Source: a virus (Duplodnaviria > Heunggongvirae > Uroviricota > Caudoviricetes). Taken from it: a DNA stretch of 30,675 bases. The DNA is taken from the IMG/VR virus record IMGVR_UViG_2721755724_000001, one strand, 5' to 3'. The notes beneath the pieces are model-generated. The model was given only the letters and a program-made list of their open reading frames with translations. It was not told where the DNA came from and did no database searches. A program made the position numbers and the translations under genes. Shown here piece by piece: positions 1-30,675 of the stretch; the stretch's first letter is position 1, and the number at the start of each line of letters is the position of its first letter.

Positions 1-19
1 CTATTTGATAAATATTAAA

Positions 20-1315
20 TTAATTTTTCATTGCTTCGTTATGGGGCATGGTTGGGGCAAACTCGCTTAACTGTGTATTTAACAAAGCTACCTGTGCATT
101 ATTGTTTTCAGACATCCATTTTCCGTATACCTGAAATACCATTTGCGCATCTGCATGGCCCATCTGGTTTGCTATAAATGCCGGGTTAGCACCAGCTGTC
201 AGCGACCAGCAGGCATAAGTATGTCTCGACTGATATGATTTTCGATGGCGGAGTCCGGCACGTTTTATCGCTGCGTCCCACATCTGCCTTATTGAGTCAA
301 CGGTAAAATGGTCACCATAATTTTTTACTCTCGCTGACACTTCAGGTTGAAAAACAAAGGTGCATTTTTGTTTTTCTGTTCTGCCATACTCTCTGAGGTG
401 AACATCAATGATATGCTCTTTGCTCAGTCTCGTTAATGTCATCTGGCTCCGGAGAGCGTCGATTGCTGGCTTAATAAGATGAATGACCCGATTGGTTCCC
501 GCCTGTGTTTTTGGTACCGTGAAACGGTCTTTTGCTAAATTTCTCCTGATCATCATTGTTCCATTTTTCAGATCTATGTCCTCCCATCCAAGTGCACACA
601 GCTCACCAGGGCGAACGCCAGTATAAACAGAAACACACCATAAATTTTTTGCTTGCTGATTTCTGCACGCATCGATAAGACGGATAAATTCCTCCCGCGA
701 AAGAGGATCCGGAATGGTTCTTGATTCCTTTAATGGCGAGATCCCCTTAAGCGGATTATCTGGCAGGTAACCGTTATCAACACCAAACTGGAACACGGCG
801 TTAAGATTTGTCATGTAATTATTTACAGTTACAGCCGATCGCCCTGGTTGTGTAACAATATAGTTACTTTTGGGGATCTGGTATCCAGTCAGTAGCTCTT
901 TACGAACCTCCAGTAATTTTTCTTTATTAATCGATGAGGCAAGATTTTTTTCACCGATTATGCTCAGGATATTTTTGATGACGGCACGGTATGTGTTGAG
1001 TGATGTTTTGGCGACTTCAGTTTCTTTCAGTGCCAGAAATTTTTCAGCCAGTTCTTTTATGGTTAAATCTTGTCGGGCCTCACCAAATTTTTCCAGATTG
1101 CGTGAGGAGGGAAACTGTTTTGCATAGTCGAAAACACCAGTTTTTATTGCGTAACAAACAGAGGAGCGTAGTTCACCTGCAACGCGCCTGTTTTTTGCTG
1201 TGTCAGGAACCCCCAGATTTTCCCTGACTCTTACGCCTTTATAAACAAACCAGATACGTAATTTCCCTCCATGGTTTTCCACGCCTGTCGGATATTTCAT
1301 TTCAACTTCTCTCAT
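20..1315 (-). CDS. int: Phage tyrosine integrase (site-specific recombinase)
   Basis: 431-aa ORF; C-terminal catalytic region with conserved R...H..R...Y-type motifs (HTYACWSL, GHADAQMVFQVYG); sits at the prophage edge next to an excisionase-like gene. Confidence 0.9.
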   Translation of the reverse strand: MREVEMKYPTGVENHGGKLRIWFVYKGVRVRENLGVPDTAKNRRVAGELRSSVCYAIKTGVFDYAKQFPSSRNLEKFGEARQDLTIKELAEKFLALKETEVAKTSLNTYRAVIKNILSIIGEKNLASSINKEKLLEVRKELLTGYQIPKSNYIVTQPGRSAVTVNNYMTNLNAVFQFGVDNGYLPDNPLKGISPLKESRTIPDPLSREEFIRLIDACRNQQAKNLWCVSVYTGVRPGELCALGWEDIDLKNGTMMIRRNLAKDRFTVPKTQAGTNRVIHLIKPAIDALRSQMTLTRLSKEHIIDVHLREYGRTEKQKCTFVFQPEVSARVKNYGDHFTVDSIRQMWDAAIKRAGLRHRKSYQSRHTYACWSLTAGANPAFIANQMGHADAQMVFQVYGKWMSENNNAQVALLNTQLSEFAPTMPHNEAMKN

Positions 1316-1334
1316 TAGTTAGTGTGGCTTTTAG

Positions 1335-1586
1335 TCAAGTAAGATGACGTCTTGGTCTCGCTGATGCCTGGCGCTCAATCCAGCGATCAATTTCTTCCAG
1401 GTTGTAAAAGCATGGACTGTTATCCCATGGCATACCGTCATGAGCGACATGCTTATATTCCCTTCCTTCCATAAACGATTTTTCCCGGGCCTTTTTTAAC
1501 GTACCTTTTTTTATTCCTTTCAGCGCAATTAACTGCTCTTCGGATACCCATTTGCCGGGAGAGACAATCATGATTACTTCGCTCAT
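1335..1586 (-). CDS. Excisionase-like small protein
   Basis: 83-aa ORF immediately upstream of int on the same strand; size, position and basic C-terminus fit prophage excisionase-like proteins. Start codon uncertain (a downstream Met is possible). Confidence 0.6.
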   Translation of the reverse strand: MSEVIMIVSPGKWVSEEQLIALKGIKKGTLKKAREKSFMEGREYKHVAHDGMPWDNSPCFYNLEEIDRWIERQASARPRRHLT

Positions 1587-1658
1587 CGATTTCTTTATCT
1601 CTTACATCAGACGAGCGCCGGTTGCAGAATACCAGTCACAACCGGCGACAGTTGAACA

Positions 1659-4130
1659 TTAAGAATCAGCCTGACTCGGGATCAGTTTTTGCCAGATAAC
1701 TGAAACGTATTTTGCCTGGTAACGGGCGTCATCAAGTGCATTATGGCGCTCACCTTCGAATGGAATAGCCGTTCTGGCATCGAAGTCTATGGCTTTCCCC
1801 AGCTCAACGATTGTGCGTACATCGCGATCGTTGTAGTAACGCCACGGGCAGGGGATCCCCTGCCGTTCGTATGAACGGCGCAAAATCGTGTTGTCGAAGT
1901 TGGCTCCATTTCCCCAAACCTGAACAAAAAATTCACCGGAGTTTTCGTCGATAAATTCCCGCAATTGTAACAGTGCATCATCTAACGGGATTTCATCGGT
2001 CATAATGGCAGATTGCGCTTCGCGTGATTGCTTAAGCCACCATTTAATGGTGTTCCGATCAATGACTCCGCCAGCAGTTTCCAGATCGATAGTCTTACTA
2101 AATTCCGGTCCCATATCTCCGGTTTGCGGATCGAAAAATATTGCACCTATTGAGATGATCGGGGCATCAGGATTTTTTCCCATGGTTTCAAGGTCGATCA
2201 TTAGATGGTCACACGTCCTGCTGGTGGATGTGATTTCGTGATGACCGTTCACCTTAATTGAGTGATCTGCCGTCTCGCCAGTTTCATTATCGCTATTGTG
2301 ATGCTGATTGCCGCCAGTGTTCTCCTTGTGTGGATGTTCAGCGCCTTCCATTTCCTCCGGATCATCTTCCTGAACTTCAACCTGATATTCTTCATCGAAT
2401 GTTTCTTGATATGTTGCGTCGCCCATCACCGCGCCACAATCAGGGCAGTTGCCGCCGCCGGTCTGACCGCAGGCGGTGCAGACTTTTTCCACTTCCTGTT
2501 GCGCCACTGGTTCAGGCTGTTTCGTTTCTGGCTCGTTTTGTAACGCATTTGTGCTGTTTTGTTCCGCTTTTTGGTAGTTCCGTTCCGATTCATGCTGGTT
2601 CTGGTTCACAGAATCGCGGGTCTGGATCCCCTTAACCCATTTCGGATCATTCGGGTCACTAATCCCTTCAACAAATTCACCACGTGATGCAGCAAGCAAC
2701 TTATCGGCGTCAGGCTGGCTGATATTGGCTGCCTGCATAATTTTGTTTACTTCGTCAGCGGTAACTTTTATCGGCTCTGGTTGTTCTGAATCTTCAGCGG
2801 TATCTACATTTTGCGGTAAGCCCGTGTATGTGCCATTTTTTCGGGCAAAATATTCTTCTTTTGTGATTTCAGTGGCGCCAGCAGCCAGTGCCTTATCCAG
2901 ACCAGAAAGTTTGTTTGCGCGACCGTATTTTTCTCCGTCCTTATCTGCGAAGAGGAAATAGAACGGCCCCTCACGCTCTACAGATGGTTCAGCTTCCGGC
3001 GCGGTTTCATTTTTTGGGATATCAGATACCTCAGTTTCCACTGCATCAGTTTGTGTTTCTGATGACTGGAGAACATCAACAGTGCCCAGGTCTGTTTCTT
3101 CATTCTCAAACACGCCCTTTGTCGTCAGGTATTCGCAGATATATTTGTTCAGTGCTATGGGATCTTTGTGAATGTCGATCGGACGCTCACGGACAAGGCC
3201 AAAAATAGTCTGGCGGTCGTAGCGAAGGGCATCAGGCTGTTTGCGCATTGATGCCGAGATACGCTTCCAGTCTTCGCGGTCGTTGTCGATAACTTCTTTT
3301 TTTGCCCAGCGATGGATGCTGCCGTCAATGTTTCCGGCATCCACATCACCAGGCCAGAGAGCGTAGGCCAGTTCGTCATCCAGTGTTTTCCATGTCTGCT
3401 TGTATTCGCGATGAATGGCAGCAATGACCGGGCTGATTTTTCCTGTTGAATTTTCAGTGTACTGTTGATTGGCTCTGGCGCGGGCGAGATCAACAACAGA
3501 CGTGTATTTTCCGGTTTCCTTGCGTTCACCTTCGCGACGTTTTTTCCAGATGCGCATCTCTGCCTGAATTTCGGGCCATTTAGCACCAGGAATACATTTA
3601 TGCTTAACCCACCCAATGGCGTGCAACTTAAGCTCCGGATACATGGCGTTAACTTCTGGCATTTTCATCAACGCTTCAACGATATGTCCGTCGAATGTTG
3701 CCATGTCTTCCTGCAACAATTCCTGTGCGCTAATAACCATATCAACGGTGATGTTTTCACATGTGTCGAACTTAACCATGACAGCGTTCTGTACTTCAGG
3801 GGCCAGCTTGTCAAAAGTGACGTTCATCGGATCGGATTCAGTCTCAACCGGGACAAAAGAAGCAGACTCCTCATCCCAGCGGTTTTCCTGCATATATTCA
3901 GCATCCCATGAATCGAGGGCAGGGCGGGGTATGCCAGGTTTATCCTCGCAGACAATAAATTTATAAGCGCAGTCCTGAGCAGCCGGATAATGTTCCAGGA
4001 ACTGCCAGTGAAATTTTGCTCGAGCACGGCGTTCGTCGCCAGCTTCAATGGCTGTGGCTACAGCCACAGCGCCTTCTTCCCTTGTTGCCAGTTCGTCAGG
4101 AATAGCGGCGCAAATAAAGACTTTACTCAT
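1659..4130 (-). CDS. Large prophage exonuclease of the size usually annotated exodeoxyribonuclease VIII, with a C-terminal DnaQ-like DEDDh 3'-5' exonuclease domain
   Basis: 823-aa ORF; C-terminal about 190 aa carry Exo I (IDLETMG), Exo II (VWGNGANFDNTIL) and Exo III (HNALDDARYQA) motifs; acidic low-complexity middle region with a CxxC..CxxC cluster. Confidence 0.7.
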   Translation of the reverse strand: MSKVFICAAIPDELATREEGAVAVATAIEAGDERRARAKFHWQFLEHYPAAQDCAYKFIVCEDKPGIPRPALDSWDAEYMQENRWDEESASFVPVETESDPMNVTFDKLAPEVQNAVMVKFDTCENITVDMVISAQELLQEDMATFDGHIVEALMKMPEVNAMYPELKLHAIGWVKHKCIPGAKWPEIQAEMRIWKKRREGERKETGKYTSVVDLARARANQQYTENSTGKISPVIAAIHREYKQTWKTLDDELAYALWPGDVDAGNIDGSIHRWAKKEVIDNDREDWKRISASMRKQPDALRYDRQTIFGLVRERPIDIHKDPIALNKYICEYLTTKGVFENEETDLGTVDVLQSSETQTDAVETEVSDIPKNETAPEAEPSVEREGPFYFLFADKDGEKYGRANKLSGLDKALAAGATEITKEEYFARKNGTYTGLPQNVDTAEDSEQPEPIKVTADEVNKIMQAANISQPDADKLLAASRGEFVEGISDPNDPKWVKGIQTRDSVNQNQHESERNYQKAEQNSTNALQNEPETKQPEPVAQQEVEKVCTACGQTGGGNCPDCGAVMGDATYQETFDEEYQVEVQEDDPEEMEGAEHPHKENTGGNQHHNSDNETGETADHSIKVNGHHEITSTSRTCDHLMIDLETMGKNPDAPIISIGAIFFDPQTGDMGPEFSKTIDLETAGGVIDRNTIKWWLKQSREAQSAIMTDEIPLDDALLQLREFIDENSGEFFVQVWGNGANFDNTILRRSYERQGIPCPWRYYNDRDVRTIVELGKAIDFDARTAIPFEGERHNALDDARYQAKYVSVIWQKLIPSQADS

Positions 4131-4223
4131 TTTGTTTTAACCTCATGACAGATTTAAGGATGAACAAATCCCTGCCATTGCTGGCATATAAGAATGAAAC
4201 CGGATATTTATTACGGAACTGTT

Positions 4224-4415
4224 TTAAAGACCTGCCGGGATTTCGATATTATCCTGGTGAATAACTTTATCGACCGGGTAACAGTTACCGGGAATTTTCT
4301 GTTCGGTTGCTGCAGTCATACACTCCTGCATTGTCCTGTGAACACTGACTGCAATATCAACTGGCTCTCCGGAAACAAGAAAAACTGTCAGAACAAGCGC
4401 AAATGCTGAATTCAT
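4224..4415 (-). CDS. ydfD: YdfD-like small lysis protein
   Basis: 63-aa product from the internal Met (MNSAFALVLTVFLVSGEP...), N-terminal hydrophobic segment; start overlaps the dicB stop as ATGA, as in the Qin dicB operon. Confidence 0.6.
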   Translation of the reverse strand: MNSAFALVLTVFLVSGEPVDIAVSVHRTMQECMTAATEQKIPGNCYPVDKVIHQDNIEIPAGL

Positions 4416-4600
4416 TGTGCACATCCTTTTGGCATCAGACGTAAACGAGCCAGCATTGAAACAATGCATATTTTATTTAATAGCTCCCGTTCTTGTTTTC
4501 TCTTGTTAATGGCATCTTCAGTAAATACAGGGTTACTGATAGTGACACCAATTTCAAAACAACCTTCAGACGTATTAACGTTTGGTAATAACGTTTTCAT
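4412..4600 (-). CDS. dicB: Cell division inhibitor DicB
   Basis: 62-aa product MKTLLPNVNTSEGCFEIGVTISNPVFTEDAINKRKQERELLNKICIVSMLARLRLMPKGCAQ matches DicB as I recall it; GAGGA Shine-Dalgarno 7 nt upstream; DicF lies immediately upstream. Confidence 0.8.
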   Translation of the reverse strand: MKTLLPNVNTSEGCFEIGVTISNPVFTEDAINKRKQERELLNKICIVSMLARLRLMPKGCAQ

Positions 4601-4770
4601 TATCGCGTCCTCAACAATGAATTTTGTGATGCAGTGCCTGGTGCCTCCAGGTGACGTTAACCAGTTAACAATTAACGCCGGATACAGAGAATCCACCCAT
4701 AACACTGTTTTTGGTTTTAACTGTTCCGCGTGCGCTTAGCCGCATTCACCGCATCACAAAATTCACTTTA

Positions 4771-4827
4771 AAAACGGCGGCAGAGCAGTCACGGAGTAAA
4801 ACTGATACCGCCAAACGTCACCAGAAA
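4771..4827 (-). ncRNA. dicF: DicF small RNA (ftsZ-targeting) with intrinsic terminator hairpin
   Basis: Minus-strand sequence UUUCUGGUGACGUUUGGCGGUAUCAGUUUUACUCCGUGACUGCUCUGCCGCC followed by GUUUUU matches DicF as recalled; GGCGG...CCGCC stem plus U-run. Confidence 0.85.
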
Positions 4828-4858
4828 ATTGATAACAGAGGGCGTTGCAGCGGGGTTG

Positions 4859-5089
4859 TCACTTAAGCGTATGGTCAACCTGACAACTCGGTGTCCTCAA
4901 CGGGGAAGGAATAACCCCGCCATACTTACCGCCGCGCCATTTCGCGGGTTGCCACAACCGGAAGCGCACGGTCGAATTAAATTTAACGACACCGTACAGT
5001 GAGACGAACTTCGCCGTGCGCTTTCGTGTTGTGTGCCTGCTTTTAACCACGTCAGGCGAGGTGGTATCCTTCTTATTCCGAATAACCAA
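4859..5089 (-). CDS. Small basic protein in the ydfC position of the dicB operon
   Basis: 76-aa ORF directly upstream of DicF on the same strand; only a TTG start is available; Arg/Lys-rich. Identity as YdfC is positional only. Confidence 0.4.
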   Translation of the reverse strand: MVIRNKKDTTSPDVVKSRHTTRKRTAKFVSLYGVVKFNSTVRFRLWQPAKWRGGKYGGVIPSPLRTPSCQVDHTLK

Positions 5090-5102
5090 GAAGGAAATCT
5101 AT

Positions 5103-5303
5103 ATGACTAAAGAAGAATTTGTCTCTTATATTTTTGATAAAACGGTTGAAATGTATGCCGCTACTTACGGGTCCTGTAATCCTCTGAATAAACCAGAGGG
5201 GAAAGATGATTTCGACAAAATTTACCGCTTCTTGGAGGACCGCTATATCAAAAGGTTAGAGGACGCAGGGATCAAATCCCCAGTGAAGTCACCATTGTCC
5301 TGA
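5103..5303 (+). CDS. Hypothetical small protein (66 aa)
   Basis: ATG preceded by AAGGAAA Shine-Dalgarno at good spacing; the opposite strand over this span contains no ATG, so Qin-type ydfA/ydfB are not encoded here. Confidence 0.4.
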   Translation: MTKEEFVSYIFDKTVEMYAATYGSCNPLNKPEGKDDFDKIYRFLEDRYIKRLEDAGIKSPVKSPLS

Positions 5304-5637
5304 GAACTTGCAGGACGTCATGATCGTAACTTCCATCCAAACCGCGACGGCAAATTGCTTCTCGTATTACCGGAAGCAGTTCGCTGGAAATCTCGGTGCA
5401 TATTTCACCTGCTAATACGCCTGGCTCAAGTGAGAATATTGGTGAACTTACGGTCTTGGTCTCGACAGTTTCAGAGTCAGTGCCAACATTATAAAGCTCA
5501 ACGAAAGCGGTCTTGATTTTCCGGGCCAGATCTTTTGCTGGCTCGCTTGCAATATCTTTCCCGATTTCTCGCAGCACAGAATGCAATGTATGAGCTGCTG
5601 TTTTCTGTACATCAGACGGTAAATCTTTAAATTCCAT
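5272..5637 (-). CDS. Hypothetical acidic protein (about 121 aa) in the position a DicA-type repressor would occupy
   Basis: Open frame MEFKDLPSDVQKTAAHTLHSVLREIG...; no recognisable helix-turn-helix by eye; start could also be the upstream ATG at 5649. Confidence 0.45.
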   Translation of the reverse strand: MEFKDLPSDVQKTAAHTLHSVLREIGKDIASEPAKDLARKIKTAFVELYNVGTDSETVETKTVSSPIFSLEPGVLAGEICTEISSELLPVIREAICRRGLDGSYDHDVLQVLRTMVTSLGI

Positions 5638-5849
5638 CGTCAGCCTCATCAGTCAGTGTTTCTGGCTAACCAGCAACGCGCGCCAGATTCGGTTTTAAAC
5701 GTTTTGCTTTTGGTATATGTCATCGCGGTGAACGTACCGTCCTGGTTGGGGAACACGCCACATACAGGAGGCATCTGGCGGCGAGCTTCTGTATGATCCC
5801 AAGGTTTATGACGAATATCGTAAGACGAAGCGGGCGGGGCGGTTGAACA
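5638..5849. promoter_or_regulatory. Divergent intergenic region, probable immunity/early promoter-operator region
   Basis: About 210 bp between divergently oriented genes; contains the palindrome AAACGTTT and the dicC remnant. No operator repeats confidently identified. Confidence 0.3.
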
Positions 5850-5866
5850 ATGAAAATCACTCCTGA
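5732..5866 (+). pseudogene. dicC: 3' remnant of Cro-like repressor gene dicC
   Basis: Frame encodes ...QEASGGELLYDPKVYDEYRKTKRAGRLNNENHS*, matching the C-terminus of DicC as recalled; the frame is closed by a stop at 5729 with no start codon, so only about 44 codons remain. Confidence 0.45.
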
Positions 5867-6371
5867 ACAGGCTCGTGAGGCTCTGGATGCCTGGATATGT
5901 CGACCAGGAATGACACAGGAGCAGGCGACGATATTAATCACTGAAGCATTCTGGGCTTTGAAAGAGCGCCCGAACATCGATGTTCAGCGTGTCACAGATG
6001 AAGGTGGCGCGGTTGATCAGCGAGCGCTTGGCGTTAATCGAGTGAAGATATTCGAACGCTGGAAGGCTATCGACACTAGGGATAAGCGTGAAAAGTTCAC
6101 GGCGCTAGTGCCTGCAATTATGGAGGCTATCCGGATTAATGATTTCAGGTTGTATCGTGAAATTAGTGACGGAAAAAGCATCACGTACATGATCGCCGGG
6201 TTAAACAAAGAATATGGCGATGTGGTGGAGTCCGGACTGCTTTTTGCTGATCCTGCCGTAGTGGATCGTGAAACTGACGAACTTATAGAAAAAGCAATTG
6301 CTTTCAAACTTGCGTATCGACAGCAATACCAACAAAAAGCTGGATGGAATTATGAGCCTTCTTTTTGCTGA
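5850..6371 (+). CDS. Hypothetical phage early protein (173 aa)
   Basis: ATG-initiated ORF downstream of the cro-like remnant and upstream of the replication initiator; family not recognised. Confidence 0.55.
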   Translation: MKITPEQAREALDAWICRPGMTQEQATILITEAFWALKERPNIDVQRVTDEGGAVDQRALGVNRVKIFERWKAIDTRDKREKFTALVPAIMEAIRINDFRLYREISDGKSITYMIAGLNKEYGDVVESGLLFADPAVVDRETDELIEKAIAFKLAYRQQYQQKAGWNYEPSFC

Positions 6372-7317
6372 ACGCCCACTGGTTATAAACACACAGCTTG
6401 CGATGAAGATTGGCTTAAATGAAGCCATTGTGTTGCAGCAGTTGCATTACTGGTTGAGAGATACCAATTCCGGCATGGAATGTGATGGTGTTCGCTGGAT
6501 TTACAACACAACGGAACAATGGCTGGAACAGTTCCCATTCTGGTCAGAGTCAACGTTAAAGCGCGCGTTTGCAAGTCTGAAAACGCTGGGGCTTTTGCGT
6601 TGTGAAAAGCTCAATAAATCAAAGCGCGATATGACCAATTTCTACACGATCAACTATGGGAACGAGCTTTTAGATGGTGGCAAATTGAACGAATCCATCG
6701 GTTCAAAATGCGCCGCTCCATCAGGTCAAAATGACACGATGGAAGAGGTCAAAATGAAACGCTCCATTGGTTCAAAACGACCCAATGTCATCGGGTCAAA
6801 ATGGCCTGATGATCTTACAGAGAATACAACAGAGATTACTACAGAGAATAAAAACACTTTTCGTCCGGAAGCTTCGCAACCGGACCCGCAGACCGCTGAA
6901 CAGGATTTTTTAATCCGGAACCCCGACGCGGTTGTGTTTAGTGCGAAAAAACGCCAGTGGGGTAGCAGGGAGGATTTGGCGTGTGCGCAGTGGATTTGGG
7001 GGCGGATCGTGAACCTTTACGAACAGGCTGCCAGCGACGATGGAGAGATCATGCGACCAAAAGAGCCTAACTGGACAGCCTGGGCCAATGACGTGCGCAC
7101 AATGCGGATGCTGGATGGCAGAAGCCACAGACAAATTTGCGAAATGTTTGGTCGGGTACAGCGAGATCCATTCTGGGTAAAAAACATCATGAGCCCGTCA
7201 AAACTCCGCGAAAAATGGGACGAACTGGTCATCCGCTTGGGACGTTCACCTGTACAGCGTTGTGTGAATCATATTTCTGAACCGGATACAGAAATTCCGC
7301 CTGGTTTCAGGGGATAA
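6352..7317 (+). CDS. Phage replication initiator / replisome organizer (O-like)
   Basis: N-terminal winged-helix-like region (ERPLVINTQLAMKIGLNEAIVLQQLHYWL...), a central linker encoded by an iteron array, and a C-terminal region resembling DnaT/replication protein C-termini; start taken as the ATG at 6352. Confidence 0.65.
   Translation: MSLLFAERPLVINTQLAMKIGLNEAIVLQQLHYWLRDTNSGMECDGVRWIYNTTEQWLEQFPFWSESTLKRAFASLKTLGLLRCEKLNKSKRDMTNFYTINYGNELLDGGKLNESIGSKCAAPSGQNDTMEEVKMKRSIGSKRPNVIGSKWPDDLTENTTEITTENKNTFRPEASQPDPQTAEQDFLIRNPDAVVFSAKKRQWGSREDLACAQWIWGRIVNLYEQAASDDGEIMRPKEPNWTAWANDVRTMRMLDGRSHRQICEMFGRVQRDPFWVKNIMSPSKLREKWDELVIRLGRSPVQRCVNHISEPDTEIPPGFRG
6695..6805 (+). repeat. Five direct iterons (core GGTCAAAATG-like) at 23-24 bp spacing, followed by an A-rich stretch: probable phage origin inside the initiator gene
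   Basis: TCAAAA cores at 6703, 6726, 6749, 6772 and 6796; A/T-rich ACAGAGAATACAACAGAGATTACTACAGAGAATAAAAACAC follows at 6810-6850. Confidence 0.6.
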
Positions 7318-7644
7318 GTGTTGATTTCAGGTCATGAGGTAATTTTAAGGAGGACTTGTGGCAAAAGTTTTTACACAGGAAGAGCGGGAAAAAATTAAAG
7401 AGCAGGTGGTCGAACTTGTGCGCCAGAGCGGTCGCGAGACATTACGACAGTTGGAAGCTAAAACAGGTGCGACAAGATATCTGATGAGCATTCTTGCCAG
7501 AGAGCTGGTTGCCAGTGGTTATGTATACAACTCCGGCTACGGGTTATTCCCGTCTGAACAGGCACGAAAGGACTGGCAAAATGCCCGCAAAAAACTCTCT
7601 AGGGCGAAGGTGAAGAAACCCGCTGTGGTTGATTGGATTTGCCC

Positions 7645-8550
7645 CTATATTTCCAGACATCTGTTATCACTTAACCCATTACAAGCCCGCTGCCGCAGAT
7701 ATTCCCGTGGCGAGCGATAACCCAGCGCACTATGCGGATGCCATTCGTTATAATGCTCGAACGCCTCTGCAAGGTTCTTTGCTGCCGTTAACCCGTCTGG
7801 TTTGGGCATGATACTGATGTAGTCACGCTTTATCGTTTTCACGAAGCTCTCTGCTATTCCGTTACTCTCCGGACTCCGCACCGCCGTGTTCTTCGGTTCA
7901 AGTCCCAACATCCGGGCGAACTGGCGTGTTTCATTAGCCCGGTAGCATGAACCATTATCCGTCAGCCACTCCACTGGAGACGACGGAAGATCGTTGCCGA
8001 AGCGGCGTTCCACCGCTCCCAGCATGACGTCCTGTACTGTTTCACTGTTGAAGCCGCCGGTAGTGACCGCCCAGTGCAGTGCCTCACGATCACAGCAGTC
8101 CAGCGCGAACGTGACACGCAGTCTCTCTCCGTTATCACAGCAGAACTCGAACCCGTCAGAGCACCATCGCTGATTGCTTTCTTTCACGGCCACTCTGCCT
8201 GTATGTGCCCGTTTCGATGGCGGTACAGCAGGTTTTCGCTCAAGCAACAGCGCATTCTGGCGCATGATCCGGTAAACACGTTTGGCATTGATCGCAGGCA
8301 TACCATCAAGTTCTGCCTGTCTGCGAAGCAGCGCCCATACCCGACGATAACCATACGTGGGCAGCTCTCCGATAACATGGTGTATACGGAGAAGCACATC
8401 CGTATCATCAGTGTGACGACTGCGGCGGCCATCCATCCAGTCATCGGTTCGTCTGAGAATGACGTGCAACTGCGCACGCGACACCCGGAGACAACGGCTG
8501 ACTAAGCTTACTCCCCATCCCCGGGCAATAAGGGCGCGTGCGCTATCCAC
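7645..8550 (-). CDS. insD: IS2 transposase OrfB (InsD), full length
   Basis: 301-aa ORF ending ...[37 protein letters not shown]; normally expressed as an InsCD frameshift fusion. Confidence 0.9.
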
Positions 8551-8873
8551 TTTTTTGCCCGTCCATATTCAACGGCTTCTTTGAGGAGTTCATTTTCCAT
8601 CGTTTTCTTGCCGAGCAGGCGCTGGAGTTCTTTAATCTGCTTCATGGCGGCAGCAAGTTCAGAGGCAGGAACAACCTGTTCTCCGGCGGCGACAGCAGTA
8701 AGACTTCCTTCCTGGTATTGCTTACGCCAGAGAAATAACTGGCTGGCTGCTACACCATGTTGCCGGGCAACGAGGGAGACCGTCATCCCCGGTTCAAAGC
8801 TCTGCTGAACAATTGCGATCTTTTCCTGTGTGGTACGCCGTCTGCGTTTCTCCGGCCCTAAGACATCAATCAT
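8508..8873 (-). CDS. insC: IS2 transposase OrfA (InsC)
   Basis: 121-aa product [26 protein letters not shown]... matches IS2 InsC. Confidence 0.9.
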
Positions 8874-9273
8874 CTGTTCTCCAATGACTAGTCTAAAAAC
8901 TAGTATTAAGACTATCACTTATTTAAGTGATATTGGTTGTCTGGAGATTCAGGGGGCCAGTCTATTGATCCGGACCTTATCTGGTCACTACCTGATGGAG
9001 AAATACGTCGCTACGACAGTCGTCTAAACATAATCTGTCGCGAGTGCCGGAAGAGCGAAGTTATGCAGCGCATACTGGCATTTTATCAGTGAAATTTTCG
9101 TTATTTATAGACGTAACTAGATTAAAGAGCATTAGTTCAGATGTGAATTGACATTTTCACGGCACAGGATTGAGCTAGCGTGGTTGTCTGCTTTGCGTCA
9201 AAAGCAGATATTACCAGATTTAGACATCTATTCCCGATAGCCCTGCTCTGATGCCACACTCTGTGCTATTTTC

Positions 9274-9735
9274 ATGACCCCAATAAAAATATTTATGACT
9301 ATTGCTGATTTCAAACGGCCTAAATTGGAGCTCCCAAACGGGGCAAACAAACTACTACTGCACTCTTGCTGTGCTCCATGTTCCGGTGAAGTGATGGAGG
9401 CGCTTCAGGCCTCGGGAATCGACTATACCATCTTTTTCTACAACCCGAACATTCATCCTCAGAAAGAGTATTTAATTCGTAAGGATGAGAATATTCGCTT
9501 TGCTGAACAACACGGCGTGCCATTTATTGATGCTGATTACGACACAGACAACTGGTTTGAACGTGCCAAAGGAATGGAATGGGAACCCGAGAGGGGGATC
9601 CGTTGTACCATGTGTTTTGACATGCGTTTTGAGCGGACAGCGCTGTACGCTGCTGAAAATGGTTTCAGTGTGATCAGCAGTTCACTGGGCATTTCACGCT
9701 GGAAAAATATGCAGCAGGTTACCGTCACTGGATAA
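9274..9735 (+). CDS. QueH-family (DUF208, epoxyqueuosine reductase-like) protein, short form
   Basis: 153-aa ORF with the family-typical [12 protein letters not shown] block plus FFYNPNIHP and RCTMCF motifs; ends after ...[13 protein letters not shown], shorter than the canonical enzymes as I recall them. Confidence 0.55.
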
Positions 9736-9810
9736 TCTCAGTCAGATTGCCTTACTCCGAACGCCCACCGCGTCCGTCCCGTACATTCCAGCAACGCATC
9801 TGGAGGTAAC

Positions 9811-10860
9811 GTGCGGGTATTACTTCAACCTGTTCTGGTACCGGAACTCGGGCTGGTGGTCGTTAAGCCGGGCCGTGAATCCATGCCGGTATTCCACAAT
9901 ACCCGGGTACTGGTGGAGCCGGAACCGAAAAGCATGCGTAATCTGCCGTCCGGGGTCGTTCCTGCCGTTCGCCAGCCGCTGGTGGAAGACAAAACATTGC
10001 TGCCGTTTTTCAGTAACGCACGGGTAATTCGTGCTGCTGGTGGTGCTGGTGCATTGTCTGACTGGCTGTTGCGCCATATTAAATCCTGCCAGTGGCCACA
10101 CGGCGATTATCATCACAGCGAAACCGTTATTCACCGTTATGGTACCGGCGCAATGGTGTTGTGCTGGCACTGCGACAACCAGCTGCGTGACCAGACATCC
10201 GAATCACTCGAGCAACTTGCTCATCAAAACCTGTCAGCATGGATGATTGACGTCATCGGTCACGCAATAAGCGGTACGCAGGAGCGTGAATTATCTCTGG
10301 CTGAATTATCCTGGTGGGCGGTCCGCAATCAGGTGGCGGACGCGCTACCGGAAGTGGTATTACGTCGCTCGCTGGGATTACCAGCGGAAAAAAACTGCTC
10401 GGTGTACCGCGAAAGCGACATCGTACCGGGAGAGCAGACCGCCACCAGCATATTGAAACAGCGCACAAAAAATCTTGCACCGTTGCCTCACGCCCACCAG
10501 CAACAAAACCCATCACAGGAAAAGACGGTGGTAAGCATCACCGTTGATCCAGAGTCTCCGGAATCTTTCATGAAGCTGCCTAAACGTCACCGTTGGGTTA
10601 AGGAGAAATACACACGCTGGGTTAAGACACAGCCGTGTGCTTGCTGCGGTATGCCAGCCGACGATCCGCATCATCTGATTGGTCACGGGCAGGGCGGAAT
10701 GGGAACCAAAGCACATGATCTCTTTGTGTTGCCTTTGTGCAGAAAGCATCACGACGAGTTGCATACGGATACCGTGGCATTTGAAGAGAAGTATGGCTCC
10801 CAACTGGAGCTGATTTTTCGATTTATCGATCGCGCGCTGGCAATTGGTGTGCTGGCCTAA
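9811..10860 (+). CDS. DUF968-family prophage protein (YdfU-like)
   Basis: 349-aa ORF, GTG start with GGAGG Shine-Dalgarno; Cys/His-rich C-terminus ([21 protein letters not shown]...CRKHHDELH); position just upstream of Q as in Qin. Confidence 0.75.
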
Positions 10861-10877
10861 TTTTGTGGAGTAAGTTG

Positions 10878-11255
10878 ATGCGTGATATTCAGATGGTTCT
10901 TGAGCGTTGGGGGGCATGGGCGGCTAATAATCATGAAGATGTGACCTGGTCGTCCATTGCCGCCGGTTTTAAGGGATTAATTCCTTCAAAAGTAAGATCT
11001 CGTCCGCAATGCTGTGACGATGACGCGATGATCATTTGTGAATGTATGGCTCGCCTGAAAAAAAACAACAGCGATTTACATGATTTATTGGTGGACTATT
11101 ATGTCGGCGGCATGACTTTTATGGCGCTTGCACGTAAGCATGGGCGATCTGATTGTTGGGTTGGCAGGATGCTCCAGAAAGCTGAGGGCGTAGTGGAGGG
11201 CATGCTGATGGTGTTGGATCTCCGATTGGAGATGGATGCTGATTGTTCGAAATAA
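10878..11255 (+). CDS. Late-gene antiterminator Q (QuuD-type)
   Basis: 126-aa product [33 protein letters not shown]... closely matches the DLP12 QuuD antiterminator as recalled; GGAG Shine-Dalgarno upstream. Confidence 0.85.
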
Positions 11256-11289
11256 TTAAAGGAAAAGTTGCTGTCTGATTTTCATTAGT

Positions 11290-11353
11290 CTAACATTTTA
11301 AATGTTGGAATCGCAACGTAGTTATTATCATATAACAGCTTGTTTCCTGATTT
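11290..11353 (+). promoter_or_regulatory. Candidate late promoter (PR'-like) and Q-utilisation region
   Basis: TTGGAA...TATCAT/TCATAT promoter-like hexamers immediately after Q and before an intrinsic terminator; assignment by position and motif only. Confidence 0.3.
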
Positions 11354-11383
11354 AGCCAGCCTCCCCAAAGGCTGGTTTTTTTC
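11354..11383 (+). terminator. Rho-independent terminator (tR'-like)
   Basis: AGCCAGCC-TCCCCAAA-GGCTGG hairpin followed by a 7-T run. Confidence 0.6.
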
Positions 11384-11410
11384 TAATAAGTATCATTTCG
11401 GGTGGGGATT

Positions 11411-11935
11411 TTATTGTTTAACCCATAATAGTTCATTGACATTGAATCCCAACTTTTGAGCGGTACGCACATAGTCTGCTTTTACATTATCTGGAATAGT
11501 TTGGGTCCTTGCCAGAATCCATAGGTATTCTCTGTTCGGACCACTGACAAGAGCATACTTATACTCATCATCCAGTTTGATTACATTATAGCCACCATAG
11601 AAGGGGCCAAAAAACGAAACTTTCAACGCTGCAGTTTTAGTATCTCCAGTAAAGTATGCTTTACCTTCGCTCTCGCTCCATTTGTTTTTCGTTGGATCGT
11701 ATCCACGGTTAAGTACGCGAATCCCTCCGTCGTTCCGTTTTTCATAAGTAGCGCTGACCTGTTCCAGACCACGTTCGAACCAGTTCTCGAGGCGAGCTAT
11801 TTCATACCATTTTCCGAGGTAGCGGTTGGCGTCAAAATTTGTAATCGGCTGCACACCTTTAGGTGGTGTCGGGGCCTTACATGCTATAAGAGTGAAAGAG
11901 AGTGCAATGCCAGTCAACACAGGCCATAACTTCAT
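11411..11935 (-). CDS. blc: Bacterial lipocalin (Blc-family outer-membrane lipoprotein)
   Basis: 174-aa ORF with lipoprotein signal peptide (LIAC lipobox) and strong similarity to E. coli Blc throughout (NFDANRYLGKWYEIARLENWFERGLE..., KVSFFGPFYGGYNVI, YLWILART). Confidence 0.8.
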   Translation of the reverse strand: MKLWPVLTGIALSFTLIACKAPTPPKGVQPITNFDANRYLGKWYEIARLENWFERGLEQVSATYEKRNDGGIRVLNRGYDPTKNKWSESEGKAYFTGDTKTAALKVSFFGPFYGGYNVIKLDDEYKYALVSGPNREYLWILARTQTIPDNVKADYVRTAQKLGFNVNELLWVKQ

Positions 11936-12127
11936 AATAAATCCTGTACTTTTGATAGTTGAGAGTAAGTATGAAAGATAGATGAGTACGACCGATCACT
12001 TAAAGAACTTTCCTACTATATTAGGAATAGTCAATAACAGAAAAATTGTCAGTGATGAAGCCAGAAAGGCAATTTAGTCCGTGCACTACAAAGTTTATGT
12101 GTTAATGAATTAGTCAAGGGGGAGGAA

Positions 12128-13087
12128 ATGATAAAAAAACCTGTGATTGGGATCAGCGGTTGTTTGGGCGGTTCTGCTGTTCGTTTTGATGGTGGTCACA
12201 AAAGAGATGACTTTTTAATGGACAAATTAGTGGAATGGGTAACATTCAGACCAGTATGTCCGGAAATGGCTATAGGGCTGCCAGTTCCGCGTCCTGCTCT
12301 ACGACTTGTGCGCTCGAAGCAAGGAAATATACGGATGTGTTTCAGCCACGACCAGAATGAGGATGTGACAGAGAGAATGACAGAGTTTAGTCGTTCTTAT
12401 ATGGACAAATTAAAGGATGTATCGGGTTTTGTGGTTTGTGCTAAATCTCCCAGCTGTGGCATGGAGCGCGTGCGTGTCTATGATGAAAATGGTAATCGAG
12501 GTCGTAAAGATGGAGTGGGACTATTTACGAGCACTTTGATGGAAAAGTTTTCCTGGCTACCGGTTGAAGAGGATGGGCGATTACATGATCCAGTGCTTCG
12601 TGAGAATTTTATTGAAAGAGTTTTTGCTTTGCATGAGCTCAATCACCTTTACAAGGAGAAATTATCAAGAAGAGAGTTATTAGCTTTTCATAGTCGTTAT
12701 AAGCTTCAGTTGTTGGCGCATAGCCAGGCAGGCTATAAAGATATGGGACCATTTGTGGCTGCAATACACGAGTGGGCGGACCTTGAATCATACTTTGAGG
12801 TGTATCGTGATAATCTGATGGCGATTCTCAGAAAACCAGCATCACGTAAAAATCACACGAATGTGCTGATGCATATACAGGGGTATTTTAGTAATTACTT
12901 AAGTACACGCCAGCGTAAAGAGTTGAGCGAGGTTATACTTAACTATCGCTTTGGCACATTGCCTCTTCTTGCGCCGTTGACTCTGCTGAAGCATTATCTG
13001 GGTGAGTATCCTAATGATTACTTGCTTACACAGAATTACTTCGATCCCTATCCGGAAGAACTGGCTCTAAGACTGATGGTGAATTAA
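12128..13087 (+). CDS. Two-domain DUF523 (TudS-like thionucleobase desulfidase family) / DUF1722 (YbgA-like) protein
   Basis: 319-aa ORF with GGGGGAGG Shine-Dalgarno; N-terminal Cys triad (GISGCLGG, PVCPE, AKSPSCG) typical of DUF523 Fe-S proteins; C-terminal half resembles YbgA. Confidence 0.65.
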   Translation: MIKKPVIGISGCLGGSAVRFDGGHKRDDFLMDKLVEWVTFRPVCPEMAIGLPVPRPALRLVRSKQGNIRMCFSHDQNEDVTERMTEFSRSYMDKLKDVSGFVVCAKSPSCGMERVRVYDENGNRGRKDGVGLFTSTLMEKFSWLPVEEDGRLHDPVLRENFIERVFALHELNHLYKEKLSRRELLAFHSRYKLQLLAHSQAGYKDMGPFVAAIHEWADLESYFEVYRDNLMAILRKPASRKNHTNVLMHIQGYFSNYLSTRQRKELSEVILNYRFGTLPLLAPLTLLKHYLGEYPNDYLLTQNYFDPYPEELALRLMVN

Positions 13088-13385
13088 CTGTATGCGATAT
13101 CATCTGAAAGTGATGAGTTCCTGTATGCAGGATATTTACAATCGTAAAAACTACGCTATGATGCTCATAGTGTCAGTTTTTATAAAAATCCTGTTCACGC
13201 TAAAGAAAACATTGAGATGCAATTTAATGTTGGTAAACATACCAGCCCCAAAAGATTTTATTCAATCTGTTTTTATATGAAGATATTTCAAGTGAATATA
13301 AAGAGCATATAATATTATTATTGCACGCAGGGTGATGCTGCCAACTTACTGATTTAGTGTATGATGGTGTTTTTGAGGTGCTCCA

Positions 13386-13661
13386 GTGGCTTCTGTTTCT
13401 ATCAGCTGTCCCTCCTGTTCAGCTACTGACGGGGTGGTGCGTAACGGCAAAAGCACTGCCGGACATCAGCGCTATCTCTGCTCTCACTGCCGTAAAACAT
13501 GGCAACTGCAGTTCACTTACACCGCTTCTCAACCCGGTACGCACCAGAAAATCATTGATATGGCCATGAATGGCGTTGGATGCCGGGCAACTGCCCGCAT
13601 TATGGGCGTTGGCCTCAACACGATTTTACGTCACTTAAAAAACTCAGGCCGCAGTCGGTAA
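13386..13661 (+). CDS. insA: IS1 InsA
   Basis: 91-aa product [37 protein letters not shown]... matches IS1 InsA. Confidence 0.95.
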
Positions 13662-14084
13662 CCTCGCGCATACAACCGGGCAGCGATGTGATTGTCTGCG
13701 CTGAAATGGACGAACAGTGGGGCTACGTAGGTGCTAAATCACGTCAGCGCTGGCTGTTTTACGCGTATGACAGGATACGGAGGACGGTTGTGGCGCACGT
13801 CTTCGGTGAACGCACTCTGGCCACACTGGAGCGTCTTCTGAGCCTGCTGTCGGCCCTTTGACGTGGTGATATGGATGACGGATGGCTGGCCGCTGTATGA
13901 ATCCCGCCTGAAGGGAAAGCTGCACGTAATCAGCAAGCGATATACGCAGCGAATTGAGCGGCATAACCTGAATCTGAGGCAGCACCTGGCACGGCTGGGA
14001 CGGAAGTCGCTGTCGTTCTCAAAATCGGTGGAGCTGCATGACAAAGTCATCGGGCATTATCTGAACATAAAACACTATCAATAA
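13580..14084 (+). pseudogene. insB: IS1 insB, frameshifted
   Basis: InsB-homologous sequence is split into two frames around 13855-13865 (...LSLLSAL* then [15 protein letters not shown]...), consistent with a 1-bp insertion relative to canonical IS1. Confidence 0.75.
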
Positions 14085-14271
14085 GTTGGAGTCATTACCT
14101 GCACGCAGCTATTATAATATAACAGATTAGTTTAATGATTTGTTTTTTGTGAGTTAAACACATGGTTTTATAGTTGTGATGCAATGAGATTTTCCTTATT
14201 GTTGAACTGGCGAATATTGATTTTCCACCTATACTTACCTGGTGTAACCCCAATGATATCAGGTGGATAAT

Positions 14272-14985
14272 ATGCCATACATATGTTCTATCATTTTGGT
14301 GTTGAACTCGTTTGGTGTCCGAATTGGTAAAGAAGATATTTTGTTTAAAAAAGGAAATGCTGTCCTCATTGAATACAATTTAAAAGATCTTTTTTCGTCA
14401 AATACAGATCATCTAATGATCGTAGATATTGAGGAGAAAACAGTTAATGATTTCTTTAAAAACTACACACTCTCACCTTTTTCTGTAAGAAGGTTTTATC
14501 CGTCATACTTGATAGTAGAATGTGAAGATTTTTCATTGTTAAGGAACTTGGTTGCATGCTTGAATTGTGATAGCAAAACCGTGGATGTAGTTAGAAATCA
14601 AATATCACTTGCATGTCTTGCTGTCTTATCTTCAGAGAAAATAGTGCAAAGTTTTTTGTTCGGAAGTCTTAATAGCTTAGGTTGTAAAGTTAAGGCTATT
14701 ATTCACTCGGATATCTCAGCGTCATGGAGACTTTGTGATATATCTTCAAGATTATATATGAGCGAGAGTTTGTTAAAAAGAAAATTAAAAGACGAAGGAT
14801 TATCGTTTAGTAAATTAATTCTTGAAGAACGAATGATGATGGCGCAAAGATTATTGATCTACAGTAACCATACTGTCGGCAAGGTGGCGGGAATATGCGG
14901 GTATGACAATGCATCATATTTTGTAAGTGTTTTTAGAGGATATTTTGGTGTGCCTCCGCACCAATATTTATCAAGATTTTCTTAG
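14272..14985 (+). CDS. AraC-family transcriptional regulator (AppY/Rns-like)
   Basis: About 237 aa from the ATG at 14272 (AGGTGG Shine-Dalgarno); C-terminal AraC helix-turn-helix (AGICGYDNASYFVSVFRGYFGVPPHQY); visibly AT-rich gene. Confidence 0.8.
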   Translation: MPYICSIILVLNSFGVRIGKEDILFKKGNAVLIEYNLKDLFSSNTDHLMIVDIEEKTVNDFFKNYTLSPFSVRRFYPSYLIVECEDFSLLRNLVACLNCDSKTVDVVRNQISLACLAVLSSEKIVQSFLFGSLNSLGCKVKAIIHSDISASWRLCDISSRLYMSESLLKRKLKDEGLSFSKLILEERMMMAQRLLIYSNHTVGKVAGICGYDNASYFVSVFRGYFGVPPHQYLSRFS

Positions 14986-15052
14986 AAGATATGATGTGAT
15001 GGCATTTTATAAAGTTATTTTTTGAAGTGTAAGATTATACGATATTTTTAGC

Positions 15053-15086
15053 TACGCCAGAATAATTGCTGGCGTTTTTTTTTTTG
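15053..15086 (+). terminator. Rho-independent terminator after the AraC-like gene
   Basis: CGCCAG-AATAATT-GCTGGCG hairpin followed by an 11-T run. Confidence 0.6.
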
Positions 15087-15175
15087 AATAGATGTTCGGG
15101 CCTTACGCTAATGTAACTTCTTTCCTTCTTCGAACCAAACCGTGTACACCATCCGTTATCTGCGGAGGTGAGGCT

Positions 15176-15391
15176 ATGAAATCCATGGATAAGTTAACAA
15201 CGGGCATCGCCTACAGCACCTCTGCAGGCAGTGCTGGCTACTGGTTTTTACAGTTGCTCGATAAAGTCACGCCCTCACAGTGGGCGGCAATAGGTGTATT
15301 GGGTAGTCTGGTATTTGGCATGCTGACGTATCTGACAAACCTTTATTTCAAGATTAAAGAAGACAGGCGTAAGGTTGCGAGAAGAGAGTAA
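15176..15391 (+). CDS. Holin, S21-type pinholin
   Basis: 71-aa product [60 protein letters not shown]... closely matches phage 21 S; dual-start MKSM motif; GGAGGTGAGG Shine-Dalgarno. Confidence 0.85.
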
Positions 15392-15395
15392 TCCA

Positions 15396-15947
15396 ATGAC
15401 TCAAGACTATGAACTGGTTGTGAAAGGAGTTCGCAATTTTGAGAATAAAGTGGCGGTAACTGTAGCCTTACGGGACAAAAAACACTTTGACGGTGAAATT
15501 TTTGACCTGGACATCTCGCTGGACCGTGTTGAAGGTGCCGCGCTGGAGTTTTATGAGGCAGCAGCCAGAAGGAGCATCAGACAGGTCTTCCTGGATGTTG
15601 CTGCCGGGTTATGTGAAGGGGATGAGCAGTCGCCGGAAAAGCGCCCCATAATTTTAGAGGCGCAGAATGTGTGGATAACCTACAAAGGAAAGCTACCGGG
15701 AAGAATTACTGGTTCTCTGAAGACGCCACCGACGGCATTGCGGTCAGAAAAAGATGATATTGAATCGCCCATTGAAAAACTGGAGGGCAGCGTCGCTGAT
15801 CTGAATAAAAAATTGTCGGTGCTGATTCCTTCTGAAGATGAAAAAAAACGCCGCGATGAGCAGTTTGCGGCGTTTTACGATTATTGCATTGAAGTTACTC
15901 GCAGGAATTTTGTGAAGATTTTTGAGGAGGGTAAATCTCTTCAGTAA
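15396..15947 (+). CDS. Hypothetical acidic protein (183 aa) between holin and endolysin
   Basis: ATG 5 nt after the holin stop; no transmembrane segment or lysozyme motifs evident; family not recognised. Confidence 0.5.
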   Translation: MTQDYELVVKGVRNFENKVAVTVALRDKKHFDGEIFDLDISLDRVEGAALEFYEAAARRSIRQVFLDVAAGLCEGDEQSPEKRPIILEAQNVWITYKGKLPGRITGSLKTPPTALRSEKDDIESPIEKLEGSVADLNKKLSVLIPSEDEKKRRDEQFAAFYDYCIEVTRRNFVKIFEEGKSLQ

Positions 15948-16155
15948 GCTTATTGGCGGACGCTGCAATTAATTCAGGAAGGTCCGCAAGGTCATCTGTC
16001 AGTGGATATGATGAAAAATCGGCGGCAGTTCTGTTAAGAAGCGCTTTAACTAATTCCTTTTCCTTCTCCGGCAACAAGTTGATTAGAGCTACGACTGCTT
16101 GCCTGAGTGCGATTAAATCAGCAAAAGTTTGTTTAGGTAGATTTGTGTAATCCAT
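15895..16155 (-). CDS. Hypothetical small acidic protein (86 aa), convergent with the preceding ORF
   Basis: ATG-initiated ORF with a weak Shine-Dalgarno; 3' end overlaps the 183-aa ORF by 53 bp; could be spurious. Confidence 0.3.
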   Translation of the reverse strand: MDYTNLPKQTFADLIALRQAVVALINLLPEKEKELVKALLNRTAADFSSYPLTDDLADLPELIAASANKLTEEIYPPQKSSQNSCE

Positions 16156-16268
16156 AGTCGCCTCTGTGTTTATCAGATTGACATCCTCCTCCCGCCAGTG
16201 CCCATCACTGGTGAGGTAAGATTTAACATATCCGGGGATTTGAAGCCGATAAATCCTGATAAATATCC

Positions 16269-17296
<1,028 letters not shown>

Positions 17297-17659
17297 ATTA
17301 ATATTAAATCGGATTATTTTTAGCGCTGAATGTGAAATTTAAATAAAAAGGACTCTTCCATGAGTCAAAATCCTTGAAATCTTAAGGGTAAGATAAAAGG
17401 TCATTAGACAGAATGACACGTTTTATTAATAAATAAAGCTATTGTTTCATTCGTGTGTTTTTCTTTACAAAAGTAATCCTTGCTATGGTTGGTTAATCAT
17501 GCGTTAATGGTGTTCTGGTTTGTTACAAAATTATCTGAAGCAGTCATTGTTATAATTTTATTATTTGTACCTCTTGAGATTTCCTTGTTGGTTTTTCTCT
17601 CTGATATTTTTTTTCGGACCATTCTGCCCAAGGGCTAACTTCTTCAAAAGGTAATAATG

Positions 17660-17872
17660 ATGTCTAACACAATGACTGGTTTAGTGAAATGGTTTAACCC
17701 TGAAAAAGGTTTTGGTTTCATCACGCCGAAAGATGGTAGCAAAGATGTGTTTGTCCATTTCTCAGCTATTCAGAGCAACGATTTCAAAACGTTAACTGAG
17801 AATCAGGAAGTCGAATTTGGTATTGAGAACGGACCTAAAGGCCCCGCGGCTGTTCATGTTGTGGCACTTTGA
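17660..17872 (+). CDS. cspI: Cold-shock protein, CspA family (CspI-like)
   Basis: 70-aa product [70 protein letters not shown]; preceded by a long AT-rich leader of about 350 bp. Confidence 0.85.
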
Positions 17873-18071
17873 GGTAGAAAATATTACAAACCATATTCAC
17901 TTTAGATGCCCGTGTTGCCATGGTTCTCAGTATAGAACATCATCTTTTGATGTTTCTGACAGGAATCCTTTCGGGGCAAAATGTATCTTTTGTAAATCAA
18001 TGATGATTACATTTGATAATATTTCACAATACTTAAATGTTAGCCGTCTATCGTTAGATTTAAGAAAGTGA
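17856..18071 (+). CDS. Small Cys-rich protein in the ynfN position (possible zinc ribbon)
   Basis: Frame encoding ...[41 protein letters not shown]...; start uncertain; position after cspI matches Qin gene order. Confidence 0.4.
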
Positions 18072-18076
18072 AAATG

Positions 18077-18100
18077 AAGGCTCCTTCGGGAGCTTTTTTG
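18077..18100 (+). terminator. Rho-independent terminator
   Basis: GGCTCC-TTCG-GGAGC hairpin followed by a 6-T run. Confidence 0.55.
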
Positions 18101-18257
18101 CTTAGTGTCTAGTCGATGGATACTCACATATTACGGTAACATTATGAAAAAAATAATAGTTTTTTTAACTCTGAACCAGCAATGGTAGTGCCAGTGATGA
18201 CCGGAGTTAACACCATCATGCGTGAATTGATCCTACCCACGTAATATGGACACAGGC

Positions 18258-19124
18258 CTAAGCGAGGTTCTTGTTTTCAAATTGTTCCGGACTGAGGCCG
18301 CCACACCAACTGTGCCGCCGCCACCGATTGTAATCACATTCGATATAATTAAACACCGTTGCCCGCATTATTTCCCGGCTGATAAAGTGTTCTCCATGGA
18401 TACATTCCACTTTCAGCGAATGAAAGAAGCTTTCCACGCAGGCATTATCGTAGCAGCAACCTTTTGCGCTCATACTTCCACGCAGATTATGCCGCTTCAG
18501 TTGCGCCTGATAATCTGCTGAACAGTACTGGCCTCCACGGTCCGTGTGAACGATAACGTTCCGGGGCCTCTTACGCCGCCACAGCGCCATCTGCAGGGCA
18601 TCGCAGGCCAGTTGCGCCGTCATGCGTGGCGACATTGACCAGCCAATAACGGCACGTGACCACAGGTCAATGACCACTGCCAGATACAGCCAGCCTTCAT
18701 CTGTACGTAAGTACGTGATGTCTCCTGCCCACTTCTGGTTCGGGCCACTGGCGTAAAAATCCTGCTCCAACAGATTTTCTGACACAGGCAGGCCGTGTGC
18801 GCGGTAGCTGACCGGGCTGAACTTCCGGGAGGCCTTTGCCCTCAGTCCCTGACGGCGCAGGCTTGCCGCCACGGTTTTTACGTTAAAGGGGTAACCCTGA
18901 GCACGCAGTTCATCCGTCAGGCGTGGGGCACCGTAACGCTGTTTTGACCGGGTAAAAGCCGCGAGGACAACGCTGTCGCAGTGTTGGCGGAACTGCTGAC
19001 GCGTGCTTATCCTTGTCCGCCGCTGACACCACGTATACCAGCCGCTGCGGGCCACCCGGAGCACGCGGCACATTGCTTTGATGCTGAACTCAGCCTGATG
19101 TTTTTCAATAAAGACATACTTCAT
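18258..19124 (-). CDS. insF: IS3 transposase OrfB (InsF)
   Basis: 288-aa ORF matching IS3 InsF (DDE catalytic region); normally expressed as an OrfAB frameshift fusion. Confidence 0.9.
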
Positions 19125-19420
19125 TTCAGGCGCTTCGCGAAGTATGTCGCGGCCTTTTGGAGGATAGCCAGCTCTTCATCCCGTTCTGCCAGCTGGCGTT
19201 TGAGACGTGCAATCTCGGTAGACATCTCCAGTTCACGTTCAGAAGACGTCTGCTGATTTTGCTGTTTACTGCGCCAGTTGTAGAGTTGTGATTCATACAG
19301 GCTGAGTTCACGGGCTGCGGCAGTAACACCGATGCGTTCAGCAAGCTTCAGGGCTTCACTGCGAAATTCAGGCGAATGCTGTTTACGGGGTTTTTTACTG
19401 GTTGATACTGTTTTTGTCAT
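19121..19420 (-). CDS. insE: IS3 transposase OrfA (InsE)
   Basis: 99-aa product [31 protein letters not shown]... matches IS3 InsE. Confidence 0.9.
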
Positions 19421-19806
19421 GTGAGTCACCTCTGACTGAGAGTTTACTCACTTAGCCGCGTGTCCACTATTGCTGGGTAAGATCAAATATCCAAATGGCG
19501 AAACAACACACCTCACTGTAATGGCTGCAGGGTTTCCATCTCTGACCGGAGATCATAAAGTCATTTATGTAGCAGCGGATCGACATGTAACTTCAGAAGA
19601 AATTCTGGAAGCAGCAATGAGACTCTTGAATTGATTTGATTCTAATGCATTGATAATAAATGATAATCATCTTTATCTGTTTGTGTGAAATTTAGACCGT
19701 CGTATGTTGATTATTGCGATGTTTCATCTTATCTTTTATACGTTTGCTCCATATAATTGACACTACTGTGTACCAGGAAAGTCATAACAGACTAAAAGAG
19801 GAAATG

Positions 19807-19980
19807 ATGAACATTGAAGAGTTAAAAACAAAAACAGAAGCAGATATTTCTGAATATATAACAAAAAAAATCATTGAGCTTAAGAAAAAGACCGGGAAAG
19901 AAGTTACCAGTATCCAGTTTACTGCACGGGAAAAAATGACTGGTCTTGAAAGCTATGATATCAAGATTGATTTAATCTAG
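19807..19980 (+). CDS. gnsB: GnsB-family small protein
   Basis: 57-aa product MNIEELKTKTEADISEYITKKIIELKKKTGKEVTSIQFTAREKMTGLESYDIKIDLI resembles GnsB; a hairpin plus U-run follows at about 20044-20070. Confidence 0.8.
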   Translation: MNIEELKTKTEADISEYITKKIIELKKKTGKEVTSIQFTAREKMTGLESYDIKIDLI

Positions 19981-20273
19981 TCTGTTTAGTATTAGCATCA
20001 ATTTCTCATCAGATGCTATTCAACAATACAAATTACCCATAAACCTCGTTTTTACGGGGTTTTGTTATATTTAAACATTACCGAATAGGTATAAATCTCG
20101 ATTGTCGATGGTATTGGTTGTGTGACAATACCTAGTCTTTCCGGTATGCCTGAAGAGAATACAAACGACAGATTATGTAAGGGAAACGCGCTGAATCTTT
20201 AACTCTTTCATGCTGAGTGATTTGACGTTATATTTTTAGCCGTAAGTGAAGAGCAAACGCATGGAGCGACAAA

Positions 20274-20480
20274 ATGCATAAAGATCAATACACTGATGCC
20301 CCCTCCCAGGAGCAGGTTCGTGTAAAAACTATGCTTAATAGCACCATTTCGATGGGTTACCCGGATGTTGTAATTGCATGTATAGAACATCAAGTGTCTC
20401 TGGAAGCATTCAGGGCAATTGAGGCCGCGTTAGTAAAGCACGATAAGAATACGAAGGATTATTCCCTGGTGGTTGACTGA
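20274..20480 (+). CDS. Hypothetical small protein (68 aa)
   Basis: ATG with GGAGCG Shine-Dalgarno-like sequence; lies where Qin carries ydfO/ynfO; family not recognised. Confidence 0.35.
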
Positions 20481-21031
20481 TCACCATAACTGCTAACCAT
20501 TCTGACCATTTCACAAGTGACAGAGTCAATATCGTATTCTGTCACTGTCAGGCTAATACAGCAATGCAATTCAACTACAGCAATGCCTCGTATTTAGGTG
20601 AATTTACAATATCGTCCAGTTCGGATGCCGGCTGCATTTCTGAAGATAAGGCATTTCGGTTCTCGTATTTTCCCCTCATGCTCGTCAGTCCTGCGCGTAG
20701 TAAGAAACAGGACACTCACACTAATTTGTGTGGGCATGCTGTGATGTCCTTCTGAATTATCCCCATGCCATTATGTAAAGCTCTGTTTCAGATGCTCGTC
20801 ACGGTTGTCAGGCTGTCGGGTCCTCCCAGTGGGGGTCCCTGCCACGGGGCGGGAGCGTCGCGGAAAAAGGCTAGTTTTTGCATTTCCATGGCGGCGGCAG
20901 CATGTTTGGTAATTTATTGATAATTAAAAAGTTATTTCTCTTTTCAGCTGTACAATATTTTTTTCTCCCTGTCATTAGACTAGTTTGCAATTAATTGAAA
21001 TATATAAATAAACCTGATTTTCACCTGCCAG

Positions 21032-21588
21032 ATGGAGTTGCTTATGTCAAATGTGAGCGGGATCGGTGATGCTTATTACTGGAGTGTTTTTAAAATCGCC
21101 GAGGCCTTTGGGCTTCACCGGGACACAGTAAAAAAACGGCTCCTCGCGGCCAACACTCCTGTGGCTGCGACTGTCAGGGGGAACCCCGTTACCGGTTTGT
21201 CGCCTTAACCGATTACGACCGTTTTCCGGAGAATATCGACAGCGAGGGTGATGGTTTCTCCCAGGCCTCAAAACGTACCACCACATTTATGTCCGCCGGG
21301 ATGACTCTGGTGGAGAGCTCGCCGGGACGTGACATCTGCGACAGCAAATGGCGACGTAAGTCGCCTCATGAAGCGCCACCGACGACTGGTATTCTTTCCC
21401 TTTACAATCGTGGTGACCGCCGCCGCTGGTACTGGCCATGTCCGCACTGCGGTGAATATTTTCAGCCAGCCATGGATGCCATGACCGGCTACCGTAATGA
21501 ACCGGATCCCTTTAAAGCCAGTGATGCGCTGTATGCCGGTATGGAACGGGCAGACGCTGACGTTCGTGCAGGACCGACCATCAGATAA
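21032..21588 (+). pseudogene. Remnants of the terminase region: short small-subunit-like N-terminal ORF and an internal large-subunit (GpA-family-like) fragment
   Basis: 59-codon ORF (MELLMSNVSGIGDAYYWSVFKIAEAFGLHRDTVKKRL...) then a frame containing WYWPCPHCGEYFQP, similar to the CPHCGE motif of lambda gpA; no ATPase domain is present. Confidence 0.4.
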
Positions 21589-23968
21589 GGTGTGGACCTA
21601 TAACCGCAGTAATGTGGTGATGCCGGATGATGGCGCGCCGTTCCGCTACAGCTTCAGCGCCCTGAAGGACCGCCATAATGCCGTTGAGGTGAACTGGATT
21701 GACCCGAACAACGGCTGGGAGACGGCGACAGAGCTTGTTGAAGATACGCAGGCCATTGCCCGTTACGGTCGTAATGTCACGAAGATGGATGCCTTTGGCT
21801 GTACCAGCCGGGGGCAGGCACACCGCGCCGGGCTGTGGCTGATTAAAACGGAACTGCTGGAGACGCAGACCGTGGATTTCAGCGTGGGTGCTGAAGGGCT
21901 TCGCCATGTACCGGGCGATGTCATTGAAATCTGCGATGATGACTATGCCGGTATCAGCACCGGCGGGCGCGTGCTGGCGGTAAACAGCCAGACCCGGACG
22001 CTGACGCTCGACCGTGAAATCACGCTGCCATCTTCCGGCACCACGCTGATAAGCCTGGTTGACGGGCAGGGGAGTCCGGTCAGCGTGGAGGTTCAGTCCG
22101 TCACCGACGGCGTGAAGGTAAAAGTGAGCCGTGTTCCTGACGGTGTTGCTGAATACAGCGTATGGGGGCTGAAGCTGCCGACGCTGCGCCAGCGACTGTT
22201 CCGCTGCGTGAGTATCCGTGAGAACGACGACGGCACGTATGCCATCACCGCCGTGCAGCATGTGCCGGAAAAAGAGGCCATCGTGGATAACGGGGCGCAC
22301 TTTGACGGCGACCAGAGCGGCACGGTGAATGGTGTCACGCCGCCAGCGGTGCAGCACCTGACTGCCGAAGTCACCGCAGACAGCGGGGAGTATCAGGTAC
22401 TGGCCCGCTGGGACACGCCGAAGGTGGTGAAGGGGGTGAGCTTTATGCTTCGCCTGACCGTGGCAGCGGACGACGGCAGTGAGCGGCTGGTCAGCACGGC
22501 CCGGACGACAGAAACCACATACCGCTTCACGCAACTGGCGCTGGGACGGTACACGCTGACAGTCCGGGCGGTAAATGCGTGGGGACAGCAGGGCGATCCG
22601 GCGTCGGTATCGTTCCGGATTGCCGCACCGGTAGCACCGTCGCGGATTGAGCTGACGCCGGGCTATTTTCAGATAACTGCCACGCCGCATCTTGCGGTTT
22701 ATGATCCGACGGTACAGTTTGAGTTCTGGTTCTCGGAAACGCGGATTACCGATATCAGGCAGGTTGAAACCACAGCCCGCTACCTTGGTGCGGGGCTGTA
22801 CTGGATAGCCGCCAGTATCAATATCAAACCGGGCCATGATTATTACTTTTATATCCGCAGTGTGAACACCGTTGGCAAATCGGCATTCGTGGAGGCTGTT
22901 GGTCAGCCGAGTGATGACGCATCCGGCTATCTGGATTTTTTCAAAGGCGAGATAGGGAAAACCCATCTGGCTCAGGAGCTGTGGACGCAGATTGATAACG
23001 GTCAGCTTGCGCCTGACCTGGCTGAAATCAGGACATCCATTACGGATGTCAGCAATGAAATCACACAGACCGTCAATAAGAAACTGGAAGACCAGAGTGC
23101 AGCGATTCAGCAGATACAGAAGGTTCAGGTTGATACAAATAATAACCTGAACAGCATGTGGGCCGTGAAACTGCAGCAGATGCAGGACGGACGCCTTTAT
23201 ATTGCGGGTATCGGTGCCGGTATTGAGAATACGCCAGCAGGAATGCAGAGTCAGGTGCTGCTGGCGGCAGACAGGATTGCGATGATTAATCCTGCGAATG
23301 GCAACACAAAGCCGATGTTTGTTGGTCAGGGTGATCAGATATTCATGAACGACGTGTTCCTGAAACGCCTGACGGCTCCCACCATTACCAGCGGCGGTAA
23401 TCCTCCTGCATTTTCCCTTACACCGGACGGGCGACTGACGGCGAAAAATGCGGATATCAGTGGCAGTGTGAATGCGAACGCCGGGACGCTCAACAATGTC
23501 ACGATAAATGAAAACTGTCGGGTTCTGGGAAAACTGTCTGCGAACCAGATTGAAGGCGATCTCGTTAAAACAGTGGGCAAAGCTTTCCCCCGGGACTCCC
23601 GTGCACCGGAGCGGTGGCCATCAGGGACCATTACCGTCAGGGTTTATGACGATCAGCCGTTTGACCGGCAGATTGTTATTCCCACGGTGGCGTTTCGTGA
23701 CGCTAAACATGAGCGGGAGAATAACGATATTTATTCGTCATGCCGCCTGATAGTGAAGAAAAACGGTGCTGAAATTTATAACCGTACCGCGCTGGATAAT
23801 ACGCTGGTTTATACAGGTGTTATTGATATGCCTGCCGGTCACGGTCACATGACGCTGGAGTTTTCGGTATCAGCGTGGCTGGTAAATGACTGGTATCCCA
23901 CAGCCAGTATCAGTGATTTGCTGGTTGTGGTGATGAAGAAATCCACAGCAGGTATCAGTATCAGCTGA
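21551..23968 (+). pseudogene. Host specificity protein J (central tail fibre), C-terminal roughly two-thirds only
   Basis: Near-identity over hundreds of residues to lambda J from ...[29 protein letters not shown]... to the C-terminus; the apparent N-terminus of the 823-aa ORF is out-of-frame terminase-region sequence. Left boundary approximate (about 30 bp). Confidence 0.8.
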
Positions 23969-23987
23969 ATTTTATAACCCATATGCG

Positions 23988-24015
23988 GGCGCCATTTCTG
24001 GCGCCTTTTTTATTG
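23988..24015 (+). terminator. Rho-independent terminator after J
   Basis: GGCGCCA-TTTC-TGGCGCC hairpin followed by a T-run. Confidence 0.6.
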
Positions 24016-24035
24016 CAGAAAAGCGAGAGGTAATT

Positions 24036-24635
24036 ATGCGTAAAGTTTGTGCAGCCATTTTGTCCGCAGCCATCTGTCTGGCCGTATCCGGTGCGCCTGC
24101 ATGGGCGTCTGAGCAGCAGGCCACACTGAGCGCAGGGTATCTTCATGCCTCGACGAACGTTCCCGGTAGTGATGATCTGAACGGGATTAACGTGAAATAC
24201 CGTTATGAGTTTACGGACACGCTGGGGCTGATTACGTCATTCAGTTATGCCAACGCTGAAGATGAGCAAAAAACGCATTACAGCGATACCCGCTGGCATG
24301 AGGATTCCGTGCGTAACCGCTGGTTCAGCGTGATGGCGGGGCAGTCTGTGCGCGTGAATGAATGGTTCAGCGCGTATGCGATGGCGGGTGTGGCTTACAG
24401 CCGTGTGTCGACTTTCTCCGGGGATTATCTCCGCGTAACTGACAACAAGGGGAAAACGCACGATGTGCTGACCGGAAGTGATGACGGTCGCCACAGCAAC
24501 ACGTCTCTGGCGTGGGGGGCTGGCGTGCAGTTTAACCCGACCGAATCCGTGGCCATTGATATTGCTTATGAAGGTTCCGGCAGTGGTGACTGGCGCACTG
24601 ACGGTTTCATCGTGGGTGTCGGTTATAAATTCTGA
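24036..24635 (+). CDS. lom: Lom-family outer-membrane protein (Ail/Lom/PagC beta-barrel)
   Basis: 199-aa ORF with signal peptide and an Ail/Lom-type beta-barrel pattern ending ...GFIVGVGYKF; position after J as in lambda. Confidence 0.9.
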   Translation: MRKVCAAILSAAICLAVSGAPAWASEQQATLSAGYLHASTNVPGSDDLNGINVKYRYEFTDTLGLITSFSYANAEDEQKTHYSDTRWHEDSVRNRWFSVMAGQSVRVNEWFSAYAMAGVAYSRVSTFSGDYLRVTDNKGKTHDVLTGSDDGRHSNTSLAWGAGVQFNPTESVAIDIAYEGSGSGDWRTDGFIVGVGYKF

Positions 24636-24662
24636 TTAGCCAGGTAACACAGTGTTATGACA

Positions 24663-24689
24663 GCCCGCCGGTTCAGGCGGGTTTTTTTG
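24663..24689 (+). terminator. Rho-independent terminator after lom
   Basis: CCCGCC-GGTTCA-GGCGGG hairpin followed by a 7-T run. Confidence 0.6.
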
Positions 24690-25029
24690 TGGGGGGAATA
24701 TGGCAGTACGGATTTCAGGTGTACTGAAAGATGGCGCAGGTAAGCCGATACAAAACTGCACCATTCAGCTAAAGGCCAGGCGCAACAGCACCACGGTGGT
24801 GGTGAACACAGTGGCCTCAGAAAACCCGGATGAAGCCGGGCGTTACAGCATGGACGTTGAGTACGGTCAGTACAGCGTTATTCTGTTGGTGGAAGGCTTC
24901 CCGCCATCGCATGCCGGGACCATCACCGTGTATGAAGACTCACAACCGGGTACGCTGAATGATTTTCTCGGTGCCATGACGGAGGATGATGTCCGTCCGG
25001 AGGCACTGCGCCGCTTTGAACTGATGGTG

Positions 25030-25700
25030 GAAGAGGTGGCGCGTAACGCGTCCGCAGTGGCACAGAACACGGCAGCCGCGAAGAAGTCAGCCAGTGATGC
25101 CCGCACATCAGCCCGTGAGGCGGCAACCCATGCGACTGATGCTGCGGACTCCGCACGCGCAGCCAGCACGTCAGCCGGACAGGCCGCGTCGTCGGCTCAG
25201 TCAGCGTCTTCCAGCGCAGGAACGGCATCAACAAAGGCTACTGAAGCATCAAAAAGTGCTGCCGCTGCAGAGTCTTCAAAAAGCGCGGCAGCCACCAGTG
25301 CCGGTGCAGCGAAAACGTCAGAAACGAATGCCGCAGCATCACAAAAATCTGCGGCCACTTCTGCATCCACCGCGACCACGAAAGCGTCAGAAGCTGCCAC
25401 CTCAGCCCGGGATGCGTCGGCTTCAAAAGTGGCGGCAAAATCATCAGAAACGAGCGCAGCCTCGAGCGCCGGCAGTGCAGCTTCCTCGGCAACGGCGGCA
25501 GGAAATTCCGCGAAGGCCGCAAAAACGTCTGAGATGAATGCGGATAACAGCGCACAGGCGGCAGCAGACTCACAAACTGCATCGGCAAATTCCGCGACAG
25601 CAGCCAAAAAATCAGAAACCAACGCGAAAAATAGTGAGTCAGCAGCAAAGGTCAGCGAAACCAACGCTAAAGCGTCAGAGAACAAGGCGAAAGAATATCT
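25030..25700 (+). repeat. Ala/Ser/Thr/Lys-rich low-complexity repeat region within stf
   Basis: About 200 codons of short degenerate SA..A..S/KSA repeats, as in lambda Stf; generates long spurious ORFs on other frames and strands. Confidence 0.7.
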
Positions 25701-27612
25701 CGACAAGGTCGGGGGACTCGTCAGCCCGATGACGCAATACGATTGGCCCGTTGTTACTGGTAATGAGTCTTTTTACATAAAGATCGCGAAACTTTCCGAT
25801 CCCGGAAGCAACAATTGCCATGTAACGCTAATGGTTACTAACGGCGGTGACTACGGCTCCCCTTACGGAAACATTGACTTTATCGAGATCTCGGCGCGCG
25901 GTCTGCCTTCTTCGCTTACTGCTGATAATGTATCTCGTTACCTGAGTATACGCCGTTTAGGGCCAACCGGGCTAATCAATAGCATGCAAATGCGTTACGG
26001 CCTGGTTAAAGATGATGGCTTTATTGAGGTTTGGGCCTTCCAGCGTGCATTTATCAACGGCGCAAAGGTTGCGGTACTGGCGCAGACGGCACGCACGGAA
26101 TTATACATTCCAGACGGATTTGTTAAGCAAACCGCCGCGCCTTCTGGATATGTTGAAAGCCCCGTTGTAAGGATTTACGACCAGTTAAACAAGCCGACTA
26201 AAGCAGATTTGGGTCTTTCTAATGCTATGCTTACAGGCGCTTTCGGTCTTGGCGGTAGCGGGATATCAACAAACGGCAAGATGAGCGATGTAGAGATCTT
26301 AAAAGCTCTGCGTGACAAAGGTGGTCATTTCTGGCGCGGTGATAAGCCGACCGGAAGCACGGCGACCATTTATAGCCACGGTTCTGGTATATTCTCGCGG
26401 TGCGGCGATACGTGGTCAGCGATCAATATCGACTACTCAACCGCGAAGATTAAGATCTATGCCGGCAACGATGCCCGGCTTAACAACGGGACTTTTAGCA
26501 TCAATGAGCTATACGGCTCGGCAAACAAGCCGTCGAAATCGGATGTTGGACTTGGCAACGTAACGAACGATGCGCAGGTAAAAAAAACCGGCGATACAAT
26601 GACCTGTGACTTGACAATCAAAAAAGGTACACCGTCAGTCTTCCTGCGGGCAGACAGTGGAGTCACCGCTTTGCGGTTTTATACTGGCGATAACACAGAG
26701 CGCGGCATAATCTATGCTGGTCCTAACACTGATTCGCTTGGCGAAGTTCGCATCAGGGCAAAGACAGCAGGGGGGACATCAGGAGGGGATCTTGTTGTTC
26801 GTCACGACGGGAGGGTTGAAGTCCGTGATCTCACAGTAGCGTATAAAATTAAAAGCAGAACGATTGAGATTGCAAATACCGACACTGACTCATCGGCAAC
26901 TACGCTCAGCATCTATGGAGTACAGCACACGCCGTTGGTTTTAACGCGTTCTGGTTCTTCTGAAAATGTGTCCATTGGGTTTAAGTTAGACAACATGAAC
27001 CCAAAGTATCTTGGAATTGATACTAATGGGGATCTGGCTTTTGGTGAGAGTCCTGATCAGAAACAAAACAGCAAATTGATCACGCAAGCGAAACTCGACA
27101 AGGGATTAACGATTGGTGGTCAACTGGCTTTCAAAGGTACGACAGCGTTTTCAGCCGTTGCTACGTTCAGTGCCGGGATAGCAGGAGCCATCGAGCCGGA
27201 AAACATTGACGGCCAGACGGTTAATCTTAACAACCTGACCATCATCAAGTCAGATGCCGGGGCAGTTAAATACTATATTTGTCCATCCTCTGCAGGTGGT
27301 GCAAATATTACCAATAAGCCTGACGGCATAGCCGGTAACTTTTTGCTCCGTGTAGAGTCGACTCGTAAGGTTAGGGATTCAGATTATGCGAACATGCAAA
27401 CGCTGATTAACAGCGACACAAAACGTATATACGTTCGCTTTGTTGTTAATGGAAACTGGACAGCGTGGAGTCAGGTTGTTGTTTCCGGATGGAATCAGGA
27501 TATAACTGTCAGGTCGTTAACTAGACTGGCCCCCTGAATCTCCAGACAACCAATATCACTTAAATAAGTGATAGTCTTAATACTAGTTTTTAGACTAGTC
27601 ATTGGAGAACAG

Positions 27613-27978
27613 ATGATTGATGTCTTAGGGCCGGAGAAACGCAGACGGCGTACCACACAGGAAAAGATCGCAATTGTTCAGCAGAGCTTTGAACCGGGGA
27701 TGACGGTCTCCCTCGTTGCCCGGCAACATGGTGTAGCAGCCAGCCAGTTATTTCTCTGGCGTAAGCAATACCAGGAAGGAAGTCTTACTGCTGTCGCCGC
27801 CGGAGAACAGGTTGTTCCTGCCTCTGAACTTGCTGCCGCCATGAAGCAGATTAAAGAACTCCAGCGCCTGCTCGGCAAGAAAACGATGGAAAATGAACTC
27901 CTCAAAGAAGCCGTTGAATATGGACGGGCAAAAAAGTGGATAGCGCACGCGCCCTTATTGCCCGGGGATGGGGAGTAA
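27613..27978 (+). CDS. insC: IS2 transposase OrfA (InsC), copy 2
   Basis: Identical 121-aa product to copy 1. Confidence 0.9.
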
Positions 27979-28757
27979 GCTTAGTCAGCCGTTGTCTCCG
28001 GGTGTCGCGTGCGCAGTTGCACGTCATTCTCAGACGAACCGATGACTGGATGGATGGCCGCCGCAGTCGTCACACTGATGATACGGATGTGCTTCTCCGT
28101 ATACACCATGTTATCGGAGAGCTGCCCACGTATGGTTATCGTCGGGTATGGGCGCTGCTTCGCAGACAGGCAGAACTTGATGGTATGCCTGCGATCAATG
28201 CCAAACGTGTTTACCGGATCATGCGCCAGAATGCGCTGTTGCTTGAGCGAAAACCTGCTGTACCGCCATCGAAACGGGCACATACAGGCAGAGTGGCCGT
28301 GAAAGAAAGCAATCAGCGATGGTGCTCTGACGGGTTCGAGTTCTGCTGTGATAACGGAGAGAGACTGCGTGTCACGTTCGCGCTGGACTGCTGTGATCGT
28401 GAGGCACTGCACTGGGCGGTCACTACCGGCGGCTTCAACAGTGAAACAGTACAGGACGTCATGCTGGGAGCGGTGGAACGCCGCTTCGGCAACGATCTTC
28501 CGTCGTCTCCAGTGGAGTGGCTGACGGATAATGGTTCATGCTACCGGGCTAATGAAACACGCCAGTTCGCCCGGATGTTGGGACTTGAACCGAAGAACAC
28601 GGCGGTGCGGAGTCCGGAGAGTAACGGAATAGCAGAGAGCTTCGTGAAAACGATAAAGCGTGACTACATCAGTATCATGCCCAAACCAGACGGGTTAACG
28701 GCAGCAAAGAACCTTGCAGAGGCGTTCGAGCATTATAACGAATGGCAATCCGCATAG
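27936..28757 (+). pseudogene. insD: IS2 insD, copy 2, frameshifted near the 3' end
   Basis: Copy 2 reads GAATGGCAATCCGCA where copy 1 reads GAATGGCATCCGCA (one extra A), giving ...EHYNEWQSA* (273 aa) in place of the 301-aa product. Confidence 0.8.
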
Positions 28758-29813
28758 TGCGCTGGGTTATCGCTCGCCACGGGAATATCTGCGGCAGCGG
28801 GCTTGTAATGGGTTAAGTGATAACAGATGTCTGGAAATATAGGGGCAAATCCATTAACCACATCTAGTCCGGTAAAATCTGGCGGAGGGCGAATTGATGT
28901 CCTTGGAAGCACGTCAGACTATAGCAAAATGGATTGCTTTGTACGTGGGTTTGATAGCACCGGTAATTCTCTCGCGTGGGCGTTGGGTTCATCAGCCGGC
29001 GTAAGTAAGATGCTGTCGCTAAAAAATTTCTTTAGCGGAGCTGAGATACTGTTAAATGGTAATGACGGCACGGTTCAACTCAAAACAGGTGCTGTTAACG
29101 GGGCTACAGCGCAGGCGCTCACTATCAACAGGAATGAGGTTAACTCAACTGTTGATTTAACCCTTACAAAACAATCAGGGACTGGCAATCGTTTTGTTTT
29201 ACAGAACTCAGGTAATGCAGAACTACCGTTTTCTGTCAGGGTGTGGGGTTCCAGTACTCGACAAAACGTTTTTGAGGTTGGCACGTCTGCTGCGTATCTG
29301 TTTTATGCGCAAAAAACGTCAGCAGGCCAGTTGTTTGATGTAAATGGCGCTATTAATTGCACAACGCTGAATCAGTCATCAGACCGCGACCTTAAAGACG
29401 ATATTCTCGTTATCAGCGACGCGACGAAAGCAATCCGTAAAATGAACGGATACACCTACACGCTCAGGGAAAACGGGATGCCTTATGCTGGCGTTATTGC
29501 ACAGGAAGTAATGGAGGCGATACCAGAAGCTGTGGGATCGTTTACTCATTATGGTGAAGAGTTGCAAGGTCCGACCGTTGACGGCAACGAGCTACGCGAA
29601 GAAACGCGCTATCTTAATGTTGACTACGCCGCCGTGACGGGCTTACTTGTTCAGTTCGCCCGTGAAACAGATGATCGCGTTACCGCGCTGGAAGAGGAAA
29701 ACACAACGCTACGTCAAAATCTGGCAACAGCAGACACCCGGATCAGCACTCTGGAAAATCAGGTAAGCGAACTGGTTGCACTTGTCCGGCAGTTAACAGG
29801 AAGCGAACATTGA

Positions 29814-29987
29814 TATCCTTCAAGCTCTGAAGGAGGCTGTTCCCGGTACGTTCAGACTGTTGTTGAGCTGGAAATCGCAACGGAGGAAGAAACCTTGTTG
29901 CTGGAAGCCTGGAAAAAGTATCGGGTGTTGCTGAACCGTGTTGATACGTCAACTGCACAGGATATTGAATGGCCAGCACTGCCGTAG
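29814..29987 (+). pseudogene. tfa: 3' remnant of tail fibre assembly gene tfa
   Basis: 57 codons without a start, ending ...[40 protein letters not shown], matching the conserved C-terminus of TfaE/TfaQ-type proteins; in frame with and directly after the stf stop. Confidence 0.65.
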
Positions 29988-30084
29988 GGTAAAACATATA
30001 AATTCTATAATTAGATGTATCTTTCCATTTACGGCAAGGAAGGGGGCTTGGAAGACGTAAAGCATCTCACACCGAGATTATTTT

Positions 30085-30675
30085 TTATATGTCAGGTGTC
30101 TGAAGTTTTGCTTTGGCTCTTAAAATGGTTTGCCGCGAGGTTTTGAATTCCCGGGCAATGGCACTTATACTTACACCTGACTTAATTCGTTCGAATACCA
30201 CCTGTTTCTGTTCTTCATTTAACACAGGTGGTCGACCAAAACGTTTCCCTGCGCCGCGGGCTCTTACTATCCCGGAATGAGTGCGTTCAAGTAAAAGGTC
30301 TCGTTCAAATTCAGCGACTGCTGAAATTACGTGCATCATCATTTTTCCTGTTGGACTGGTCAGGTCAATGCCCCCCAATGCTAAGCAATGCACTCTGATA
30401 CCTGTTTCGGTCAGTTGTTCCACTGTTTTCCTGATATCCATTGCATTACAACCAAGGCGATCCAGTTTTGTCACAATCAATTGATCACCACATTTCAGGC
30501 GAGCAAGCAACCGGTTAAAACCAGGACGCTCACTGGTTGCTGCTGAGCCGCTAATGTGTTCTTCGATTATTTGCTGAGGTTTGATTTTAAAACCTGCACT
30601 TTCGATTTCCCGGCGTTGATTTTCGGTGGTCTGATCCAGCGTTGATATCCGACAGTAAGCAAAAATTCGAGACAT
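30085..30675 (-). CDS. pin: Pin-family DNA invertase (serine recombinase), PinQ/PinR-like
   Basis: 196-aa [38 protein letters not shown]... with catalytic-Ser N-terminal domain and C-terminal helix-turn-helix; start codon is the last three bases of the window. Confidence 0.9.

Follow-up and report, generated by a model that had tools for sequence, protein, structure and literature searches.

A 30,675-nucleotide stretch of viral DNA (hereafter the window) raises the question of what kind of lambdoid element it represents and which of its regulatory, lysis, and cargo genes could still operate. The window covers almost all of a cryptic lambdoid prophage, from int to pinQ, and this prophage is a variant of Escherichia coli K-12 Qin (Kim). 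The original prediction of a Qin/Kim-type defective lambdoid prophage carrying four insertion sequences (ISs) was borne out by nine blocks shared with K-12 and by four target-site duplications. The best overall explanation, to which we assign a probability of roughly 0.9, is that a HannyBb/mEp460-like phage at the Qin locus of an E. coli or Shigella-like chromosome decayed into this cryptic prophage and was silenced. It belongs to an ordinary, already catalogued kind of element: a dead virus in an E. coli chromosome.

Gene order and chromosomal site

Alignment with K-12 Qin (b1545-b1579) yielded nine collinear, co-oriented blocks totaling 8.35 kb at 82-100% identity. The predicted module order was also confirmed. 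The left part of the window reads int-xis-exo-ydfD-dicB-DicF, followed by YdaT-O-DUF977 and ydfU-Q, and the right part reads essQ-ydfR-rrrQ-rzpQ/rzoQ-cspI-ynfQ-ynfN-gnsB, terminase remnants, J-lom-stf, a tfa remnant, and pinQ. The lambdoid module order is present and the particle-building genes are missing, as in defective lambdoid prophages. Features typical of Qin include phage-21-type lysis genes with cspI-ynfQ-ynfN-gnsB after them, pinQ at the opposite end, and a dicBF operon adjoining exo/int, although ydfA is truncated at its 5' end. The resemblance in gene order holds collinearly from int to pinQ but fails at the immunity module, which was removed by an 837-bp deletion; the DicA/DicC pair controlling dicBp is no longer present, with dicA gone and dicC reduced to 34 codons.

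Copies with 99-100% identity are located between rspB and a truncated ydfJ in the complete genomes EC190486, NT1F25, and GCA_974490235. Because the window holds no flanks, the assignment to this site derives from these near-identical genomes. Their flanks consist of rspB and ydfK-ynfT-ydfJ' and not of missing phage genes, which agrees with the expectation that no morphogenesis genes would be found beside the element. A candidate 11-bp att repeat, TTATGGATTTC, was found at both ends (locus L001). The window lacks ~20 bp at the int end and ~1.3 kb (ydfK and ynfT) beyond pinQ, and the element measures ~32 kb, of which ISs make up 4.7 kb.

The left arm

HannyBb (PP925841) matches positions 1-5071, the int-xis-exo-ydfD-dicB-DicF arm, at 99.5%. 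All genes of this arm are on the minus strand. The tyrosine integrase (20-1300; 426 aa, full length; Pfam Arm-DNA-bind_2 and Phage_integrase) shares 99.3% amino acid identity with the full-length HannyBb integrase, and K-12 intQ matches only aa 31-426. The 83-aa excisionase (1335-1586; Pfam DUF1233, E = 1.6e-31) is 100% identical to the HannyBb protein and absent from K-12 Qin. An 823-aa exonuclease (1659-4130; phrog_2082, full length) combines a RecE-like middle with a C-terminal Rv2179c-like 3'-5' exonuclease domain; in K-12, a 256-aa N-terminal stump of this protein persists as ydfE. The lysis protein gene ydfD (4224-4415; DUF1482; 98.4% amino acid identity to K-12) is followed by the cell-division inhibitor gene dicB (4412-4600; Pfam DicB, E = 1e-39; 100% amino acid identity to K-12) and the DicF small RNA gene (4775-4826; Rfam RF00039, full model, 72.5 bits, gathering score 48). 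Where K-12 carries ydfB/ydfC, the window has a 121-aa phage ORF (5272-5637; full-length matches to phrog_33007 and phrog_34441) and no DNA match to K-12. A 66-aa ORF is located at 5103-5303 on the strand opposite to this ORF.

Deletion of the immunity region

Comparison with strain 3150 and HannyBb mapped the 837-bp deletion to the base: positions 4307-5143 of the strain 3150 locus (L004) and 29894-30730 of HannyBb are absent from the window, and the scar (5760-5765) carries a short TAC microhomology. Gone with this segment are the dicA-like repressor, 41 dicC codons, 9 ydfA codons, and the two intergenic promoter/operator regions. Alignment with strain 3150 showed that the 5'-truncated ydfA-like gene (5649-5774, minus strand; DUF1391) lost its first 9 codons and acquired 3 new codons from the junction, and that only the C-terminal 34 codons remain of the cro-like dicC (5762-5866, plus strand), a pseudogene in RefSeq annotations of relatives. 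Because both deletion flanks are homologous to K-12, DicA and DicC were lost within the lineage and their absence does not reflect a different ancestry. The junction was found in 13 of 5426 complete E. coli genomes.

In previous work, dicBp was placed between dicA and ydfA, no other promoter for DicF/dicB was found, and deletion of dicA was toxic when dicBF was present, as was constitutive dicBF expression in K-12 (PMC10448788). A consensus scan of the minus strand from 4000 to 6400 found no promoter-like site. One could nevertheless imagine that a new promoter, arising at the scar or supplied by the IS2 copy in the DUF977 gene, rewired dicBF such that DicF and DicB are made independently of DicA to the benefit of the host, for example by phage exclusion. 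The conservation of dicB, DicF, and ydfD despite loss of the repressor is consistent with this idea, as is the reported protection by DicB against some phages (10.1101/708461). Such conservation may, however, only reflect a recent deletion, given its occurrence in so few genomes, and both the scan and the toxicity of constitutive dicBF expression argue against rewiring, which we regard as quite improbable. Silencing of a decayed prophage remains the preferred reading.

Replication, antitermination, and cargo genes

On the plus strand beyond the scar, the window encodes a 173-aa YdaT-family protein (5850-6371; Pfam YdaT_toxin; 100% identical to the HannyBb protein) and a 321-aa O-like replication initiator (6352-7317; phrog_391, E = 1.7e-92; 97.5% amino acid identity to HannyBb). 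The following DUF977 gene (7358-9092; Pfam DUF977, profile positions 1-82 of 134) is split by IS2; removal of the IS and one duplication copy yields a 132-aa ORF matching strain 3150. The epoxyqueuosine reductase gene queH (9295-9732; Pfam QueH, profile positions 1-126 of 175) lacks its 3' end, which was taken together with hokD and the antirepressor gene rem by a 1.7-kb deletion (HannyBb 33470-35188; junction 9720-9732). Next are the HNH-like ydfU (9811-10860; DUF968; 98.9% amino acid identity to HannyBb and 91% to K-12) and the gene for a 125-aa antiterminator Q (10878-11255; PF06530, full length, E = 8e-51). This Q is not homologous to K-12 quuQ, and tblastn searches with K-12 ydfT found no match in the window. 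A hairpin and T run resembling a terminator, directly 3' of Q (11354-11377, plus strand) and detected by consensus scan, are a candidate tR'.

The cargo differs from that of K-12, as originally predicted: the PF06530-type Q, a lipocalin, a TudS-DUF1722 protein, and an AraC-like regulator are found instead of quuQ/cspB/cspF. The lipocalin is of the outer-membrane Blc type (11411-11935, minus strand; NCBIfam Blc, 312.6 bits, cutoff 267), and a profile match identified the YbgA-like protein with its 2-thiouracil desulfurase domain (12128-13087, plus strand). The 237-aa AraC-family regulator (14272-14985, plus strand; Pfam HTH_18) is encoded in an island of 34% G+C. Its best matches, YdeO and GadX, are sub-threshold, with all matches falling well short of the cut-offs set for these families (112 bits versus 348), and it shares 77-86% amino acid identity with counterparts in free lambdoid phages.

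Lysis cassette and adjoining genes

The plus-strand lysis cassette opens with essQ (15176-15391), encoding a 71-aa phage-21-type class II holin with an MKSM dual start (Pfam Phage_holin_2_1, E = 9e-34), followed by a long, 183-aa YdfR/DUF1327 variant (15396-15947; phrog_2091, full length 1-183) and, on the minus strand, an 86-aa phage ORF with no assigned function (15895-16155; phrog_2572, full length). The endolysin gene rrrQ (16269-16802; Pfam Phage_lysozyme) specifies an N-terminal signal-anchor-release-like segment and E35/D44/T50; the dual start and this combination of hydrophobic N-terminal segment and E35/D44/T50 are what we take to be the S21 and R21 motifs, respectively. The spanin gene rzpQ (16799-17296; Pfam DUF2514) contains rzoQ in the +1 frame (16992-17246) as an intact lipoprotein ORF. 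Compared with HannyBb, int, xis, exo, Q, holin, endolysin, and Rz/Rz1 are all full length.

Downstream on the same strand are cspI with a cspA-type thermoregulatory leader (17502-17899, CDS 17660-17872; Rfam RF01766, 109 bits; Pfam CSD), the YmcF-like ynfQ (17883-18071; profile match), ynfN (18218-19634), and gnsB (19807-19980; Pfam GnsAB_toxin; 100% identical to HannyBb). IS3 splits ynfN after codon 3; with the IS taken out in silico, the gene again reads as a 51-aa ORF that matches K-12 YnfN. The earlier impression that the regulatory, lysis, and cargo genes look intact holds for the lysis cassette, Q, and cargo but not for regulation, from which the repressor, most of dicC, the early promoters, and rem are deleted. 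In addition, queH is truncated, ISs disrupt DUF977 and ynfN, and tfa is a 45-codon stump.

Packaging and tail genes

Protein matches on the plus strand identified a small terminase remnant (terS; 21032-21202, aa 1-57 of 179), an internal large terminase fragment (terL; 21190-21534, aa 165-279 of 699), and tail tip protein J without its first 345 residues (21524-23968, aa 346 to the end). Queries with 18 HannyBb and 20 lambda late-gene proteins, comprising morphogenesis proteins and lambda Lom, matched only these fragments and lom; 15 HannyBb and 18 lambda morphogenesis proteins had no match in the window beyond the terS, terL, and J fragments. No portal, capsid, or tail-shaft gene was detected in the window by these queries, in line with the predicted absence of portal, capsid, and most tail genes. 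The Ail/Lom outer-membrane protein gene lom (24036-24635, plus strand; Pfam Ail_Lom, full length, E = 6e-126) is the only undamaged tail-end gene. The side tail fibre gene stf (24700-29813, plus strand) is split by IS2 and would encode 1258 aa with the IS taken out; strain NT1F25 carries an uninterrupted 1257-aa allele. The proposed retention of J, lom, and stf is accordingly accurate for lom, with J truncated and stf interrupted. K-12 Qin does not wholly lack stf, as had been supposed: it has an stfQ remnant, and therefore only J and lom are truly extra in the window.

Homology identified the last 45 codons of the tail fibre assembly gene tfa (29850-29986, plus strand) ahead of the intact serine invertase gene pinQ (30085-30675, minus strand; Pfam Resolvase and HTH_7; 98.5% amino acid identity to K-12 PinQ), which converges on the fibre genes as in HannyBb. 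A search for inverted crossover sites around 29.3-30.1 kb gave no convincing pair; the strongest candidate is 24 nt at 71%. With tfa truncated, the arrangement does not constitute a Pin/Gin-type invertible tail-fibre switch, and PinQ seems to be an orphan invertase.

The intact int and xis and the intact region upstream of terS, with 99% identity to HannyBb, would also suit a satellite that a related helper lambdoid phage excises and packages through int, xis, and the retained cos-proximal DNA. Lambda-type cos packaging requires roughly 38 kb or more, so that the ~32-kb element is too short for it. Moreover, int and xis are at the end of a promoterless leftward operon, and profile and phrog matches across the window revealed no helper-exploiting genes. 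A satellite is therefore very improbable, and the element is best read as a decayed prophage.

Insertion sequences

The window contains exactly four ISs, each with its own perfect target-site duplication. Two are IS2, as judged from a length of ~1331 bp, imperfect terminal inverted repeats, 5-bp duplications, and insC/insD frames, and carry 1-2 changes relative to K-12 IS2A. The copy in the DUF977 gene (7634-8964, minus strand; 1331 bp, duplication TTGAT) has one substitution and intact transposase frames; the copy in stf (27522-28853, plus strand; 1332 bp, duplication TTAAC) has an additional A at position 1226, which shifts the insD frame by +1 and leaves InsD only 273 aa. We assigned IS1 on the basis of 768 bp, a 9-bp duplication, and insA/insB', and IS3 on the basis of 1258 bp, a 3-bp duplication, and orfA/orfB; one element conformed to each. 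The intergenic IS1 (13331-14099, plus strand; 769 bp, 9-bp duplication TGCACGCAG) has 26 differences from IS1A, with InsA intact and insB frameshifted by a 1-bp insertion, and was found at this site in none of the complete E. coli genomes searched. The IS3 in ynfN (18228-19485, minus strand; 1258 bp, duplication AAT) has no internal difference from K-12 IS3A. The single-base frameshifts of IS1 and of the IS2 in stf could be assembly errors. The interrupted ORFs were restored in silico after IS removal.

Strain EC190486 shares both IS2 sites with the window, has IS3 elsewhere, and lacks IS1; strain NT1F25 shares the deletions and has IS3, IS2, and IS1 at other sites with stf intact. The inverted IS2 copies, 18.5 kb apart, and the similarity of different modules to different phages might suggest a chimera of several prophages, produced by misassembly or IS-mediated rearrangement. 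However, each IS has its own matching duplication and therefore no inter-IS recombination took place, many independent complete genomes share this backbone and gene order, and mosaicism is normal for lambdoid phages. We find a chimera scarcely credible and favor descent of a single prophage.

Proposed history and consequences

The ancestor was most probably a HannyBb/mEp460-like lambdoid phage with an IdasGreatGrand/1H12-type Q-cargo module and a lambda-like J-lom-stf tail end. Most of dicC (cro) was lost to the 837-bp deletion, along with the DicA-like repressor and the intergenic regions with dicCp (the PR equivalent) and dicBp (the PL equivalent); the 1.7-kb deletion took the queH 3' end, hokD, and rem. 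Deletions of 0.9 and 14.6 kb probably joined terS codon 57, terL codons 165-279, and J codon 346, taking every head and tail-shaft gene, and a further deletion presumably truncated tfa. The ISs presumably arrived later; the breadth of sharing among strains suggests that both IS2 copies (DUF977 gene and stf) came first and then IS1 (intergenic) and IS3 (ynfN).

Both early operons, DicF-dicB-ydfD-exo-xis-int and YdaT-O through ydfU-Q, would now be promoterless, so that Q should not be made and the intact phage-21-type lysis cassette, held behind a terminator, would leave the element locked and harmless. We infer from the sequence and K-12 genetics that the early and late operons are transcriptionally silent. 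Some expression could come from a weak or cryptic promoter or from read-through from the IS2 copy in the DUF977 gene, which points towards the dicBF operon 1.9 kb away. The self-contained cargo (cspI, blc, the AraC-like regulator, lom, gnsB, and pinQ) may still be expressed on its own.

It is a speculative and rather unlikely suggestion that the 837-bp deletion was a selected "disarming" step or rewired dicBF to a new DicA-independent signal. If it was disarming, the lineage could retain toxic genes (DicF, dicB, ydfD, and the whole lysis cassette) fully intact, and no repressor would be required. In either case, at least 13 natural strains with the scar would form a series for studying prophage domestication, with strain-specific IS insertions and a further 2.9-kb J-lom deletion as later stages.

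Comparison with known systems

K-12 Qin shares with the window a backbone of int, exo/ydfE, ydfD-dicB-DicF, ydfA, dicC/ydfX, ydfU, essQ-ydfR-rrrQ-rzpQ, cspI-ynfQ-ynfN-gnsB, the tfa end, and pinQ. Compared with Qin, the window additionally has a full int, xis, the 823-aa exonuclease, YdaT, O, the J fragment, lom, and a long stf, along with a non-homologous Q, the blc/ybgA/araC cargo, and a different IS set, whereas dicA, rem, hokD, relBE, flxA, cspB/cspF, ydfO/ynfO, and nohA are missing; tblastn found no match in the window for dicA, rem, hokD, relBE, or quuQ.

The related free-living lambdoid phages HannyBb and mEp460 have YdaT-O-DUF977, ydfU, the lysis-csp-gnsB-terS arm, and pin in the same order at 92-99% identity. 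Unlike the window, HannyBb has a repressor, full cro, rem, hokD, a K-12-type Q, cspB/cspF, and the complete 15.5-kb set of packaging, head, and tail genes, and has neither lom nor any IS. The natural lambdoid coliphages IdasGreatGrand, Lambda_2E9, and 1H12 contain this Q-blc-ybgA-like cassette at 92-94% DNA identity; after it, and upstream of the holin, comes a related AraC-like gene (77-86% amino acid identity). They differ in being complete phages whose cassette lacks IS1. The PF04971 holin and embedded spanin genes resemble, by sequence, the phage 21 lysis cassette (pinholin S21, SAR endolysin R21, and Rz/Rz1), although the window has the DUF1327 gene and the 86-aa reverse ORF between holin and endolysin. 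The AraC-like regulator recalls AppY of DLP12 and, by description, PatE/PsrA/PsrB of O157:H7, which are likewise small AraC/XylS-type proteins encoded in AT-rich prophage cargo.

Gene content and chromosomal location of the element

ORF listing combined with Pfam, PHROG, NCBIfam, and Rfam scans revealed a single unbroken lambdoid layout across the window, in agreement with the gene order proposed from the sequence alone. An integrase gene (20–1300) lies at the left end on the minus strand, as do the genes for an excisionase, an 823-aa exonuclease, ydfD, dicB, and the DicF RNA (4775–4826). In the early region, on the plus strand, a YdaT-family gene and an O-like replication initiator gene precede a DUF977 gene, a truncated queH, ydfU, and the gene for a Q antiterminator of 125 aa. 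The cargo, which differs from that of K-12 as predicted, comprises a Blc lipocalin (reverse strand), a YbgA-like gene (2-thiouracil desulfurase and DUF1722), and an AraC-family regulator situated in a 34% G+C island. The lysis cassette is of the phage 21 type (essQ, ydfR-long, rrrQ, and rzpQ with rzoQ embedded), and downstream of it are cspI with a cspA-type leader, ynfQ, ynfN, and gnsB. In the late region, short pieces of the terminase genes precede a truncated J, lom, a long stf, and a tfa stump, and pinQ (30085–30675, minus strand) closes the window. No tRNA genes were found in the window, no invertible segment was found adjoining pinQ, and ten proteins gave no PADLOC match for anti-phage defence. 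A sequence search of the window with lambda cosN returned no match; hence, the cos site was not located.

Many of the products appear complete. Int, Xis, the exonuclease, YdfD, DicB, YdaT, O, YdfU, the holin, endolysin, spanins, CspI, YnfQ, GnsB, and PinQ were full length relative to those of E. coli phage HannyBb (PP925841), with 89–100% amino acid identity, and Q, Blc, the YbgA-like protein, the AraC-like protein, and Lom spanned their whole family profiles. The holin has an MKSM dual start and the endolysin a hydrophobic N-terminal segment with E35/D44/T50, motifs assigned by correspondence with phage 21 S and R. A 565-bp insertion between ydfR and rrrQ was considered and rejected, as the 183-aa YdfR-long and an 86-aa reverse ORF are full-length members of known phage families. 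The AraC-like protein could be linked to PatE, Psr, and AppY only by a general family resemblance.

The exonuclease (1659–4130) has a RecE-like centre, corresponding to positions 271–602 of the NCBIfam exodeoxyribonuclease VIII model at a sub-cut-off score, and its C terminus carries an Rv2179c-like 3'-5' exoribonuclease domain. The neighbouring genes include no RecT or Bet partner. K-12 ydfE is equivalent to residues 1–256 of the exonuclease, with 100% identity. Two genes on the phage backbone are related to modified nucleobases: queH (9295–9732), an epoxyqueuosine reductase gene that is truncated in the window and full length in HannyBb, and the gene for the YbgA-like protein (12128–13087), which carries the 2-thiouracil-desulfurase domain.

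When 5,426 complete E. coli genomes were searched by megablast, copies of the window at 99–100% identity were found. The copies in EC190486, NT1F25, and GCA_974490235 are flanked by rspB on one side and ydfK-ynfT-truncated ydfJ on the other, which is exactly the site of K-12 Qin, and the flanks of these three elements contained no phage morphogenesis genes. An 11-bp direct repeat, TTATGGATTTC, was present at both element boundaries in EC190486 (8303–8313 and 39559–39569), one copy between rspB and int and the other exactly where the truncated ydfJ begins; chance alone would give about 0.07 such matches in the compared regions, and the repeat is a candidate att core of Qin-type integrases. From these boundaries, the window begins approximately 20 bp inside one end of the element and ends approximately 1.3 kb before the other. 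Blastn alignment with K-12 Qin yielded nine collinear blocks totaling 8.35 kb at 82–100% identity (int; ydfE-ydfD-dicB-DicF; ydfA; dicC/ydfX; ydfU; essQ/ydfR; rrrQ to ynfR; ynfN-gnsB; and the tfaQ end-pinQ). The shared site and these blocks bear out the original prediction of a Qin/Kim-type defective lambdoid prophage. The element is an ordinary Qin-family cryptic prophage that is already known: dozens of sequenced, machine-annotated genomes contain near-identical copies.

Deletions in the regulatory and morphogenesis regions

The original prediction held that the regulatory genes looked intact, but the immunity module is deleted. Relative to strain 3150 and HannyBb, 837 bp are missing at 5760–5765, with TAC microhomology at the scar. 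Codons 1–9 of ydfA, the region between ydfA and dicA, the complete DicA-like repressor (135 aa), the control region between the divergent dicA and dicC, and 41 dicC codons were lost with this deletion; its junction was found in only 13 of the 5,426 genomes. A second deletion, of 1.7 kb at 9720–9732, eliminated hokD and rem together with the 3' end of queH.

The morphogenesis genes have been lost, as had been expected, and only fragments of terS, terL, and J matched HannyBb or lambda morphogenesis proteins. Codon 57 of terS is joined to codons 165–279 of terL, which are in turn joined to codon 346 of J, with 880 bp and 14,622 bp missing at these joins compared with HannyBb; the remaining head and tail proteins of HannyBb and lambda had no match anywhere in the window. 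The proposed retention of J, lom, and stf therefore holds in full for lom only, since J is truncated, stf is split by an IS2, and tfa is cut down to its last 45 codons. Moreover, stf is not wholly missing from K-12 Qin, which has an stfQ remnant. Several relatives encoding the identical Stf::IS2 product lack a further 2,944 bp (window 21492–24435), a deletion that took J, the remainder of the terL fragment, and the greater part of lom and fused the terL fragment to the final 56 codons of lom. The window thus represents an intermediate stage of decay.

Insertion sequences and the order of events

The four predicted IS insertions were each recovered with their own target duplication and together occupy 4,690 bp (15% of the window). 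The first IS2 (7634–8964; 1331 bp; duplication TTGAT) lies in the DUF977 gene and has intact transposase frames. IS1 (13331–14099; 769 bp; duplication TGCACGCAG) is intergenic and has a +1 frameshift in insB. IS3 (18228–19485; 1258 bp; duplication AAT), internally the same as K-12 IS3A, interrupts ynfN after codon 3, and the second IS2 (27522–28853; 1332 bp; duplication TTAAC) lies in stf and contains an extra A that cuts InsD to 273 aa. In silico removal of each IS with one copy of its duplication restored DUF977, ynfN, and a 1258-aa stf; NT1F25 carries an uninterrupted stf allele of 1257 aa. Because each of the two inverted IS2 copies is flanked by its own matched duplication, inversion or recombination between them was rejected.

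The transposases of IS1 and the second IS2 are thus broken by single-base insertions, which reflect either genuine decay or errors of assembly, and the frameshifted InsB and InsD products had no matching records. Compared with K-12 IS1A, the IS1 copy has 26 differing positions, which cluster at 345–523. The best promoter-like match of the scanned region (13317–13344, minus strand; 10/12, extended -10 TG) is a hybrid that combines a -35 in the left end of IS1 with a -10 in flanking DNA and faces back to ybgA in the antisense direction.

NT1F25 has all the deletions of the window with intact stf and DUF977, and carries IS3, IS2, and IS1 at three other sites: one within ybgA, one between rzpQ and cspI, and one downstream of gnsB. 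EC190486 has the same deletions and both IS2 sites, an IS3 between ydfU and Q, and no IS1. The IS1 at 13331 was absent from all complete E. coli genomes searched, and its junction had no match in species-representative genomes or viral contigs. This distribution indicates that the deletions came first, followed by the two IS2 insertions and most recently by IS1 and IS3. GCA_974490235 has one extra deletion. Comparison of HannyBb (intact phage), 3150 (immunity intact), NT1F25 and EC190486, and GCA_974490235 with the window thereby provides a dated series of decay steps. The same dead backbone has been hit by IS1, IS2, and IS3 at differing sites in different strains, and the prophage seems to serve as a neutral landing site for IS elements. 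The comparison also shows that IS elements accumulate in dead prophage DNA, and it is the one modestly useful, evolutionary aspect of the element.

Predicted expression

In K-12, dicBp is described as following dicA and preceding ydfA; dicBp and dicCp are treated as analogues of PL and PR, respectively, and no further promoter was found for DicF/dicB (PMC10448788). Removal of dicA was shown to derepress dicBp, and high-level dicBp induction was inferred to be toxic where dicBF is present (PMC10448788). The 837-bp deletion covers the equivalents of both control regions, and a promoter scan, weak evidence in itself, found no promoter-like site left upstream of the leftward operon. Both early operons would accordingly lack a promoter and no Q would be made, and the late transcript would probably end at a terminator-like hairpin just past Q (11354–11377) or at a strong one before the holin (15054–15075). 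The intact toxic genes would therefore be silent, and expression of the self-contained cargo genes may continue. The hairpin at 15054–15075, which comes after the AraC-like cargo gene and approximately 100 bp upstream of the holin, is terminator-like and followed by ten T residues; late transcription past it would need antitermination. The correct label for the region is a Qin-family cryptic prophage that is non-inducible and incapable of forming particles, and its significance beyond correct annotation is slight.

Comparison with HannyBb and other phages

HannyBb (45.3 kb, isolated on E. coli) has the same gene order as the window and is 92–99% identical to it across the modules for replication, ydfU, rrrQ to terS, and pin. 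It also contains K-12-type rem, hokD, quuQ, cspB, cspF, and ydfK. K-12 Qin and the window element are thus decayed phages of the HannyBb type. The J-lom-stf end of the window is lambda-like, with 94% DNA identity in J over 1.46 kb. The free lambdoid phages IdasGreatGrand, Lambda_2E9, and 1H12 carry the Q-blc-ybgA cassette together with an AraC-like gene whose product shares 77–86% amino acid identity with that of the window. This cassette is ordinary phage cargo, and its genes are best treated as ordinary prophage morons, found in free phages too.

A 2016 study reported neither DicB nor DicF in approximately 2,000 phage genomes, an absence on which it built an argument (PMC5069750). HannyBb, a free-living isolated phage, holds dicB, DicF, and ydfD in a region (24111–29181) with 99.5% DNA identity to window 1–5071, and newer phage genomes overturn the premise that DicB and DicF are absent from phages.

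Follow-up and report, generated by a model that had tools for sequence, protein, structure and literature searches.

An intact dicF-dicB-ydfD effector cassette, probably orphaned by an 840-bp deletion in a Qin-type prophage of Escherichia coli

The DNA analyzed here, a viral stretch of 30,675 nucleotides referred to below as the window, carries the dicF, dicB, and ydfD effectors on its minus strand; all three are present and sequence-intact. An 840-bp segment that holds their control region in close relatives is missing. The identities of the effectors and the deletion itself are directly observed. With a probability of about 0.75 for the whole explanation, the interval comprises the effectors of the early-left ("dicBF") operon in a lambdoid prophage of the Qin type, and the cassette has been transcriptionally orphaned, so that it is most likely silent or reached by at most weak read-through and would not undergo classical derepression. 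Cassettes of this kind in E. coli prophages combine a block of cell division (DicF RNA and DicB protein) with cell lysis (YdfD). The cassette is well known from cryptic prophages, is annotated in RefSeq, and is described in the literature; the module itself is already known and, as a textbook cassette, matters little as a finding.

The block 4985..4200 was aligned with the Qin prophage region of K-12 MG1655 and was identical at 777 of 786 positions (98.9%), an alignment that is far above chance. The closest relatives of the whole window, for example EC190486 (92% cover, 99.5% identity), carry the element between rspB and ydfJ, and the Qin genes ydfU, essQ, rrrQ, rzpQ, cspI, ynfQ, gnsB, and pinQ are found in these relatives. 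The window is thus the prophage at the Qin site (rspB to ydfJ) in an E. coli lineage other than K-12. A 1,221-bp stretch around the module occurs as identical DNA in many complete E. coli genomes, where RefSeq labels dicB, ydfD, and an exonuclease. Used as a query, this stretch had some match in 4,752 of the 5,426 complete E. coli genomes, and in 416 the match extended over at least 80% of its length.

The effector block and the gene that follows it are composed of the following features, all of them on the minus strand; the initial annotation gave no strand.

1659..4130, minus strand: 823-aa exonuclease (Pfam Rv2179c-like 3'-5' exoribonuclease domain, 225.7 bits, residues 642-813; RefSeq "exonuclease")
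4224..4415, minus strand: ydfD, 63-aa lysis protein, DUF1482 (Pfam PF07358, K-12 identity, RefSeq WP_001083273.1)
4412..4600, minus strand: dicB, 62-aa cell-division inhibitor (Pfam PF05358, NCBIfam NF049927, K-12 identity)
4607..4775, minus strand: dicF-dicB spacer (predicted duplex; two substitutions relative to K-12, at 4751 and 4737)
4775..4827, minus strand: DicF sRNA, 53 nt (single-stranded 5' region, bulged terminator hairpin, and UUUUU; RF00039 and K-12 match)
4828..4964, minus strand: precursor leader of the 190-nt DicF (bounded upstream by the 5' end that RNase III makes some 137 nt before DicF, and downstream by the RNase E site where DicF begins)

The DicB profiles were matched over residues 1-62 of 62 in an open frame, with 136.8 bits for Pfam PF05358 (cut-off, 27 bits) and 132.8 bits for NF049927 (cut-off, 100 bits). 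The protein is identical to that of K-12 at 62 of 62 residues, and the only nucleotide difference in the gene is a synonymous change at 4529. In K-12, DicB targets FtsZ and ManXYZ together with MinC (PMC10448788), and brief expression of dicBF gives K-12 protection against lambda via ManXYZ (PMC6832061); MinC-dependent inhibition of division is expected of the window protein from its identity to the characterized one (PMC10448788, PMC6832061). YdfD matched Pfam PF07358 over its full length (92 bits against a cut-off of 25) and is identical to the K-12 protein at 62 of 63 residues, the difference being V6A. Identical DNA is annotated in RefSeq as "lysis protein YdfD". The K-12 protein lyses cells via inhibition of IspG (PMC8835842). 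Because the effectors are identical or nearly identical to those of K-12, they should act in the same way if transcribed.

The stop codon of dicB and the start codon of ydfD overlap in the sequence ATGA at 4415..4412 on the coding strand (TCAT on the plus strand), and the coupled starts and stops described in the initial annotation hold for this pair. Two longer open reading frames of 97 and 81 aa, produced by a naive ORF scan, were rejected as upstream extensions of the true 62-aa dicB and 63-aa ydfD.

A scan of the whole window against Rfam (cmscan) gave a single DicF match, to RF00039 at 4826..4775, with a score of 72.5 bits and an E value of 2.3e-14 over the full model (1-52); the gathering score of the family is 48 bits. 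The covariance-model search proposed in the initial annotation thus returned a full-length match, and the claim that DicF, DicB, and YdfD are all present and intact was borne out. The 53-nt DicF annotation of K-12 maps to 4827..4775 with 52 of 53 nucleotides identical. Nucleotides 1-52 are unchanged, and the sole change is C to G at nucleotide 53 (window position 4775). In the MFE fold, DicF forms a hairpin of 7 + 5 bp followed by UUUUU; its z value is only -1.4 relative to shuffled sequences, so that the fold alone is weak evidence. Nucleotide 53 is unpaired in this fold and lies outside the terminator stem. The duplex predicted between DicF and K-12 ftsZ (-29..+26) is alike for both alleles (-38.9 versus -38.5 kcal/mol), and nucleotide 53 is unpaired in it as well. 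G53 also occurs in E2863 and in phages Tritos and HannyBb and is the majority allele within this small comparison set. The C53G substitution was therefore rejected as a meaningful change of DicF, since it is unpaired in both structures and is a common allele. Pairing with ftsZ and pykA is known to use the 3' region of DicF, and pairing with xylR its 5' end (PMC5069750); all of these regions are unchanged relative to K-12. The alignment with K-12 thus showed neither a substitution in a DicF pairing region nor a break in the dicB frame, the two findings that the initial annotation had named as speaking against its claim. As the ftsZ pairing sequence is untouched, the function of DicF is predicted to be preserved.

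The processing leader of DicF is also conserved. In K-12, RNase III yields a 190-nt DicF and RNase E the 53-nt DicF (PMC10448788). The upstream end at 4964 is a calculated coordinate (190 minus 53). As far as about 4985 the sequence is nearly identical to that of K-12, apart from single changes at 4888 and at 4976-4978. On the other side of DicF, MFE folds predict a 29-bp long-range RNA duplex between 4775..4747 and 4636..4607 (z = -3.8, 411-nt fold). It joins the bases immediately 3' of DicF to the region of the dicB Shine-Dalgarno sequence (GAGGA), which the duplex encloses. A 72-nt DicF species arising from an RNase III cut is among the work cited in PMC5069750, and the predicted duplex is likely to be the substrate for this cut. 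It should be mentioned that the C at 4751 of the window converts a G-U pair of K-12 to a G-C pair in this duplex.

The region 4828..5089 is without a known gene: it contains the DicF precursor leader and a 76-aa ORF that starts with TTG. This ORF, together with the two genes that lie further upstream of DicF, is given below.

4859..5089, minus strand: 76-aa TTG ORF, probably not a gene (phrog_8854 match only)
5103..5303, plus strand: 66-aa hypothetical gene (phrog_34441, 170 bits; RefSeq WP_000159335.1)
5272..5637, minus strand: orf121, 121-aa hypothetical gene (phrog_33007, 273 bits; RefSeq WP_023281935.1)

It is very improbable that the 76-aa ORF is a real fourth gene of the module, encoding a YdfC-like small protein that is translationally linked to the others. 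Its sole support is the match to phrog_8854, a family of unknown function, at 96 bits, together with the 63-aa version of the frame that is open in phage HannyBb; the gene caller chose a different frame in that phage, and phrog_8854 may simply gather ORF calls over conserved noncoding DNA. The ORF has no match in Pfam or NCBIfam and no Shine-Dalgarno sequence before the TTG, its frame is open for just 36 aa in K-12, and it was left unannotated by PGAP/RefSeq in every record inspected. Furthermore, part of the ORF lies over the structured DicF leader, and the RNase III cut expected near 4964 would fall within it (PMC10448788). The assignment as a YdfC-like gene was rejected on the lack of a family, the frame not conserved in K-12, and the other frame taken in HannyBb, with reserve regarding the phrog_8854 match. 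The right edge of the interval, placed at 5089 in the initial annotation, was set by this ORF.

Beyond about 4990, on the upstream side, the window no longer aligns with K-12. There, ydfB/ydfC of K-12 Qin are replaced in the window by orf121 and the 66-aa gene, both of unknown function. The 66-aa gene is antisense within the early-left operon and shares 32 nt with the 3' end of orf121.

The main difference from intact relatives is found beyond orf121. In E2863 and CP53, a gene for a 135-aa HTH repressor comes after the ydfA homologue, and then a divergent Cro/CI gene of 75 aa and ydaT. Alignment of the window with E2863 revealed that 840 bp are missing, with identical flanks on both sides. The following features mark the site.

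5649..5774, minus strand: truncated ydfA homologue, DUF1391 (Pfam PF07151, profile positions 12-47 of 48)
5765..5766, no strand: deletion junction (3-bp microhomology TAC)
5762..5866, plus strand: C-terminal remnant of a DicC/Cro-like gene, last ~35 codons (PGAP pseudogene)

The missing segment held the start of the ydfA homologue, the promoter and operators, the whole DicA-like repressor, and about half or more of the DicC/Cro-like gene. The ydfA homologue, which is 50 aa in the intact relative, lost its first 9 codons, its ribosome-binding site, and its 5' UTR; the new ATG and first codons of the truncated ORF come from the antisense strand of the cro remnant. The remnant is annotated by PGAP as a pseudogene, "transcriptional regulator / dicC, missing N-terminus", in strains 127, EC190486, and LR-31 (its coordinates in the window were transferred from L003). 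The truncated DUF1391 ORF thus adjoins this remnant, and ydaT (5850..6371) follows on the other strand. The promoter of the early-right operon (ydaT, an O-like gene, and others) was lost too, the deletion having taken both early promoter/operator regions.

A 90-bp probe across the junction had full-length matches in 13 of the 5,426 complete E. coli genomes, 9 at 100% and 4 at 96.7% identity. Because there are these two classes, the 13 genomes represent at least two sub-lineages. Both junction flanks are carried by 364 genomes in total. The deletion is a genuine allele, carried by a minority. The gap was also considered as a swap of immunity regions or an assembly artifact. Both were rejected: the flanks are identical to those of intact relatives, truncated ORFs lie at both ends, and 13 independent complete genomes have the same junction. 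No natural deletion of dicA-dicC-dicBp was found described in the searchable literature, which is weak negative evidence. In the genomes bearing the deletion, DicB shows only single conservative changes, and the effectors are without inactivating mutations; decay is not evident. This intactness may just reflect a recent deletion, the flanks being 100% identical to those of intact relatives.

The deletion bears directly on how the module could be controlled. That the window holds a complete, normally regulated dicBF locus, repressed in cis by a DicA-type protein and derepressible, would agree with the intact state of the three effectors and with the same arrangement in K-12, E2863, CP53, and viable phages. 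This explanation is extremely improbable. The window contains neither the repressor gene nor the operators nor the promoter, so that the explanation is ruled out by the alignment with E2863; beyond the truncated ydfA there is only the cro remnant and then ydaT on the other strand. A misassembly would be needed to rescue it, yet the junction is shared by the 13 complete genomes. The description of the module as complete in the initial annotation therefore stands for the three effectors and fails for the operon, from which the promoter, operators, repressor, most of cro, and the start of ydfA have been deleted.

Where the element is intact, one long RNA is transcribed from a PL-like promoter (dicBp) that lies upstream of ydfA. 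RNase III and RNase E excise DicF from it, and the DicF hairpin terminates part of the transcripts. DicF, with Hfq, pairs with the ribosome-binding site of ftsZ and with other mRNAs. Read-through leads to DicB, which blocks the FtsZ ring via MinC and also inhibits ManXYZ, and to YdfD, which causes lysis by inhibition of IspG. In the copy of the window, the 840-bp loss of the promoter, operators, repressor, and most of cro would have left the cassette transcriptionally orphaned.

The contents of the deleted piece are in agreement with this model. It holds the sole sigma70-like site on the operon strand, TTGACG-17-TAAATT, and this site lines up with the promoter region that precedes ydfA in K-12. 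It also holds three copies of the palindrome TTGAGAAAACTCAA, which we infer to be the operators of the ancestral immunity type. This palindrome was not found around the module in the window, where its one match, at chance level, is far off at 23223; the K-12 Oc operator TTGTTAGTCATAACTAACAA (PMC3441716) had no match in the window. Among the features of a dicBF operon, the promoter and operators, a DicA-like repressor, an intact Cro-like gene, and a full-length ydfA are all absent from the window. A scan of the minus strand over 4100..9000 gave no promoter site with 9 or more of 12 matches. A looser scan of the same strand over 4827..7700 gave 5 sites at 8/12, compared with 10.9 expected by chance. 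Although consensus scans miss weak, activator-dependent, or non-sigma70 promoters, no convincing replacement promoter on the operon strand was obtained, the sites being fewer than chance. The silence of the cassette is predicted because both the promoter and the repressor are gone and no convincing minus-strand promoter is seen in 4827..9000.

In K-12, dicBp upstream of ydfA is the only promoter for DicF and DicB, and no internal one was found; deletion of dicA derepresses it 22-fold (PMC10448788). An older study, as cited in the same paper, proposed a promoter upstream of dicB. Because the genes upstream of DicF differ here, the failure to find an internal promoter in K-12 may apply only partly to the window. 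The main alternative to silence is expression of the module from a new, DicA-independent source, with DicF and DicB made at a low constitutive level or under different regulation. Such a source is rather unlikely. Its candidates are a weak internal promoter, an outward or hybrid promoter of IS2, and antisense read-through across the ydaT/O genes. The best cryptic candidate is a weak site within orf121 with a perfect -10 (TCAAGA-17-TATAAT, 5516..5488). IS2 (7634 to ~8964), an element able to form outward hybrid promoters, points toward the module from 2.8 kb upstream. The retention of intact effectors in two sub-lineages that bear the deletion would also fit a new source, as would the accumulation of K-12 DicF from very low transcription in stationary phase (PMC10448788). 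Set against these points, promoter-like sites on the operon strand are below chance, and intactness may simply mean that the deletion is recent. As for read-through, the antisense RNA would be at least 1.8 kb long and untranslated, and such an RNA would be a good target for Rho.

A more specific form of a new source is that the allele is a domesticated one, in which low, DicA-independent DicF, and perhaps DicB, would be made from a cryptic or IS2-derived promoter. This is still less likely. If true, host-modulating factors would have been uncoupled from prophage immunity, and the 13 junction genomes would be natural material on the host roles of DicF and DicB without a lethal burst.

Transcriptional orphaning of the cassette remains the preferred explanation, and it changes how the module is to be regarded in its host. 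Intact genes are not equal to a functional, inducible module. Because the allele has lost its control region, toxicity by derepression is not expected. The sequence itself disposes of most of the concern in the initial annotation that the effectors are toxic when derepressed and that their regulation in the host matters: the repressor is already gone, and no known promoter is left to be released. Deletion of the repressor only would be expected to be strongly counter-selected; a deletion that takes the promoter too would be tolerated. The allele would be a natural example of a lethal prophage operon disarmed in one step with its toxic genes untouched, a small, plausible, and unsurprising case.

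Several observations concern the rest of the prophage. The 823-aa exonuclease is the next gene of the early-left operon and is the intact form of the K-12 pseudogene ydfE; xis and int follow. Its long acidic N-terminal part has no assignment. The tyrosine integrase (20..1315, minus strand) and xis are intact, whereas ydfE and intQ of K-12 Qin are pseudogenes; the two Qin alleles have decayed in complementary places. In the early-right operon, IS2 lies on the minus strand, with imperfect inverted repeats at 7642-7674 and 8923-8955; it splits a DUF977 gene, and its transposase reads toward the dicB module. Cargo-like genes are located between the replication and lysis regions at 9274..9735, 11411..11935 (minus strand), and 12128..13087: a QueH fragment, a lipocalin-family gene on the opposite strand, and a YbgA-family gene, respectively, all named from the annotation of EC190486. 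At 17502..17899 (plus strand), an Rfam match to the cspA thermoregulator (109 bits) corresponds to the 5' UTR and start of cspI, and ynfQ is next in EC190486. From about 21000 to 30675 the morphogenesis region has collapsed, and the prophage is clearly defective. In EC190486, terminase fragments run directly into an N-terminally truncated tail-tip (J-like) ORF (21497..23968); Lom (24036..24635), a 945-aa tail fiber (24700..27537), and the pinQ recombinase (from 30085) then follow in this region.

Compared with K-12 Qin, the window is alike in its chromosomal site next to rspB, in the nearly identical DicF leader and spacer, and in the ATGA overlap of dicB and ydfD. The two differ in that K-12 has dicA, dicC, dicBp, and operators, all of which the window lacks through the 840-bp deletion. 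The immunity types also differ, the ancestral palindrome here being TTGAGAAAACTCAA and the Oc operator of K-12 being TTGTTAGTCATAACTAACAA. Conversely, the exonuclease, xis, and int are intact in the window and are pseudogenes in K-12 Qin.

E. coli E2863, CP53, and the O111 strains are 100% identical to the window over 4100..5320 and over both junction flanks. The 840 bp are still in place in these strains, and with them the 135-aa HTH repressor, the 75-aa Cro/CI protein, the promoter-like site, and the full 50-aa DUF1391 protein. In phages Tritos, HannyBb, PhiR42_1, and mEp460_ev081, the 791-bp block 4200..4990 is 97.5-99.4% identical to the window, and the gene order is the same: small ORFs, DicF, dicB, ydfD, and the 823-aa exonuclease. 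The prophage of the window is defective and lacks its immunity region, whereas the viable phages have complete genomes with CI and Cro upstream of the module, which in them always lies directly downstream of the repressor gene.

What the first reader, a model, noticed from the sequence alone, without database searches (positions are those of the whole stretch)
5272..5866. Mosaic immunity region: dicC reduced to a 3' remnant and no DicA-type repressor next to the dicB operon
In Qin the dicB operon is repressed by the helix-turn-helix protein DicA, encoded divergently from dicC. Here only the last roughly 44 codons of a dicC-like frame survive (frame closed at 5729, no start codon), and the gene in the dicA position encodes an acidic 121-aa protein with no obvious helix-turn-helix. 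Either the toxic dicB operon is controlled by an unrecognised repressor or a trans-acting one, or the promoter was lost at the same junction.
Basis: partly seen in the sequence, partly recalled or inferred. Interest (0 to 1): 0.6.

Follow-up and report, generated by a model that had tools for sequence, protein, structure and literature searches.

The report
Deletion scar removing Qin immunity switch
A defective prophage in this E. coli chromosome has lost, in one clean ~840-base deletion, its repressor gene together with both promoters that the repressor controlled, so the toxic dicB operon is left without a repressor but also without its promoter; this is ordinary prophage decay, not a new control system.

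Summary
The dicC remnant and the missing DicA are real, but the region is a simple deletion scar, not a mosaic. Close intact relatives (99.9-100% identical flanks) carry 840 extra bases exactly between window 5765 and 5766. That segment holds ydfA codons 1-12, the ydfA-dicA spacer with the dicB-operon promoter and operators, a DicA-family repressor gene, the dicA-dicC spacer with the dicC promoter, and dicC codons 1-41. The junction has 3 bases of microhomology (TAC).

The 121-aa acidic ORF is not in the dicA position. It matches no repressor family.

No DicA homologue, operator motif or minus-strand promoter-like site remains nearby. The operon is therefore most likely silent, which would explain survival without a repressor that is essential in K-12.

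The scar occurs in 13 of 5426 complete E. coli genomes. One oddity is unresolved: the identical junction sits on two backgrounds whose intact relatives carry different, heteroimmune immunity modules. Interest is low.

The parts
4412..4600 (-). dicB, intact cell-division inhibitor gene (62 aa)
   Evidence: 100% identical to K-12 DicB; annotated dicB in identical genomes
4775..4826 (-). DicF small RNA gene, full length
   Evidence: Rfam RF00039, 72.5 bits against a gathering score of 48, model positions 1-52 of 52
5103..5303 (+). 66-aa ORF of unknown function, convergent with the 121-aa ORF and overlapping it by 32 nt; part of the variable module that replaces K-12 ydfB and ydfC
   Evidence: PHROG 34441, 1.5e-50, unknown function; no Pfam, NCBIfam or PADLOC match; present in intact relatives
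5272..5637 (-). 121-aa acidic ORF of unknown function, second gene of the dicB operon in this prophage type; not in the dicA position
   Evidence: PHROG 33007, 4e-82, unknown function; no Pfam, NCBIfam, PADLOC or PDB match; pI 5.0; the same gene lies downstream of ydfA in dicA+ relatives, including BL21(DE3)
5649..5774 (-). truncated ydfA (DUF1391). Residues 13-50 are retained (5652-5765). Codons 1-12 are deleted and replaced by three chance codons (ATG CCT CCT, 5766-5774) read from the antisense of dicC
   Evidence: Pfam PF07151, 5e-21, profile positions 12-47 of 48; tblastn YdfA residues 13-50 at 100%; junction mapping
5763..5765 (.). deletion junction, 3-nt microhomology TAC. Intact relatives have 840 bp (immA type) or 819 bp (BL21 type) here
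   Evidence: Base-by-base extension of both flanks against L001; alignment; LR-31 against BL21
5763..5866 (+). dicC 3' remnant (codon 42 partial, codons 43-75 and the stop); no start codon and no promoter
   Evidence: PGAP pseudogene at window 5762-5866
5850..6371 (+). ydaT-like / CII-like gene. Its start overlaps the dicC stop, and it was formerly transcribed from the deleted dicC promoter
   Evidence: Pfam YdaT_toxin 1.2e-5; PHROG 163 CII-like 2e-40
6352..7317 (+). phage O-like replication gene, next gene of the rightward early operon that has lost its promoter
   Evidence: Annotated 'phage O protein family' in relatives
7634..8964 (-). IS2 inserted in the DUF977 gene; its transposase reads on the - strand toward the dicB operon, 1.9 kb upstream of the junction
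   Evidence: blastn against annotated loci; annotation; shared by 7 of the 9 window-type carriers

Best explanation
The window is the Qin-site lambdoid cryptic prophage, between rspB and ydfJ. One illegitimate, microhomology-type deletion (TAC; 840 bp relative to the nearest intact relatives) removed its whole immunity switch. Lost were the DicA-family repressor gene, the leftward promoter and operators (dicBp equivalent), the rightward promoter and operators (dicC promoter), the first 41 codons of dicC and the first 12 codons of ydfA. What remains is a dicB operon (ydfA'-121aa-DicF-dicB-ydfD) and a rightward operon (dicC'-ydaT-O...) with intact downstream genes but no repressor, no operators and no native promoter. 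Shown: the deletion, its exact content, and the absence of any DicA homologue, operator motif or promoter-like site nearby. Inferred: both early operons are transcriptionally silent, so losing the repressor together with its target promoter is what makes the loss of an otherwise essential repressor tolerable. The 121-aa and 66-aa ORFs are ordinary cargo of this prophage type and play no part in immunity.
For: - Relatives with 99.9% identical flanks match the window in two pieces spanning 2841 instead of 2001 bases. The extra DNA is annotated as an HTH protein plus a Cro/CI regulator.
- Left homology runs to window 5765 and right homology starts at 5763, so the overlap is TAC. The deleted segment is L001 2867-3706: 36 + 192 + 408 + 77 + 127 = 840 nt.
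- The lost genes are a DicA subfamily member (NCBIfam NF007257, 239 bits against a cutoff of 101) and a DicC (NF007282, 165 bits).
- The lost spacers hold the only promoter-like sites: TTGACG-17-TAAATT toward ydfA and TTGACT-18-TAGCAT toward dicC. They also hold three copies of an operator-like repeat, TGAGAAAACTCA.
- In the window there is no operator-like match near the early region, no - strand promoter-like site in 4300-7700, and no DicA homologue by tblastn.
- In K-12 the dicBF transcript starts at dicBp upstream of ydfA, no other promoter was found, and DicA represses dicBp 22-fold (PMC10448788).
- dicA is Keio-essential but variably present among strains (PMC5992433, PMC11481867).
- The scar is real: 13 complete genomes and one metagenome contig carry it.
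- Downstream genes are undecayed: DicB is 100% identical to K-12 DicB and DicF is full length.
Against: Silence of the operon is inferred, not measured. The promoter scan is a crude consensus match and would miss weak or non-sigma-70 promoters. One older study, cited in PMC10448788, proposed a promoter upstream of dicB. An IS2 lies 1.9 kb upstream with its transposase on the same strand, so read-through is possible. The middle of the operon differs from K-12 (the 121-aa and 66-aa module replaces ydfB and ydfC), so K-12 transcript data may not transfer fully. The rest of the carrier genomes was not searched for a second DicA.
Confidence: 0.85

Rival explanations
1. The dicB operon is still expressed at a low, tolerated level. 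Transcription would come from read-through antisense to ydaT-O (for example out of the IS2 at 7634-8964, whose transposase is on the same strand) or from a weak internal promoter. DicF and DicB would then be made constitutively without any repressor.
For: IS2 orientation and position. dicB and DicF are undecayed. One older report of a promoter upstream of dicB is cited in PMC10448788.
Against: 2 of the 9 window-type carriers (NT1F25, CH4784) were not among the records matching this IS2 insertion, and NT1F25's annotation shows none there. There is a terminator-like site on the - strand at 7234-7218 and no - strand promoter-like site in 4300-7700. PMC10448788 found no evidence for an internal promoter in K-12. 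The flanks are almost identical to those of intact relatives, so lack of decay may only mean the deletion is recent.
Confidence: 0.15
2. A DicA-type repressor encoded by another prophage in the same genome represses the operon in trans.
For: E. coli genomes often carry several lambdoid prophages, and the junction query matched a second place in one carrier (NT1F25).
Against: The operator-bearing spacers and the promoter are deleted, so a repressor would have nothing to bind. DicA modules at this locus are heteroimmune (52-57% identity, different operator sequences), so cross-repression would require the same type.
Confidence: 0.04
3. The 121-aa acidic protein is an unrecognised repressor that replaced DicA.
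For: It has no assigned function. Its N-terminal ~52 residues are a conserved helical module shared with other phage ORFs.
Against: It coexists with intact dicA in the same position in relatives, including BL21(DE3) and REL606. It lies downstream of ydfA inside the operon. It has no HTH or any Pfam, NCBIfam or PDB match. It is acidic (pI 5.0). No promoter or operator is left for it to act on.
Confidence: 0.02
4. The junction is a mosaic module-exchange point between heterologous phages rather than a deletion.
For: This locus is mosaic in other respects. Three heteroimmune dicA-dicC modules exist, and the ydfB-ydfC region is replaced relative to K-12.
Against: Both flanks are colinear with single intact relatives, with 0 and 3 differences over 1866 and 1838 nt. 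Both bordering genes are truncated mid-codon, and no foreign DNA sits at the junction.
Confidence: 0.02

Closest known systems
dicA-dicC immunity locus and dicBp of cryptic prophage Qin, E. coli K-12 (Bejar et al. 1988; Ragunathan et al. 2023, PMC10448788)
   Same: Same chromosomal site (rspB/ydfJ) and same gene order: dicC / dicA / ydfA ... DicF, dicB, ydfD. DicB is 100% identical, DicF is full length, and the ydfA and dicC 3' parts are homologous.
   Different: dicA, both operator and promoter spacers, dicC codons 1-41 and ydfA codons 1-12 are absent here. The nearest intact ancestor type carried a heteroimmune DicA (57% identical to K-12 DicA) with different operators. ydfB and ydfC are replaced by the 121-aa and 66-aa module.
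Intact Qin-site prophages of E. coli WP8-S17-ESBL-05 (NZ_AP022215.1) and of E. coli B / BL21(DE3) / REL606
   Same: The flanks are essentially identical to the two deletion haplotypes: 0-3 SNPs in 3.7 kb for the window type, and 0 SNPs in 3.9 kb for the LR-31 type against BL21. They have the same 121-aa and 66-aa ORFs.
   Different: They retain the 840-bp or 819-bp immunity segment.
Other conditionally essential cryptic-prophage repressors (racR of Rac, cohE of e14)
   Same: In each case a repressor is needed only because it silences toxic prophage genes, and it is variably present among strains (PMC5992433).
   Different: Here the natural allele shows how the repressor was lost without toxicity, by co-deletion of its target promoters. 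No experiment was done on this allele.

Membership tests
Intact Qin-type (DicA/DicC) lambdoid immunity locus | DicA-family XRE-type HTH repressor gene between ydfA and dicC | tested here: not met
   tblastn with three DicA variants against the whole window, best E = 0.64; the gene lies in the 840 bp missing from the window
Intact Qin-type (DicA/DicC) lambdoid immunity locus | Full-length DicC (P22 Cro-like) gene with a start codon | tested here: not met
   Only residues 42-75 remain; there is no start codon and the frame is closed at 5729
Intact Qin-type (DicA/DicC) lambdoid immunity locus | Divergent promoters with repeated operators in the dicA-dicC and dicA-ydfA spacers | tested here: not met
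   Operator-like TGAGAAAACTCA (3 copies) and both promoter-like sites lie in L001 2979-3566, inside the deleted segment. Nothing equivalent is present in the window's early region
dicBF operon | DicF RNA gene and dicB ORF in order downstream of ydfA | tested here: met
   Rfam RF00039 72.5 bits; DicB 100% identical to K-12; DUF1391 ORF upstream
dicBF operon | Promoter dicBp upstream of a complete ydfA | tested here: not met
   ydfA lacks codons 1-12 and the whole upstream spacer
Known repressor families (XRE/CI/Cro, Arc/MetJ and others), as candidates for the 121-aa protein | Significant match to a DNA-binding domain family or a solved repressor structure | tested here: not met
   Pfam 0, NCBIfam 0, PADLOC 0. 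PDB profile search, best E = 0.048 (archaeal histone, 26 residues). The AF2 model has low confidence (pLDDT 59.5) and is helical, so no fold search was run
Microhomology-type illegitimate deletion scar | Colinear flanks identical to an intact relative, a short junction microhomology, and truncated genes on both sides | tested here: met
   0 of 1866 and 3 of 1838 flank differences; TAC overlap; ydfA and dicC both truncated

The most novel reading that the evidence does not exclude
The immunity module of Qin-type prophages is lost recurrently by the same precise deletion. The identical junction (…GCCACATAC|AGGAGGCATC…) occurs on two backgrounds, and each is otherwise identical to a different intact relative carrying a different, heteroimmune dicA-dicC module (840 bp lost from the immA type, 819 bp from the BL21 type). 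This could mean a hotspot or a directed mechanism that excises the switch from conserved flanks, rather than one event spread by very short-patch recombination.
Probability: 0.25. Interest if true: 0.4.

Novelty: already known. Interest (0 to 1): 0.15.

Why it matters
The finding matters little beyond bookkeeping. It shows that an apparently repressor-less toxic operon needs no hidden regulator, because the repressor and the promoters it controlled went in one deletion. It is a clean natural example of how a conditionally essential prophage repressor (dicA is essential in K-12) can be lost safely. It also warns against reading such scars as new regulatory architectures. The one point that might repay work is why the same junction appears on two heteroimmune backgrounds.

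Tried and rejected
- Family searches for the 121-aa and 66-aa ORFs (Pfam, NCBIfam, PADLOC) found nothing. PHROGs returned only families of unknown function.
- A homologue search for the 121-aa protein gave only 'hypothetical protein' entries from Enterobacteriaceae.
- The AlphaFold model built from 14 sequences had pLDDT 59.5, too poor for a fold search, so none was run.
- A PDB profile search gave nothing significant.
- A search for direct or inverted repeats that could bridge the two deletion endpoints found nothing conserved beyond TAC. The repeats found are the operator and promoter symmetry inside the deleted segment.
- A comparison from memory of the endpoints with serine-invertase (gix/pix-like) and tyrosine-integrase core sites showed no convincing match. 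This was not a formal test.
- A junction-pattern scan of GTDB species representatives gave no hit. The metagenome scan gave one contig, of the window type only, so no third haplotype was found.
- The AraC-family gene at 14272-14985 was considered as a substitute repressor and rejected: wrong family and wrong position.
- Several early script calls failed on file names and two family searches failed on coordinates. None of this affects the results.

Full report
**What is there**

The window is an entire, IS-ridden cryptic lambdoid prophage at the Qin site, between rspB and ydfJ. On the - strand it carries int, xis, an 823-aa exonuclease, ydfD, dicB (4412-4600; 62 aa, 100% identical to K-12 DicB) and DicF (4775-4826; Rfam RF00039, 72.5 bits).

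Upstream of DicF on the - strand lie two ORFs:
- the 121-aa ORF (5272-5637);
It is a truncated ydfA (Pfam DUF1391, 5e-21, profile positions 12-47 of 48; residues 13-50 are 100% identical to an intact YdfA).

A 66-aa ORF (5103-5303, + strand) converges on the 121-aa ORF and overlaps it. On the + strand the frame ending ...PKVYDEYRKTKRAGRLNNENHS* (stop at 5864-5866) is closed by TGA at 5729 and has no start codon. tblastn aligns it to DicC residues 42-75. It overlaps the start of a ydaT/CII-like gene (5850-6371), which is followed by an O-like gene.

**The deletion**

A megablast of 4400-6400 against 5426 complete E. coli genomes found nine records with a contiguous 100% match. Many others, at 99.9%, matched in two pieces spanning 2841 instead of 2001 bases. 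Their extra DNA is annotated as a helix-turn-helix protein and a Cro/CI regulator.

In one such relative (NZ_AP022215.1, locus L001) the gene order is ydfA (-), a 135-aa HTH gene (-), a 75-aa Cro/CI gene (+), then ydaT (+). Extending the two flanks base by base shows that left homology holds to window 5765 and right homology starts at 5763. The junction is therefore a 3-base overlap, TAC, and 840 bp (L001 2867-3706) are missing.

The missing segment consists of:

| Content | Length (nt) |
|---|---|
| ydfA codons 1-12 | 36 |
| ydfA-dicA spacer | 192 |
| repressor gene | 408 |
| dicA-dicC spacer | 77 |
| first part of dicC | 127 |

. The flanks are otherwise identical or nearly so: 0 differences in 1866 nt on the left and 3 in 1838 nt on the right. 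This is a deletion scar, not a mosaic junction.

The first 10-11 are the antisense of ydfA. On the other strand the deletion created a chance ATG-CCT-CCT start fused in frame to ydfA codon 13.

**What was lost**

The missing repressor is a DicA subfamily member (NCBIfam NF007257, 239 bits against a cutoff of 101; Pfam HTH_3). The missing Cro-like gene is a DicC (NF007282, 165 bits; Pfam P22_Cro).

This DicA is only 57% identical to K-12 DicA. The DNA of the repressor, the operators and the 5' part of dicC is diverged from K-12, while the flanks are conserved. In other words, it is a heteroimmune module.

In the intact relative, the only promoter-like sites in 2700-3900 are TTGACG-17-TAAATT, pointing into ydfA, and TTGACT-18-TAGCAT, pointing into dicC. 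Both are overlapped or flanked by an operator-like repeat, TGAGAAAACTCA, found at 2982-2993, 3018-3029 and 3554-3565. All of these lie inside the deleted segment.

The window has:
- no operator-like match near the early region, only two chance-level 2-mismatch hits elsewhere;
- no - strand promoter-like site between 4300 and 7700;
- no DicA homologue anywhere (best tblastn E = 0.64).

The only other HTH gene noticed (14272-14985) is AraC-family and sits between Q and the holin gene.

**How it most likely works**

In K-12 the dicBF transcript starts at dicBp, upstream of ydfA in the dicA-ydfA spacer, which carries three operators. DicA represses it 22-fold. No other promoter was found, and induction is toxic (PMC10448788). 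dicA is one of the Keio essential genes but is variably present among strains (PMC5992433, PMC11481867).

The deletion removes the equivalent spacer completely. My inference is that both early operons (leftward ydfA'-121aa-DicF-dicB-ydfD and rightward dicC'-ydaT-O) are now promoterless and silent. That would explain why loss of the repressor is tolerated. The deletion and its content are shown; the silence is inferred.

Caveats:
- The promoter scan is crude.
- The operon's middle differs from K-12.
- An IS2 (7634-8964) lies 1.9 kb upstream with its transposase on the same strand, so read-through cannot be excluded. However, two of the nine window-type carriers (NT1F25 and CH4784) were not among the records matching this IS2 insertion, and NT1F25's annotation shows none there. 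There is also a terminator-like site at 7234-7218 on the - strand.

**The 121-aa ORF**

It is acidic (pI 5.0) and has no Pfam, NCBIfam, PADLOC or PDB match. It belongs to PHROG 33007, of unknown function; its N-terminal ~52 residues are shared with four other PHROGs of unknown function. All homologues are 'hypothetical' proteins from Enterobacteriaceae. An AlphaFold model was low-confidence (pLDDT 59.5): two long N-terminal helices, a disordered linker and two short helices.

Decisively, the same gene and the 66-aa ORF sit in the same place in relatives that still have dicA, including BL21(DE3). Together they replace K-12 ydfB and ydfC. Window-to-K-12 homology stops at 5044 and resumes in ydfA. 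The gene is therefore cargo of the operon, not a stand-in for DicA.

**Distribution, and an unexplained detail**

A 131-nt query across the junction is fully covered in 13 records of the 5426-genome collection: nine at 100% identity and four at 97.7% (LR-31, HCM-25C-3, and F11 deposited as two records). One metagenome contig is of the window type, and no GTDB species representative has the junction.

The LR-31 type has exactly the same junction. However, its flanks are 100% identical over 2001 + 1892 nt to E. coli B / BL21(DE3), which carries 819 bp there with a third heteroimmune module. BL21 DicA is 52% identical to the immA type and 57% to K-12.

Each deletion haplotype thus equals its own intact relative minus the immunity module. 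The nearest markers that distinguish the two backgrounds are 353 nt to the left and 25 nt to the right of the junction. There are two possible explanations:
- One deletion was copied into the other background through a patch of 380 nt or less, or by conversion of the flanks up to the heterology boundary.
- The same deletion arose twice.

I found no repeat or structure that would make this a hotspot, and I cannot decide between the two explanations.

**Verdict**

The anatomy was misread, because the truncated ydfA was missed and the 121-aa gene was misplaced. Of the three offered interpretations, only 'promoter lost at the same junction' is supported. This is ordinary decay of a cryptic prophage, and PGAP already flags it as a pseudogene. 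Interest is low.

Noticed in passing
window 5763-5765; L005 (LR-31) 2564-2566; L006 (BL21(DE3)) 2002-2820: The identical deletion junction occurs on two haplotypes. Each is otherwise identical to a different intact relative with a different, heteroimmune dicA-dicC module (840 bp against 819 bp lost). The origin, single event plus short-patch transfer or recurrent deletion, is unresolved.
   Followed up: partly
L001 2903-3706; L006 2038-2820; L004 (K-12) 2621-3508: At least three heteroimmune DicA/DicC modules occupy the same Qin locus in E. coli (DicA 52-57% identical pairwise). They sit between conserved flanks: the ydfA 5' end plus leader on one side and dicC codons ~34-75 on the other. The immA type has the operator-like repeat TGAGAAAACTCA instead of K-12 Oc (TTGTTAGTCATAACTAACAA).
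   Followed up: partly
window 5782: A G-to-C change 17 nt right of the junction is shared by all nine window-type carriers. It is absent from the intact relatives, K-12 and the LR-31 type. It may be a later mutation or a by-product of the deletion event.
   Followed up: no
window 5103-5303 (+) and 5272-5637 (-): A 66-aa ORF lies antisense inside the dicB operon, converging on the 121-aa ORF with a 32-nt overlap. The pair replaces K-12 ydfB and ydfC and has no known function. The first ~52 residues of the 121-aa protein are a conserved module fused to different C-termini in other phage ORFs.
   Followed up: partly
window 7634-8964, 13331-14099, 18228-19485, 27522-28853: There are four IS insertions in the prophage: IS2 in the DUF977 gene, IS1, IS3, and a second IS2 in a tail-fibre gene. 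Terminase and tail genes are reduced to fused fragments. The first IS2 is shared by 7 of the 9 window-type carriers and reads toward the dicB operon.
   Followed up: partly
L008 (metagenome contig OHAB01019023.1) 1-55; window 5377: A metagenome copy of the same deletion allele has an IS3 end joined at window position 5377, inside the 121-aa ORF. This is further decay of the orphaned operon.
   Followed up: no
window 14272-14985 (+): A 237-aa AraC-family regulator gene (Pfam HTH_18, HTH_AraC) sits between the Q antiterminator gene and the holin gene, in the usual moron position.
   Followed up: partly
window 17502-17899 (+): An Rfam cspA thermoregulator match (109 bits) covers the 5' leader and coding region of the prophage cold-shock gene cspI.
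   Followed up: no

Follow-up and report, generated by a model that had tools for sequence, protein, structure and literature searches.

The closest described counterparts of the locus analysed here are the origins of phage lambda and of the RepA_N plasmids. In lambda the annotated iterons occupy nt 349-433 of the initiator gene, with spacings of 20, 24 and 23 bp; beyond them come an A/T-rich tract and a palindrome. Dimers of lambda O bind 19-bp inverted-repeat iterons, each with an A-tract, beside an A/T-rich region (PMC7466680). In pSK41, Rep binds Rep boxes central within rep, and the central domain encoded by the origin is a dispensable linker (PMC5703833).

We analysed a stretch of viral DNA of 30,675 nucleotides (referred to below as the window) and conclude that a locus inside the linker-coding middle of an initiator gene is very probably the replication origin of a lambdoid prophage of the mEp460/CP-933O type. 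An origin inside its own initiator gene is a familiar arrangement, of the oriλ or RepA_N type, and was not previously described in this family. Literature searches found no published account of this origin, nor of binding, unwinding or firing in its close relatives. The features of the locus are collected in Table 1.

Table 1. Initiator gene and proposed origin elements, with positions in the window
Feature	Position	Strand	Remarks
O-like replication initiator gene, 321 aa, intact	6352..7317	+	RefSeq WP_000054483.1, "hypothetical protein"; RefSeq start at MSLLF; holds all origin elements
Coding region of N-terminal winged-helix domain (aa 1-107), presumed iteron-binding module	6352..6672	+	
Iteron unit 0	6673..6695	none	GATGGTGGCAAATTGAACGAATC; degenerate here, good copy (GATGAGGTCAAAGTGACC...) in relatives
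Iteron unit 1	6696..6718	none	CATCGGTTCAAAATGCGCCGCTC
Iteron unit 2	6719..6741	none	CATCAGGTCAAAATGACACGATG; 8/10 dyad symmetry
Iteron unit 3	6742..6764	none	GAAGAGGTCAAAATGAAACGCTC
Iteron unit 4	6765..6787	none	CATTGGTTCAAAACGACCCAATG; 8/10 dyad symmetry
Iteron unit 5	6788..6811	none	TCATCGGGTCAAAATGGCCTGATG; 8/10 dyad symmetry; adjoins A/T-rich region
A/T-rich, A-skewed segment, presumed unwinding element	6812..6857	none	GC, AT skew, 12-mer repeats, Tandem Repeats Finder period 12
Inverted repeat GTCCGG-N11-CCGGAC	6863..6885	none	Directly right of A/T-rich segment
Coding region of helical C-terminal domain, homolog of lambda O C-terminal half	6886..7251	+	BLASTP; PHROG 277/2357 matches on aa 157-309; AF2 helices 179-306, low confidence
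C-terminal 21-aa tail, near-identical to tail of host primosomal protein DnaT	7252..7314	+	VQRCVNHISEPDTEIPPGFRG; PDB sequence matches

The initiator gene and its prophage

The host element is a degraded E. coli lambdoid prophage of the mEp460/CP-933O type that has been broken by IS elements, and the origin, even if intact, might never fire in this strain. The initiator gene itself occurs in about a third of complete E. coli genomes (some 1,750 of 5,426) and is 99% identical to its counterpart in the viable phage mEp460_ev081; the replication module is also present in the cultured phages mEp460, HannyBb and PhiR42_1. The gene product matched PHROG 391 ("replication initiation O-like") with E=1.7e-92, residues 17-321 aligning to positions 11-298 of the 298 in the profile. 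When compared with lambda O by BLASTP, the C-terminal half showed 34% identity over 148 aa (aa 147-294, E=2e-28), whereas the N-terminal 146 aa showed no similarity. The likeness to lambda ori within gene O that a sequence-only reading of this DNA had drawn holds for position, layout and the homology of the C-terminal half; it fails for the N-domain, which is not lambda-O-like.

For the fold search the N-domain was modelled alone with a deeper alignment, and the full-length AF2 model (pLDDT 52) was left out. The resulting model spans aa 14-100, and its predicted winged helix was closest to the RepA_N plasmid initiators and the DnaD-NTD fold. By sequence, the N-domain had no Pfam match at E<=0.1 beyond noise, PF06970 (RepA_N) not being matched, and searches of the PDB with the single protein or with a profile gave nothing significant and no RepA chain; Pfam also gave no Rep_3 or DnaA homology. 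In the full-length model, which is of low confidence (mean pLDDT 52), residues 101-178 had pLDDT values below 50 and were without secondary structure, as expected of a flexible linker.

The tail at the C terminus matched residues 159-179 of DnaT in PDB entries 2ru8, 6aep, and 9zbt (PDB sequence search), while NCBIfam NF002770 scored 16.3 bits against a cut-off of 201 and covered positions 160-179 only, on the last 20 residues. The label "Primosomal protein I" (DnaT) that RAST had placed on the mEp460 homolog reflects a resemblance confined to the tail. The preprimosome paper does not state a function for the DnaT tail. No helicase-loader gene, whether P or DnaC-like, lies directly downstream of the initiator gene; the gene in that place is a DUF977 gene, also found in the viable phage mEp460, and in mEp460_4F5 the downstream position holds a PerC-like gene. 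Among loci scored by pattern, a downstream Walker-A ORF was present in none of the 16 that bear the tail compared with 14 of 54 others, and several further visible tail variants likewise had none. The tail was discarded as a strict marker of loader-less ("solo") modules, as in the ETEC4090 hybrid the tail occurs together with an ATP-binding protein encoded downstream. Tail and loader absence are also confounded with host clade.

A contiguous array of palindromic iterons

Six 23-bp units are arranged head to tail at positions 6673-6811 of the window, five of them containing the core GGTCAAAATG and a degenerate sixth (6673-6695) lying upstream. The sequence-only reading had described five repeats at a spacing of 23-24 bp; the spacing stands, being 23, 23, 23, and 24 bp across the five core-bearing units, and the count rises to six. 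The check with a repeat finder that it had called for gave a period of 23 over 6694-6767 with a score of 71 (Tandem Repeats Finder). The cores are located at 6701-6710 (GTTCAAAATG), 6724-6733 and 6747-6756 (both GGTCAAAATG), 6770-6779 (GTTCAAAACG), and 6794-6803 (GGTCAAAATG). When the whole window was scanned for GGTCAAAATG with at most one mismatch, 8 matches were obtained, 4 of these within 103 bp, and no second iteron cluster was detected. All units are imperfect palindromes of 23 bp centred on an A-tract, with the consensus CATCAGGTCA-AAA-TGACCCGATC. The degree of symmetry seen in units 2, 4, and 5 was reached by 0.065% of random 23-mers drawn from the window; three of the six units have weak right half-sites, with 5-6 of 10 dyad positions. 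In gene coordinates the array starts at nt 345, or at nt 322 if unit 0 is counted, and nt 322-534 contain in order the six 23-bp units, the A/T-rich 12-mer block and the inverted repeat.

The sequence-only reading had staked its proposal on conservation of the repeats in homologous initiator genes, and such conservation was found. Of 76 homologous genes, taken from many phyla, 43 have a phased array in the corresponding position, an array being three or more 9-mers in a chain with steps of 22-24 bp; among control windows the count was 2 of 573, and among shuffles 0 of 76. An alignment-based scan of genome contigs took the place of a scan of viral contigs with the single N-domain, in which all matches were 97-100% identical and of no use for testing conservation. 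In the homologs the units take the palindromic form NNNCA-www-TGNNN, and the arm pairs shift symmetrically between clades (GGTCA/TGACC, GGACA/TGTCC, GGGCA/TGCCC, GTGCA/TGCAC, GATCA/TGATC, and CCGCA/TGCGG). The ETEC4090 hybrid from E. coli has a C-terminal half 89.5% identical to ours together with an unrelated N-domain and different repeats, and Klebsiella phages have the N-domain and the repeats in common with our module and nothing else, showing that the repeat sequence is specific to the N-domain type and co-inherited with it. A natural E. coli variant lacks four units through an in-frame deletion of 93 bp (31 aa), the module being otherwise intact; a small number of units may be enough, as it is in lambda, or else this is a dead copy.

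Readings of the array as an RNA element or an internal promoter were dropped, since no Rfam family was found in 5800-7700 and no promoter-like site in the initiator gene, in or near the array. We also consider it improbable that the array, although a true initiator-binding site, serves mainly for control (operon autorepression, handcuffing and incompatibility, or titration of the initiator) while the phage initiates elsewhere. Directly after the array there is always an A/T-rich block constrained as DNA, and with it an inverted repeat, the layout that is canonical for an origin; its position agrees with those of the mapped origins of lambda and pSK41 (PMC5703833); and the window has neither a second iteron cluster nor a promoter-like site in or near the array. 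A control function would nevertheless be in keeping with the dual action of plasmid iterons in initiation and control (PMC3401445), with the tetramers formed by RepA_N NTDs (PMC5703833), and with the comparative data, in which the selection shown concerns binding sites rather than firing.

The A/T-rich 12-mer block and the inverted repeat

An A/T-rich segment does follow the repeats, as the sequence-only reading had observed. It begins 1 bp past unit 5, has a GC content of 0.30 at 6820-6859 relative to about 0.45-0.6 around it and an AT skew of +0.5, and contains three 12-mers at 6817-6852 (ACAGAGAATACA, ACAGAGATTACT, and ACAGAGAATAAA); a GATC site is present at 6811-6814. The A/T content of the 12-mer block is only moderate (70%), which counts against the origin reading. 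The unwinding element of E. coli oriC consists of three 13-mers; on inspection, the 12-mers here gave no match to the DnaA-box or 13-mer consensus. In relatives the inverted repeat was paired in 89.5% of cells, and one pair was compensated (GC/UA/CG).

The inverted repeat at 6863-6885 marks the left edge of an exchangeable C-terminal module, with a mosaic junction at about 6858, and mosaic breakpoints flank the origin segment and fall just where the 12-mers stop, at query nt about 550-554. These breakpoints could mean that the block of 12-mers, possibly together with the inverted repeat, is kept mainly as a recombination "linker", a patch of homology for swapping the N- and C-modules of initiators, and not as an unwinding element; the block is in fact shared at 97.5% identity with O genes of Stx phages that have different iterons, and is found with at least three N-domain types. 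We rate this as quite improbable, for the ACAGAGA of the 12-mers is invariant also in homologs from Firmicutes, Deltaproteobacteria, and Thermomicrobiales that are too diverged for recent exchange, and a homology patch would need neither a fixed place beside the last iteron nor A/T richness. Roles in recombination and in unwinding are not mutually exclusive.

Selection on the DNA of both repeat families

In a comparison of 10 colinear enterobacterial homologs, the third codon positions of the iterons showed an identity of 0.80 and those of the 12-mers one of 0.97, where the N-domain reached 0.58 (MWU p=6e-7 and 4e-7, respectively), and codon positions 1+2 were less conserved in the repeats than in the N-domain. 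The 12-mers are read in a single frame (TE[NIT]T) in all 49 loci; as this frame is constant between clades it could not discriminate, and it was codon usage that did. Within the 12-mers of 46 loci, Glu was encoded by GAG in 133 of 133 cases and Thr by ACA in 109 of 109, whereas Glu outside the 12-mers of the same genes was encoded by 384 GAG and 493 GAA codons (Fisher p=1.7e-43). We concluded that both repeat families are under purifying selection at the level of DNA, not of protein.

The reading of the five units spans three frames (SIGSKC, PSGQND, EEVKMK, SIGSKR, and VIGSKW). The sequence-only reading was right to place the repeats within the initiator coding sequence, but the repeated SIGSK peptide that it took them to encode is a by-product. 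It is most improbable that the repeats are a flexible protein linker (SIGSK and TENT motifs) produced by slippage and devoid of DNA function, a reading that would take in the xIGSK encoded by three of the five units, the constant frame of the 12-mers and the low pLDDT and lack of structure of the region in the low-confidence model, but that is already contradicted by the codon-position data, synonymous sites changing less and non-synonymous sites more than those of the folded domain. It also sits badly with the use of all three frames by the 23-bp units, with the invariant GAG and ACA codons, and with units that are DNA palindromes whose arms change in compensation.

Proposed origin function and comparison with known systems

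Every computational prediction from the reading of this locus as a lambda-like origin inside the initiator gene was borne out. From the anatomy, the selection, the covarying conservation, and the domain folds and homologies described above, we infer binding, unwinding, helicase recruitment, and origin firing along the following lines. Dimers of the N-terminal winged-helix domain would bind the six contiguous 23-bp semi-palindromic iterons, whose half-sites GGTCA and TGACC lie around the A-tract, and the bound iterons would form a bent nucleoprotein array comparable to the lambda O-some or the RepA_N-ori complex. On supercoiled DNA this array would destabilise the adjoining A/T-rich block of three ACAGAGAwTAC 12-mers, and the lambda-O-like C-terminal domain together with the DnaT-like tail would then recruit the host helicase machinery (DnaB-DnaC).

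The most novel by-product of the analysis is the invariant ACAGAGA 12-mer cassette. Tentatively, and as a proposal that we ourselves hold to be possible but less than probable, the ACAGAGAwTAC array may be more than A/T-rich filler and form an origin element, not recognised before, that acts through its specific sequence as a place where the duplex opens or the helicase is loaded, in function like the oriC 13-mers or DnaA-trios; this cassette would travel among three or more N-domain types of phage initiators and has been kept from Enterobacterales to Firmicutes; with it would go an initiator family of RepA_N fold that is unrecognised by Pfam, is common in Gram-negative prophages, and is here fused to a lambda-O-type C-domain and a DnaT-mimicking tail that could replace the phage helicase loader.

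The analysis locates a probable origin, with half-sites at base-pair resolution, for a module whose gene RefSeq still calls a hypothetical protein. The module joins two textbook systems, the C-domain of lambda O and a RepA_N-like N-domain with RepA_N-style iterons, and the compensatory half-site changes provide a natural specificity series on the retargeting of winged-helix initiators. Such origins set replication incompatibility among co-resident prophages, and cloned copies can be used as "origin decoys" against phage.

Like lambda ori, the proposed origin lies centrally in its initiator gene, where the N- and C-domains join, with iterons from nt 349 in lambda and from nt 322 or 345 here; in both, tandem inverted repeats around an A-tract are placed 20-24 bp apart, and on their 3' side come first an A/T-rich tract and next an inverted repeat, the lambda palindrome GTCAGAG...CTCTGAC being equivalent in position to GTCCGG-N11-CCGGAC. 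Iteron number varies (4 versus 6, the Stx phages 933W/P27 being six-iteron variants), and in-frame iteron deletions occur, in the lambda group as here (PMC7466680; PMC6022878). Unlike lambda O, however, the protein here has an N-terminal DNA-binding domain unrelated in sequence and a DnaT-like tail; the iteron sequence is GGTCAAAATGACC here and TCCCTCAAAACGAGGGA in lambda; the units here are contiguous 23-mers; the A/T-rich tract is a sequence-constrained array of 12-mers; and no loader gene of P or DnaC type follows.

The RepA_N theta replicons (the Firmicutes plasmids pSK41, pTZ2162, and pAD1, and the Vibrio cholerae PLE RepA) were compared as one group. In that group a winged-helix NTD of about 110-120 aa that binds repeats central in rep is joined through an origin-encoded linker to a host-range-specific CTD (PMC5703833). 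The protein here has a like three-part plan, with a putative repeat-binding NTD, and its repeats follow the RepA_N pattern, in which direct repeats that are semi-palindromic converge on a poly-A tract, central in rep (PMC5703833, PMC7145576). In contrast to RepA_N, the protein shows no membership by sequence, the modelled fold of the N-domain alone being alike; its CTD is lambda-O-like and not of the DnaD/DnaG-binding type; and the module belongs to an E. coli lambdoid prophage and not to a Gram-positive plasmid, with an ACAGAGA 12-mer array after the iterons. With the Rep_3 iteron plasmid origins (pPS10, F, R6K, and P1) the locus has in common repeats, here presumed to bind the initiator, about two helical turns apart beside an A/T-rich, here putative, unwinding element, whereas those plasmids have their origin outside the rep gene and direct repeats that are bound by monomers. 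With oriC it shares a presumed unwinding element built of short tandem repeats.

Repeats within the initiator gene

The repeats lie inside an ORF whose 321-aa product is labelled 'hypothetical protein' in RefSeq and matches PHROG 391, 'replication initiation O-like' (E=1.7e-92). The sequence-only reading had described five phased repeats at 6695-6860 followed by an A/T-rich segment, and both features were confirmed: five cores were present at spacings of 23, 23, 23 and 24 bp, together 93 bp or 31 codons, Tandem Repeats Finder returned a period of 23, and the segment directly after the iterons was A/T-rich. To the five we added a sixth, degenerate unit (unit 0), which is a good copy in relatives. 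The 10-mer core (≤1 mismatch) had 8 matches across the window, 4 of them inside 103 bp. The 23-bp units are all imperfect palindromes, with the consensus CATCAGGTCA-AAA-TGACCCGATC over 60 enterobacterial units; window units 2, 4 and 5 had 8 of 10 dyad positions, a value reached by 0.065% of 23-mers drawn at random from the window, and three window units had weak right arms.

Features of the initiator gene and its surroundings in the window
Feature	Position	Sequence or remark
DicB cell-division inhibitor and YdfD homologs	4412-4705 (-)	early-left region
YdaT_toxin / CII-like gene	5850-6371 (+)	PF06254, PHROG 163
Initiator gene	6352-7317 (+)	
Degenerate iteron unit	6673-6695	unit 0
Iteron core 1	6701	GTTCAAAATG
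Iteron core 2	6724	GGTCAAAATG
Iteron core 3	6747	GGTCAAAATG
Iteron core 4	6770	GTTCAAAACG
Iteron core 5	6794	GGTCAAAATG
GATC (Dam) site	6811-6814	exactly at last iteron/12-mer junction
Three 12-mers	6817-6852	ACAGAGAATACA / ACAGAGATTACT / ACAGAGAATAAA
A/T-rich segment	6820-6859	GC 0.30, AT skew +0.5
Inverted repeat	6863-6885	GTCCGG-N11-CCGGAC, directly right of 12-mers
DnaT-like tail	7252-7314	VNHISEPDTEIPPGFRG, also given as VQRCVNHISEPDTEIPPGFRG
DUF977 gene	7358-7644	PHROG 142, 'Ren-like exclusion protein'; split by IS element
IS3-family (IS2-like) element	7645-8918	interrupts DUF977 gene

Constraint at the DNA level

A 23-bp unit does not hold a whole number of codons, so that consecutive units fall in all three frames, and the encoded peptides are SIGSKC, PSGQND, EEVKMK, SIGSKR and VIGSKW. 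The SIGSK-type repeat noted from the sequence is encoded by some units and is not a repeat at the protein level. Mean pairwise identity by codon position was determined for ten colinear homologs from E. coli, E. albertii, Klebsiella, Citrobacter, Enterobacter, Raoultella and Izhakiella. In the N-domain it was 0.58 at third positions and 0.90 at positions 1+2; the corresponding iteron values were 0.80 (MWU p=6e-7) and 0.85, and the 12-mers gave 0.97 at third positions (p=4e-7), 1.00 at position 1 and 0.81 at position 2. All three codon positions are therefore about equally constrained in the repeats, the signature of DNA-level selection. With the 12-mers of 46 loci delimited solely by their peptide, Glu was encoded by GAG in 133/133 cases (rest of the same genes, 384 GAG to 493 GAA; Fisher p=1.7e-43) and Thr by ACA in 109/109. 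A repeat serving the protein is contradicted by the three reading frames and the third-position conservation, and on these patterns we consider the repeats to be DNA elements.

Conservation and covariation among homologs

An alignment-based scan, one genome per species, found 80 loci encoding a window-type N-domain, in Enterobacterales, Pantoea, Pseudomonas, Photobacterium, Acinetobacter, Moraxella, Bacillus, Staphylococcus, Lactobacillaceae, Clostridia and others. The sequence-only reading had staked its claim on conservation of the repeats in homologous initiator genes, and such conservation was found: chains of three or more 9-mer copies (≤1 mismatch), 22-24 bp apart and within the 370 bp after the N-domain, occurred in 43/76 loci, as against 2/573 control windows of the same loci and 0/76 shuffles, the loci being phylogenetically related and the counts non-independent events. 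The clade-specific repeats keep the common form NNNCA-(A/T-rich 3 nt)-TGNNN, with arm pairs that differ symmetrically between clades (GGTCA/TGACC, GGACA/TGTCC, GGGCA/TGCCC, GTGCA/TGCAC, GATCA/TGATC, TATCA/TGATA and CCGCA/TGCGG). Such joint changes are how predicted dimer-binding sites should look if they retarget with their protein, and so clean a series of compensatory half-site changes goes beyond routine.

Elements to the right of the iterons

Directly after the last iteron, 49 loci across phyla carry 2-5 copies of (A/C)CAGAGAnTAC with a 12-nt period, and Stx-phage O genes carry the same block behind a different iteron set. Scanning IMG/VR for two adjacent copies gave at least 120 matches; among the 80 loci listed, the N-domain was of the window type in 46, of the Stx type in 13 and of a third type, marked by 'MSRYAPTPEVMAIGQINISGNV...', in about 17, and the block was nearly always mid-gene, after the N-domain, in initiator-like ORFs. 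The ACAGAGAwTACw array (in the window and in loci L005, L086-L165 and L170-L249) is a cassette common to at least three initiator N-domain types; a cross-phylum, codon-invariant cassette is likewise out of the ordinary. The GATC site is kept in most enterobacterial relatives and absent in two loci (L095, L100).

In aligned relatives the inverted repeat reads GTCnGGTTGC-nnn-GCAACCnGAC, with 89.5% of cells paired, compared with 17-40% when the register was slid. One pair was compensated (GC 14, UA 4, CG 3), with non-synonymous substitutions in both arms (Ala/Gln to Ser/Lys or Pro/Glu). In lambda ori the equivalent position is taken by a palindrome, GTCAGAG...CTCTGAC.

This repeat forms the left edge of a swappable C-terminal module. 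Klebsiella phages have in common with the window only the N-domain and repeats (query nt 100-550), and other E. coli prophages only nt 554-1020. In the ETEC4090 hybrid (L169:1021-1968) the same C-half (89.5% nt identity) is fused to an unrelated HTH N-domain, with different repeats (GAyCCnTCArAT) and no 12-mers in its initiator; it is a natural module swap with its junction at window ~6858. A 290-aa natural allele (E. coli GCA_054853035.1, L168:3289-3430; protein clusters P0028-P0032) has precisely lost 93 bp in frame, equal to four units (window 6696-6788), and keeps unit 0, one hybrid unit, the 12-mers and an intact surrounding module including DUF977. The loss arose by recombination between units 1 and 5, and it recalls in-frame iteron deletions among lambda ori mutants (PMC6022878).

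Initiator protein and prophage

The full-length AF2 model was of low confidence (pLDDT 52); it separates a structured N-domain, residues 101-178 and a helical C-domain. Residues 101-178, encoded by the repeats, had pLDDT <50 and no secondary structure in this model, as a linker would show. The N-domain matched the RepA_N fold moderately, and no RepA_N signature was found at the sequence level in the initiator. Homology to lambda O (34% identity, E=2e-28) covers aa 147-294, the C-half, and the last 21 residues match the C-terminal tail of host DnaT, a replication-restart protein, almost exactly; hence the RAST label 'Primosomal protein I'. In homologs this tail was seen only in Enterobacterales, and a Walker-A gene lay downstream in 0/16 scored tail-bearing homologs versus 14/54 others. 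The ETEC4090 hybrid combines the tail with a downstream ATP-binding (DnaC-like?) gene. No P-like or DnaC-like gene was found downstream of the initiator in the window or mEp460 phages.

The element is a lambdoid prophage whose integration site adjoins rspB, with the gene order CI-like repressor, Cro, YdaT/CII-like gene, initiator gene, DUF977 gene. The YdaT_toxin / CII-like gene and the initiator gene share 20 nt, at the 3' end of the first and the start of the second, and the DicB and YdfD homologs lie upstream. The prophage is defective because of its IS3-family element and, further along, IS1203, IS91 and a tape-measure gene truncated beside IS91 (RefSeq annotation), although the initiator gene is intact. 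E. coli E2855 was 100% identical to the window, the initiator gene of the cultured phage mEp460_ev081 was 99% identical, and 1,747/5,426 complete E. coli genomes carried at least 80% of the gene.

Proposed mechanism and comparison with known systems

Lambda O dimers bind 19-bp inverted-repeat iterons, an A-tract bend occurs at oriλ, and unwinding needs no more than two iterons together with the A/T-rich tract (PMC7466680). The pSK41 Rep protein contacts Rep boxes in the middle of its own gene, rep, through its NTD; the central domain that ori encodes serves as a linker and can be dispensed with, and host specificity resides in the CTD (PMC5703833). The analysis establishes the anatomy, DNA-level selection, covariation and folds (the fold match moderate); the putative binding, opening and recruitment steps are drawn from these two precedents. 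We propose, by analogy with oriλ and pSK41, that N-domain dimers would occupy the six semi-palindromic 23-mers; that the array, with intrinsic A-tract bends, would strain the adjacent 12-mer block, which may then open on supercoiled DNA; and that the lambda-O-like C-domain and DnaT-like tail would recruit host DnaB-DnaC.

We found no published description of an origin of this type in the literature searched, older subscription literature being outside our reach. RepA_N is counted by Pfam as rare in Gram-negatives (PMC7145576), and the abundance in E. coli prophages of an initiator family with a predicted RepA_N fold, despite that rarity, also exceeds routine expectation. The window system has all the architectural features of both oriλ and RepA_N replicons; unlike lambda, it lacks N-domain homology to lambda O and a downstream loader, and unlike RepA_N replicons it was negative in the Pfam RepA_N test. 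Because its architecture fits both, with strict membership of neither, we class it as a probable origin inside an initiator gene, one that by analogy would work as oriλ and the RepA_N replicons do.

Follow-up and report, generated by a model that had tools for sequence, protein, structure and literature searches.

Two independently acquired, inverted IS2 copies in a Qin-like cryptic prophage, one of them carrying a single extra base

The window analyzed here, a stretch of 30,675 nt (IMG/VR record IMGVR_UViG_2721755724_000001, Caudoviricetes), is a cryptic lambdoid prophage resembling Qin that has integrated between rspB and ydfJ, and annotation and Pfam searches place int, xis, dicB, DicF, Q, essQ, rrrQ, rzpQ, cspI, gnsB, and pinQ at this locus. 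The integration site is shared with the Qin (Kim) cryptic prophage of Escherichia coli K-12 and its relatives, as are the Qin hallmark genes dicB, DicF, ydfD, ydfU, Q, essQ, rrrQ, and rzpQ, along with cspI, ynfN, gnsB, pinQ, and ydfK. Head and tail genes have been deleted in both; in the window the tail fibre is also broken, and the prophage is defective. Unlike Qin, the window version harbors four IS elements (two IS2, one IS1, and one IS3), while Qin-type relatives have other IS combinations at other sites; these differing sets and positions suggest that the Qin-like locus collects IS insertions freely. Cryptic prophages are well known as sites where IS insertions pile up without cost, and a paired, inverted IS2 arrangement in a decayed prophage is ordinary and already known.

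The two IS2 copies lie in inverted orientation and bracket ∼18.5 kb, as proposed in the initial annotation and confirmed here by a repeat search, direct reading, and a script. Copy 1 spans 7634..8964 (minus strand; 1331 bp) and is intact, and copy 2 spans 27522..28853 (plus strand; 1332 bp). In copy 1 the terminus at 7634 is IRR and that at 8964 is IRL; in copy 2 IRL is at 27522 and IRR at 28853. The intervening segment measures 18,557 bp and the whole unit 21,220 bp. Perfectly complementary arms join positions 7739-8964 with 27522-28747 (1226 nt) and 7634-7739 with 28748-28853 (106 nt), and because the arms overlap by one base, the copies are identical but for one extra base in copy 2; identity of 100% between two 1.33-kb repeats is far beyond chance. 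The count of differences between the copies is therefore one, an extra A at IS position 1227, where copy 1 reads GGCATCC and copy 2 reads GGCAATCC (window 28747/28748). By script and IS2 comparison, positions 28747..28748 (plus strand) read AA, whereas all other IS2 elements have one A there.

IS2 is a common jumping gene of E. coli and a textbook element. Copy 1 corresponds to IS2 (IS3 family, IS2 group) of E. coli without any difference, and copy 2 differs from it by the one extra A (1332 bp; OrfAB of 381 aa). In RefSeq genomes, PGAP applies the label "IS3-like element IS2 family transposase" to elements that are recorded as 100% identical to both copies. The ends found here, 5'-TAGACTGG and AAATCCA-3', agree with the published IRL (5'-TAGACTGG..TTAA) and IRR (5'-TGGATTTG..TTAA) (PMC3299598), and they align as imperfect terminal repeats, as expected for the ∼41-42 bp repeats of an element of ∼1331 bp. 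The slippery motif A AAA AAG (A6G) for the -1 frameshift between orfA and orfB occurs at IS position 409 in both copies, and PGAP labels identical IS2 copies "programmed frameshift." In copy 1, orfA (insC; 8508..8873, minus strand) begins with an ATG at IS position 92 and encodes 121 aa with an HTH_Tnp_1 domain (PF01527), and orfB (insD; 7645..8550, minus strand; ORF list and Pfam) encodes 301 aa with HTH_21, rve, and full-length rve_3 domains. With the A6G site at 8550-8556, the OrfAB fusion has 409 aa and includes D240, D306, and E342, a DDE triad in the rve core that accompanies the N-terminal HTH.

Each copy interrupts a prophage gene and is flanked by its own 5-bp direct duplication, located by direct reading and a script. 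Copy 1 is bordered by TTGAT (7629..7633 on the left and 8965..8969 on the right) and sits downstream of the replication genes, within a DUF977 gene. The 5' part of this gene (7358..7720, plus strand), recognized through Pfam (PF06163) and the annotation of relatives, matches profile positions 1-82 of 134, and its frame continues into the IS; in NT1F25 the gene is intact and encodes 132 aa. Copy 2 is bordered by TTAAC (27517..27521 and 28854..28858) and divides a tail-fibre gene that is likewise intact in NT1F25 (1257 aa). The 5' part of the tail-fibre gene (24700..27537, plus strand; 945 aa, with the Pfam domain phage_tail_N and the NT1F25 annotation as guides) is read as stopping at a TAG given as the first three bases of copy 2. 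The 3' part (28827..29813, plus strand) contains a Peptidase_S74 chaperone domain by Pfam, and its open frame starts at an ATG within the right end of IS2.

Between the copies (8970..27516), BLAST colinearity, annotation, and Pfam identify native prophage DNA. The segment begins with a queH remnant, ydfU, the Q antiterminator, a lipocalin gene, a ybgA-like gene, IS1, and an HTH gene; it continues with essQ, ydfR', rrrQ, rzpQ, cspI, ynfQ, an IS3 in ynfN', and gnsB; and it ends with terminase remnants fused to a J remnant, lom, and the 5' part of the tail-fibre gene. The description of this interior as Q, cargo, lysis, and tail genes in the initial annotation was right. Gene order and orientation are the same as in IS2-free relatives, in comparisons by BLAST with NT1F25 and eight other genomes.

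These relatives also bear on how the pair arose. An empty site 1 occurs in 259 genomes, and E. coli HS is among those that lack an insertion at site 2. In NT1F25 both sites are empty and the DNA is colinear with the window over the whole 18.5 kb; its empty site 1 holds a single TTGAT, and a single TTAAC is present at the empty site 2 of both NT1F25 and 2017-03-3CC. The empty sites and colinearity of NT1F25 indicate that the pair represents two simple insertions into native prophage DNA, and together with the matched duplication at each copy they uphold the earlier proposal of independent insertions as opposed to a composite transposon. Two inverted copies of one IS around a DNA segment are also what is seen in the composite transposons Tn10 and Tn5, and the outward-pointing, donor-competent IRR ends would suit such a unit, or an intramolecular replicative transposition of copy 1 that gave rise to copy 2 and inverted the segment. 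Unlike in Tn10 and Tn5, however, there is no common outer duplication around a foreign interior: the outer flanks do not match (TTGAT versus TTAAC), a separate direct duplication flanks each IS, and the "cargo" consists of resident prophage with the order and orientation of relatives that lack both copies. Intramolecular replicative transposition would instead leave unmatched flanks and an inverted segment. Given the duplications, the empty sites, and the colinearity with NT1F25, we reject both origins and regard either as extremely improbable.

Transposition of IS2 proceeds via a figure-of-eight and a minicircle, and IRR alone serves as donor end (PMC3219604; PMC3299598). On this basis we infer that IS2 inserted twice, on separate occasions, by copy-out/paste-in transposition through these intermediates, with a 5-bp duplication made each time; one insertion would have hit the DUF977 gene and the other the tail-fibre gene. 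Both insertions are old enough to occur across a small E. coli lineage, and the original, non-inverted arrangement persists in the window. Ordinary paired IS2 insertions in a Qin-like prophage, forming a passive substrate for inversion, are the best explanation overall, and we assign this reading a probability of roughly 0.9.

The distribution of the insertions is consistent with shared ancestry followed by loss. The left junction of copy 2 is present in all seven complete genomes that carry copy 1, and further public assemblies carry each IS2 junction. Copy 2 has nevertheless been destroyed by deletion in six of eight close relatives, from which it follows that the IS2 pair is not conserved. 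Strain 127 was considered as a carrier of copy 2 at the same site and rejected, as it has a 131-bp remnant of copy 2 and, 42 bp further on, a separate new IS2 insertion with its own CTGAG duplication.

Homologous recombination between the copies had been suggested to invert the whole intervening segment, and this idea stays theoretical: as identical inverted repeats the copies make inversion possible in principle, but no trace of it appears in genomes or long contigs. Short junction motifs were discarded as a test, since recombination within the IS leaves every IS-flank junction unchanged, and linkage across the whole IS is the only informative signal. For the recombinant linkage, a chimeric query was built from two 800-bp pieces, the left flank of copy 1 and, in reversed orientation, the left flank of copy 2. 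This linkage was found in 0 of 5,426 complete genomes, with no record covering both halves. The negative has little power, since both complete copies survive in only about five public assemblies and consensus sequences hide low-frequency subpopulations. Long contigs spanning either copy show the parental linkage in all cases and no inverted isomer: the copy 1 junctions co-occur in five of five patterns summarizing 24 long contigs, and the copy 2 junctions co-occur in L011/L025, L026, L027, and EC190486. Only the parental linkage, as opposed to both orientations among isolates, is thus present in the genomes and contigs searched, and the matched duplications at each copy place the window itself in the parental state.

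A more ambitious reading would make the IS2 pair a recombination-driven invertible switch, in which RecA flips the 18.6-kb segment with its Q, lysis, cold-shock, and tail genes and thereby creates two subpopulations differing in expression. At 1.33 kb each, the inverted repeats match at essentially 100%, and there are precedents for IS-mediated, RecA-dependent structural heterogeneity: one report describes it for IS2-like elements in Burkholderia thailandensis (PMC9946442), and another describes prophage-mediated inversions and large chromosomal rearrangements in E. coli O157:H7 (PMC8743559). Inversions between IS copies are, moreover, invisible to short-read surveys (PMC5009759). The present arrangement resembles IS- and prophage-mediated inversions such as those of O157:H7 in offering long identical inverted repeats recombinable by RecA, but it differs in that inversion here is only a possibility, with no isomer in public assemblies and a parental window. 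Besides the lack of an inverted isomer among the 5,426 complete genomes and the long contigs spanning either copy, the reading is countered by the loss of copy 2 in most close relatives and by the defective state of the prophage, with its deleted head and tail genes and broken tail fibre. In mutation-accumulation lines, furthermore, most IS recombination involved copies separated by 1-3 kb, with IS2 responsible for only 2 of 98 events (PMC5009759). We consider such a switch very improbable, and equally so the related proposal that the pair flips the segment at a measurable rate, giving a RecA-dependent structural polymorphism within the population that is hidden in consensus assemblies, with copy 2 as a transposase-dead but recombination-competent arm. 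Under the favored reading of ordinary paired insertions, the 1.33-kb inverted repeats, 18.6 kb apart, would be a passive substrate for RecA-dependent inversion, and nothing points to inversion at a detectable level or to any function for it.

The extra A in copy 2 shifts the reading frame after OrfAB residue 378 (InsD residue 270) and creates a new tail, QSA-stop. The truncated orfB (insD; 27936..28757, plus strand; ORF list and Pfam) encodes 273 aa, as had been stated earlier, instead of 301, and OrfAB has 381 aa versus 409 aa in copy 1, with the last 31 residues (379-409) lost. The rve_3 match correspondingly ends at profile position 56 of 67 (Pfam), and the catalytic triad is intact while helix 6, within residues 379-409, is missing. 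The catalytic active site of the IS2 transposase spans residues 236-398, with P389 and E391 in helix 6; replacing E391 alone (E391K) weakens binding and abolishes transposition (PMC3219604). Judged from the sequence, the loss of residues 379-409, including helix 6 of the catalytic core, would render copy 2 inactive and non-autonomous if the base is real. The truncation is thus present in the sequence, but it is doubtful as biology, the allele being unique. The further suggestion that copy 2 depends on copy 1 for transposition is also doubtful, because transposases of the IS3 family strongly prefer to act in cis; that of IS911 works ∼200-fold better in cis than in trans (PMC5009743).

Whether the base is real was approached by comparison. 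The extra A was absent from all 17,696 IS2 places searched and from the six other assemblies with the same copy 2 insertion whose sequence extends to this base, and the truncated 273-aa InsD had no exact-sequence record in the public gene index. A second frameshift of the same kind occurs in the window IS1 (13331-14099), an insertion private to the window. At 769 bp, this element has one C too many, at 13856; the extra base is private and puts insB out of frame. The best match among 74,842 IS1 places, at 99.9% identity, has 768 bp. By comparison, the ∼26 kb of unique DNA contains 0 indels relative to strains 127, w264, and STS73-1-E, and if indels are placed uniformly, the chance of both landing in the 4.7 kb of IS DNA is 0.023. 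Private +1 bases in IS2 and IS1 and none in unique DNA suggest uncorrected assembly errors in repeats, and single-base indels restricted to multi-copy repeats are a recognized weak point of polished long-read assemblies. On this sequence pattern, we lean toward explaining the extra A as an error of assembly or polishing that went uncorrected in a multi-copy repeat; an artefact is no less likely than a genuine mutation. Several observations count against it. Long homopolymers are the classic context of long-read errors, and neither extra base lies in one (A to AA, CC to CCC). Real genomes commonly contain inactive IS copies that bear private lesions, and IS1 is very abundant in the lineage (at least 40 places in related genomes), so that a defective IS1 could have been mobilized in trans.

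A real and very recent private mutation, leaving copy 2 non-autonomous and movable only by transposase supplied in trans from copy 1 or another IS2, is a tenable though less favored account. The extra A is present in the window sequence, both ends and the rest of copy 2 are intact and would make it a competent substrate, and there is no other sign of poor sequence quality, unique DNA being free of indels. With a divergence of ∼1-3 × 10^-4 from the nearest relatives, the prior for an indel in 1.3 kb would be a few percent, which is not negligible. Against these points stand the uniqueness of the base among IS2 places and all other carriers of the copy 2 insertion, the second private frameshifting +1 base in the privately inserted IS1 of the same window, which would be unlikely under real mutation, and, for rescue in trans, the cis preference described above. 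The frameshifts of IS2 copy 2 and IS1 are accordingly not to be taken as marks of evolved non-autonomous elements until reads confirm them.

The arrangement carries little biological weight, and its practical value lies in annotation, where the DUF977 and tail-fibre genes are to be treated as IS-disrupted pseudogenes. Their products recur in public data: the 120-aa DUF977/IS2 junction product is found in 95 blocks of public assemblies, the identical 945-aa tail-fibre product in at least 15 public contigs, and the 328-aa tail-fibre junction product in 32 blocks of public assemblies.

A repeat search of the window found a single inverted-repeat pair, in two perfectly complementary arms, one of 1226 nt (7739-8964 with 27522-28747) and one of 106 nt (7634-7739 with 28748-28853). 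These arms overlap by one base, so the two copies of IS2 are identical except for one extra base in copy 2. Reading of the element ends, supported by a script, placed copy 1 on the minus strand at 7634-8964 (1331 bp), flanked by TTGAT duplications (7629-7633 and 8965-8969), and copy 2 on the plus strand at 27522-28853 (1332 bp), flanked by TTAAC (27517-27521 and 28854-28858), with 18,557 bp of DNA between them. The sole difference, GGCATCC in copy 1 versus GGCAATCC in copy 2, falls at IS position 1227 (window 28747/28748), and insD stays open over 301 aa in copy 1 versus 273 aa in copy 2. The initial annotation had described two inverted copies bracketing about 18.5 kb, distinct duplications, and an extra A truncating InsD to 273 aa; each of its factual statements was correct, and the alignment that it proposed for counting differences between the copies returned the extra A only.

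Both copies are 100% identical to RefSeq elements labelled by PGAP as "IS3-like element IS2 family transposase" (WP_088895425.1, with a programmed frameshift). The orfA product (121 aa) has an HTH_Tnp_1 domain, that of orfB has HTH_21, rve, and rve_3 domains, and the slippery site A AAA AAG yields a 409-aa OrfAB fusion with D240, D306, and E342. The ends in the window, 5'-TAGACTGG... and ...AAATCCA-3', agree with the published IRL and IRR (PMC3299598), and all IS2-defining features that can be tested by sequence are present.

A Qin-like cryptic lambdoid prophage, integrated at a site flanked by rspB and ydfJ, makes up the window. The genes run in the order int, xis, exonuclease, ydfD, dicB, DicF RNA, a YdaT-family gene, and an O-like replication gene; then DUF977, queH', ydfU, Q, lipocalin, a ybgA-like gene, an HTH gene, essQ, and ydfR'; then rrrQ, rzpQ, cspI, ynfQ, ynfN', gnsB, and terminase remnants fused to a J remnant; and finally lom, the tail fibre, a tail-fibre-assembly remnant, and pinQ. 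The DUF977 gene is interrupted by copy 1 and the tail-fibre gene by copy 2; in the related strain NT1F25, where both are intact, they encode 132 aa and 1257 aa, respectively.

That the two insertions were independent, as had been proposed, is borne out by the separate 5-bp duplication of each IS2, their differing outer flanks, the empty sites in other genomes, and the colinearity of NT1F25. A query for the empty first site, from which copy 1 had been taken out together with one of its two TTGAT repeats, was matched in one piece in 259 genomes, and many genomes, E. coli HS among them, lack an insertion at the copy 2 site. In NT1F25, both sites are empty, with one copy of each pentamer, and the sequence runs colinearly with the window from end to end without a change of strand; the copies are thus separated by 18.5 kb of resident prophage DNA. 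A composite transposon is thereby ruled out, given this resident interior, the duplication belonging to each copy, and the different outer flanks. Intramolecular replicative transposition as the source of copy 2 is likewise excluded, since it predicts unmatched flanks and an inverted interior.

Among RefSeq-complete genomes carrying copy 1, the left junction of copy 2 is present in seven of seven, and the whole of copy 2 is kept in EC190486 only. In the other six (127, w264, STS73-1-E, NRZ96606, KMi012, and KFu024), all that is left of copy 2 is the initial 131 bp of the element, joined via CGGCGTA microhomology to the tail-fibre gene ∼149 bp past the original insertion, so that the deletion removed the rest of the element plus ∼149 bp of flank. 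These remnants lie, for example, at 22484-22614 of the w264 locus (L003) and within 26983-28486 of the strain 127 locus (L002), the latter interval including a later, complete IS2 that inserted 42 bp past the remnant and is flanked by a separate CTGAG duplication; the others are in loci L006-L009. In exact-protein look-ups, the copy 1 junction product was found in 95 blocks of public assemblies (24 with contigs >1 Mb) and the copy 2 right-junction product in 32. Because the junctions recur across genomes and assemblies, both insertions are inherited lineage markers, and the inverted pair no longer exists in most sequenced members of the lineage. In one assembly, CP170311.1, window 9062-13037 is replaced by ∼1.2 kb without a match to the window (5705-6947 of its locus, L022), so the HTH gene and the holin come soon after the copy 1 IS2; a deletion linked to some other inserted element probably accounts for the difference.

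Inverted IS copies can recombine homologously, a textbook process that is invisible to short reads (PMC5009759), and the suggestion that it would invert the bracketed segment is legitimate as a possibility; as an observation it is unsupported. The window itself is in the parental orientation, because the duplications of each copy match. We built a chimeric query from the left flank of copy 1 followed by that of copy 2 in reverse, which an inverted isomer would cover fully as two pieces 1.3 kb apart; no such record occurred among 5,426 complete genomes, a weak constraint given that few genomes retain both copies. In long contigs reached via the junction proteins, the two junctions of copy 1 are always together (L020-L024, summarising 24 contigs), as are those of copy 2 (L011/L025, L026, and L027). 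In one study, IS recombination was found predominantly between copies 1-3 kb apart, with IS2 accounting for 2 of 98 events (PMC5009759). A hidden RecA-driven inversion polymorphism is very improbable.

The extra A in copy 2 could be a real mutation or an error of assembly. A 66-nt probe centred on it had no exact match across 17,696 IS2 places in 5,863 records, the truncated InsD is absent from the public gene index, and six further assemblies that reach this base in the copy 2 insertion are wild type, as is EC190486. The window also holds an IS1 (13331-14099, 769 bp) between the ybgA-like gene and the HTH gene, flanked by 9-bp duplications TGCACGCAG (13322-13330 and 14100-14108) and present at this site in none of the other genomes examined. 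In this IS1, insB is frameshifted by one added C at 13856 (GGCC to GGCCC); among 74,842 IS1 places, the best match is 768 bp long and differs at that base alone. Two private +1 insertions are thus present in the window, each within a multi-copy IS element and each disrupting a transposase, one of them within a very recently inserted element, while ∼26 kb of unique DNA has no indels versus strains 127, w264, and STS73-1-E. Under uniform indel placement, the probability of both falling in IS DNA is 0.023, and polishing of hybrid or long-read assemblies fails in repeats. On these grounds we put the probability that the extra A is an assembly artefact at about 60%; a real mutation, against which both the uniqueness of the base and the second private insertion weigh, we hold at somewhat under even odds.

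Read as it stands, the extra A alters OrfAB after residue 378, replacing a 31-residue tail with QSA and giving 381 aa versus 409 aa; the DDE triad is retained and the rve_3 match stops at profile position 56 of 67. The IS2 catalytic active site spans residues 236-398, with the conserved P389 and E391 on helix 6, and E391K alone leaves DNA binding weaker and abolishes transposition (PMC3219604). OrfAB lacking residues 379-409 would very probably be inactive. The initial annotation held that copy 2 probably depends on copy 1 or other copies for transposition. IS3-family transposases have a strong cis preference, tied to co-translational binding, and for that of IS911, activity in cis exceeds activity in trans by ∼200-fold (PMC5009743); efficient rescue by copy 1 would hence be unlikely even if copy 2 were truly defective.

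Qin-family cryptic prophages collect IS elements in many strains, and the window is such a prophage with IS2 twice; the arrangement is no departure from known biology. The prophages of relatives carry IS1, IS2, IS3, and other IS3-family elements at positions other than those of the window, and in E. coli strain 2017-03-3CC (AP027783.1) this prophage harbours another inverted IS2 pair, at other sites (11863-17243 of its locus, L004). That pair, in ydfR and beside ynfN, brackets ∼2.7 kb (ydfR', rrrQ, rzpQ, cspI, and ynfQ) in parental orientation. The window also has an IS3 (18228-19485, 1258 bp) with a 3-bp duplication (AAT), inside a ynfN pseudogene that was frameshifted already. The IS3 of NT1F25 matches it at 100% identity, and this site lacks an IS3 in every related genome.

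Head and tail-shaft genes are missing at 21289-23968, where small and large terminase remnants are fused straight onto an N-terminally truncated J gene in an 823-aa open frame, a deletion common to all relatives examined. Of the mismatches to the closest complete genomes, 68-70 are concentrated in ∼1 kb of this J (tail-tip) remnant (23000-24000); outside the cluster (about 22000-24000), the prophage is >99.97% identical to them. The cluster resembles a patch brought in by recombination, within the region for receptor binding at the C terminus, and GCA_025154715.1, a short-read assembly, has just two mismatches across it. Rfam matches to the DicF antisense RNA (4775-4826, minus strand, 72.5 bits) and to a cspA-type thermoregulator 5' leader upstream of cspI (17502-17899, plus strand, 109 bits) are expected in a Qin-like prophage. 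At 29860-30675, the pinQ serine invertase is intact (196 aa, Resolvase and HTH_7), the adjacent tail-fibre-assembly gene is left as a 126-nt remnant, and the Pin-type invertible tail-fibre segment appears degenerate.

Follow-up and report, generated by a model that had tools for sequence, protein, structure and literature searches.

QueH is an iron-dependent (PMC13443448) iron-sulfur enzyme that replaces QueG in the last step of tRNA queuosine synthesis (PMC5372724; PMC13443448). QueG, the native epoxyqueuosine reductase of E. coli, performs the same reaction as intact QueH (PMC5372724) but belongs to an unrelated, cobalamin-dependent family (PMC13443448) and is absent from the DNA analyzed here. 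RudS_vir, encoded by Escherichia phage 1H12, is, like QueH, an iron-sulfur tRNA-modification enzyme of temperate E. coli phages and lowers the s4U content of E. coli tRNA (PMC11417400), although its family and its reaction differ from those of QueH. A 2019 survey of 7-deazaguanine genes in viruses reported no homologues of QueA, QueG or QueH (PMC6884629). Our literature search combining QueH with phage or prophage found no description of a phage-borne QueH.

The stretch of DNA analyzed here (30,675 nucleotides, hereafter the window) contains a QueH-family ORF, which is compared here with the solved Thermotoga maritima QueH (7lc5). Both belong to the same family and share the N-terminal and central cysteine motifs, but the window ORF is without the segment bearing YCGC. 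The paper on the QueH structure reportedly describes a [4Fe-4S] cluster with an adjacent iron.

Prophage setting and family assignment

The DNA of the window is a defective E. coli prophage, lambdoid and of the Qin type. Based on the RefSeq annotation of strains 127 and 22AR0750, the gene order is that of Qin-type prophages (int-xis-exo-dicB/DicF-repressor-replication-ydfU-Q-lysis-tail) and lies between rspAB/ynfA and ydfJ. In strain 127, which was 100% identical to the window over all three regions compared (9100-9950, 8700-9300 and 9722-10900), the first part of the prophage comprises int, xis, exo, ydfD, dicB, the repressor region, a ydaT-like gene, an O-like replication gene and the DUF977 gene. 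The second part comprises queH, ydfU, Q, the lysis genes, cold-shock genes, and truncated terminase and tail genes. The position of the DicF RNA agrees with the location and organization of Qin. Truncation of the terminase and tail genes and the presence of at least four insertion sequences mark the prophage as defective. The features of the locus are listed in Table 1; among these, the Blc-like lipocalin gene looks like prophage cargo.

An ORF was present on the + strand at 9274-9735, carrying the motifs [17 protein letters not shown] and RCTMCF on which the original prediction of a QueH-family protein had been based. Family membership was observed directly. The Pfam profile PF02677 (QueH/DUF208) matched the ORF with 158.1 bits (E = 3.1e-46), above the curated Pfam cut-off of 23.5 bits, and the ORF aligned to 7lc5, bearing out the assignment. 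Neither comparison recovered a complete domain. The Pfam match covered only positions 1-126 of the 175 in the profile and reached the last residues of the ORF, and the structural alignment was confined to residues 4-125 of 192, with the ORF ending at the equivalent of T. maritima residue ~125. No match was found for the truncated protein in NCBIfam.

The length of about 153 residues given at the outset holds if translation is counted from the first ATG, but the start is likely to be the ATG at 9295, since homologues and the RefSeq annotation begin at this second ATG. The predicted product would then begin [16 protein letters not shown] and contain 146 amino acids versus 221 for the intact prophage protein of E. 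coli. Of the cysteine motifs, the N-terminal CCxPC and the central CxxC were present in the ORF (C25, C26, C29, C104 and C107, each 97-100% conserved among 38 diverse QueH sequences). The C-terminal YxQxYCGC motif was absent, with Y182, Q184, Y186, C187, G188 and C189 all deleted.

Table 1. Positions of the queH junction, its neighbors and other annotated features in the window
Feature	Position	Strand	Basis
DicF antisense RNA	4775-4826	-	Rfam, 72.5 bits
DUF977 gene, 5' part; last gene of the replication module, split by IS2	7358..7633	+	Pfam DUF977 profile 1-82/134; RefSeq
IS2 inside the DUF977 gene, which immediately precedes queH; 5-bp target duplication	7634..8964	-	InsC/InsD ORFs; 1,331-bp insert vs 22AR0750
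DUF977 gene, 3' part, beyond IS2	8965-9092
5' part of prophage queH (codons 1-142) with CCAPC and CxxC motifs	9295..9721	+	Pfam; 100% identity to intact MEI1O2-23 queH
Deletion junction; 2-bp microhomology 'TA' common to both parental sequences	9720..9721		Three-way comparison with left and right parents; BLAST breakpoints 9721, 9720
queH-frame read-through, out of frame, into foreign sequence (T-V-T-G, then TAA)	9722..9735	+	Translation vs intact allele
3' remnant (last ~30 codons) of the 92-aa gene preceding ydfU	9722..9809	+	Matches C-terminus of 92-aa protein in MEI1O2-23; RefSeq pseudogene
ydfU (DUF968, HNH-like), intact; right flank of the deletion	9811..10860	+	Pfam DUF968 E = 6.8e-77; 99.8% identical to 22AR0750
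Phage antiterminator Q gene (RefSeq start equivalent to 10878)	10863..11255	+	Pfam Phage_antitermQ E = 8e-51
Blc-like outer-membrane lipocalin gene, between Q and the RudS-like gene	11411-11935	-	Pfam Lipocalin_2 E = 7.5e-43
RudS-like gene, intact, 319 aa; TudS (2-thiouracil desulfurase) domain and DUF1722	12128-13087	+	Cys12, Cys44, Cys110
IS1, flanked by the RudS-like gene and a gene for an AraC-type regulator	13331-14103
cspA-type thermoregulator leader, ahead of the cold-shock gene of the prophage (strain 127: cspI)	17502-17899	+	Rfam, 109 bits
IS3-family transposase gene	18258-19124	-
Second IS2, tail-fibre region	about 27500-28800	+

The deletion junction and the DNA it removed

Matches to the left part of the locus in E. 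coli mostly ended at window positions 9721-9724, and matches to the right part, among them many phages with ydfU, started at 9719-9720. The breakpoint was directly visible in the comparison with MEI1O2-23, whereby the window was 100% identical up to 9721, within the 666-bp queH, and the match resumed after a gap of 3,371 bp, in the 279-bp gene immediately ahead of ydfU. The left flank of MEI1O2-23 is 100% identical to the window, and its gene content is the same as that of strain 22AR0750. Of the undeleted prophages, that of 22AR0750 comes closest to the window and shares its Q, blc-like lipocalin and YbgA-family genes; positions 9719-13091 of 22AR0750 (3,373 bp) are absent from the window, and the flanks of this segment are 98.2% and 99.8% identical to those in the window.

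The gene order in 22AR0750 is DUF977-queH-kwaA-kwaB-hokD-rem-92aa gene-ydfU-Q-blc. The missing content could be read directly from both references and consists of the last 79 codons of queH, kwaA, kwaB, hokD, rem and the first ~62 codons of the 92-aa gene. PADLOC bore out the Kiwa pair (KwaA, E = 1e-101; KwaB, E = 1e-159). The two genes adjoin queH in the nearest intact prophages, and the window has no such KwaA and KwaB pair. PADLOC returned no match for QueH or for the 92-aa protein.

On the right side of the junction, the sequence [30 protein letters not shown] matches the C-terminus of the 92-aa protein of MEI1O2-23, and RefSeq (strain 127) annotates the 93 bp after queH as what is left of a hypothetical gene, under the label 'missing N-terminus'. 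The prediction that the ORF stops directly before the DUF968 gene was thus right as to the next gene, ydfU, but the 75 nt between the queH stop and ydfU hold the 3' remnant of a small gene and are not an empty spacer. The 92-aa gene and ydfU are always neighbors in intact prophages, the former ending 1 nt ahead of the GTG start of the latter. As the first two-thirds of the 92-aa gene are gone, upstream translational coupling of ydfU, if any existed, may have been lost.

A short ORF of this kind could also arise if an intact gene only appeared short, its C-terminus having been put into another frame just downstream by a frameshift or by a mistake in sequencing or assembly; frameshifted queH copies do occur elsewhere (P0001, P0014 and P0112). 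However, nothing resembling QueH was seen in the three frames of 9700-9830, residues 143-221 had no tblastn match in the window as a whole (best E 2.4), and the same junction was found at 100% identity in nine complete genomes. The probability of this explanation is practically nil. An assembly artefact is unlikely, because the junction is identical in all nine complete genomes. The frameshifted continuation that the original prediction had proposed to look for was rejected: three-frame translation revealed none in 9700-9830, and the search with the 79 missing residues located the lost C-terminus nowhere in the window. Transposition of the C-terminus within the prophage was likewise rejected, as the deleted 3.37 kb gave no blastn match anywhere in the window.

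The IS2 copy in the DUF977 gene lies 756 bp upstream, in a prophage with at least four IS copies, and an IS-mediated adjacent deletion, rather than simple illegitimate recombination, could in principle have truncated queH. Against this, the junction abuts no IS end, the 5-bp target duplication of IS2 is intact (corresponding to 22AR0750 positions 8962-8966), and IS2 is present at this site in only seven of the nine genomes with the deletion, CH4784 and NT1F25 having the deletion without it. The deletion therefore preceded IS2. As 2 of the 9 genomes dispense with it, IS2 was rejected as the cause of the deletion, and we consider truncation by this element extremely improbable.

Rarity of the truncated allele and conservation of the lost residues

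The length of normal family members was assessed using the 120 nearest 90%-identity clusters and complete E. coli genomes. A library of 50%-identity representatives proved unusable for lengths, with only 36 of the 150 best representatives having a complete domain; it is rich in fragments, frameshifted tails and chimeras, because aberrant sequences form clusters of their own. YxQxYCGC was present in 106 of the 120 clusters, with a median length of 219 aa, and the 14 clusters without it were partial, frameshifted or otherwise aberrant. A length of about 150 aa is therefore not normal for the family. Short or oddly tailed database relatives are partial, frameshifted or chimeric and form no conserved class.

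Rarity of the allele was observed directly by counting. A queH gene was found in 994 of 5,426 complete E. coli genomes (about 18%), and at least 80% of the gene was covered in 985 of these. The remaining nine are exactly the nine genomes that have this junction, all of which match window 9100-9950 at 100% identity; strain 127 belongs to this group. Other independent queH lesions were seen in E. coli and Citrobacter, comprising frameshifts and a different junction after 'SRW' (P0001, P0004, P0014 and P0112). Given these lesions, decay of queH cargo is recurrent, though rare in complete genomes.

For conservation, 38 QueH sequences were aligned (36 complete library representatives, 7lc5 and the intact E. 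coli protein), which are 32-72% identical to the E. coli protein. At 28 positions conservation was at least 95%; 22 of these are kept in the truncated product, and the deleted part holds the other six, the residues of the C-terminal motif named above. C187 and C189 are conserved in all 38 sequences, as are C25, C26, C104 and C107. The intact allele aligns to 7lc5 residues 4-178 (E = 5e-22), with the block YCGCV.SL conserved between both proteins. Five of the seven family-conserved cysteines thus remain in the truncated product, and its last 79 residues are missing. The invariance of C187 and C189 suggests that both may serve as metal ligands.

Taken together, these data indicate that the ORF is very probably a deletion-truncated queH pseudogene, produced by a single deletion of ~3.37 kb and unable to act as an epoxyqueuosine reductase. 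The ancestor would have carried a 221-codon queH as cargo between the replication module and ydfU-Q of lambdoid (Qin/Rac-type) E. coli prophages; the exact content of the direct ancestor we infer. One illegitimate-recombination event with 2 bp of microhomology would then have fused codon 142 of queH to the small gene before ydfU, of which the final 30 codons were kept, and removed the 3' end of queH, the complete Kiwa system (kwaA, kwaB), hokD and rem. The queH frame now reads four foreign codons and stops. With two invariant cysteines and roughly a third of the fold missing, activity is expected to be abolished, and the 146-aa product would be inactive as an epoxyqueuosine reductase. C-terminal truncation, as originally suspected, was thereby confirmed (the profile match ending at position 126, with 79 residues deleted), and among the options offered at that time the deletion evidence favors a decaying remnant.

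A contrasting view is that the 146-aa product is a working short QueH, or that it has been put to another use, as a decoy, a module for Fe-S or tRNA binding, or an enzyme acting on other modified nucleotides. It retains CCAPC, CxxC and 22 of the 28 highly conserved positions, the ORF is open and unmutated relative to the intact allele, and nine genomes of different sources carry it. However, the allele originated by deletion, ends in an out-of-frame fusion to the remnant of another gene, is without the two invariant C-terminal cysteines and the YxQxY motif, and occurs in only 9 of 994 queH-bearing genomes. The short or odd relatives in the databases, being partial, frameshifted or chimeric, offer no parallel. 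A working short form is accordingly most unlikely, the remoter reading that the fragment retains some activity is given even less credence, and the special role on other nucleotides that had been raised for the short form received no support.

Two observations count against the pseudogene interpretation. First, the retained part of queH is 100% identical to the intact allele and shows no secondary decay that would confirm relaxed selection; since there are no differences from the intact allele, the deletion looks recent. Second, dogs, pigs, humans, river water and salad are the sources of the nine carriers, so that the truncated allele has persisted and spread, which clonal descent could explain. 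A promoter and terminator scan of 8900-9900 gave nothing above shuffled expectation on the + strand. The truncation itself is already known to public genome records, which flag the gene as a pseudogene; RefSeq, in strain 127, lists it as 'QueH, incomplete, missing C-terminus'. For the window itself this is of little importance, as it concerns a broken gene inside a decaying prophage.

Intact queH as lambdoid prophage cargo

Intact queH was found directly after the DUF977 gene in Qin-type, ST131, O157:H7 and Rac-type prophages and in HannyBb, an Escherichia phage that has been isolated. HannyBb also has the intact 221-aa protein of E. coli prophages (WP_021513618.1 and WP_000150294.1). Compared with WP_021513618.1, the window copy is identical over residues 1-142 but is without residues 143-221 and has four foreign codons at its end. 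The original prediction had called a phage-borne Q-pathway enzyme unexpected. The 2019 survey, which reported none, agrees with this view, but intact queH occupies the same position in the ~18% of complete E. coli genomes counted above and is annotated in RefSeq.

Differences between four full-length alleles were mostly synonymous (dS up to 0.46; dN/dS 0.036-0.059). These values show that the intact phage and prophage gene is under strong purifying selection and, for that reason, is probably a working cargo gene. Its nearest relatives are the chromosomal queH genes of Erwinia, Providencia, Photorhabdus and Pantoea (214-222 aa). The chromosomal Enterobacterales proteins are 81-87% identical to the window ORF over its length but are full length, and their genes lie outside prophages in housekeeping neighborhoods, such as purL/glrK in Erwinia and tmcA/purC in Providencia. 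The phage gene looks as if it was captured from such an enterobacterial chromosome.

Judging from what follows queH, which differs between strains, lambdoid prophages have a variable cargo slot in the interval from queH to the small gene before ydfU, the counterpart of position 9720/9721 in the window. Kiwa, hokD and rem occupy it in MEI1O2-23 (locus coordinates 6862-9804) and in 22AR0750, hokD alone in an ST131 strain (locus coordinates 7667-8226), and a restriction-modification pair, made up of a Dcm cytosine methyltransferase and an endonuclease of the NgoMIV family, in an O157:H7 strain (locus coordinates 7667-10031). The window provides an example of one deletion that removed a defence system and clipped the adjoining gene, and it records the joint loss of queH and Kiwa.

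Downstream of Q, and 2.4 kb downstream of queH, lies a gene with the domain architecture and cysteine pattern of RudS, a tRNA 4-thiouridine desulfidase; it is intact in the window, whereas queH is not. With this gene present in the window, the undeleted prophage would carry two iron-sulfur tRNA-modification genes, queH and the RudS-like gene. Frey et al. are said to have found in 1988 that epoxyqueuosine accumulates in E. coli when cobalamin is lacking. The most likely role of intact queH, which we put forward as a prediction, would be cobalamin-independent completion of queuosine in host tRNA. We see an even chance that queH of lambdoid phages is a captured auxiliary gene, held under purifying selection, that would provide cobalamin-free queuosine in lysogens and, with the RudS-type gene, would suggest that phages tune host tRNA modification.

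Intact queH is common (present in 18% of complete E. coli genomes), conserved and carried by an isolated phage, and is undiscussed in the papers searched. It is a candidate for cobalamin-independent queuosine maturation conferred by lysogeny and, with its co-occurrence with a RudS-type gene in one prophage, a modest lead.

Follow-up and report, generated by a model that had tools for sequence, protein, structure and literature searches.

Between the antiterminator gene Q and the holin gene S of lambdoid phages, cargo genes of different kinds are found, namely stx in Stx phages, the lc porin gene in PA-2 and cspB/cspF in Qin of E. coli K-12. The insertion slot downstream of Q is also used in DLP12, by nmpC, and in the Sakai prophage Sp4, by PsrA together with tRNA genes. 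For phage 1H12, the gene coding for a DUF523/DUF1722 protein was identified as RudS_vir, which lowers the 4-thiouridine (s4U) content of tRNA in vivo (PMC11417400). RudS_vir was assayed by over-expression only, with an activity below that of other RudS proteins, and in the same paper E. coli is stated to be without RudS/TudS homologues (PMC11417400). According to this paper, the UVA-induced growth delay is diminished by over-expression of RudS, and chromosomal rudS genes usually occur together with genes for photolyase and MerR/LitR regulators in operons that respond to light (PMC11417400). Among 19 infant-gut lambda phages, more than 50% were reported to carry the lipocalin gene blc as a moron (PMC6969025). 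PatE, PsrA and PsrB were described as prophage-encoded AraC-like activators of the acid-resistance genes gadE and hdeA (reviewed in PMC10877973).

The stretch of DNA analysed here (the window, 30,675 nucleotides) matches E. coli strain H2 at 100% and represents a Qin-like prophage in a state of decay. It is defective, having lost its immunity region; an IS2 is present upstream of Q, and the head and tail genes are fragments. The 3835-bp interval downstream of Q (11256-15090) gives one uninterrupted match of 100% to the H2 chromosome (NZ_CP010163.1). The gene order is Q, blc on the minus strand, a DUF523+DUF1722 gene on the plus strand, IS1, an AT-rich araC gene on the plus strand and a gene for an S21-type holin. 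A preliminary description of the window had proposed a cargo island between Q and S with a lipocalin, a DUF523/DUF1722 protein, an AraC-family regulator and an IS1, and all of them are present at the positions assigned. The island occupies the slot where Stx phages carry stx, as had been suggested, and it joins Q and S on its two sides without a break, judging from the one-piece H2 match and from the same order in other genomes and phages. The term 'non-phage' for the three genes had to be given up, since each has a full-length PHROG family (phrog_2809, phrog_3275 and phrog_1450) and the trio is stable in viable lambdoid phages. The combination had also not been recognized as a described module, but the same order occurs in other prophages and phages, and its parts are present in the literature. 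The interval is probably a moron cassette for lysogenic conversion that is conserved in lambdoid coliphages, residing here in a decayed Qin-like prophage and secondarily split by IS1. Taken at face value, this is a routine case of a moron carried at the Q-S hot spot, and the cassette is a widespread three-gene moron, largely ordinary and partly already described.

The Q gene (10878-11255, plus strand, with the PGAP start; alternative start at 10863) codes for a QuuD-like antiterminator (PF06530, 171 bits), a distant relative of Q21 which matches the Q21 structure (PDB 6P18) with E=5e-9. The late promoter PR' is expected on the plus strand in the region 11227-11296, where two weak candidates are located: TGGAGA-18-AATAAT (11227-11256), obtained from a consensus scan, and TTGCTG-17-TAACAT (11268-11296), read by eye. 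The promoter consensus scan revealed 15 promoter-like sites compared to 11.2 +/- 3.6 in shuffled sequence, which is no excess. The putative PR' region is nearly invariant among six alleles. A short leader RNA is closed by a tR'-like intrinsic terminator (11354-11384, plus strand) with a 9-bp stem and T7, which is invariant in all alleles compared; folding of the leader (11297-11385) gave z=-3.85. At the opposite end, a strong intrinsic terminator (15054-15085, plus strand) with a 7-bp GC-rich stem and T11 is placed directly 5' of the holin gene, and its stem is kept in five of five alleles. The first gene of the lysis cassette, annotated essQ (15176-15391, plus strand; alternative start at 15092), codes for an S21-type class II holin (PF04971, 115.7 bits). 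Homology to DLP12 ends at 11237 and restarts at 15156, about 20 nt ahead of the start of the holin gene. The bracketing of the cassette by two conserved terminators is the classic moron layout, which fits both autonomous expression and, in intact phages, an obligatory read-through by polymerase modified by Q.

The gene blc (11411-11935, minus strand) codes for a Blc-like outer-membrane lipocalin lipoprotein of 174 amino acids (PF08212, 146 bits), which scores above the cutoff of the NCBIfam Blc subfamily (NF007786, 312.6 bits versus 267). It aligns end to end with the structure of E. coli Blc (3MBT, E=8e-67). The N-terminus with the signal peptide reads MKLWPVLTGIALSFTLIAC|KAP, and the lipobox L-I-A-C comprises residues 16-19 with the invariant Cys present. 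The Lipocalin_2 fold, the lipobox and its Cys are shared with chromosomal E. coli Blc (b4149; PDB 1QWD/2ACO/3MBT), to which the window gene is a second, phage-borne paralogue. By analogy to E. coli Blc, the protein is predicted to be located in the outer membrane and to bind lysophospholipid or another hydrophobic ligand. A sister phage allele, WP_000780581.1, which is the blc allele of E22, was labelled 'outer membrane' in a proteome, where it was found as protein in a growing lysogen culture and was two- to threefold increased on meropenem (PMC13459554). Like nmpC in DLP12, blc lies antisense in the slot, so that both orientations of cargo occur. The divergent region between blc and the following gene (11936-12127, 34% GC) is the presumed site of the cassette's own promoters; its conservation extends across the phage alleles but does not reach Citrobacter sedlakii.

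The second gene, rudS (12128-13087, plus strand), codes for a predicted [4Fe-4S] tRNA 4-thiouridine desulfidase of 319 amino acids with a TudS/DUF523 domain (PF04463, residues 7-149, 137 bits) and a DUF1722 domain (PF08349, residues 192-309, 136 bits). It is 92% identical to RudS_vir of 1H12 (gp66, H3V29_gp66), also of 319 amino acids, with 26 substitutions. Cys12 (GISGCLGG), Cys44 (RPVCPEM) and Cys110 (SPSCGME) are present and align with TudS (6Z92); the corresponding residues are the [4Fe-4S] ligands in RudS_vir and RudS_ST (PMC11417400, Table 1). In 1H12, the TudS+DUF1722 fusion, the three cysteines and the place in the Q-S slot, with blc on one side and the AraC gene on the other, are the same as in the window; however, the window gene is another allele in a defective Qin-like prophage, while RudS_vir is encoded by a viable phage. 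From its likeness to RudS_vir, the window protein is predicted to remove s4U from tRNA. This activity is absent from E. coli K-12, which contains only the stand-alone DUF1722 protein YbgA.

The third gene (14272-14985, plus strand; alternative GTG start at 14263) has a GC content of 33.5% and codes for a PatE/Psr-family AraC-like regulator of 237 amino acids, with an AraC-type double helix-turn-helix at its C-terminus (PF12833, residues 161-237, 59.9 bits; also PF00165). A weak consensus match to a promoter is located at 14147-14174, downstream of IS1. An identity as YdeO was rejected, since the best NCBIfam match, NF007407, scores 112.3 bits against a cutoff of 348; only the architecture is YdeO-like. 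The protein is 47% identical over its full 237 amino acids to Sakai ECs_0287, which we take to be PatE (z0321), and 47% identical over the C-terminal 160 amino acids to PsrA (z1789/ECs_1087), an identity which is not a guarantee of PatE/Psr target specificity. By these alignments the regulator is a member of the PatE/Psr prophage AraC family, sharing size class, AT-richness and prophage carriage with PatE, PsrA and PsrB of EHEC O157:H7. Its own alleles are 76-98% identical to one another, and by sequence comparison it is a distinct PatE/Psr subfamily, a third branch, which occurs widely among commensal and extra-intestinal strains of E. coli, beyond EHEC. The position between Q and the lysis genes is also occupied by PsrA, in Sp4, and in another prophage by P0015, a Psr-group protein sharing 39% identity with the window regulator, whereas the gene for PatE is found at the tail-fibre end of its own prophage, outside the Q-S slot. 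The window regulator is partnered by blc and rudS, while PatE/Psr are partnered by effectors, pch genes or tRNAs.

All three reading frames are intact in the window, and dN/dS values of 0.10-0.21 across alleles (0.10-0.19 for blc, 0.14-0.19 for rudS and about 0.2 for araC) reveal purifying selection. The cargo is distinct from the phage backbone in composition: blc and rudS have a GC content of 43-44%, araC 33.5% and the spacers 32-37%, compared to 46-54% for the backbone genes ydfU, Q, S, rrrQ and rzpQ. The spacer between rudS and araC is interrupted by IS1 (769 bp, 13331-14099, plus strand), with terminal inverted repeats beginning GGTGATGCTGCCAACTTA and GGTAATGACTCCAACTTA and a transposase marked as frameshifted by PGAP. 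The element is flanked by 9-bp direct repeats, TGCACGCAG, at 13322-13330 and 14100-14108. Strain QDFD216 has the empty site with one copy of this 9-mer and no IS1. Because of the clean target duplication and the empty site, IS1 is a simple later insertion.

At least three further prophage backbones, as well as the viable phages 1H12 and IdasGreatGrand, have blc, rudS and araC in this order in the Q-S interval, with blc divergent from the other two. The cassette is present in E22, ST69 and QDFD216, and in BL21 in a form truncated by IS3; rudS is carried by 12 lambdoid phage genomes. The H2 Blc (WP_000780584.1) is also encoded in BL21 and QDFD216, and the H2 RudS (WP_000592549.1) also in QDFD216. 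Among 5426 complete E. coli genomes, blc and rudS are present in 1153, araC in 925 and the PR'/tR' segment in 1113. The near-equal counts for blc-rudS and PR'/tR' indicate that the cassette is linked almost one-to-one to a single Q/PR'/tR' allele, and in every E. coli context examined (H2, E22, ST69, BL21 and QDFD216) it adjoins the Q/PR' segment. Compared to other Q-S cargo, the window genes differ, they are bounded by a terminator on each side, and their link to one Q/PR' allele is nearly invariable.

Outside E. coli, relatives of rudS with 66-76% identity were identified in 62 loci, 40 of which contain a divergent blc homologue. In C. sedlakii, the blc homologue is directly next to rudS, and in Enterobacter, MerR/MlrA-like and transthyretin-like genes are located between the two. 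Phage blc is 68-80% identical to the rudS-adjacent lipocalin of Citrobacter and Enterobacter, which is closer than a duplicate of the host gene would be expected to be. The pair derives from the chromosome of Citrobacter/Enterobacter-like Enterobacteriaceae, from a locus whose MerR/MlrA-type regulator was left behind; compared to chromosomal RudS operons, the phage copy has lost the MerR/LitR-type regulator. The different composition and faster divergence of araC point to a separate origin of this gene. As a derivative of a sister-genus gene neighbourhood whose native regulator was discarded, phage blc-rudS is a clear case of such a capture. Within E. coli, however, the pair goes with the phage Q/PR' allele, so that the finding which would have refuted the preliminary description, a common and characterized chromosomal locus unrelated to prophages, does not apply.

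In the lysogen, blc, rudS and araC would be expressed from their own putative promoters with the lysis genes insulated, as suggested by PR'/tR' upstream of the cassette and by the strong terminator that closes it directly ahead of S. RNA polymerase modified by Q would, in an intact phage, have to pass through all 3.7 kb on its way to S, and this read-through would yield sense transcripts of rudS and araC and an antisense transcript of blc. Expression of the cargo from the Q-dependent late promoter on induction, as proposed in the preliminary description, holds only in part: blc is antisense, the cassette is bracketed by terminators, a phage Blc allele was detected as protein in a growing lysogen (PMC13459554), and the window prophage is defective. 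Since the immunity region is deleted, Q-driven expression is unlikely in the window; with IS2 and IS1 in the path, the autonomous (moron) mode alone would be plausible.

The tight link to one Q/PR' allele, and the orientation that rudS and araC share with the late operon, would fit a lytic role just as well, in which both genes are expressed mainly from the Q-antiterminated late transcript as an auxiliary operon rather than for lysogenic conversion. RudS would strip photosensitive s4U, translation would continue in UV-damaged induced cells, and the regulator would reprogram late host transcription. Late transcription crosses both genes in intact phages, the linkage (1113 versus 1153 genomes) is almost complete, and a lessened UVA growth delay on RudS over-expression is reported (PMC11417400). 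Such a role is nevertheless unlikely: blc runs antisense to late transcription, the cassette follows a tR'-like terminator and a strong conserved one separates araC from S in a moron layout, phage Blc was present in a non-lysing culture (PMC13459554), the genes are intact and under purifying selection in prophages incapable of lytic growth, the window included, and it is in the lysogen that the characterized relatives PatE and Psr exert their effect (PMC10877973). Within the dead H2 prophage, the cassette might instead be inert baggage, uncoupled from Q, silenced (for example by H-NS on AT-rich DNA) and without phenotype. The low GC content of araC (33.5%) and of the spacers (32-37%) is typical of xenogeneically silenced DNA, and the deleted immunity region, the two insertion elements (IS2 upstream of Q, IS1 in the cassette) and the fragmented structural genes are in line with decay. 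Three intact reading frames, a Blc accession identical to that of BL21 and QDFD216 and a RudS accession identical to that of QDFD216, dN/dS values of 0.10-0.21, the candidate araC promoter downstream of IS1 and the expression of a sister-allele Blc (PMC13459554) make this very improbable.

An ordinary chromosomal island unrelated to phages, moved beside Q and S by IS1-mediated rearrangement, is hardly conceivable. IS1 does lie within the interval, and blc and rudS are found near each other on the chromosomes of Citrobacter, Enterobacter and relatives; yet the clean 9-bp duplication and the known empty site mark a simple insertion, other prophages as well as packaged, plaque-forming phages have the identical order without IS1 between Q and S, and blc-rudS of E. 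coli is tied to the phage Q/PR' allele in all contexts examined and by the genome counts (1113 versus 1153). This rearrangement was ruled out on the basis of the viable phages IdasGreatGrand and 1H12 and the empty site in QDFD216.

Beyond the moron cassette preferred here, the trio might form one coordinated stress-protection unit handed by phages to E. coli, in which an s4U eraser and an envelope lipocalin are combined with a regulator of a new PatE/Psr subfamily that controls the cassette and rewires host acid resistance, the PR'-tR' leader being a constitutive small RNA like StxS. This is rather doubtful; if true, the regulator would replace the MerR/MlrA-type one lost on capture, and the s4U eraser, otherwise absent from the species, would alter translation and the growth delay under near-UV light in roughly one fifth of strains. 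The cassette is not new as a sequence, since blc, RudS_vir and the PatE/Psr relatives are already in the literature. The statement that E. coli lacks RudS, however, fails at the species level: a prophage rudS, apparently functional, is present in about 19-21% of complete genomes, so that tRNA s4U levels and near-UV responses may differ between strains.

Between the antiterminator gene Q and the holin gene S of the window (11256-15090), all of the elements listed in the preliminary description were found by ORF listing together with Pfam and NCBIfam scans. Q (PF06530) ends at 11255 and is followed by a gene for a Blc-type lipocalin of 174 aa on the minus strand (11411-11935), a gene for a protein of 319 aa, RudS, which combines a TudS/DUF523 and a DUF1722 domain in one polypeptide (12128-13087), and a gene for an AraC-family protein of 237/240 aa (14263/14272-14985), downstream of which a P21-type holin is encoded. 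The GC content of araC is 33.5%, compared to 43-44% for blc and rudS. The three genes had been regarded as non-phage cargo; however, each of the proteins has its own full-length PHROG family, and the same gene order is present in other prophages and in free phages. In comparisons between alleles, a dN/dS of 0.10-0.21 was obtained for all three genes, which argues that the trio is maintained by selection. An Rfam scan of the whole window at gathering thresholds gave no match within the interval, and a tRNA scan identified no tRNA genes there, unlike in the Q-S slots of Stx phages and of prophage Sp4, where tRNA genes are present. None of the three cassette proteins matched a known defence system in PADLOC.

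The cassette is found regularly in lambdoid phages. A DLP12-like prophage of strain E22, a lambda-like prophage from an ST69 strain that is apparently complete, and QDFD216 have Q, blc (opposite strand), rudS, araC and the holin gene arranged as in the window, and so do the free phages IdasGreatGrand and 1H12; BL21 contains a truncated form. In a phage collection, rudS was present in 12 lambdoid coliphage genomes. Among 5426 complete genomes, the blc-rudS segment was found in 1153 (with at least 80% of the segment covered in 1047), the araC segment in 925, and a 163-bp segment comprising the end of Q and the late promoter region with its terminator (PR'/tR') in 1113. The similar numbers for the last segment and for blc-rudS indicated that the cargo is linked approximately one-to-one to one Q/late-promoter allele. 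Homology to DLP12 of K-12 stops at 11237, inside the 3' end of Q, and restarts at 15156, 20 nt before the holin start, and these breaks mark the limits of an exchangeable block. The cassette was also encountered at 84-98% amino acid identity on two short contigs (L061 and L066) of a MAG assigned to 'Candidatus Nanosynbacter' (Saccharibacteria), with identities of 98% for Q, 97% for Blc, 92-97% for RudS, 84% for AraC and 92% for the holin. The presence of an E. coli phage cassette on these contigs is almost certainly due to binning contamination.

The lipocalin passed the cutoff of the NCBIfam Blc subfamily (312.6 bits, cutoff 267), contains the lipobox LIAC and can be aligned over its entire length with E. 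coli Blc of known structure (E=8e-67). Among 19 lambda-like phages of E. coli from the infant gut, more than half have been reported to carry blc as a moron (Mathieu et al. 2020, PMC6969025). The phage Blc allele of the E22 type corresponds to WP_000780581.1; in quantitative proteomics of a carbapenem-resistant strain, this protein was increased 2-3 fold with meropenem (PMC13459554). This is direct evidence for the expression of one cassette gene in a lysogen.

The DUF523 domain is the TudS domain, with the current Pfam name '2-thiouracil desulfurase'. The window protein shares 92% identity with gp66 from phage 1H12, the RudS_vir of Jamontas et al. 2024 (PMC11417400), and keeps the cluster-ligating cysteines 12, 44 and 110. 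RudS_vir was among six RudS enzymes shown to lower the 4-thiouridine content of tRNA when over-expressed in E. coli; it was well soluble, yet somewhat less active than the other RudS proteins (PMC11417400). Since E. coli itself contains YbgA, a stand-alone DUF1722 protein, and nothing more of the RudS kind (PMC11417400), the phage rudS is the sole RudS of the carrier strains. A predicted eraser of tRNA s4U would be supplied to about one fifth of E. coli strains by a prophage cassette.

The AraC-like protein shares 47% identity over its full length with ECs_0287, the AraC-like 'transcription regulator' that is encoded on prophage Sp1 of Sakai and is taken to be PatE (z0321), and 47% identity over 160 residues with PsrA (ECs_1087). 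The gadE/hdeA acid resistance genes are activated by PatE, PsrA and PsrB, all three of which are encoded on prophages (PMC10877973). An assignment as YdeO, the top curated model, was rejected, with a score far below the cutoff of that model. The psrA gene itself occupies such a position in prophage Sp4, with Q on one side and the tRNA/lysis region on the other, and a further prophage encodes P0015, a Psr-group protein with 39% identity to the window regulator, between its Q and holin genes, so that an AraC-like regulator in the Q-S slot is a known arrangement. The window regulator represents a third branch of the PatE/Psr family, the alleles of which are 76-98% identical among themselves. For the 'PatE' gene of strain Nissle (CIW80_12240), the region examined is core chromosome (bcs-dpp-xyl) and contains no prophage, so the experiment in Nissle is not attributable to the AraC subfamily of the window. 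A paper on phiv142-3 orf6/orf10 was set aside because it concerns other genes.

The observation in the preliminary description was thus confirmed, and its interpretation was partly right. The interval is a genuine feature with biological meaning, although as a cassette it is common, and its parts have already been published: blc as a moron, RudS as RudS_vir, and the regulator through the PatE/Psr family. A literature search found no paper joining prophage, lipocalin and YbgA.

For the origin of the cassette, one genome per species was scanned. Relatives of rudS with 66-76% identity were identified in Citrobacter, Kluyvera, Klebsiella, Enterobacter, Leclercia, Pectobacterium and others, and at 40 of the 62 loci outside E. 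coli a divergent lipocalin gene is located upstream of rudS, its product being 68-80% identical to the phage lipocalin. In Citrobacter sedlakii, the lipocalin gene directly adjoins rudS, as in the phages; in Enterobacter, genes for a MerR/MlrA-type regulator and a transthyretin-like protein lie between the two. The blc-rudS pair was therefore taken from a gene neighbourhood of an enterobacterial chromosome, with the regulator left out. For araC, the low GC content, a synonymous divergence between alleles much higher than that of blc and rudS, and the poorly conserved rudS-araC spacer point to a separate history.

The interval was confirmed to be contiguous, since the chromosome of E. coli H2 matches it at 100% in a single piece. 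In the annotated H2 neighbourhood, it belongs to a Qin-like lambdoid prophage bounded by rspB and ydfJ. The IS1 (13331-14099) is flanked on both sides by the 9-bp direct repeat TGCACGCAG, whereas QDFD216, which has the same allele, contains the 9-mer once and lacks the element. The IS1 is thus a simple insertion that occurred late and does not belong to the cargo. The prophage is badly decayed, as is evident from an IS2 (7645-8873) interrupting a DUF977 gene, an IS3 (18258-19420) adjoining ynfN, an IS3-family element (27613-28757) within a tail-fibre gene, and terminase and tail genes present only as fragments (~21044-23968). Compared to the Qin-like prophage region of BL21 (L004), 816 bp are deleted, with the junction at ~5763-5765 and the missing piece corresponding to L004 825-1640. 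The deletion took an HTH repressor gene and also the 5' part of cro, so that the immunity/early-promoter region is missing.

Two intrinsic terminators on the plus strand are kept in every allele, one 100-130 nt 3' of Q (11354-11384) and a strong one directly before the holin (15054-15085). This matches the promoter-gene-terminator layout of morons. In the probable scheme of expression, late transcription would halt ahead of the cassette without Q, and transcription starting within the cassette would halt ahead of the lysis genes. For S to be reached from PR' in an intact phage, Q-modified polymerase would have to traverse the 3.7-kb cassette, reading rudS and araC in sense and blc in antisense. 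The proposed Q-driven expression on induction would thus apply to intact phages, but is unlikely for the window prophage, since this has lost its early-promoter/immunity region and transcription would have to pass through IS2 and IS1. In a consensus promoter scan, matches were no more frequent than in shuffled sequence, and by eye no LexA box was found in the divergent spacer.

A fold with two hairpins (-24.1 kcal/mol, z=-3.85) was obtained for the leader from the presumed late promoter to the tR'-like terminator (11297-11385, plus strand), which is near-invariant between alleles. It is a candidate for a constitutive short RNA, for which lambda 6S RNA and StxS are analogues. When the region upstream of araC was compared with the blc/rudS promoter region for a shared operator, the sole notable repeat was a 26-nt stretch of the leader (11316-11341), recurring with 22 of 26 positions at 14103-14128, ~145 nt upstream of araC; the target duplication of the IS1 overlaps the start of this copy. 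A conserved regulatory site was rejected, since the second copy is confined to the window/QDFD216 allele and absent from four other alleles. The repeat may be a recombination scar or due to chance.

Elsewhere in the window, Rfam matches at gathering thresholds were obtained for the DicF antisense RNA (4775-4826, minus strand, 72.5 bits) and for a cspA-type thermoregulator 5'UTR before cspI (17502-17899, plus strand, 109 bits). Between holin and lysozyme (15375-16155), an extended DUF1327/YdfR-like ORF is present, a partial YdfR in PGAP, together with a minus-strand ORF of 86 aa (15895-16155) matching phrog_2572 over its full length. At 9274-9735 (plus strand), an epoxyqueuosine reductase QueH pseudogene (PF02677, profile positions 1-126 of 175) is fused ahead of ydfU, and a copy 93.5% identical to it is present in the viable phage HannyBb. 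Besides rudS, queH is a second tRNA-modification gene of this prophage lineage.

What the first reader, a model, noticed from the sequence alone, without database searches (positions are those of the whole stretch)
12128..13087. TudS-like (DUF523) plus YbgA-like (DUF1722) fusion protein as prophage cargo
The N-terminal half has the three-cysteine pattern of DUF523 proteins, a family that includes thiouracil desulfidases, fused to a DUF1722 domain of unknown role. Together with the QueH-family ORF, the prophage carries two predicted Fe-S enzymes linked to modified nucleobases, hinting at a role in nucleotide or tRNA modification salvage or in counter-defence.
Basis: inference. Interest (0 to 1): 0.55.

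Follow-up and report, generated by a model that had tools for sequence, protein, structure and literature searches.

The report
Prophage-borne RudS tRNA 4-thiouridine desulfidase
The ORF is an intact copy of RudS, a recently characterised iron-sulfur enzyme that strips the light-sensitive sulfur from 4-thiouridine in tRNA, carried as cargo in a decayed lambda-like prophage of E. coli; a 92%-identical phage copy has already been tested, so this is a correct but ordinary call.

Summary

This architecture was named RudS in 2024 (PMC11417400): a tRNA 4-thiouridine (s4U) desulfidase in which DUF1722 binds the tRNA. The window protein is 92% identical to RudS_vir of Escherichia phage 1H12. That protein lowered tRNA s4U when overexpressed in E. 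coli. It gave only delayed growth on 4-thiouracil and none on 2-thiouracil.

The gene sits in a fixed cassette: Q antiterminator, terminator, Blc lipocalin (-), rudS (+), AraC-type regulator, lysis genes. The cassette occurs in 1153 of 5426 complete E. coli genomes. The lipocalin-rudS pair mirrors a chromosomal arrangement in other Enterobacteriaceae.

The companion QueH ORF is a C-terminally truncated pseudogene. No counter-defence evidence was found. The enzyme is already known. Its role for the phage or lysogen is untested; tolerance of near-UV light is the best guess.

The parts
12128..13087 (+). rudS coding sequence (319 aa): tRNA 4-thiouridine desulfidase, a TudS domain fused to DUF1722
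   Evidence: ORF; Pfam domains; 92% identity to the tested RudS_vir of phage 1H12; AlphaFold pLDDT 96.1
12146..12574 (+). Catalytic TudS/2-thiouracil desulfurase domain (aa 7-149). Predicted [4Fe-4S] ligands are C12, C44 and C110; catalytic residues are E46, R55, S107 and S109
12701..13054 (+). DUF1722 domain (aa 192-309), all-helical; the tRNA-binding module according to PMC11417400
   Evidence: Pfam E=9.4e-40; helices in the model; no specific solved relative; function taken from the paper
12116..12125 (+). Purine-rich Shine-Dalgarno-like stretch (AAGGGGGAGG) just before the ATG
   Evidence: Read from the sequence
13145..13182 (+). Hairpin with an A-run before and a U-run after, 58 nt past the rudS stop codon; a terminator-like end of the rudS unit
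   Evidence: Free energy -16 kcal/mol, z=-6.6; conserved in 1H12, IdasGreatGrand and LR-28 with a G-U to A-U change
11411..11935 (-). Blc-type outer-membrane lipocalin, transcribed divergently from rudS; the constant partner of rudS in the cassette
   Evidence: Pfam Lipocalin_2; NCBIfam Blc 312.6 bits against a cut-off of 267; found together with rudS in all listed rows with at least 49% query coverage (29 of 30) and in every cassette examined in detail; a homologue of 68-80% identity lies upstream of chromosomal rudS in other Enterobacteriaceae
10878..11255 (+). Q-family late-gene antiterminator immediately upstream of the cassette
   Evidence: Pfam Phage_antitermQ E=8e-51; RefSeq annotation of identical loci
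11354..11385 (+). Strong intrinsic terminator about 100 nt after Q. By position it is the tR'-type terminator of the short late-promoter transcript that Q overrides (inferred)
   Evidence: Nine-pair stem followed by a T-run; free energy -14.9, z=-4.3; stem conserved (T-run differs by one T in 1H12) in four phage or prophage copies
13331..14098 (.). IS1 inserted between rudS and the AraC-type gene, flanked by a 9-bp target duplication TGCACGCAG. It separates rudS from the downstream late genes
   Evidence: Sequence; InsA/InsB ORFs; absent from the otherwise identical loci in ECCWS199 and strain 127
14272..14985 (+). AraC-family regulator (YdeO/GadX-like), the third cargo gene of the cassette
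   Evidence: Pfam HTH_18/HTH_AraC; NCBIfam best match YdeO, below its cut-off; same position in every cassette examined
15054..15085 (+). Second intrinsic terminator, just before the holin gene
15176..17296 (+). Lysis genes (holin, DUF1327, lysozyme, Rz-like) that close the cargo slot
   Evidence: Pfam; annotation
9295..9735 (+). Truncated QueH (epoxyqueuosine reductase) pseudogene; not a working partner of rudS here
   Evidence: Pfam positions 1-126 of 175; full-length prophage QueH is 221 aa; annotated as a pseudogene missing its C-terminus; homology breaks at about 9724

Best explanation
The ORF encodes RudS, a monomeric [4Fe-4S] enzyme that removes the sulfur from 4-thiouridine (s4U, mainly position 8) in tRNA and so converts it back to uridine.

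Mechanism, taken from the TudS structures and RudS mutagenesis. Cys12, Cys44 and Cys110 hold three irons of the cluster. The fourth iron binds the thiocarbonyl sulfur of the flipped-out s4U. Glu46, positioned by Arg55, Ser107 and Ser109, activates water for attack at C4. The helical DUF1722 half grips the anticodon arm, which makes tRNA rather than the free base the substrate.

Genetic setting. The gene is cargo of a lambdoid (Qin-type, now defective) prophage. It lies in the slot between the Q antiterminator with its terminator and the lysis genes, on the late-gene strand. It was captured together with a divergent Blc lipocalin gene from an enterobacterial chromosome.

Inferred role. s4U8 is the near-UV chromophore that cross-links tRNA and causes growth delay with a ppGpp burst. 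Erasing it should let a lysogen, or a phage induced by sunlight, keep translating under near-UV. The enzyme identity rests on shown evidence. Expression timing and the benefit to phage or host are inferred.
For: - Domains and residues.
- Identity to a tested enzyme: 92% over all 319 residues to phage 1H12 gp66, which is RudS_vir. In PMC11417400 all tested RudS proteins, RudS_vir included, lowered tRNA s4U in E. coli. Stand-alone TudS and YbgA did not. RudS from Pseudomonas putida KT2440 (RudS_KT) bound tRNA and desulfurised it in vitro, and it reduced UVA-induced growth delay. Cys, Glu, Ser and Arg mutants were inactive.
- Conservation: only one conserved family position differs in the phage lineage (S142 where 96% have P). 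dN/dS among phage alleles is 0.10-0.33.
- Cassette order: the same in Qin-, DLP12- and lambda-type prophages and in free phages.
- Chromosomal counterpart: a lipocalin of 68-80% identity lies divergent and upstream of chromosomal rudS in 34 of 80 enterobacterial loci. It is directly adjacent in Kluyvera. In Enterobacter a MerR/MlrA-type regulator lies between the two genes. Elsewhere a cyclopropane-fatty-acid-synthase operon lies between them. This fits the light-stress context described.
Against: - No activity was measured for this allele.
- RudS_vir had the weakest tRNA desulfidation of the tested set despite good protein levels, and the shortest lag on 4-thiouracil. The phage lineage may therefore be less tRNA-specific.
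- No convincing sigma-70 promoter was found in the 193-bp region upstream of rudS.
- The light-responsive MerR regulator of the chromosomal loci is absent from the phage cassette.
- In this window the prophage is heavily decayed (IS1, two IS2 copies, an IS3-family element, deleted structural genes), so Q-driven expression may never occur.
- The benefit of erasing s4U is itself ambiguous. In Salmonella, s4U protects against near-UV killing.
Confidence: 0.85

Rival explanations
1. The enzyme mainly desulfurises free thionucleobases or thionucleotides (4-thiouracil, 4-thio-UMP), as stand-alone TudS does. It would serve salvage or detoxification rather than tRNA de-modification.
For: The catalytic domain and all TudS active-site residues are present. 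RudS_vir allowed a uracil auxotroph to grow on 4-thiouracil with the shortest lag of the RudS proteins tested, and it was the weakest on tRNA.
Against: No RudS supported growth the way TudS does, and none grew on 2-thiouracil. RudS_vir still lowered tRNA s4U, whereas stand-alone TudS did not. The DUF1722 half is under purifying selection and its conserved positions are retained. A free-base enzyme would not need that domain.
Confidence: 0.07
2. It is a phage counter-defence or takeover factor. Stripping s4U would alter host tRNA so as to escape a tRNA-directed defence, or would trigger degradosome decay of selected host tRNAs to reshape translation during lytic growth.
For: The gene lies on the late-gene strand between Q and the lysis genes. 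Loss of s4U lowers tRNA-Tyr and tRNA-Ser levels in Vibrio cholerae. A roughly two-fold drop was seen in E. coli overexpressing RudS_KT.
Against: RudS and its neighbours have no hits in PADLOC. s4U8 lies outside the anticodon loop that known tRNA-cleaving defences target (established knowledge). The closest relatives are chromosomal housekeeping or stress genes in light-stress loci, not defence islands. The window carries no phage tRNA genes that could replace host tRNAs.
Confidence: 0.04
3. In this genome it is a silent passenger. The enzyme is functional in principle but is not expressed from this defective prophage. It persists only because it was acquired recently and travels with the Q-lysis module.
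For: No clear promoter lies upstream. A strong terminator lies between Q and the cassette. The prophage is riddled with IS elements and deletions. Other strains have rudS interrupted by IS1 or IS3, or truncated, including E. coli B.
Against: The ORF is intact, and dN/dS is 0.10-0.33 across alleles. The gene is retained in about 21% of complete E. coli genomes, mostly full length (1046 of 1153). It has its own conserved terminator-like hairpin.
Confidence: 0.2

Closest known systems
RudS_vir, gp66 (H3V29_gp66) of Escherichia phage 1H12 (NC_049947), tested in Jamontas et al. 2024, PMC11417400
   Same: 319 aa, 92% identical with no gaps. The Cys12/Cys44/Cys110 numbering is the same. The cassette is the same: Q, lipocalin (-), rudS, regulator, holin.
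   Different: There are 26 substitutions, none at catalytic or family-invariant positions. 1H12 is an intact phage, whereas the window is a decayed Qin-type prophage with IS1 inserted just downstream of rudS.
Chromosomal RudS enzymes: RudS_KT (Pseudomonas putida PP_0741), RudS_ST/ORF319 (Salmonella STM1389), and enterobacterial RudS of Citrobacter, Enterobacter and Kluyvera
   Same: The domain fusion, cluster ligands and catalytic residues are the same. Enterobacterial copies are 58-76% identical to the window protein, and diverse family representatives 35-56%. Many Enterobacteriaceae also have the divergent lipocalin neighbour.
   Different: Chromosomal copies sit with a MerR/LitR-type light regulator, a photolyase, or a cyclopropane-fatty-acid-synthase operon. 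The phage copy has none of these and lies behind a Q antiterminator.
TudS, stand-alone [4Fe-4S] thiouracil/4-thio-UMP desulfidase (PDB 6z92, 6z96)
   Different: TudS has no DUF1722 domain. It acts on free bases or nucleotides and does not lower tRNA s4U in vivo.
E. coli YbgA (b0707), stand-alone DUF1722
   Same: It is homologous to the C-terminal half (NCBIfam PRK10167, 189 bits).
   Different: The score is below the equivalog cut-off of 237. YbgA has no catalytic domain and no effect on s4U. The RefSeq name 'YbgA family protein' for the window gene therefore undersells it.

Membership tests
RudS (tRNA 4-thiouridine desulfidase) | N-terminal TudS/DUF523 domain fused to a C-terminal DUF1722 domain in one polypeptide | tested here: met
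   PF04463 over aa 7-149 and PF08349 over aa 192-309, each at about E=1e-39. The two-domain model has pLDDT 96.
RudS (tRNA 4-thiouridine desulfidase) | Three conserved cysteines that ligate a [4Fe-4S] cluster with one free iron | tested here: met
   C12, C44 and C110 align to TudS C10, C43 and C104. They are kept in 138-140 of 141 homologues. Presence of the cluster itself was not measured.
RudS (tRNA 4-thiouridine desulfidase) | Catalytic Glu, two Ser and Arg (RudS_KT E51, S111, S113, R60) | tested here: met
   E46, S107, S109 and R55 are present and at least 95% conserved.
RudS (tRNA 4-thiouridine desulfidase) | Lowers s4U in tRNA, in vivo or in vitro | not testable with these tools
   Shown for the 92%-identical RudS_vir by overexpression in E. 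coli (PMC11417400). Not measured for this allele.
RudS (tRNA 4-thiouridine desulfidase) | DUF1722-mediated binding of tRNA | not testable with these tools
   Gel-shift, docking and mutagenesis data exist for RudS_KT only. Conserved DUF1722 positions such as H188, K192, H249 and G252 are retained here.
TudS (stand-alone thiouracil desulfidase) | Single-domain protein of about 150 aa that rescues a uracil auxotroph on 2- and 4-thiouracil | tested here: not met
   The protein is 319 aa with a second domain. RudS proteins do not rescue growth on 2-thiouracil and rescue it only after a lag on 4-thiouracil. It works like TudS chemically but is not a member of the stand-alone group.
YbgA (NCBIfam PRK10167 equivalog) | Score above the curated cut-off; stand-alone DUF1722 protein of 169 aa | tested here: not met
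   189.1 bits against a cut-off of 237.
   Only Pfam positions 1-126 of 175 are present. The full-length prophage homologue is 221 aa. The locus is annotated as a pseudogene.
Lambdoid 'moron' (autonomous cargo unit) | Own promoter and own terminator within the late region | tested here: inconclusive
   A conserved terminator-like hairpin follows the gene, but no convincing sigma-70 promoter was found upstream.
Anti-phage defence or counter-defence systems | Match to a known defence-system protein model | tested here: not met
   PADLOC gives no hits for RudS, the lipocalin, the AraC-type protein or the QueH remnant.

The most novel reading that the evidence does not exclude
The phage-borne RudS, together with its Blc lipocalin partner, is a lysogenic-conversion or late-gene module for sunlight. 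Transcribed from the Q-antiterminated late promoter, and perhaps at a low level in the lysogen, it erases the s4U8 photosensor of host tRNA. [quoted passage not shown] If so, near-UV physiology would differ between the roughly one fifth of E. coli strains that carry the cassette and the laboratory strains on which the classical 'growth delay' work was done.
Probability: 0.3. Interest if true: 0.5.

Novelty: already known. Interest (0 to 1): 0.25.

Why it matters
There is little new on the enzyme side. The family was defined in 2024, and a near-identical phage copy was among the proteins tested. Two modest points follow from this work.

First, reviews and the original paper state that E. coli lacks RudS. 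That holds for the E. coli B strain examined, which retains only a 49-codon stump. Yet 1153 of 5426 complete E. coli genomes carry a prophage copy, mostly intact. s4U levels and near-UV responses may therefore vary between strains.

Second, databases still label the gene poorly. RefSeq calls it 'YbgA family protein', and PHROG 3275 lists it as 'unknown function'. Why a temperate phage keeps a tRNA 'eraser' in the slot that holds Shiga toxin genes in other lambdoid phages is open and easy to test.

Tried and rejected
- Lipocalin versus DUF3833. I tested whether the phage lipocalin is homologous to the DUF3833 protein or the 175-aa protein that precede chromosomal rudS in Citrobacter. BLASTP found no similarity (Pfam). 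The link between the phage and chromosomal loci rests on true Blc-type lipocalins found elsewhere.
- Counter-defence. PADLOC gave no hits. PHROGs only returned 'unknown function' families.
- RNA elements near the gene. Rfam at gathering thresholds found only DicF and a cspA-type thermoregulator elsewhere in the window. There are no tRNA genes.
- Promoter for rudS. The consensus scan found nothing on the + strand between 11936 and 12127. Reading the sequence by eye gave only weak candidates. Alignment with Kluyvera intergenic regions showed short conserved blocks that fit a blc promoter better than a rudS one.
- Exact late promoter (pR') after Q. Only a weak candidate at 11227-11256 was found, so its position is left as inference.
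- Literature on this cassette. Searches for prophage, lipocalin and DUF1722 found nothing beyond the RudS paper and a Salmonella orf319 pseudogene listing.
- Technical dead ends. A locus search failed because the alignment was too diverse. Both were rerun with adjusted alignments.

Full report
**The observation**

An ORF runs from 12128 to 13087 on the + strand. It has an ATG start, encodes 319 aa, and is preceded by a purine-rich ribosome-binding stretch. Pfam finds two domains. PF04463 ('2-thiouracil desulfurase', the former DUF523) covers residues 7-149 at E=5.8e-40. PF08349 (DUF1722) covers residues 192-309 at E=9.4e-40. NCBIfam matches the YbgA model only over the C-terminal half, at 189 bits against a cut-off of 237.

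The only solved relative by sequence is TudS (6z92). The alignment pairs C12 with TudS C10, C44-P-E46 with C43-P-E45, and S107-P-S109-C110 with S101-P-S103-C104. I aligned 141 homologues, most of them 35-56% identical representatives from an exhaustive HMMER search. In that alignment C12 is kept in 140 sequences, C44 in 139 and C110 in 138. E46 is kept in 140, R55 in 140, S107 in 140 and S109 in 134. The two other cysteines, C71 and C104, are not conserved.

**What it is**

This fusion was characterised in 2024 as RudS, a tRNA 4-thiouridine desulfidase (Jamontas et al., PMC11417400). One of the six RudS proteins tested there, RudS_vir, is gp66 of Escherichia phage 1H12. The paper lists its cluster cysteines as Cys12, Cys44 and Cys110. 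I fetched that locus. The window protein is 92% identical to it over all 319 residues, without gaps.

The paper reports the following.
- All RudS proteins lowered tRNA s4U 4.7- to 26-fold when overexpressed in E. coli. Stand-alone TudS and YbgA did not.
- None of the RudS proteins grew a uracil auxotroph on 2-thiouracil.
- RudS_vir gave the shortest lag on 4-thiouracil, but the weakest tRNA activity for its protein level.
- RudS_KT from Pseudomonas putida bound tRNA, desulfurised it in vitro and reduced UVA-induced growth delay.
- Mutating the Glu, the two Ser or the Arg abolished activity. Residues in DUF1722 that model near the anticodon also reduced activity.

Every one of those catalytic residues is present in the window protein. 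Only one position conserved across the family differs in the phage lineage: S142, where 96% of homologues have proline. Among phage and prophage alleles dN/dS is 0.10-0.33, so the gene is under purifying selection.

**Surroundings**

The window is a decayed Qin-type lambdoid prophage of E. coli. It carries integrase, excisionase, an exonuclease, DicF RNA, immunity and replication genes, DUF968, Q, lysis genes, a cspI-type thermoregulator, terminase and tail remnants, and Pin invertase. Several insertion sequences interrupt it.

The local order is as follows.
- Q antiterminator, 10878-11255.
- A strong, conserved intrinsic terminator, 11354-11385.
- A Blc-type lipocalin on the minus strand, 11411-11935.
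- rudS.
- A conserved hairpin with an A-run before and a U-run after, 13145-13182.
- An IS1 with a 9-bp target duplication, 13331-14098.
- A YdeO/GadX-like AraC regulator.
- A second terminator, then holin, lysozyme and Rz.

Apart from the IS1, the same order is found in Qin-, DLP12- and lambda-type prophages at different chromosomal sites, and in free phages 1H12, Lambda_2E9 and IdasGreatGrand. By megablast the lipocalin-rudS segment occurs in 1153 of 5426 complete E. coli genomes, full length in 1046 of them. It also occurs in 12 phage records. By position the terminator after Q is the tR'-type terminator of the short late transcript. This reading follows established lambdoid biology and was not tested here. 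On that reading Q-modified polymerase would pass antisense through blc and sense through rudS towards the lysis genes. I found no convincing separate promoter for rudS.

**Origin of the cassette**

The nearest non-phage relatives are chromosomal RudS proteins of Citrobacter, Klebsiella, Enterobacter, Serratia and related genera, at 58-76% identity. I examined 80 enterobacterial loci. In 34 of them a lipocalin 68-80% identical to the phage one lies upstream of rudS on the opposite strand. Three arrangements occur.
- The lipocalin is directly adjacent to rudS in Kluyvera, as in the phage.
- A MerR/MlrA-type regulator lies between the two genes in Enterobacter.
- An operon of a SnoaL-like protein, a short-chain dehydrogenase, an amine oxidase, DUF1365, cyclopropane-fatty-acid synthase, DUF2878 and DUF3833 lies between them in Klebsiella, Pseudescherichia, Kosakonia and Buttiauxella.

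The phage pair therefore looks like a condensed copy of a chromosomal stress locus that lost its MerR regulator. The AraC gene was never found at the chromosomal loci. This fits the paper's observation that RudS genes sit in light-responsive operons.

**The QueH claim**

ORF 9274-9735 does match QueH, but only Pfam positions 1-126 of 175. Homology to other prophage QueH genes stops at about 9724. A full-length prophage QueH is 221 aa. RefSeq annotates the identical locus in strain 127 as a pseudogene missing its C-terminus. In this window there is one intact Fe-S enzyme of this kind, not two.

**Mechanism and role**

Shown or strongly supported: the protein is a RudS with an intact active site, and its near-identical phage orthologue erases s4U from E. 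coli tRNA.

Inferred: the cluster chemistry follows TudS, with a free iron binding the thiocarbonyl sulfur and water activated by Glu. DUF1722 confers tRNA specificity. Expression is at least partly Q-dependent. The benefit is relief from s4U8-C13 cross-linking under near-UV light, for the lysogen or for phage development after UV induction.

Rivals considered:
- Free thiouracil or 4-thio-UMP salvage is weakly supported by RudS_vir's growth on 4-thiouracil. The DUF1722 requirement and the tRNA data contradict it as the main role.
- Counter-defence has no support. PADLOC gives no hits, and s4U8 lies outside anticodon loops.
- A silent passenger in this decayed prophage is plausible for this particular strain. 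IS elements are present, no promoter was found, and other strains have rudS broken by IS1 or IS3.

**Novelty**

The enzyme and its phage occurrence are already published, so I rate this as already known, with low interest. Two small additions come from this work. First, the statement that 'E. coli lacks RudS' does not hold across the species. E. coli B carries the same cassette with rudS cut to 49 codons by an IS3-associated deletion. Second, the lipocalin-rudS pairing is shared between phages and enterobacterial chromosomes. Why a temperate phage keeps this gene remains an open question that is easy to test.

Noticed in passing
window 9274-9735 (+): The QueH (epoxyqueuosine reductase) ORF is truncated at a recombination joint near 9724. 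Full-length QueH of 221 aa is common cargo in related E. coli prophages, between the replication genes and hokD/DUF968 (L011 3646-4311).
   Followed up: yes
window 13331-14098: An IS1 with a 9-bp target duplication (TGCACGCAG) lies between rudS and the AraC-type gene. It is absent from otherwise identical loci in strains ECCWS199 and 127. It should be polar on any late transcript heading for the lysis genes.
   Followed up: partly
window 14272-14985 (+): An AT-rich (about 34% GC) AraC-family regulator whose best match is YdeO/GadX. It is always the third cargo gene of the cassette and is present in at least 924 of 5426 E. coli genomes. It may belong to the prophage PatE/PsrA/PsrB group that controls acid resistance and type III secretion in EHEC (PMC10877973), but I did not compare sequences.
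   Followed up: partly
window 11411-11935 (-) and the intergenic region 11936-12127: The Blc-type lipocalin is divergent from rudS. A short block conserved with Kluyvera chromosomal loci resembles a sigma-S type -10 element on the minus strand (CTACACTTAA in Kluyvera, CATACTTAC here). This would fit stationary-phase expression of blc, but it is inference only.
   Followed up: partly
L096 (E. coli B-ZidR, NZ_CP117469.1) 3873-4019: The E. coli B lineage has the same Q-lipocalin-rudS cassette, but rudS is cut after 147 nt next to an IS3 and a deletion that reaches the tail genes. A strain descended from E. coli B thus retains only a stump of RudS.
   Followed up: yes
window 12551-12553 (codon 142 of rudS): The phage-lineage RudS has Ser at position 142, where 96% of 139 diverse homologues have Pro, just before the conserved LPVEE(E/D)GRL motif. 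It is the only departure from family-conserved positions, and it might relate to the lower tRNA activity reported for RudS_vir.
   Followed up: no
L005-L007 (Citrobacter braakii) 110-6960; also L014-L020 and others: In many Enterobacteriaceae, chromosomal rudS is the last gene of an operon of a SnoaL-like protein, a short-chain dehydrogenase, an amine oxidase, DUF1365, cyclopropane-fatty-acid synthase, DUF2878, an unknown protein and DUF3833. One database protein (P0006, 500 aa) even fuses RudS with DUF3833.
   Followed up: partly
L008-L010 (Salmonella enterica) around 6001-6960: A 73%-identical RudS sits in a prophage remnant (integrase fragment, DUF1367) next to ttcA, the tRNA 2-thiocytidine synthesis gene. 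This is the attachment region used by Rac in E. coli. The closeness of two tRNA-thiolation-related genes is probably coincidental.
   Followed up: no
window 7645-8918 (-), 27568-28757 (+) and 18258-19429 (-): There are two copies of an IS2-type element (identical transposase N-termini) and one IS3-family element. Together with IS1 they show that this prophage is heavily degraded. The two IS2 copies could mediate rearrangements.
   Followed up: no
window 4775-4826 (-) and 17502-17899 (+): Rfam finds DicF sRNA and a cspA-type thermoregulator (cspI leader). Both are typical of Qin-type prophages.
   Followed up: no

Follow-up and report, generated by a model that had tools for sequence, protein, structure and literature searches.

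In the Qin prophage of E. coli K-12, ydfR (b1555, P76160; 103 aa) is the only gene in the slot between the holin (essQ) and lysozyme (rrrQ) genes, and the end of its frame overlaps the rrrQ start. Phage-encoded proteins that bind RNase E include T4 Srd, phiKZ Dip, and T7 gp0.7. Accessory genes of prophages have been described as morons, a concept reportedly set out by Juhala, Hendrix and colleagues in 2000; lambda bor is one of these, located downstream of Rz on the opposite strand, and its product has a signal peptide/lipobox. Convergent units are represented by lambda cII and the OOP RNA, which overlap at their 3' ends by about 55 nt, with OOP being a non-coding RNA of the early region. K-12 YdfR binds the catalytic N-terminal half of RNase E through its first 72 residues and co-purifies with RNA, and its over-production affects the transcriptome little (PMC13232886). 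This binding was demonstrated with K-12 YdfR only, mainly in two-hybrid and co-purification experiments (PMC13232886).

The window, meaning the whole 30,675-nt stretch of DNA analysed here (Caudoviricetes, IMG/VR record IMGVR_UViG_2721755724_000001), contains a comparable lysis cassette (Table 1). Its holin and lysozyme are annotated essQ and rrrQ in identical genomes, and the Rz-like spanin with its embedded Rz1 corresponds to K-12 rzpQ/rzoQ. A sequence-only reading of this DNA had noted two convergent ORFs, which it could not assign, between the holin and a SAR endolysin, and had named ydfR as the one small gene at this position in Qin. Both ORFs are real and converge with a 3' overlap of 53 nt (15895-15947), and the flanking genes are as that reading described them, with a hydrophobic 19-residue window in the N-terminus of the lysozyme. 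The distance from the holin TAA (15389-15391) to ORF183, given earlier as 5 nt, is 4 nt; the value of 5 is correct when the A of the start codon is included. Relative to K-12 Qin, the window has an additional 321 nt and an antisense gene between ORF183 and the endolysin. The interval is probably composed of a ydfR gene of known family and a moron-like mobile accessory cassette, rather than serving a core lysis function, and we give this reading a probability of roughly 55%.

Table 1. Features of the holin-endolysin interval and its flanking genes (window coordinates).
Feature	Position	Strand	Details
S21-type class II holin	15167..15391	+	PF04971, E 3.8e-34; phrog holin families; start of lysis cassette
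ORF183	15396..15947	+	ATG 15396, TAA 15945-15947; 183 aa, pI 5.18
YdfR core, three strands and a helix	15396..15617 (codons 1-74)	+	84% identity to K-12 YdfR residues 1-74
Tail, C-terminal 71 codons of ORF183	15732..15947	+	homologous to the C-terminus of every partner of an ORF86 homologue
Accessory cassette, ~515 bp	15732..16245		tail-coding segment, ORF86, and ORF86 leader; missing from PhiR40_1 and K-12 Qin
Likely intrinsic terminator	15841..15876	-	10-bp stem, 12-nt loop, then U8; 18 nt past ORF86 stop; -14.6 kcal/mol, z -3.1
ORF86	15895..16155	-	ATG 16155, TAA 15897-15895; 86 aa, pI 4.57
Putative ORF86 leader with stable stem-loop	16156..16222	-	inverted repeat 16195-16211; -23.2 kcal/mol, z -2.6
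Candidate weak sigma-70 promoter of ORF86	16225..16253	-	-35 TTATCG (16253-16248), 16-nt spacer, -10 TATGTT (16230-16225)
Conserved block CCGATAAATCCTGATAAATATCC	16246..16268		abuts endolysin ATG; 91-113 nt upstream of ORF86 ATG
Lysozyme with SAR-like N-terminus	16269..16802	+	PF00959, E 2.6e-24
Rz-like spanin (DUF2514)	16799..17296	+	PF10721, E 1.9e-38
Embedded Rz1 lipoprotein ORF	~16992-17246		inside Rz-like spanin gene; LTSC lipobox

The first of the two ORFs can be assigned. The search against DUF1327/YdfR that the sequence-only reading had proposed is strongly positive for ORF183, with residues 1-112 matching model positions 1-92 of 93 of the Pfam family (E 2.6e-42; 143.4 bits vs a cutoff of 25), and the match to phrog_2091 spans the full protein (1-183). 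PGAP also labels it 'YdfR family', flagged as a truncated pseudogene; the pseudogene call seems to be an artefact of annotation, as the 183-aa frame is unbroken and was seen again in 60 of the 97 fetched loci where an ORF86 homologue was found. Hence the earlier statement that neither ORF is recognizable fails for ORF183; for ORF86 it stands in that no Pfam or NCBIfam family was matched, yet that protein belongs to phrog_2572. NCBIfam contains no family for ORF183 either, and a literature search found no functional account of DUF1327.

The ORF183 family comprises 356 homologues of 103-296 aa with many C-terminal variants. Homology between ORF183 and K-12 YdfR stops at about residue 74; through codon 112 the protein tracks a 116-aa YdfR variant, and its remaining 71 aa make up an unrelated helical tail. 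In the AF2 model, residues 5-73 form three strands and a helix, the same core as is predicted for K-12 YdfR, followed by a low-confidence stretch at 70-122 (pLDDT <50) and a helical hairpin at 123-181 (confidence is modest, with pLDDT 57 and 70 for the two models, the latter for ORF86). By sequence, ORF183 is a homologue of Qin ydfR with a different C-terminus, and it occupies the same slot between a class II holin and a lysozyme. It is acidic and soluble, as had been noted earlier, with a maximum Kyte-Doolittle value of 0.81 and no transmembrane segment. Located directly past the S21-type holin, ORF183 is read as part of the late operon. Its most likely activity, judged from homology, would be to bind host RNase E and/or RNA at a late stage of infection rather than to lyse the membrane. 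Should what holds for K-12 YdfR also hold for its homologue here, ORF183 would join Srd, Dip, and gp0.7 as a phage-encoded RNase E binder and, like Srd, would contact the catalytic N-terminal half.

The window and PhiR40_1 align with near-identity up to 15731 and resume from 16246 on, the two stretches being separated by ~55 unrelated nt, and PhiR40_1 YdfR stops 4 codons past the junction. Inserted after codon 112, the accessory cassette takes the place of the final few codons that a ydfR of the 116-aa type would have. Its G+C content is 41.4-41.7% vs 47-52% in the flanking genes. Among 5426 complete E. coli genomes 293 have the cassette, as do 8 of 50,697 phage records, and it is considered accessory because it is rare relative to the holin/endolysin backbone, which is found in 5161 E. 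coli genomes, approximately 95% of which lack the cassette. The isolated phages PhiR63_1 and 2H10 carry the same cassette at ~98% identity. The idea that the pair is common in Stx phages was rejected, as ORF86 occurs in only 8 phage records and the many Stx-phage matches consist of holin and endolysin alone. The earlier suggestion that the interval carries cargo fits these data, since the low-GC tail and ORF86 are absent from otherwise near-identical lysis cassettes and are also found beside other holin and endolysin types. No description of a tail/ORF86 cassette was found in the literature searched.

ORF86 is a real gene of a catalogued phage family, matching phrog_2572 over its full length (E 4e-53). 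Homologues of 89-93 aa with 38-55% identity occur in E. coli, metagenomes, and Salmonella, and the gene is annotated 'hypothetical protein' in the 293 E. coli genomes. The sequence-only reading would have discounted this ORF had it lacked conservation; same-length homologues and in-frame purifying selection were found instead. That ORF86 is a chance antisense ORF over a non-coding spacer or a late-strand ORF is very improbable, as six lineages, diverged to as little as 38% identity, all keep an open frame of 86-93 aa, and dN/dS for deep pairs is 0.30-0.37 in its own frame, about 1 in shifted sense frames, and 0.36-2.06 in antisense frames, each of which has 2-11 stops. The Shine-Dalgarno site, the terminator, and the full-length phrog_2572 match also argue against chance. 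In favor of it, close variants (31 haplotypes) lack a third-position excess, although their 14 variable sites (2 in first, 6 in second, and 6 in third codon positions) are uninformative; a 65-aa ORF on the plus strand (15953-16150) is open opposite ORF86 in the window; and a consensus scan did not find a strong promoter.

ORF86 is acidic, and its AF2 model has helices at residues 8-26, 30-48, and 56-74. Neither ORF183, ORF86, nor the 73-aa partner protein described below had a match in PADLOC-DB at E <= 1, a PDB sequence search returned nothing for ORF86 (E 1), and the fold searches suggested by the sequence-only reading were uninformative. Several candidate matches were rejected. DUF1823, the annotation that the PhiR12 and PhiR5 phage records carry for their ORF86 homologue, scores 12.9 bits vs a cutoff of 25 (E 0.13) and is not matched by distant homologues; this and the other sub-threshold Pfam matches, GCIP_C and CLZ, were not accepted. 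Two apparent homologues were dismissed as spurious: P0140 (975 aa), which is repeat-rich and was matched in 8 stretches, and P0142, the sequence of which is of low quality.

A Shine-Dalgarno sequence, AGAGG, is located 5 nt upstream of the ORF86 ATG. The candidate promoter falls under the threshold of the consensus promoter scan, which reported none for ORF86; six lineages conserve the positions of the candidate, with TATGTT or TATTGT. The putative leader is counted from an inferred transcription start, and its inverted repeat is kept in PhiR12_1. The CCGATAAATCCTGATAAATATCC block is also found upstream of ORF86 homologues in Salmonella loci without an adjoining endolysin, and is present in PhiR40_1 too, which is without ORF86. 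No Rfam family matched within 15396-16268. The likely terminator was missed by the terminator scan because its 12-nt loop exceeds the loop limit of 8. Its 8 core pairs persist across 7 sequences, where a single double change (G-C to A-U) was seen, a covariation not above that of shuffles, and the U-tract is poor in Salmonella and in the L086/L094 lineages. The hairpin is kept as well in locus L099, from a Stx-like prophage, where no ORF86 follows.

The DNA of this hairpin also codes for KKRRDEQFAAFY of the ORF183 tail, which raises the possibility that only ORF86 is functional and that the tail is incidental read-through into DNA antisense to the 3' end of ORF86, its motif reflecting the hairpin. 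This would explain why the most conserved motif of the tail (KKRRDEQFAAFY; QRHHENGVAF in L086/L094) coincides exactly with the hairpin, and why its sole change is a complementary pair at second codon positions, which keeps the pairing and alters both amino acids. A comparison of the window to PhiR12_1 likewise does not favor the tail frame, with dN/dS at ~0.5 in all three frames, and is non-discriminating. We nevertheless regard an incidental tail as unlikely. When the partner proteins of ORF86 homologues were aligned (stand-alone 73-aa, 144-aa, and 243-aa forms, and ORF183), dN/dS outside the overlap was 0.32 in frame vs 0.9-1.6 out of frame for the 73-aa and 144-aa partners (L087/L092 and L094/L097), and the tail frame is open over ~70 codons in all lineages. 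The tail is reached by four routes: in-frame fusion at codon 112 of a 116-aa-type YdfR, fusion after a K-12-type YdfR (the 243-aa form), a position behind a different N-terminal region (the 144-aa form), and a stand-alone 73-aa gene in Salmonella. The last has its own ATG, the A of which doubles as the final base of the Rz stop, and the motif persists in a 213-aa protein of L099 despite the lack of ORF86 at that locus. A borderline PDB sequence match of the tail to the PARP-1 BRCT region (E 0.0016) was judged compositional, arising from a charged helical segment.

Homologues of ORF86 are always convergent with a gene ending in the tail, with overlaps of 53-59 nt, and the pair occurs in three late-region contexts, beside more than one type of holin and endolysin. 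Prophages of E. coli and Salmonella share a conserved, convergent, 3'-overlapping gene pair with both frames under purifying selection. Salmonella prophages carry the pair after Rz, together with PF05449 or PF16931 holins and a GH19 endolysin; the window carries it with an S21-type holin and a SAR-like lysozyme, and the pair is not co-inherited with one holin/endolysin type. It is also dispensable, being absent from phages with the same S21/SAR-type genes.

These distributions bear on the earlier proposal that the two genes are co-expressed with lysis and regulate its timing, for instance with ORF183 and/or ORF86 modulating the holin or the SAR-like endolysin as an antiholin-like or endolysin-release factor. 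Placement between holin and endolysin, with ORF183 starting 4 nt after the holin stop, is consistent with such a role, and PMC13232886 cites a genetic screen tying ydfR to envelope integrity. Helix 1 of ORF86 (TFADLIALRQAVVALINLL) has a 19-residue Kyte-Doolittle average of 1.62, the same as the best hydrophobic window of the holin. However, the helix is amphipathic and contains D13, R18, and Q19, of which R18 is conserved and D13 nearly invariant among homologues, and it is predicted to lie within a three-helix bundle; ORF183 lacks a hydrophobic segment altogether. Co-expression with lysis is inapplicable to ORF86, which lies on the other strand from the lysis genes. Near-identical holin-endolysin cassettes in K-12 Qin, PhiR40_1, and ~95% of backbone-bearing E. 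coli do without the cassette, and the Salmonella pair lies after Rz among different lysis genes. Regulation of lysis timing finds no support in these data, and we consider it quite unlikely.

The pair may instead be a conflict module in which ORF86, made in the lysogen, and the tail protein, made late, act as a toxin/antidote, superinfection-exclusion, or anti-defence pair with the overlap enforcing exclusive expression. The strict retention of pairing and of the 53-59 nt overlap across diverged homologues in three late-region contexts is consistent with this, as is the moron-like composition. L099 adds a further point, as the same slot is occupied there by a different antisense gene, of 95 aa, that weakly matches a model of a defence candidate in PADLOC; a distant relationship between this gene and ORF86 was rejected (hhalign probability 0.1%). 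Against it, neither ORF86 nor the tail matches a PADLOC, Pfam, or NCBIfam model, fold searches gave no guidance, and the linkage may be trivial, as the ORF86 terminator lies inside tail-coding DNA. A conflict module is judged improbable. More speculatively, and with little probability attached, the cassette could be a portable lysogeny-versus-lysis toggle of a kind not described before, in which ORF86 is expressed only in the lysogen and its partner only in Q-driven late transcription. The ~380-nt antisense overlap, located immediately ahead of the endolysin gene, would then insulate the lysis genes from leaky late transcription, the two helical proteins would be antagonistic, and the YdfR-fused forms would be coupled to RNase E/RNA binding.

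Under the main reading, a ydfR gene joined to an accessory cassette, the late strand of the cassette would give ydfR an in-frame helical-hairpin tail of ~70 aa, and the opposite strand would hold ORF86 as a moron-like unit with a candidate promoter, leader, ribosome binding site, and a terminator inside the tail-coding DNA. Transcription of ORF86 would run counter to the late operon and would most plausibly take place in the lysogen, and Q-driven late transcription would pass through ORF86 and yield the tail-bearing protein. As the ORF86 mRNA would over its full length be antisense to the late transcript, immediately ahead of the endolysin gene, expression in one state should counteract that in the other. 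For ORF86 and the tail, the likeliest class of function is dispensable cargo associated with the lysogen.

The cassette resembles morons in that the ORF86 unit is present or absent at the same junction in close relatives, deviates in composition, has its own terminator, and runs against late transcription. The Salmonella ORF86 homologue sits exactly in the Rz-Nu1 interval, which is also the position of bor. Unlike Bor, ORF86 has neither a signal peptide nor a lipobox; the lysogen-active promoter expected of a moron is represented by a weak candidate only; and in every case the cassette includes a protein-coding gene on the opposite strand, the two genes overlapping at their 3' ends by 53-59 nt. 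The convergent arrangement, with ~50-60 nt of 3' overlap, resembles cII/OOP and would permit antisense and RNase III control. It differs in that both strands code for protein here and that, provided its presumed ends are right, the ORF86 mRNA would be complementary to the late transcript over its entire length (~380 nt).

The locus can be re-read with its long ORF as a YdfR-family protein, the core of which is the portion recently reported as an RNase E binder, and not as an orphan. Also defined here is a small conserved convergent gene pair that moves among late-region sites of E. coli and Salmonella lambdoid prophages. Since a Stx-like prophage has another antisense gene at the holin-endolysin junction, this junction emerges as a slot for variable cargo. 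On present evidence the cassette looks like ordinary prophage accessory cargo; if control of late-gene leakiness or phage-phage conflict proved true, it would represent a new and compact module for regulation or conflict.

The window is a Qin-like E. coli prophage. Many E. coli chromosomes match its 1.8-kb lysis region at 100% identity, and the isolated phages PhiR63_1 and 2H10 do so at about 98%. The two frames that the sequence-only reading placed between holin and endolysin, a 183-aa plus-strand frame (ORF183) and an 86-aa minus-strand frame (ORF86), lie where it had put them, converging and overlapping by 53 nt, and ORF183 starts 4 nt after the holin stop codon. It was also correct that Qin, the cryptic prophage of E. 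coli K-12, has one small gene in this slot, as K-12 Qin carries only ydfR between essQ and rrrQ. The acidic ORF183 has no hydrophobic segment over its whole length.

Features of the lysis region and other elements of the window
Feature	Position	Strand	Details
DicF antisense sRNA, full length	4775-4826	-	Rfam RF00039, 72.5 bits
IS1 InsB-like ORF fragment	13863-14084		precedes AraC-family gene
AraC-family regulator gene	14263-14985		PF12833/PF00165; between Q and holin (region 13739-15085)
Strong terminator-like hairpin (stem)	15054-15075		>10 T from 15076; 3' of AraC-family gene, just upstream of holin
S21-type holin	15167-15391	+	PF04971, E 3.8e-34; stop TAA 15389-15391
ORF183	15396-15947	+	ATG 15396; 183 codons; pI 5.18
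Hairpin 3' of ORF86	15876-15841	-	10-bp stem, 12-nt loop, then U8
ORF86	16155-15895	-	ATG 16155; 86 codons; pI 4.57
65-aa ORF opposite ORF86	15953-16150	+	probably a by-product
Weak candidate promoter	16253-16225	-	TTATCG-16-TATGTT
23-nt block	16246-16268		CCGATAAATCCTGATAAATATCC
Lysozyme, hydrophobic SAR-like N-terminus	start 16269	+	followed by Rz (DUF2514) with embedded Rz1
cspA-type thermoregulator 5' UTR	17502-17899	+	RF01766, 109 bits
Cold-shock protein gene	17657-17872		directly 3' of Rz

DicF is expected for a Qin-type prophage. Compared with strain 127 (L001, NZ_CP023377.1), the window has about 770 nt more in the gap 5' of the AraC-family gene. The thermoregulator leads into the cold-shock protein gene, which is annotated as cspI in the identical region of strain 127; in K-12 Qin, cold-shock genes flank the lysis cassette, with cspB/cspF 5' of it and cspI 3' of it. 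The K-12 ydfR cluster is mentioned as cold-induced in PMC13232886.

ORF183 had been regarded as unrecognisable, but the DUF1327/YdfR profile check was strongly positive: residues 1-112 match Pfam DUF1327 with 143 bits (cutoff 25), and phrog_2091 matches over the full length. Searching 5.8 billion protein-cluster representatives gave 356 homologues; of the 120 matches listed, those with a name are all labelled YdfR family or DUF1327. The family to which ORF183 belongs is known but poorly characterised. Its residues 1-74 are 84% identical to K-12 YdfR, beyond which the sequences part ways, and family members of 103, 112-116, 162-183, 196, 211, 268, and 296 aa differ in their C-terminal parts. 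The search matches P0067, P0106, P0045, and P0104 show a common N-domain with at least four different C-terminal modules (116, 176/183, 211, and 268/296 aa); the 296-aa form, on the late strand, takes up the entire holin-endolysin gap and is without the KKRRDE hairpin segment. In strain 127, PGAP annotates the first 112 codons only (L001 6297-6632, window 15396-15731) as an incomplete "YdfR family protein" pseudogene missing its C-terminus. The variable C-termini in the family have probably made this call an annotation artefact: the 183-aa frame is uninterrupted and turns up in numerous genomes and phages, and among the 97 fetched loci where an ORF86 homologue was found it is the partner in 60.

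A two-hybrid screen picked up K-12 YdfR, the interaction mapping to its first 72 residues; the N-terminal half of RNase E (1-598) co-purifies with Strep-tagged YdfR, the eluate is rich in DNase-resistant nucleic acid, and over-production is non-toxic and alters few transcripts (Gopel et al., 2026, PMC13232886). No functional literature on the YdfR family was found beyond this study. By homology, the ORF183 core (YdfR residues 1-74) may bind RNase E at its catalytic half, and perhaps RNA too.

Phage PhiR40_1 encodes a 116-aa YdfR without the antisense gene. In alignment, it is near-identical to the window through 15731 (codon 112) and from 16246 onward, whereas between these junctions the window has about 515 bp and PhiR40_1 about 55 unrelated nt. 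The window's block, here called the cassette, begins with the C-terminal 71 codons of ORF183 (the tail, a predicted helical hairpin) and has a GC content of 41-42% vs 47-52% in neighbouring genes. In phage PhiR12_1 the same block lies behind a divergent YdfR N-domain, which points to mosaic exchange. The cassette is found in 293 of 5426 complete E. coli genomes and in 8 of 50,697 phage records, whereas 5161 genomes match the holin/endolysin backbone. It behaves like a lambdoid moron, being present or absent between the same flanking genes, with deviating GC and a predicted terminator of its own, but is unusual in having an obligate convergent coding partner. The holin-endolysin junction is a variable slot and appears to be a cargo hotspot. 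A core role in lysis is unlikely: phages sharing the window's holin and endolysin can do without the cassette, and it also adjoins holins and endolysins of types unrelated to the window's.

Downstream of the lysis genes in strain 127 (L001 10684-13608), DUF1441 (Nu1-like), large terminase, and tail-tip genes are annotated as truncated pseudogenes, so the prophage carrying the cassette in these chromosomes is defective; PhiR63_1 and 2H10 have the same cassette inside complete phage genomes. Other cargo occupies the holin-lysozyme slot of a Stx-like prophage in E. coli ST865 (L099 2403-3591, NZ_CP077649.1): a split DUF1327 gene (75-aa fragment), a 213-aa protein starting with the tail motif KKRRDEQFAAFY, and a 95-aa antisense gene of phrog_10490, unrelated to ORF86, with a weak PADLOC match to defence candidate PDC-S51 (E 2.6e-5).

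Every ORF86 homologue with readable context converges on a gene, overlapping its last 53-59 nt, and at these loci the C-terminus of the partner product is invariably homologous to the ORF183 tail. The partner is ORF183 in the window, a 169-aa form in PhiR12_1, a 243-aa protein (K-12-type YdfR, extra region, and tail) at L095, L096, and L098, with L086 a partial contig of the same kind, and, at L094 and L097, a 144-aa protein whose N-terminal region is different and whose gene follows Q and two small genes. In Salmonella-type loci, which have holins (PF05449, PF16931) and a GH19 endolysin all unrelated to the window's, it is a stand-alone 73-aa gene between Rz and Nu1 whose first base is the last base of the Rz stop codon. 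Lambda bor occupies this position. Gene finders called the 73-aa gene in only one of four Salmonella loci (L092); among the Salmonella enterica prophages L090, L091, and L093, it is intact at 6224-6445 in L090. Overlap with the convergent gene is the likely reason it is missed, and the pair would thus be systematically under-annotated. Outside the overlap, partner dN/dS is 0.32 in frame vs 0.9-1.6 in other frames (L087/L092, L094/L097), so the tail is very probably translated; comparison of the window with PhiR12_1 does not discriminate the partner frame. The best description of the cassette is a pair of convergent genes, of which the late-strand one is fused or translationally coupled to whichever gene precedes it.

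ORF86 is a real gene. The sequence-only reading could not recognise it either, and indeed no Pfam, NCBIfam, or PADLOC family was found, but it belongs to a catalogued family, phrog_2572 (full-length match, E 4e-53), with no function assigned in that catalogue. The label "DUF1823" on homologues in some phage records is unsupported (12.9 bits, cutoff 25). The close homologues all come from E. coli, and an exhaustive HMMER search together with a profile search recovered distant ones (89-93 aa, 38-55% identity) from metagenomes and Salmonella enterica. Close variants are uninformative for coding constraint; in deep pairs, dN/dS is 0.30-0.37 for the ORF86 frame, about 1 for shifted sense frames, and 0.36-0.67 for two of the three antisense frames; stops (2-11) occur in every antisense frame. 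A Shine-Dalgarno candidate (AGAGG) lies 5 nt 5' of the ATG. The AF2 model has three helices (8-26, 30-48, and 56-74; pLDDT 70), with only generic helical matches in fold searches against PDB and BFVD. The 65-aa ORF exactly opposite most likely results from the codon composition of ORF86, its frame carrying stops in diverged homologues.

Starting 18 nt 3' of the ORF86 stop, a hairpin (-14.6 kcal/mol, z -3.1) is likely the terminator in the window. Read on the other strand, the hairpin DNA codes for the tail motif that is conserved best. Seven sequences all keep eight core pairs; L086/L094 have A-U in place of one G-C pair, owing to two complementary changes at second codon positions (RR..AA to RHH..GVA), a single event not above shuffle controls. 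Outside the E. coli lineage the U-tract is poor, and the hairpin is kept in L099, where no ORF86 follows. Constraints on both the RNA and the peptide probably underlie the hairpin's conservation. A consensus promoter scan upstream of ORF86 found none; the position of the weak candidate is conserved in six lineages, and the putative leader would fold into a stable stem-loop (-23.2 kcal/mol, z -2.6). The 23-nt block directly 5' of the endolysin ATG is also present in PhiR40_1 and accompanies ORF86 homologues even where no endolysin follows, the ATG then being replaced by ATA. Its minus strand has two direct repeats, ATTTATC(A)GG, spaced 10 nt apart, and the block could be a promoter/UP element, a regulator site, or a recombination joint.

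We propose that ORF86, as a unit of moron type, is transcribed in the direction opposite to the late operon, the lysogen being the most plausible setting, and that Q-modified late transcription would read through the hairpin and ORF86 antisense to yield the tail-bearing YdfR. The entire ORF86 mRNA would be complementary to the part of the late transcript that immediately precedes the endolysin gene, so the two expression states should oppose each other, by transcriptional interference or double-stranded RNA cleavage.
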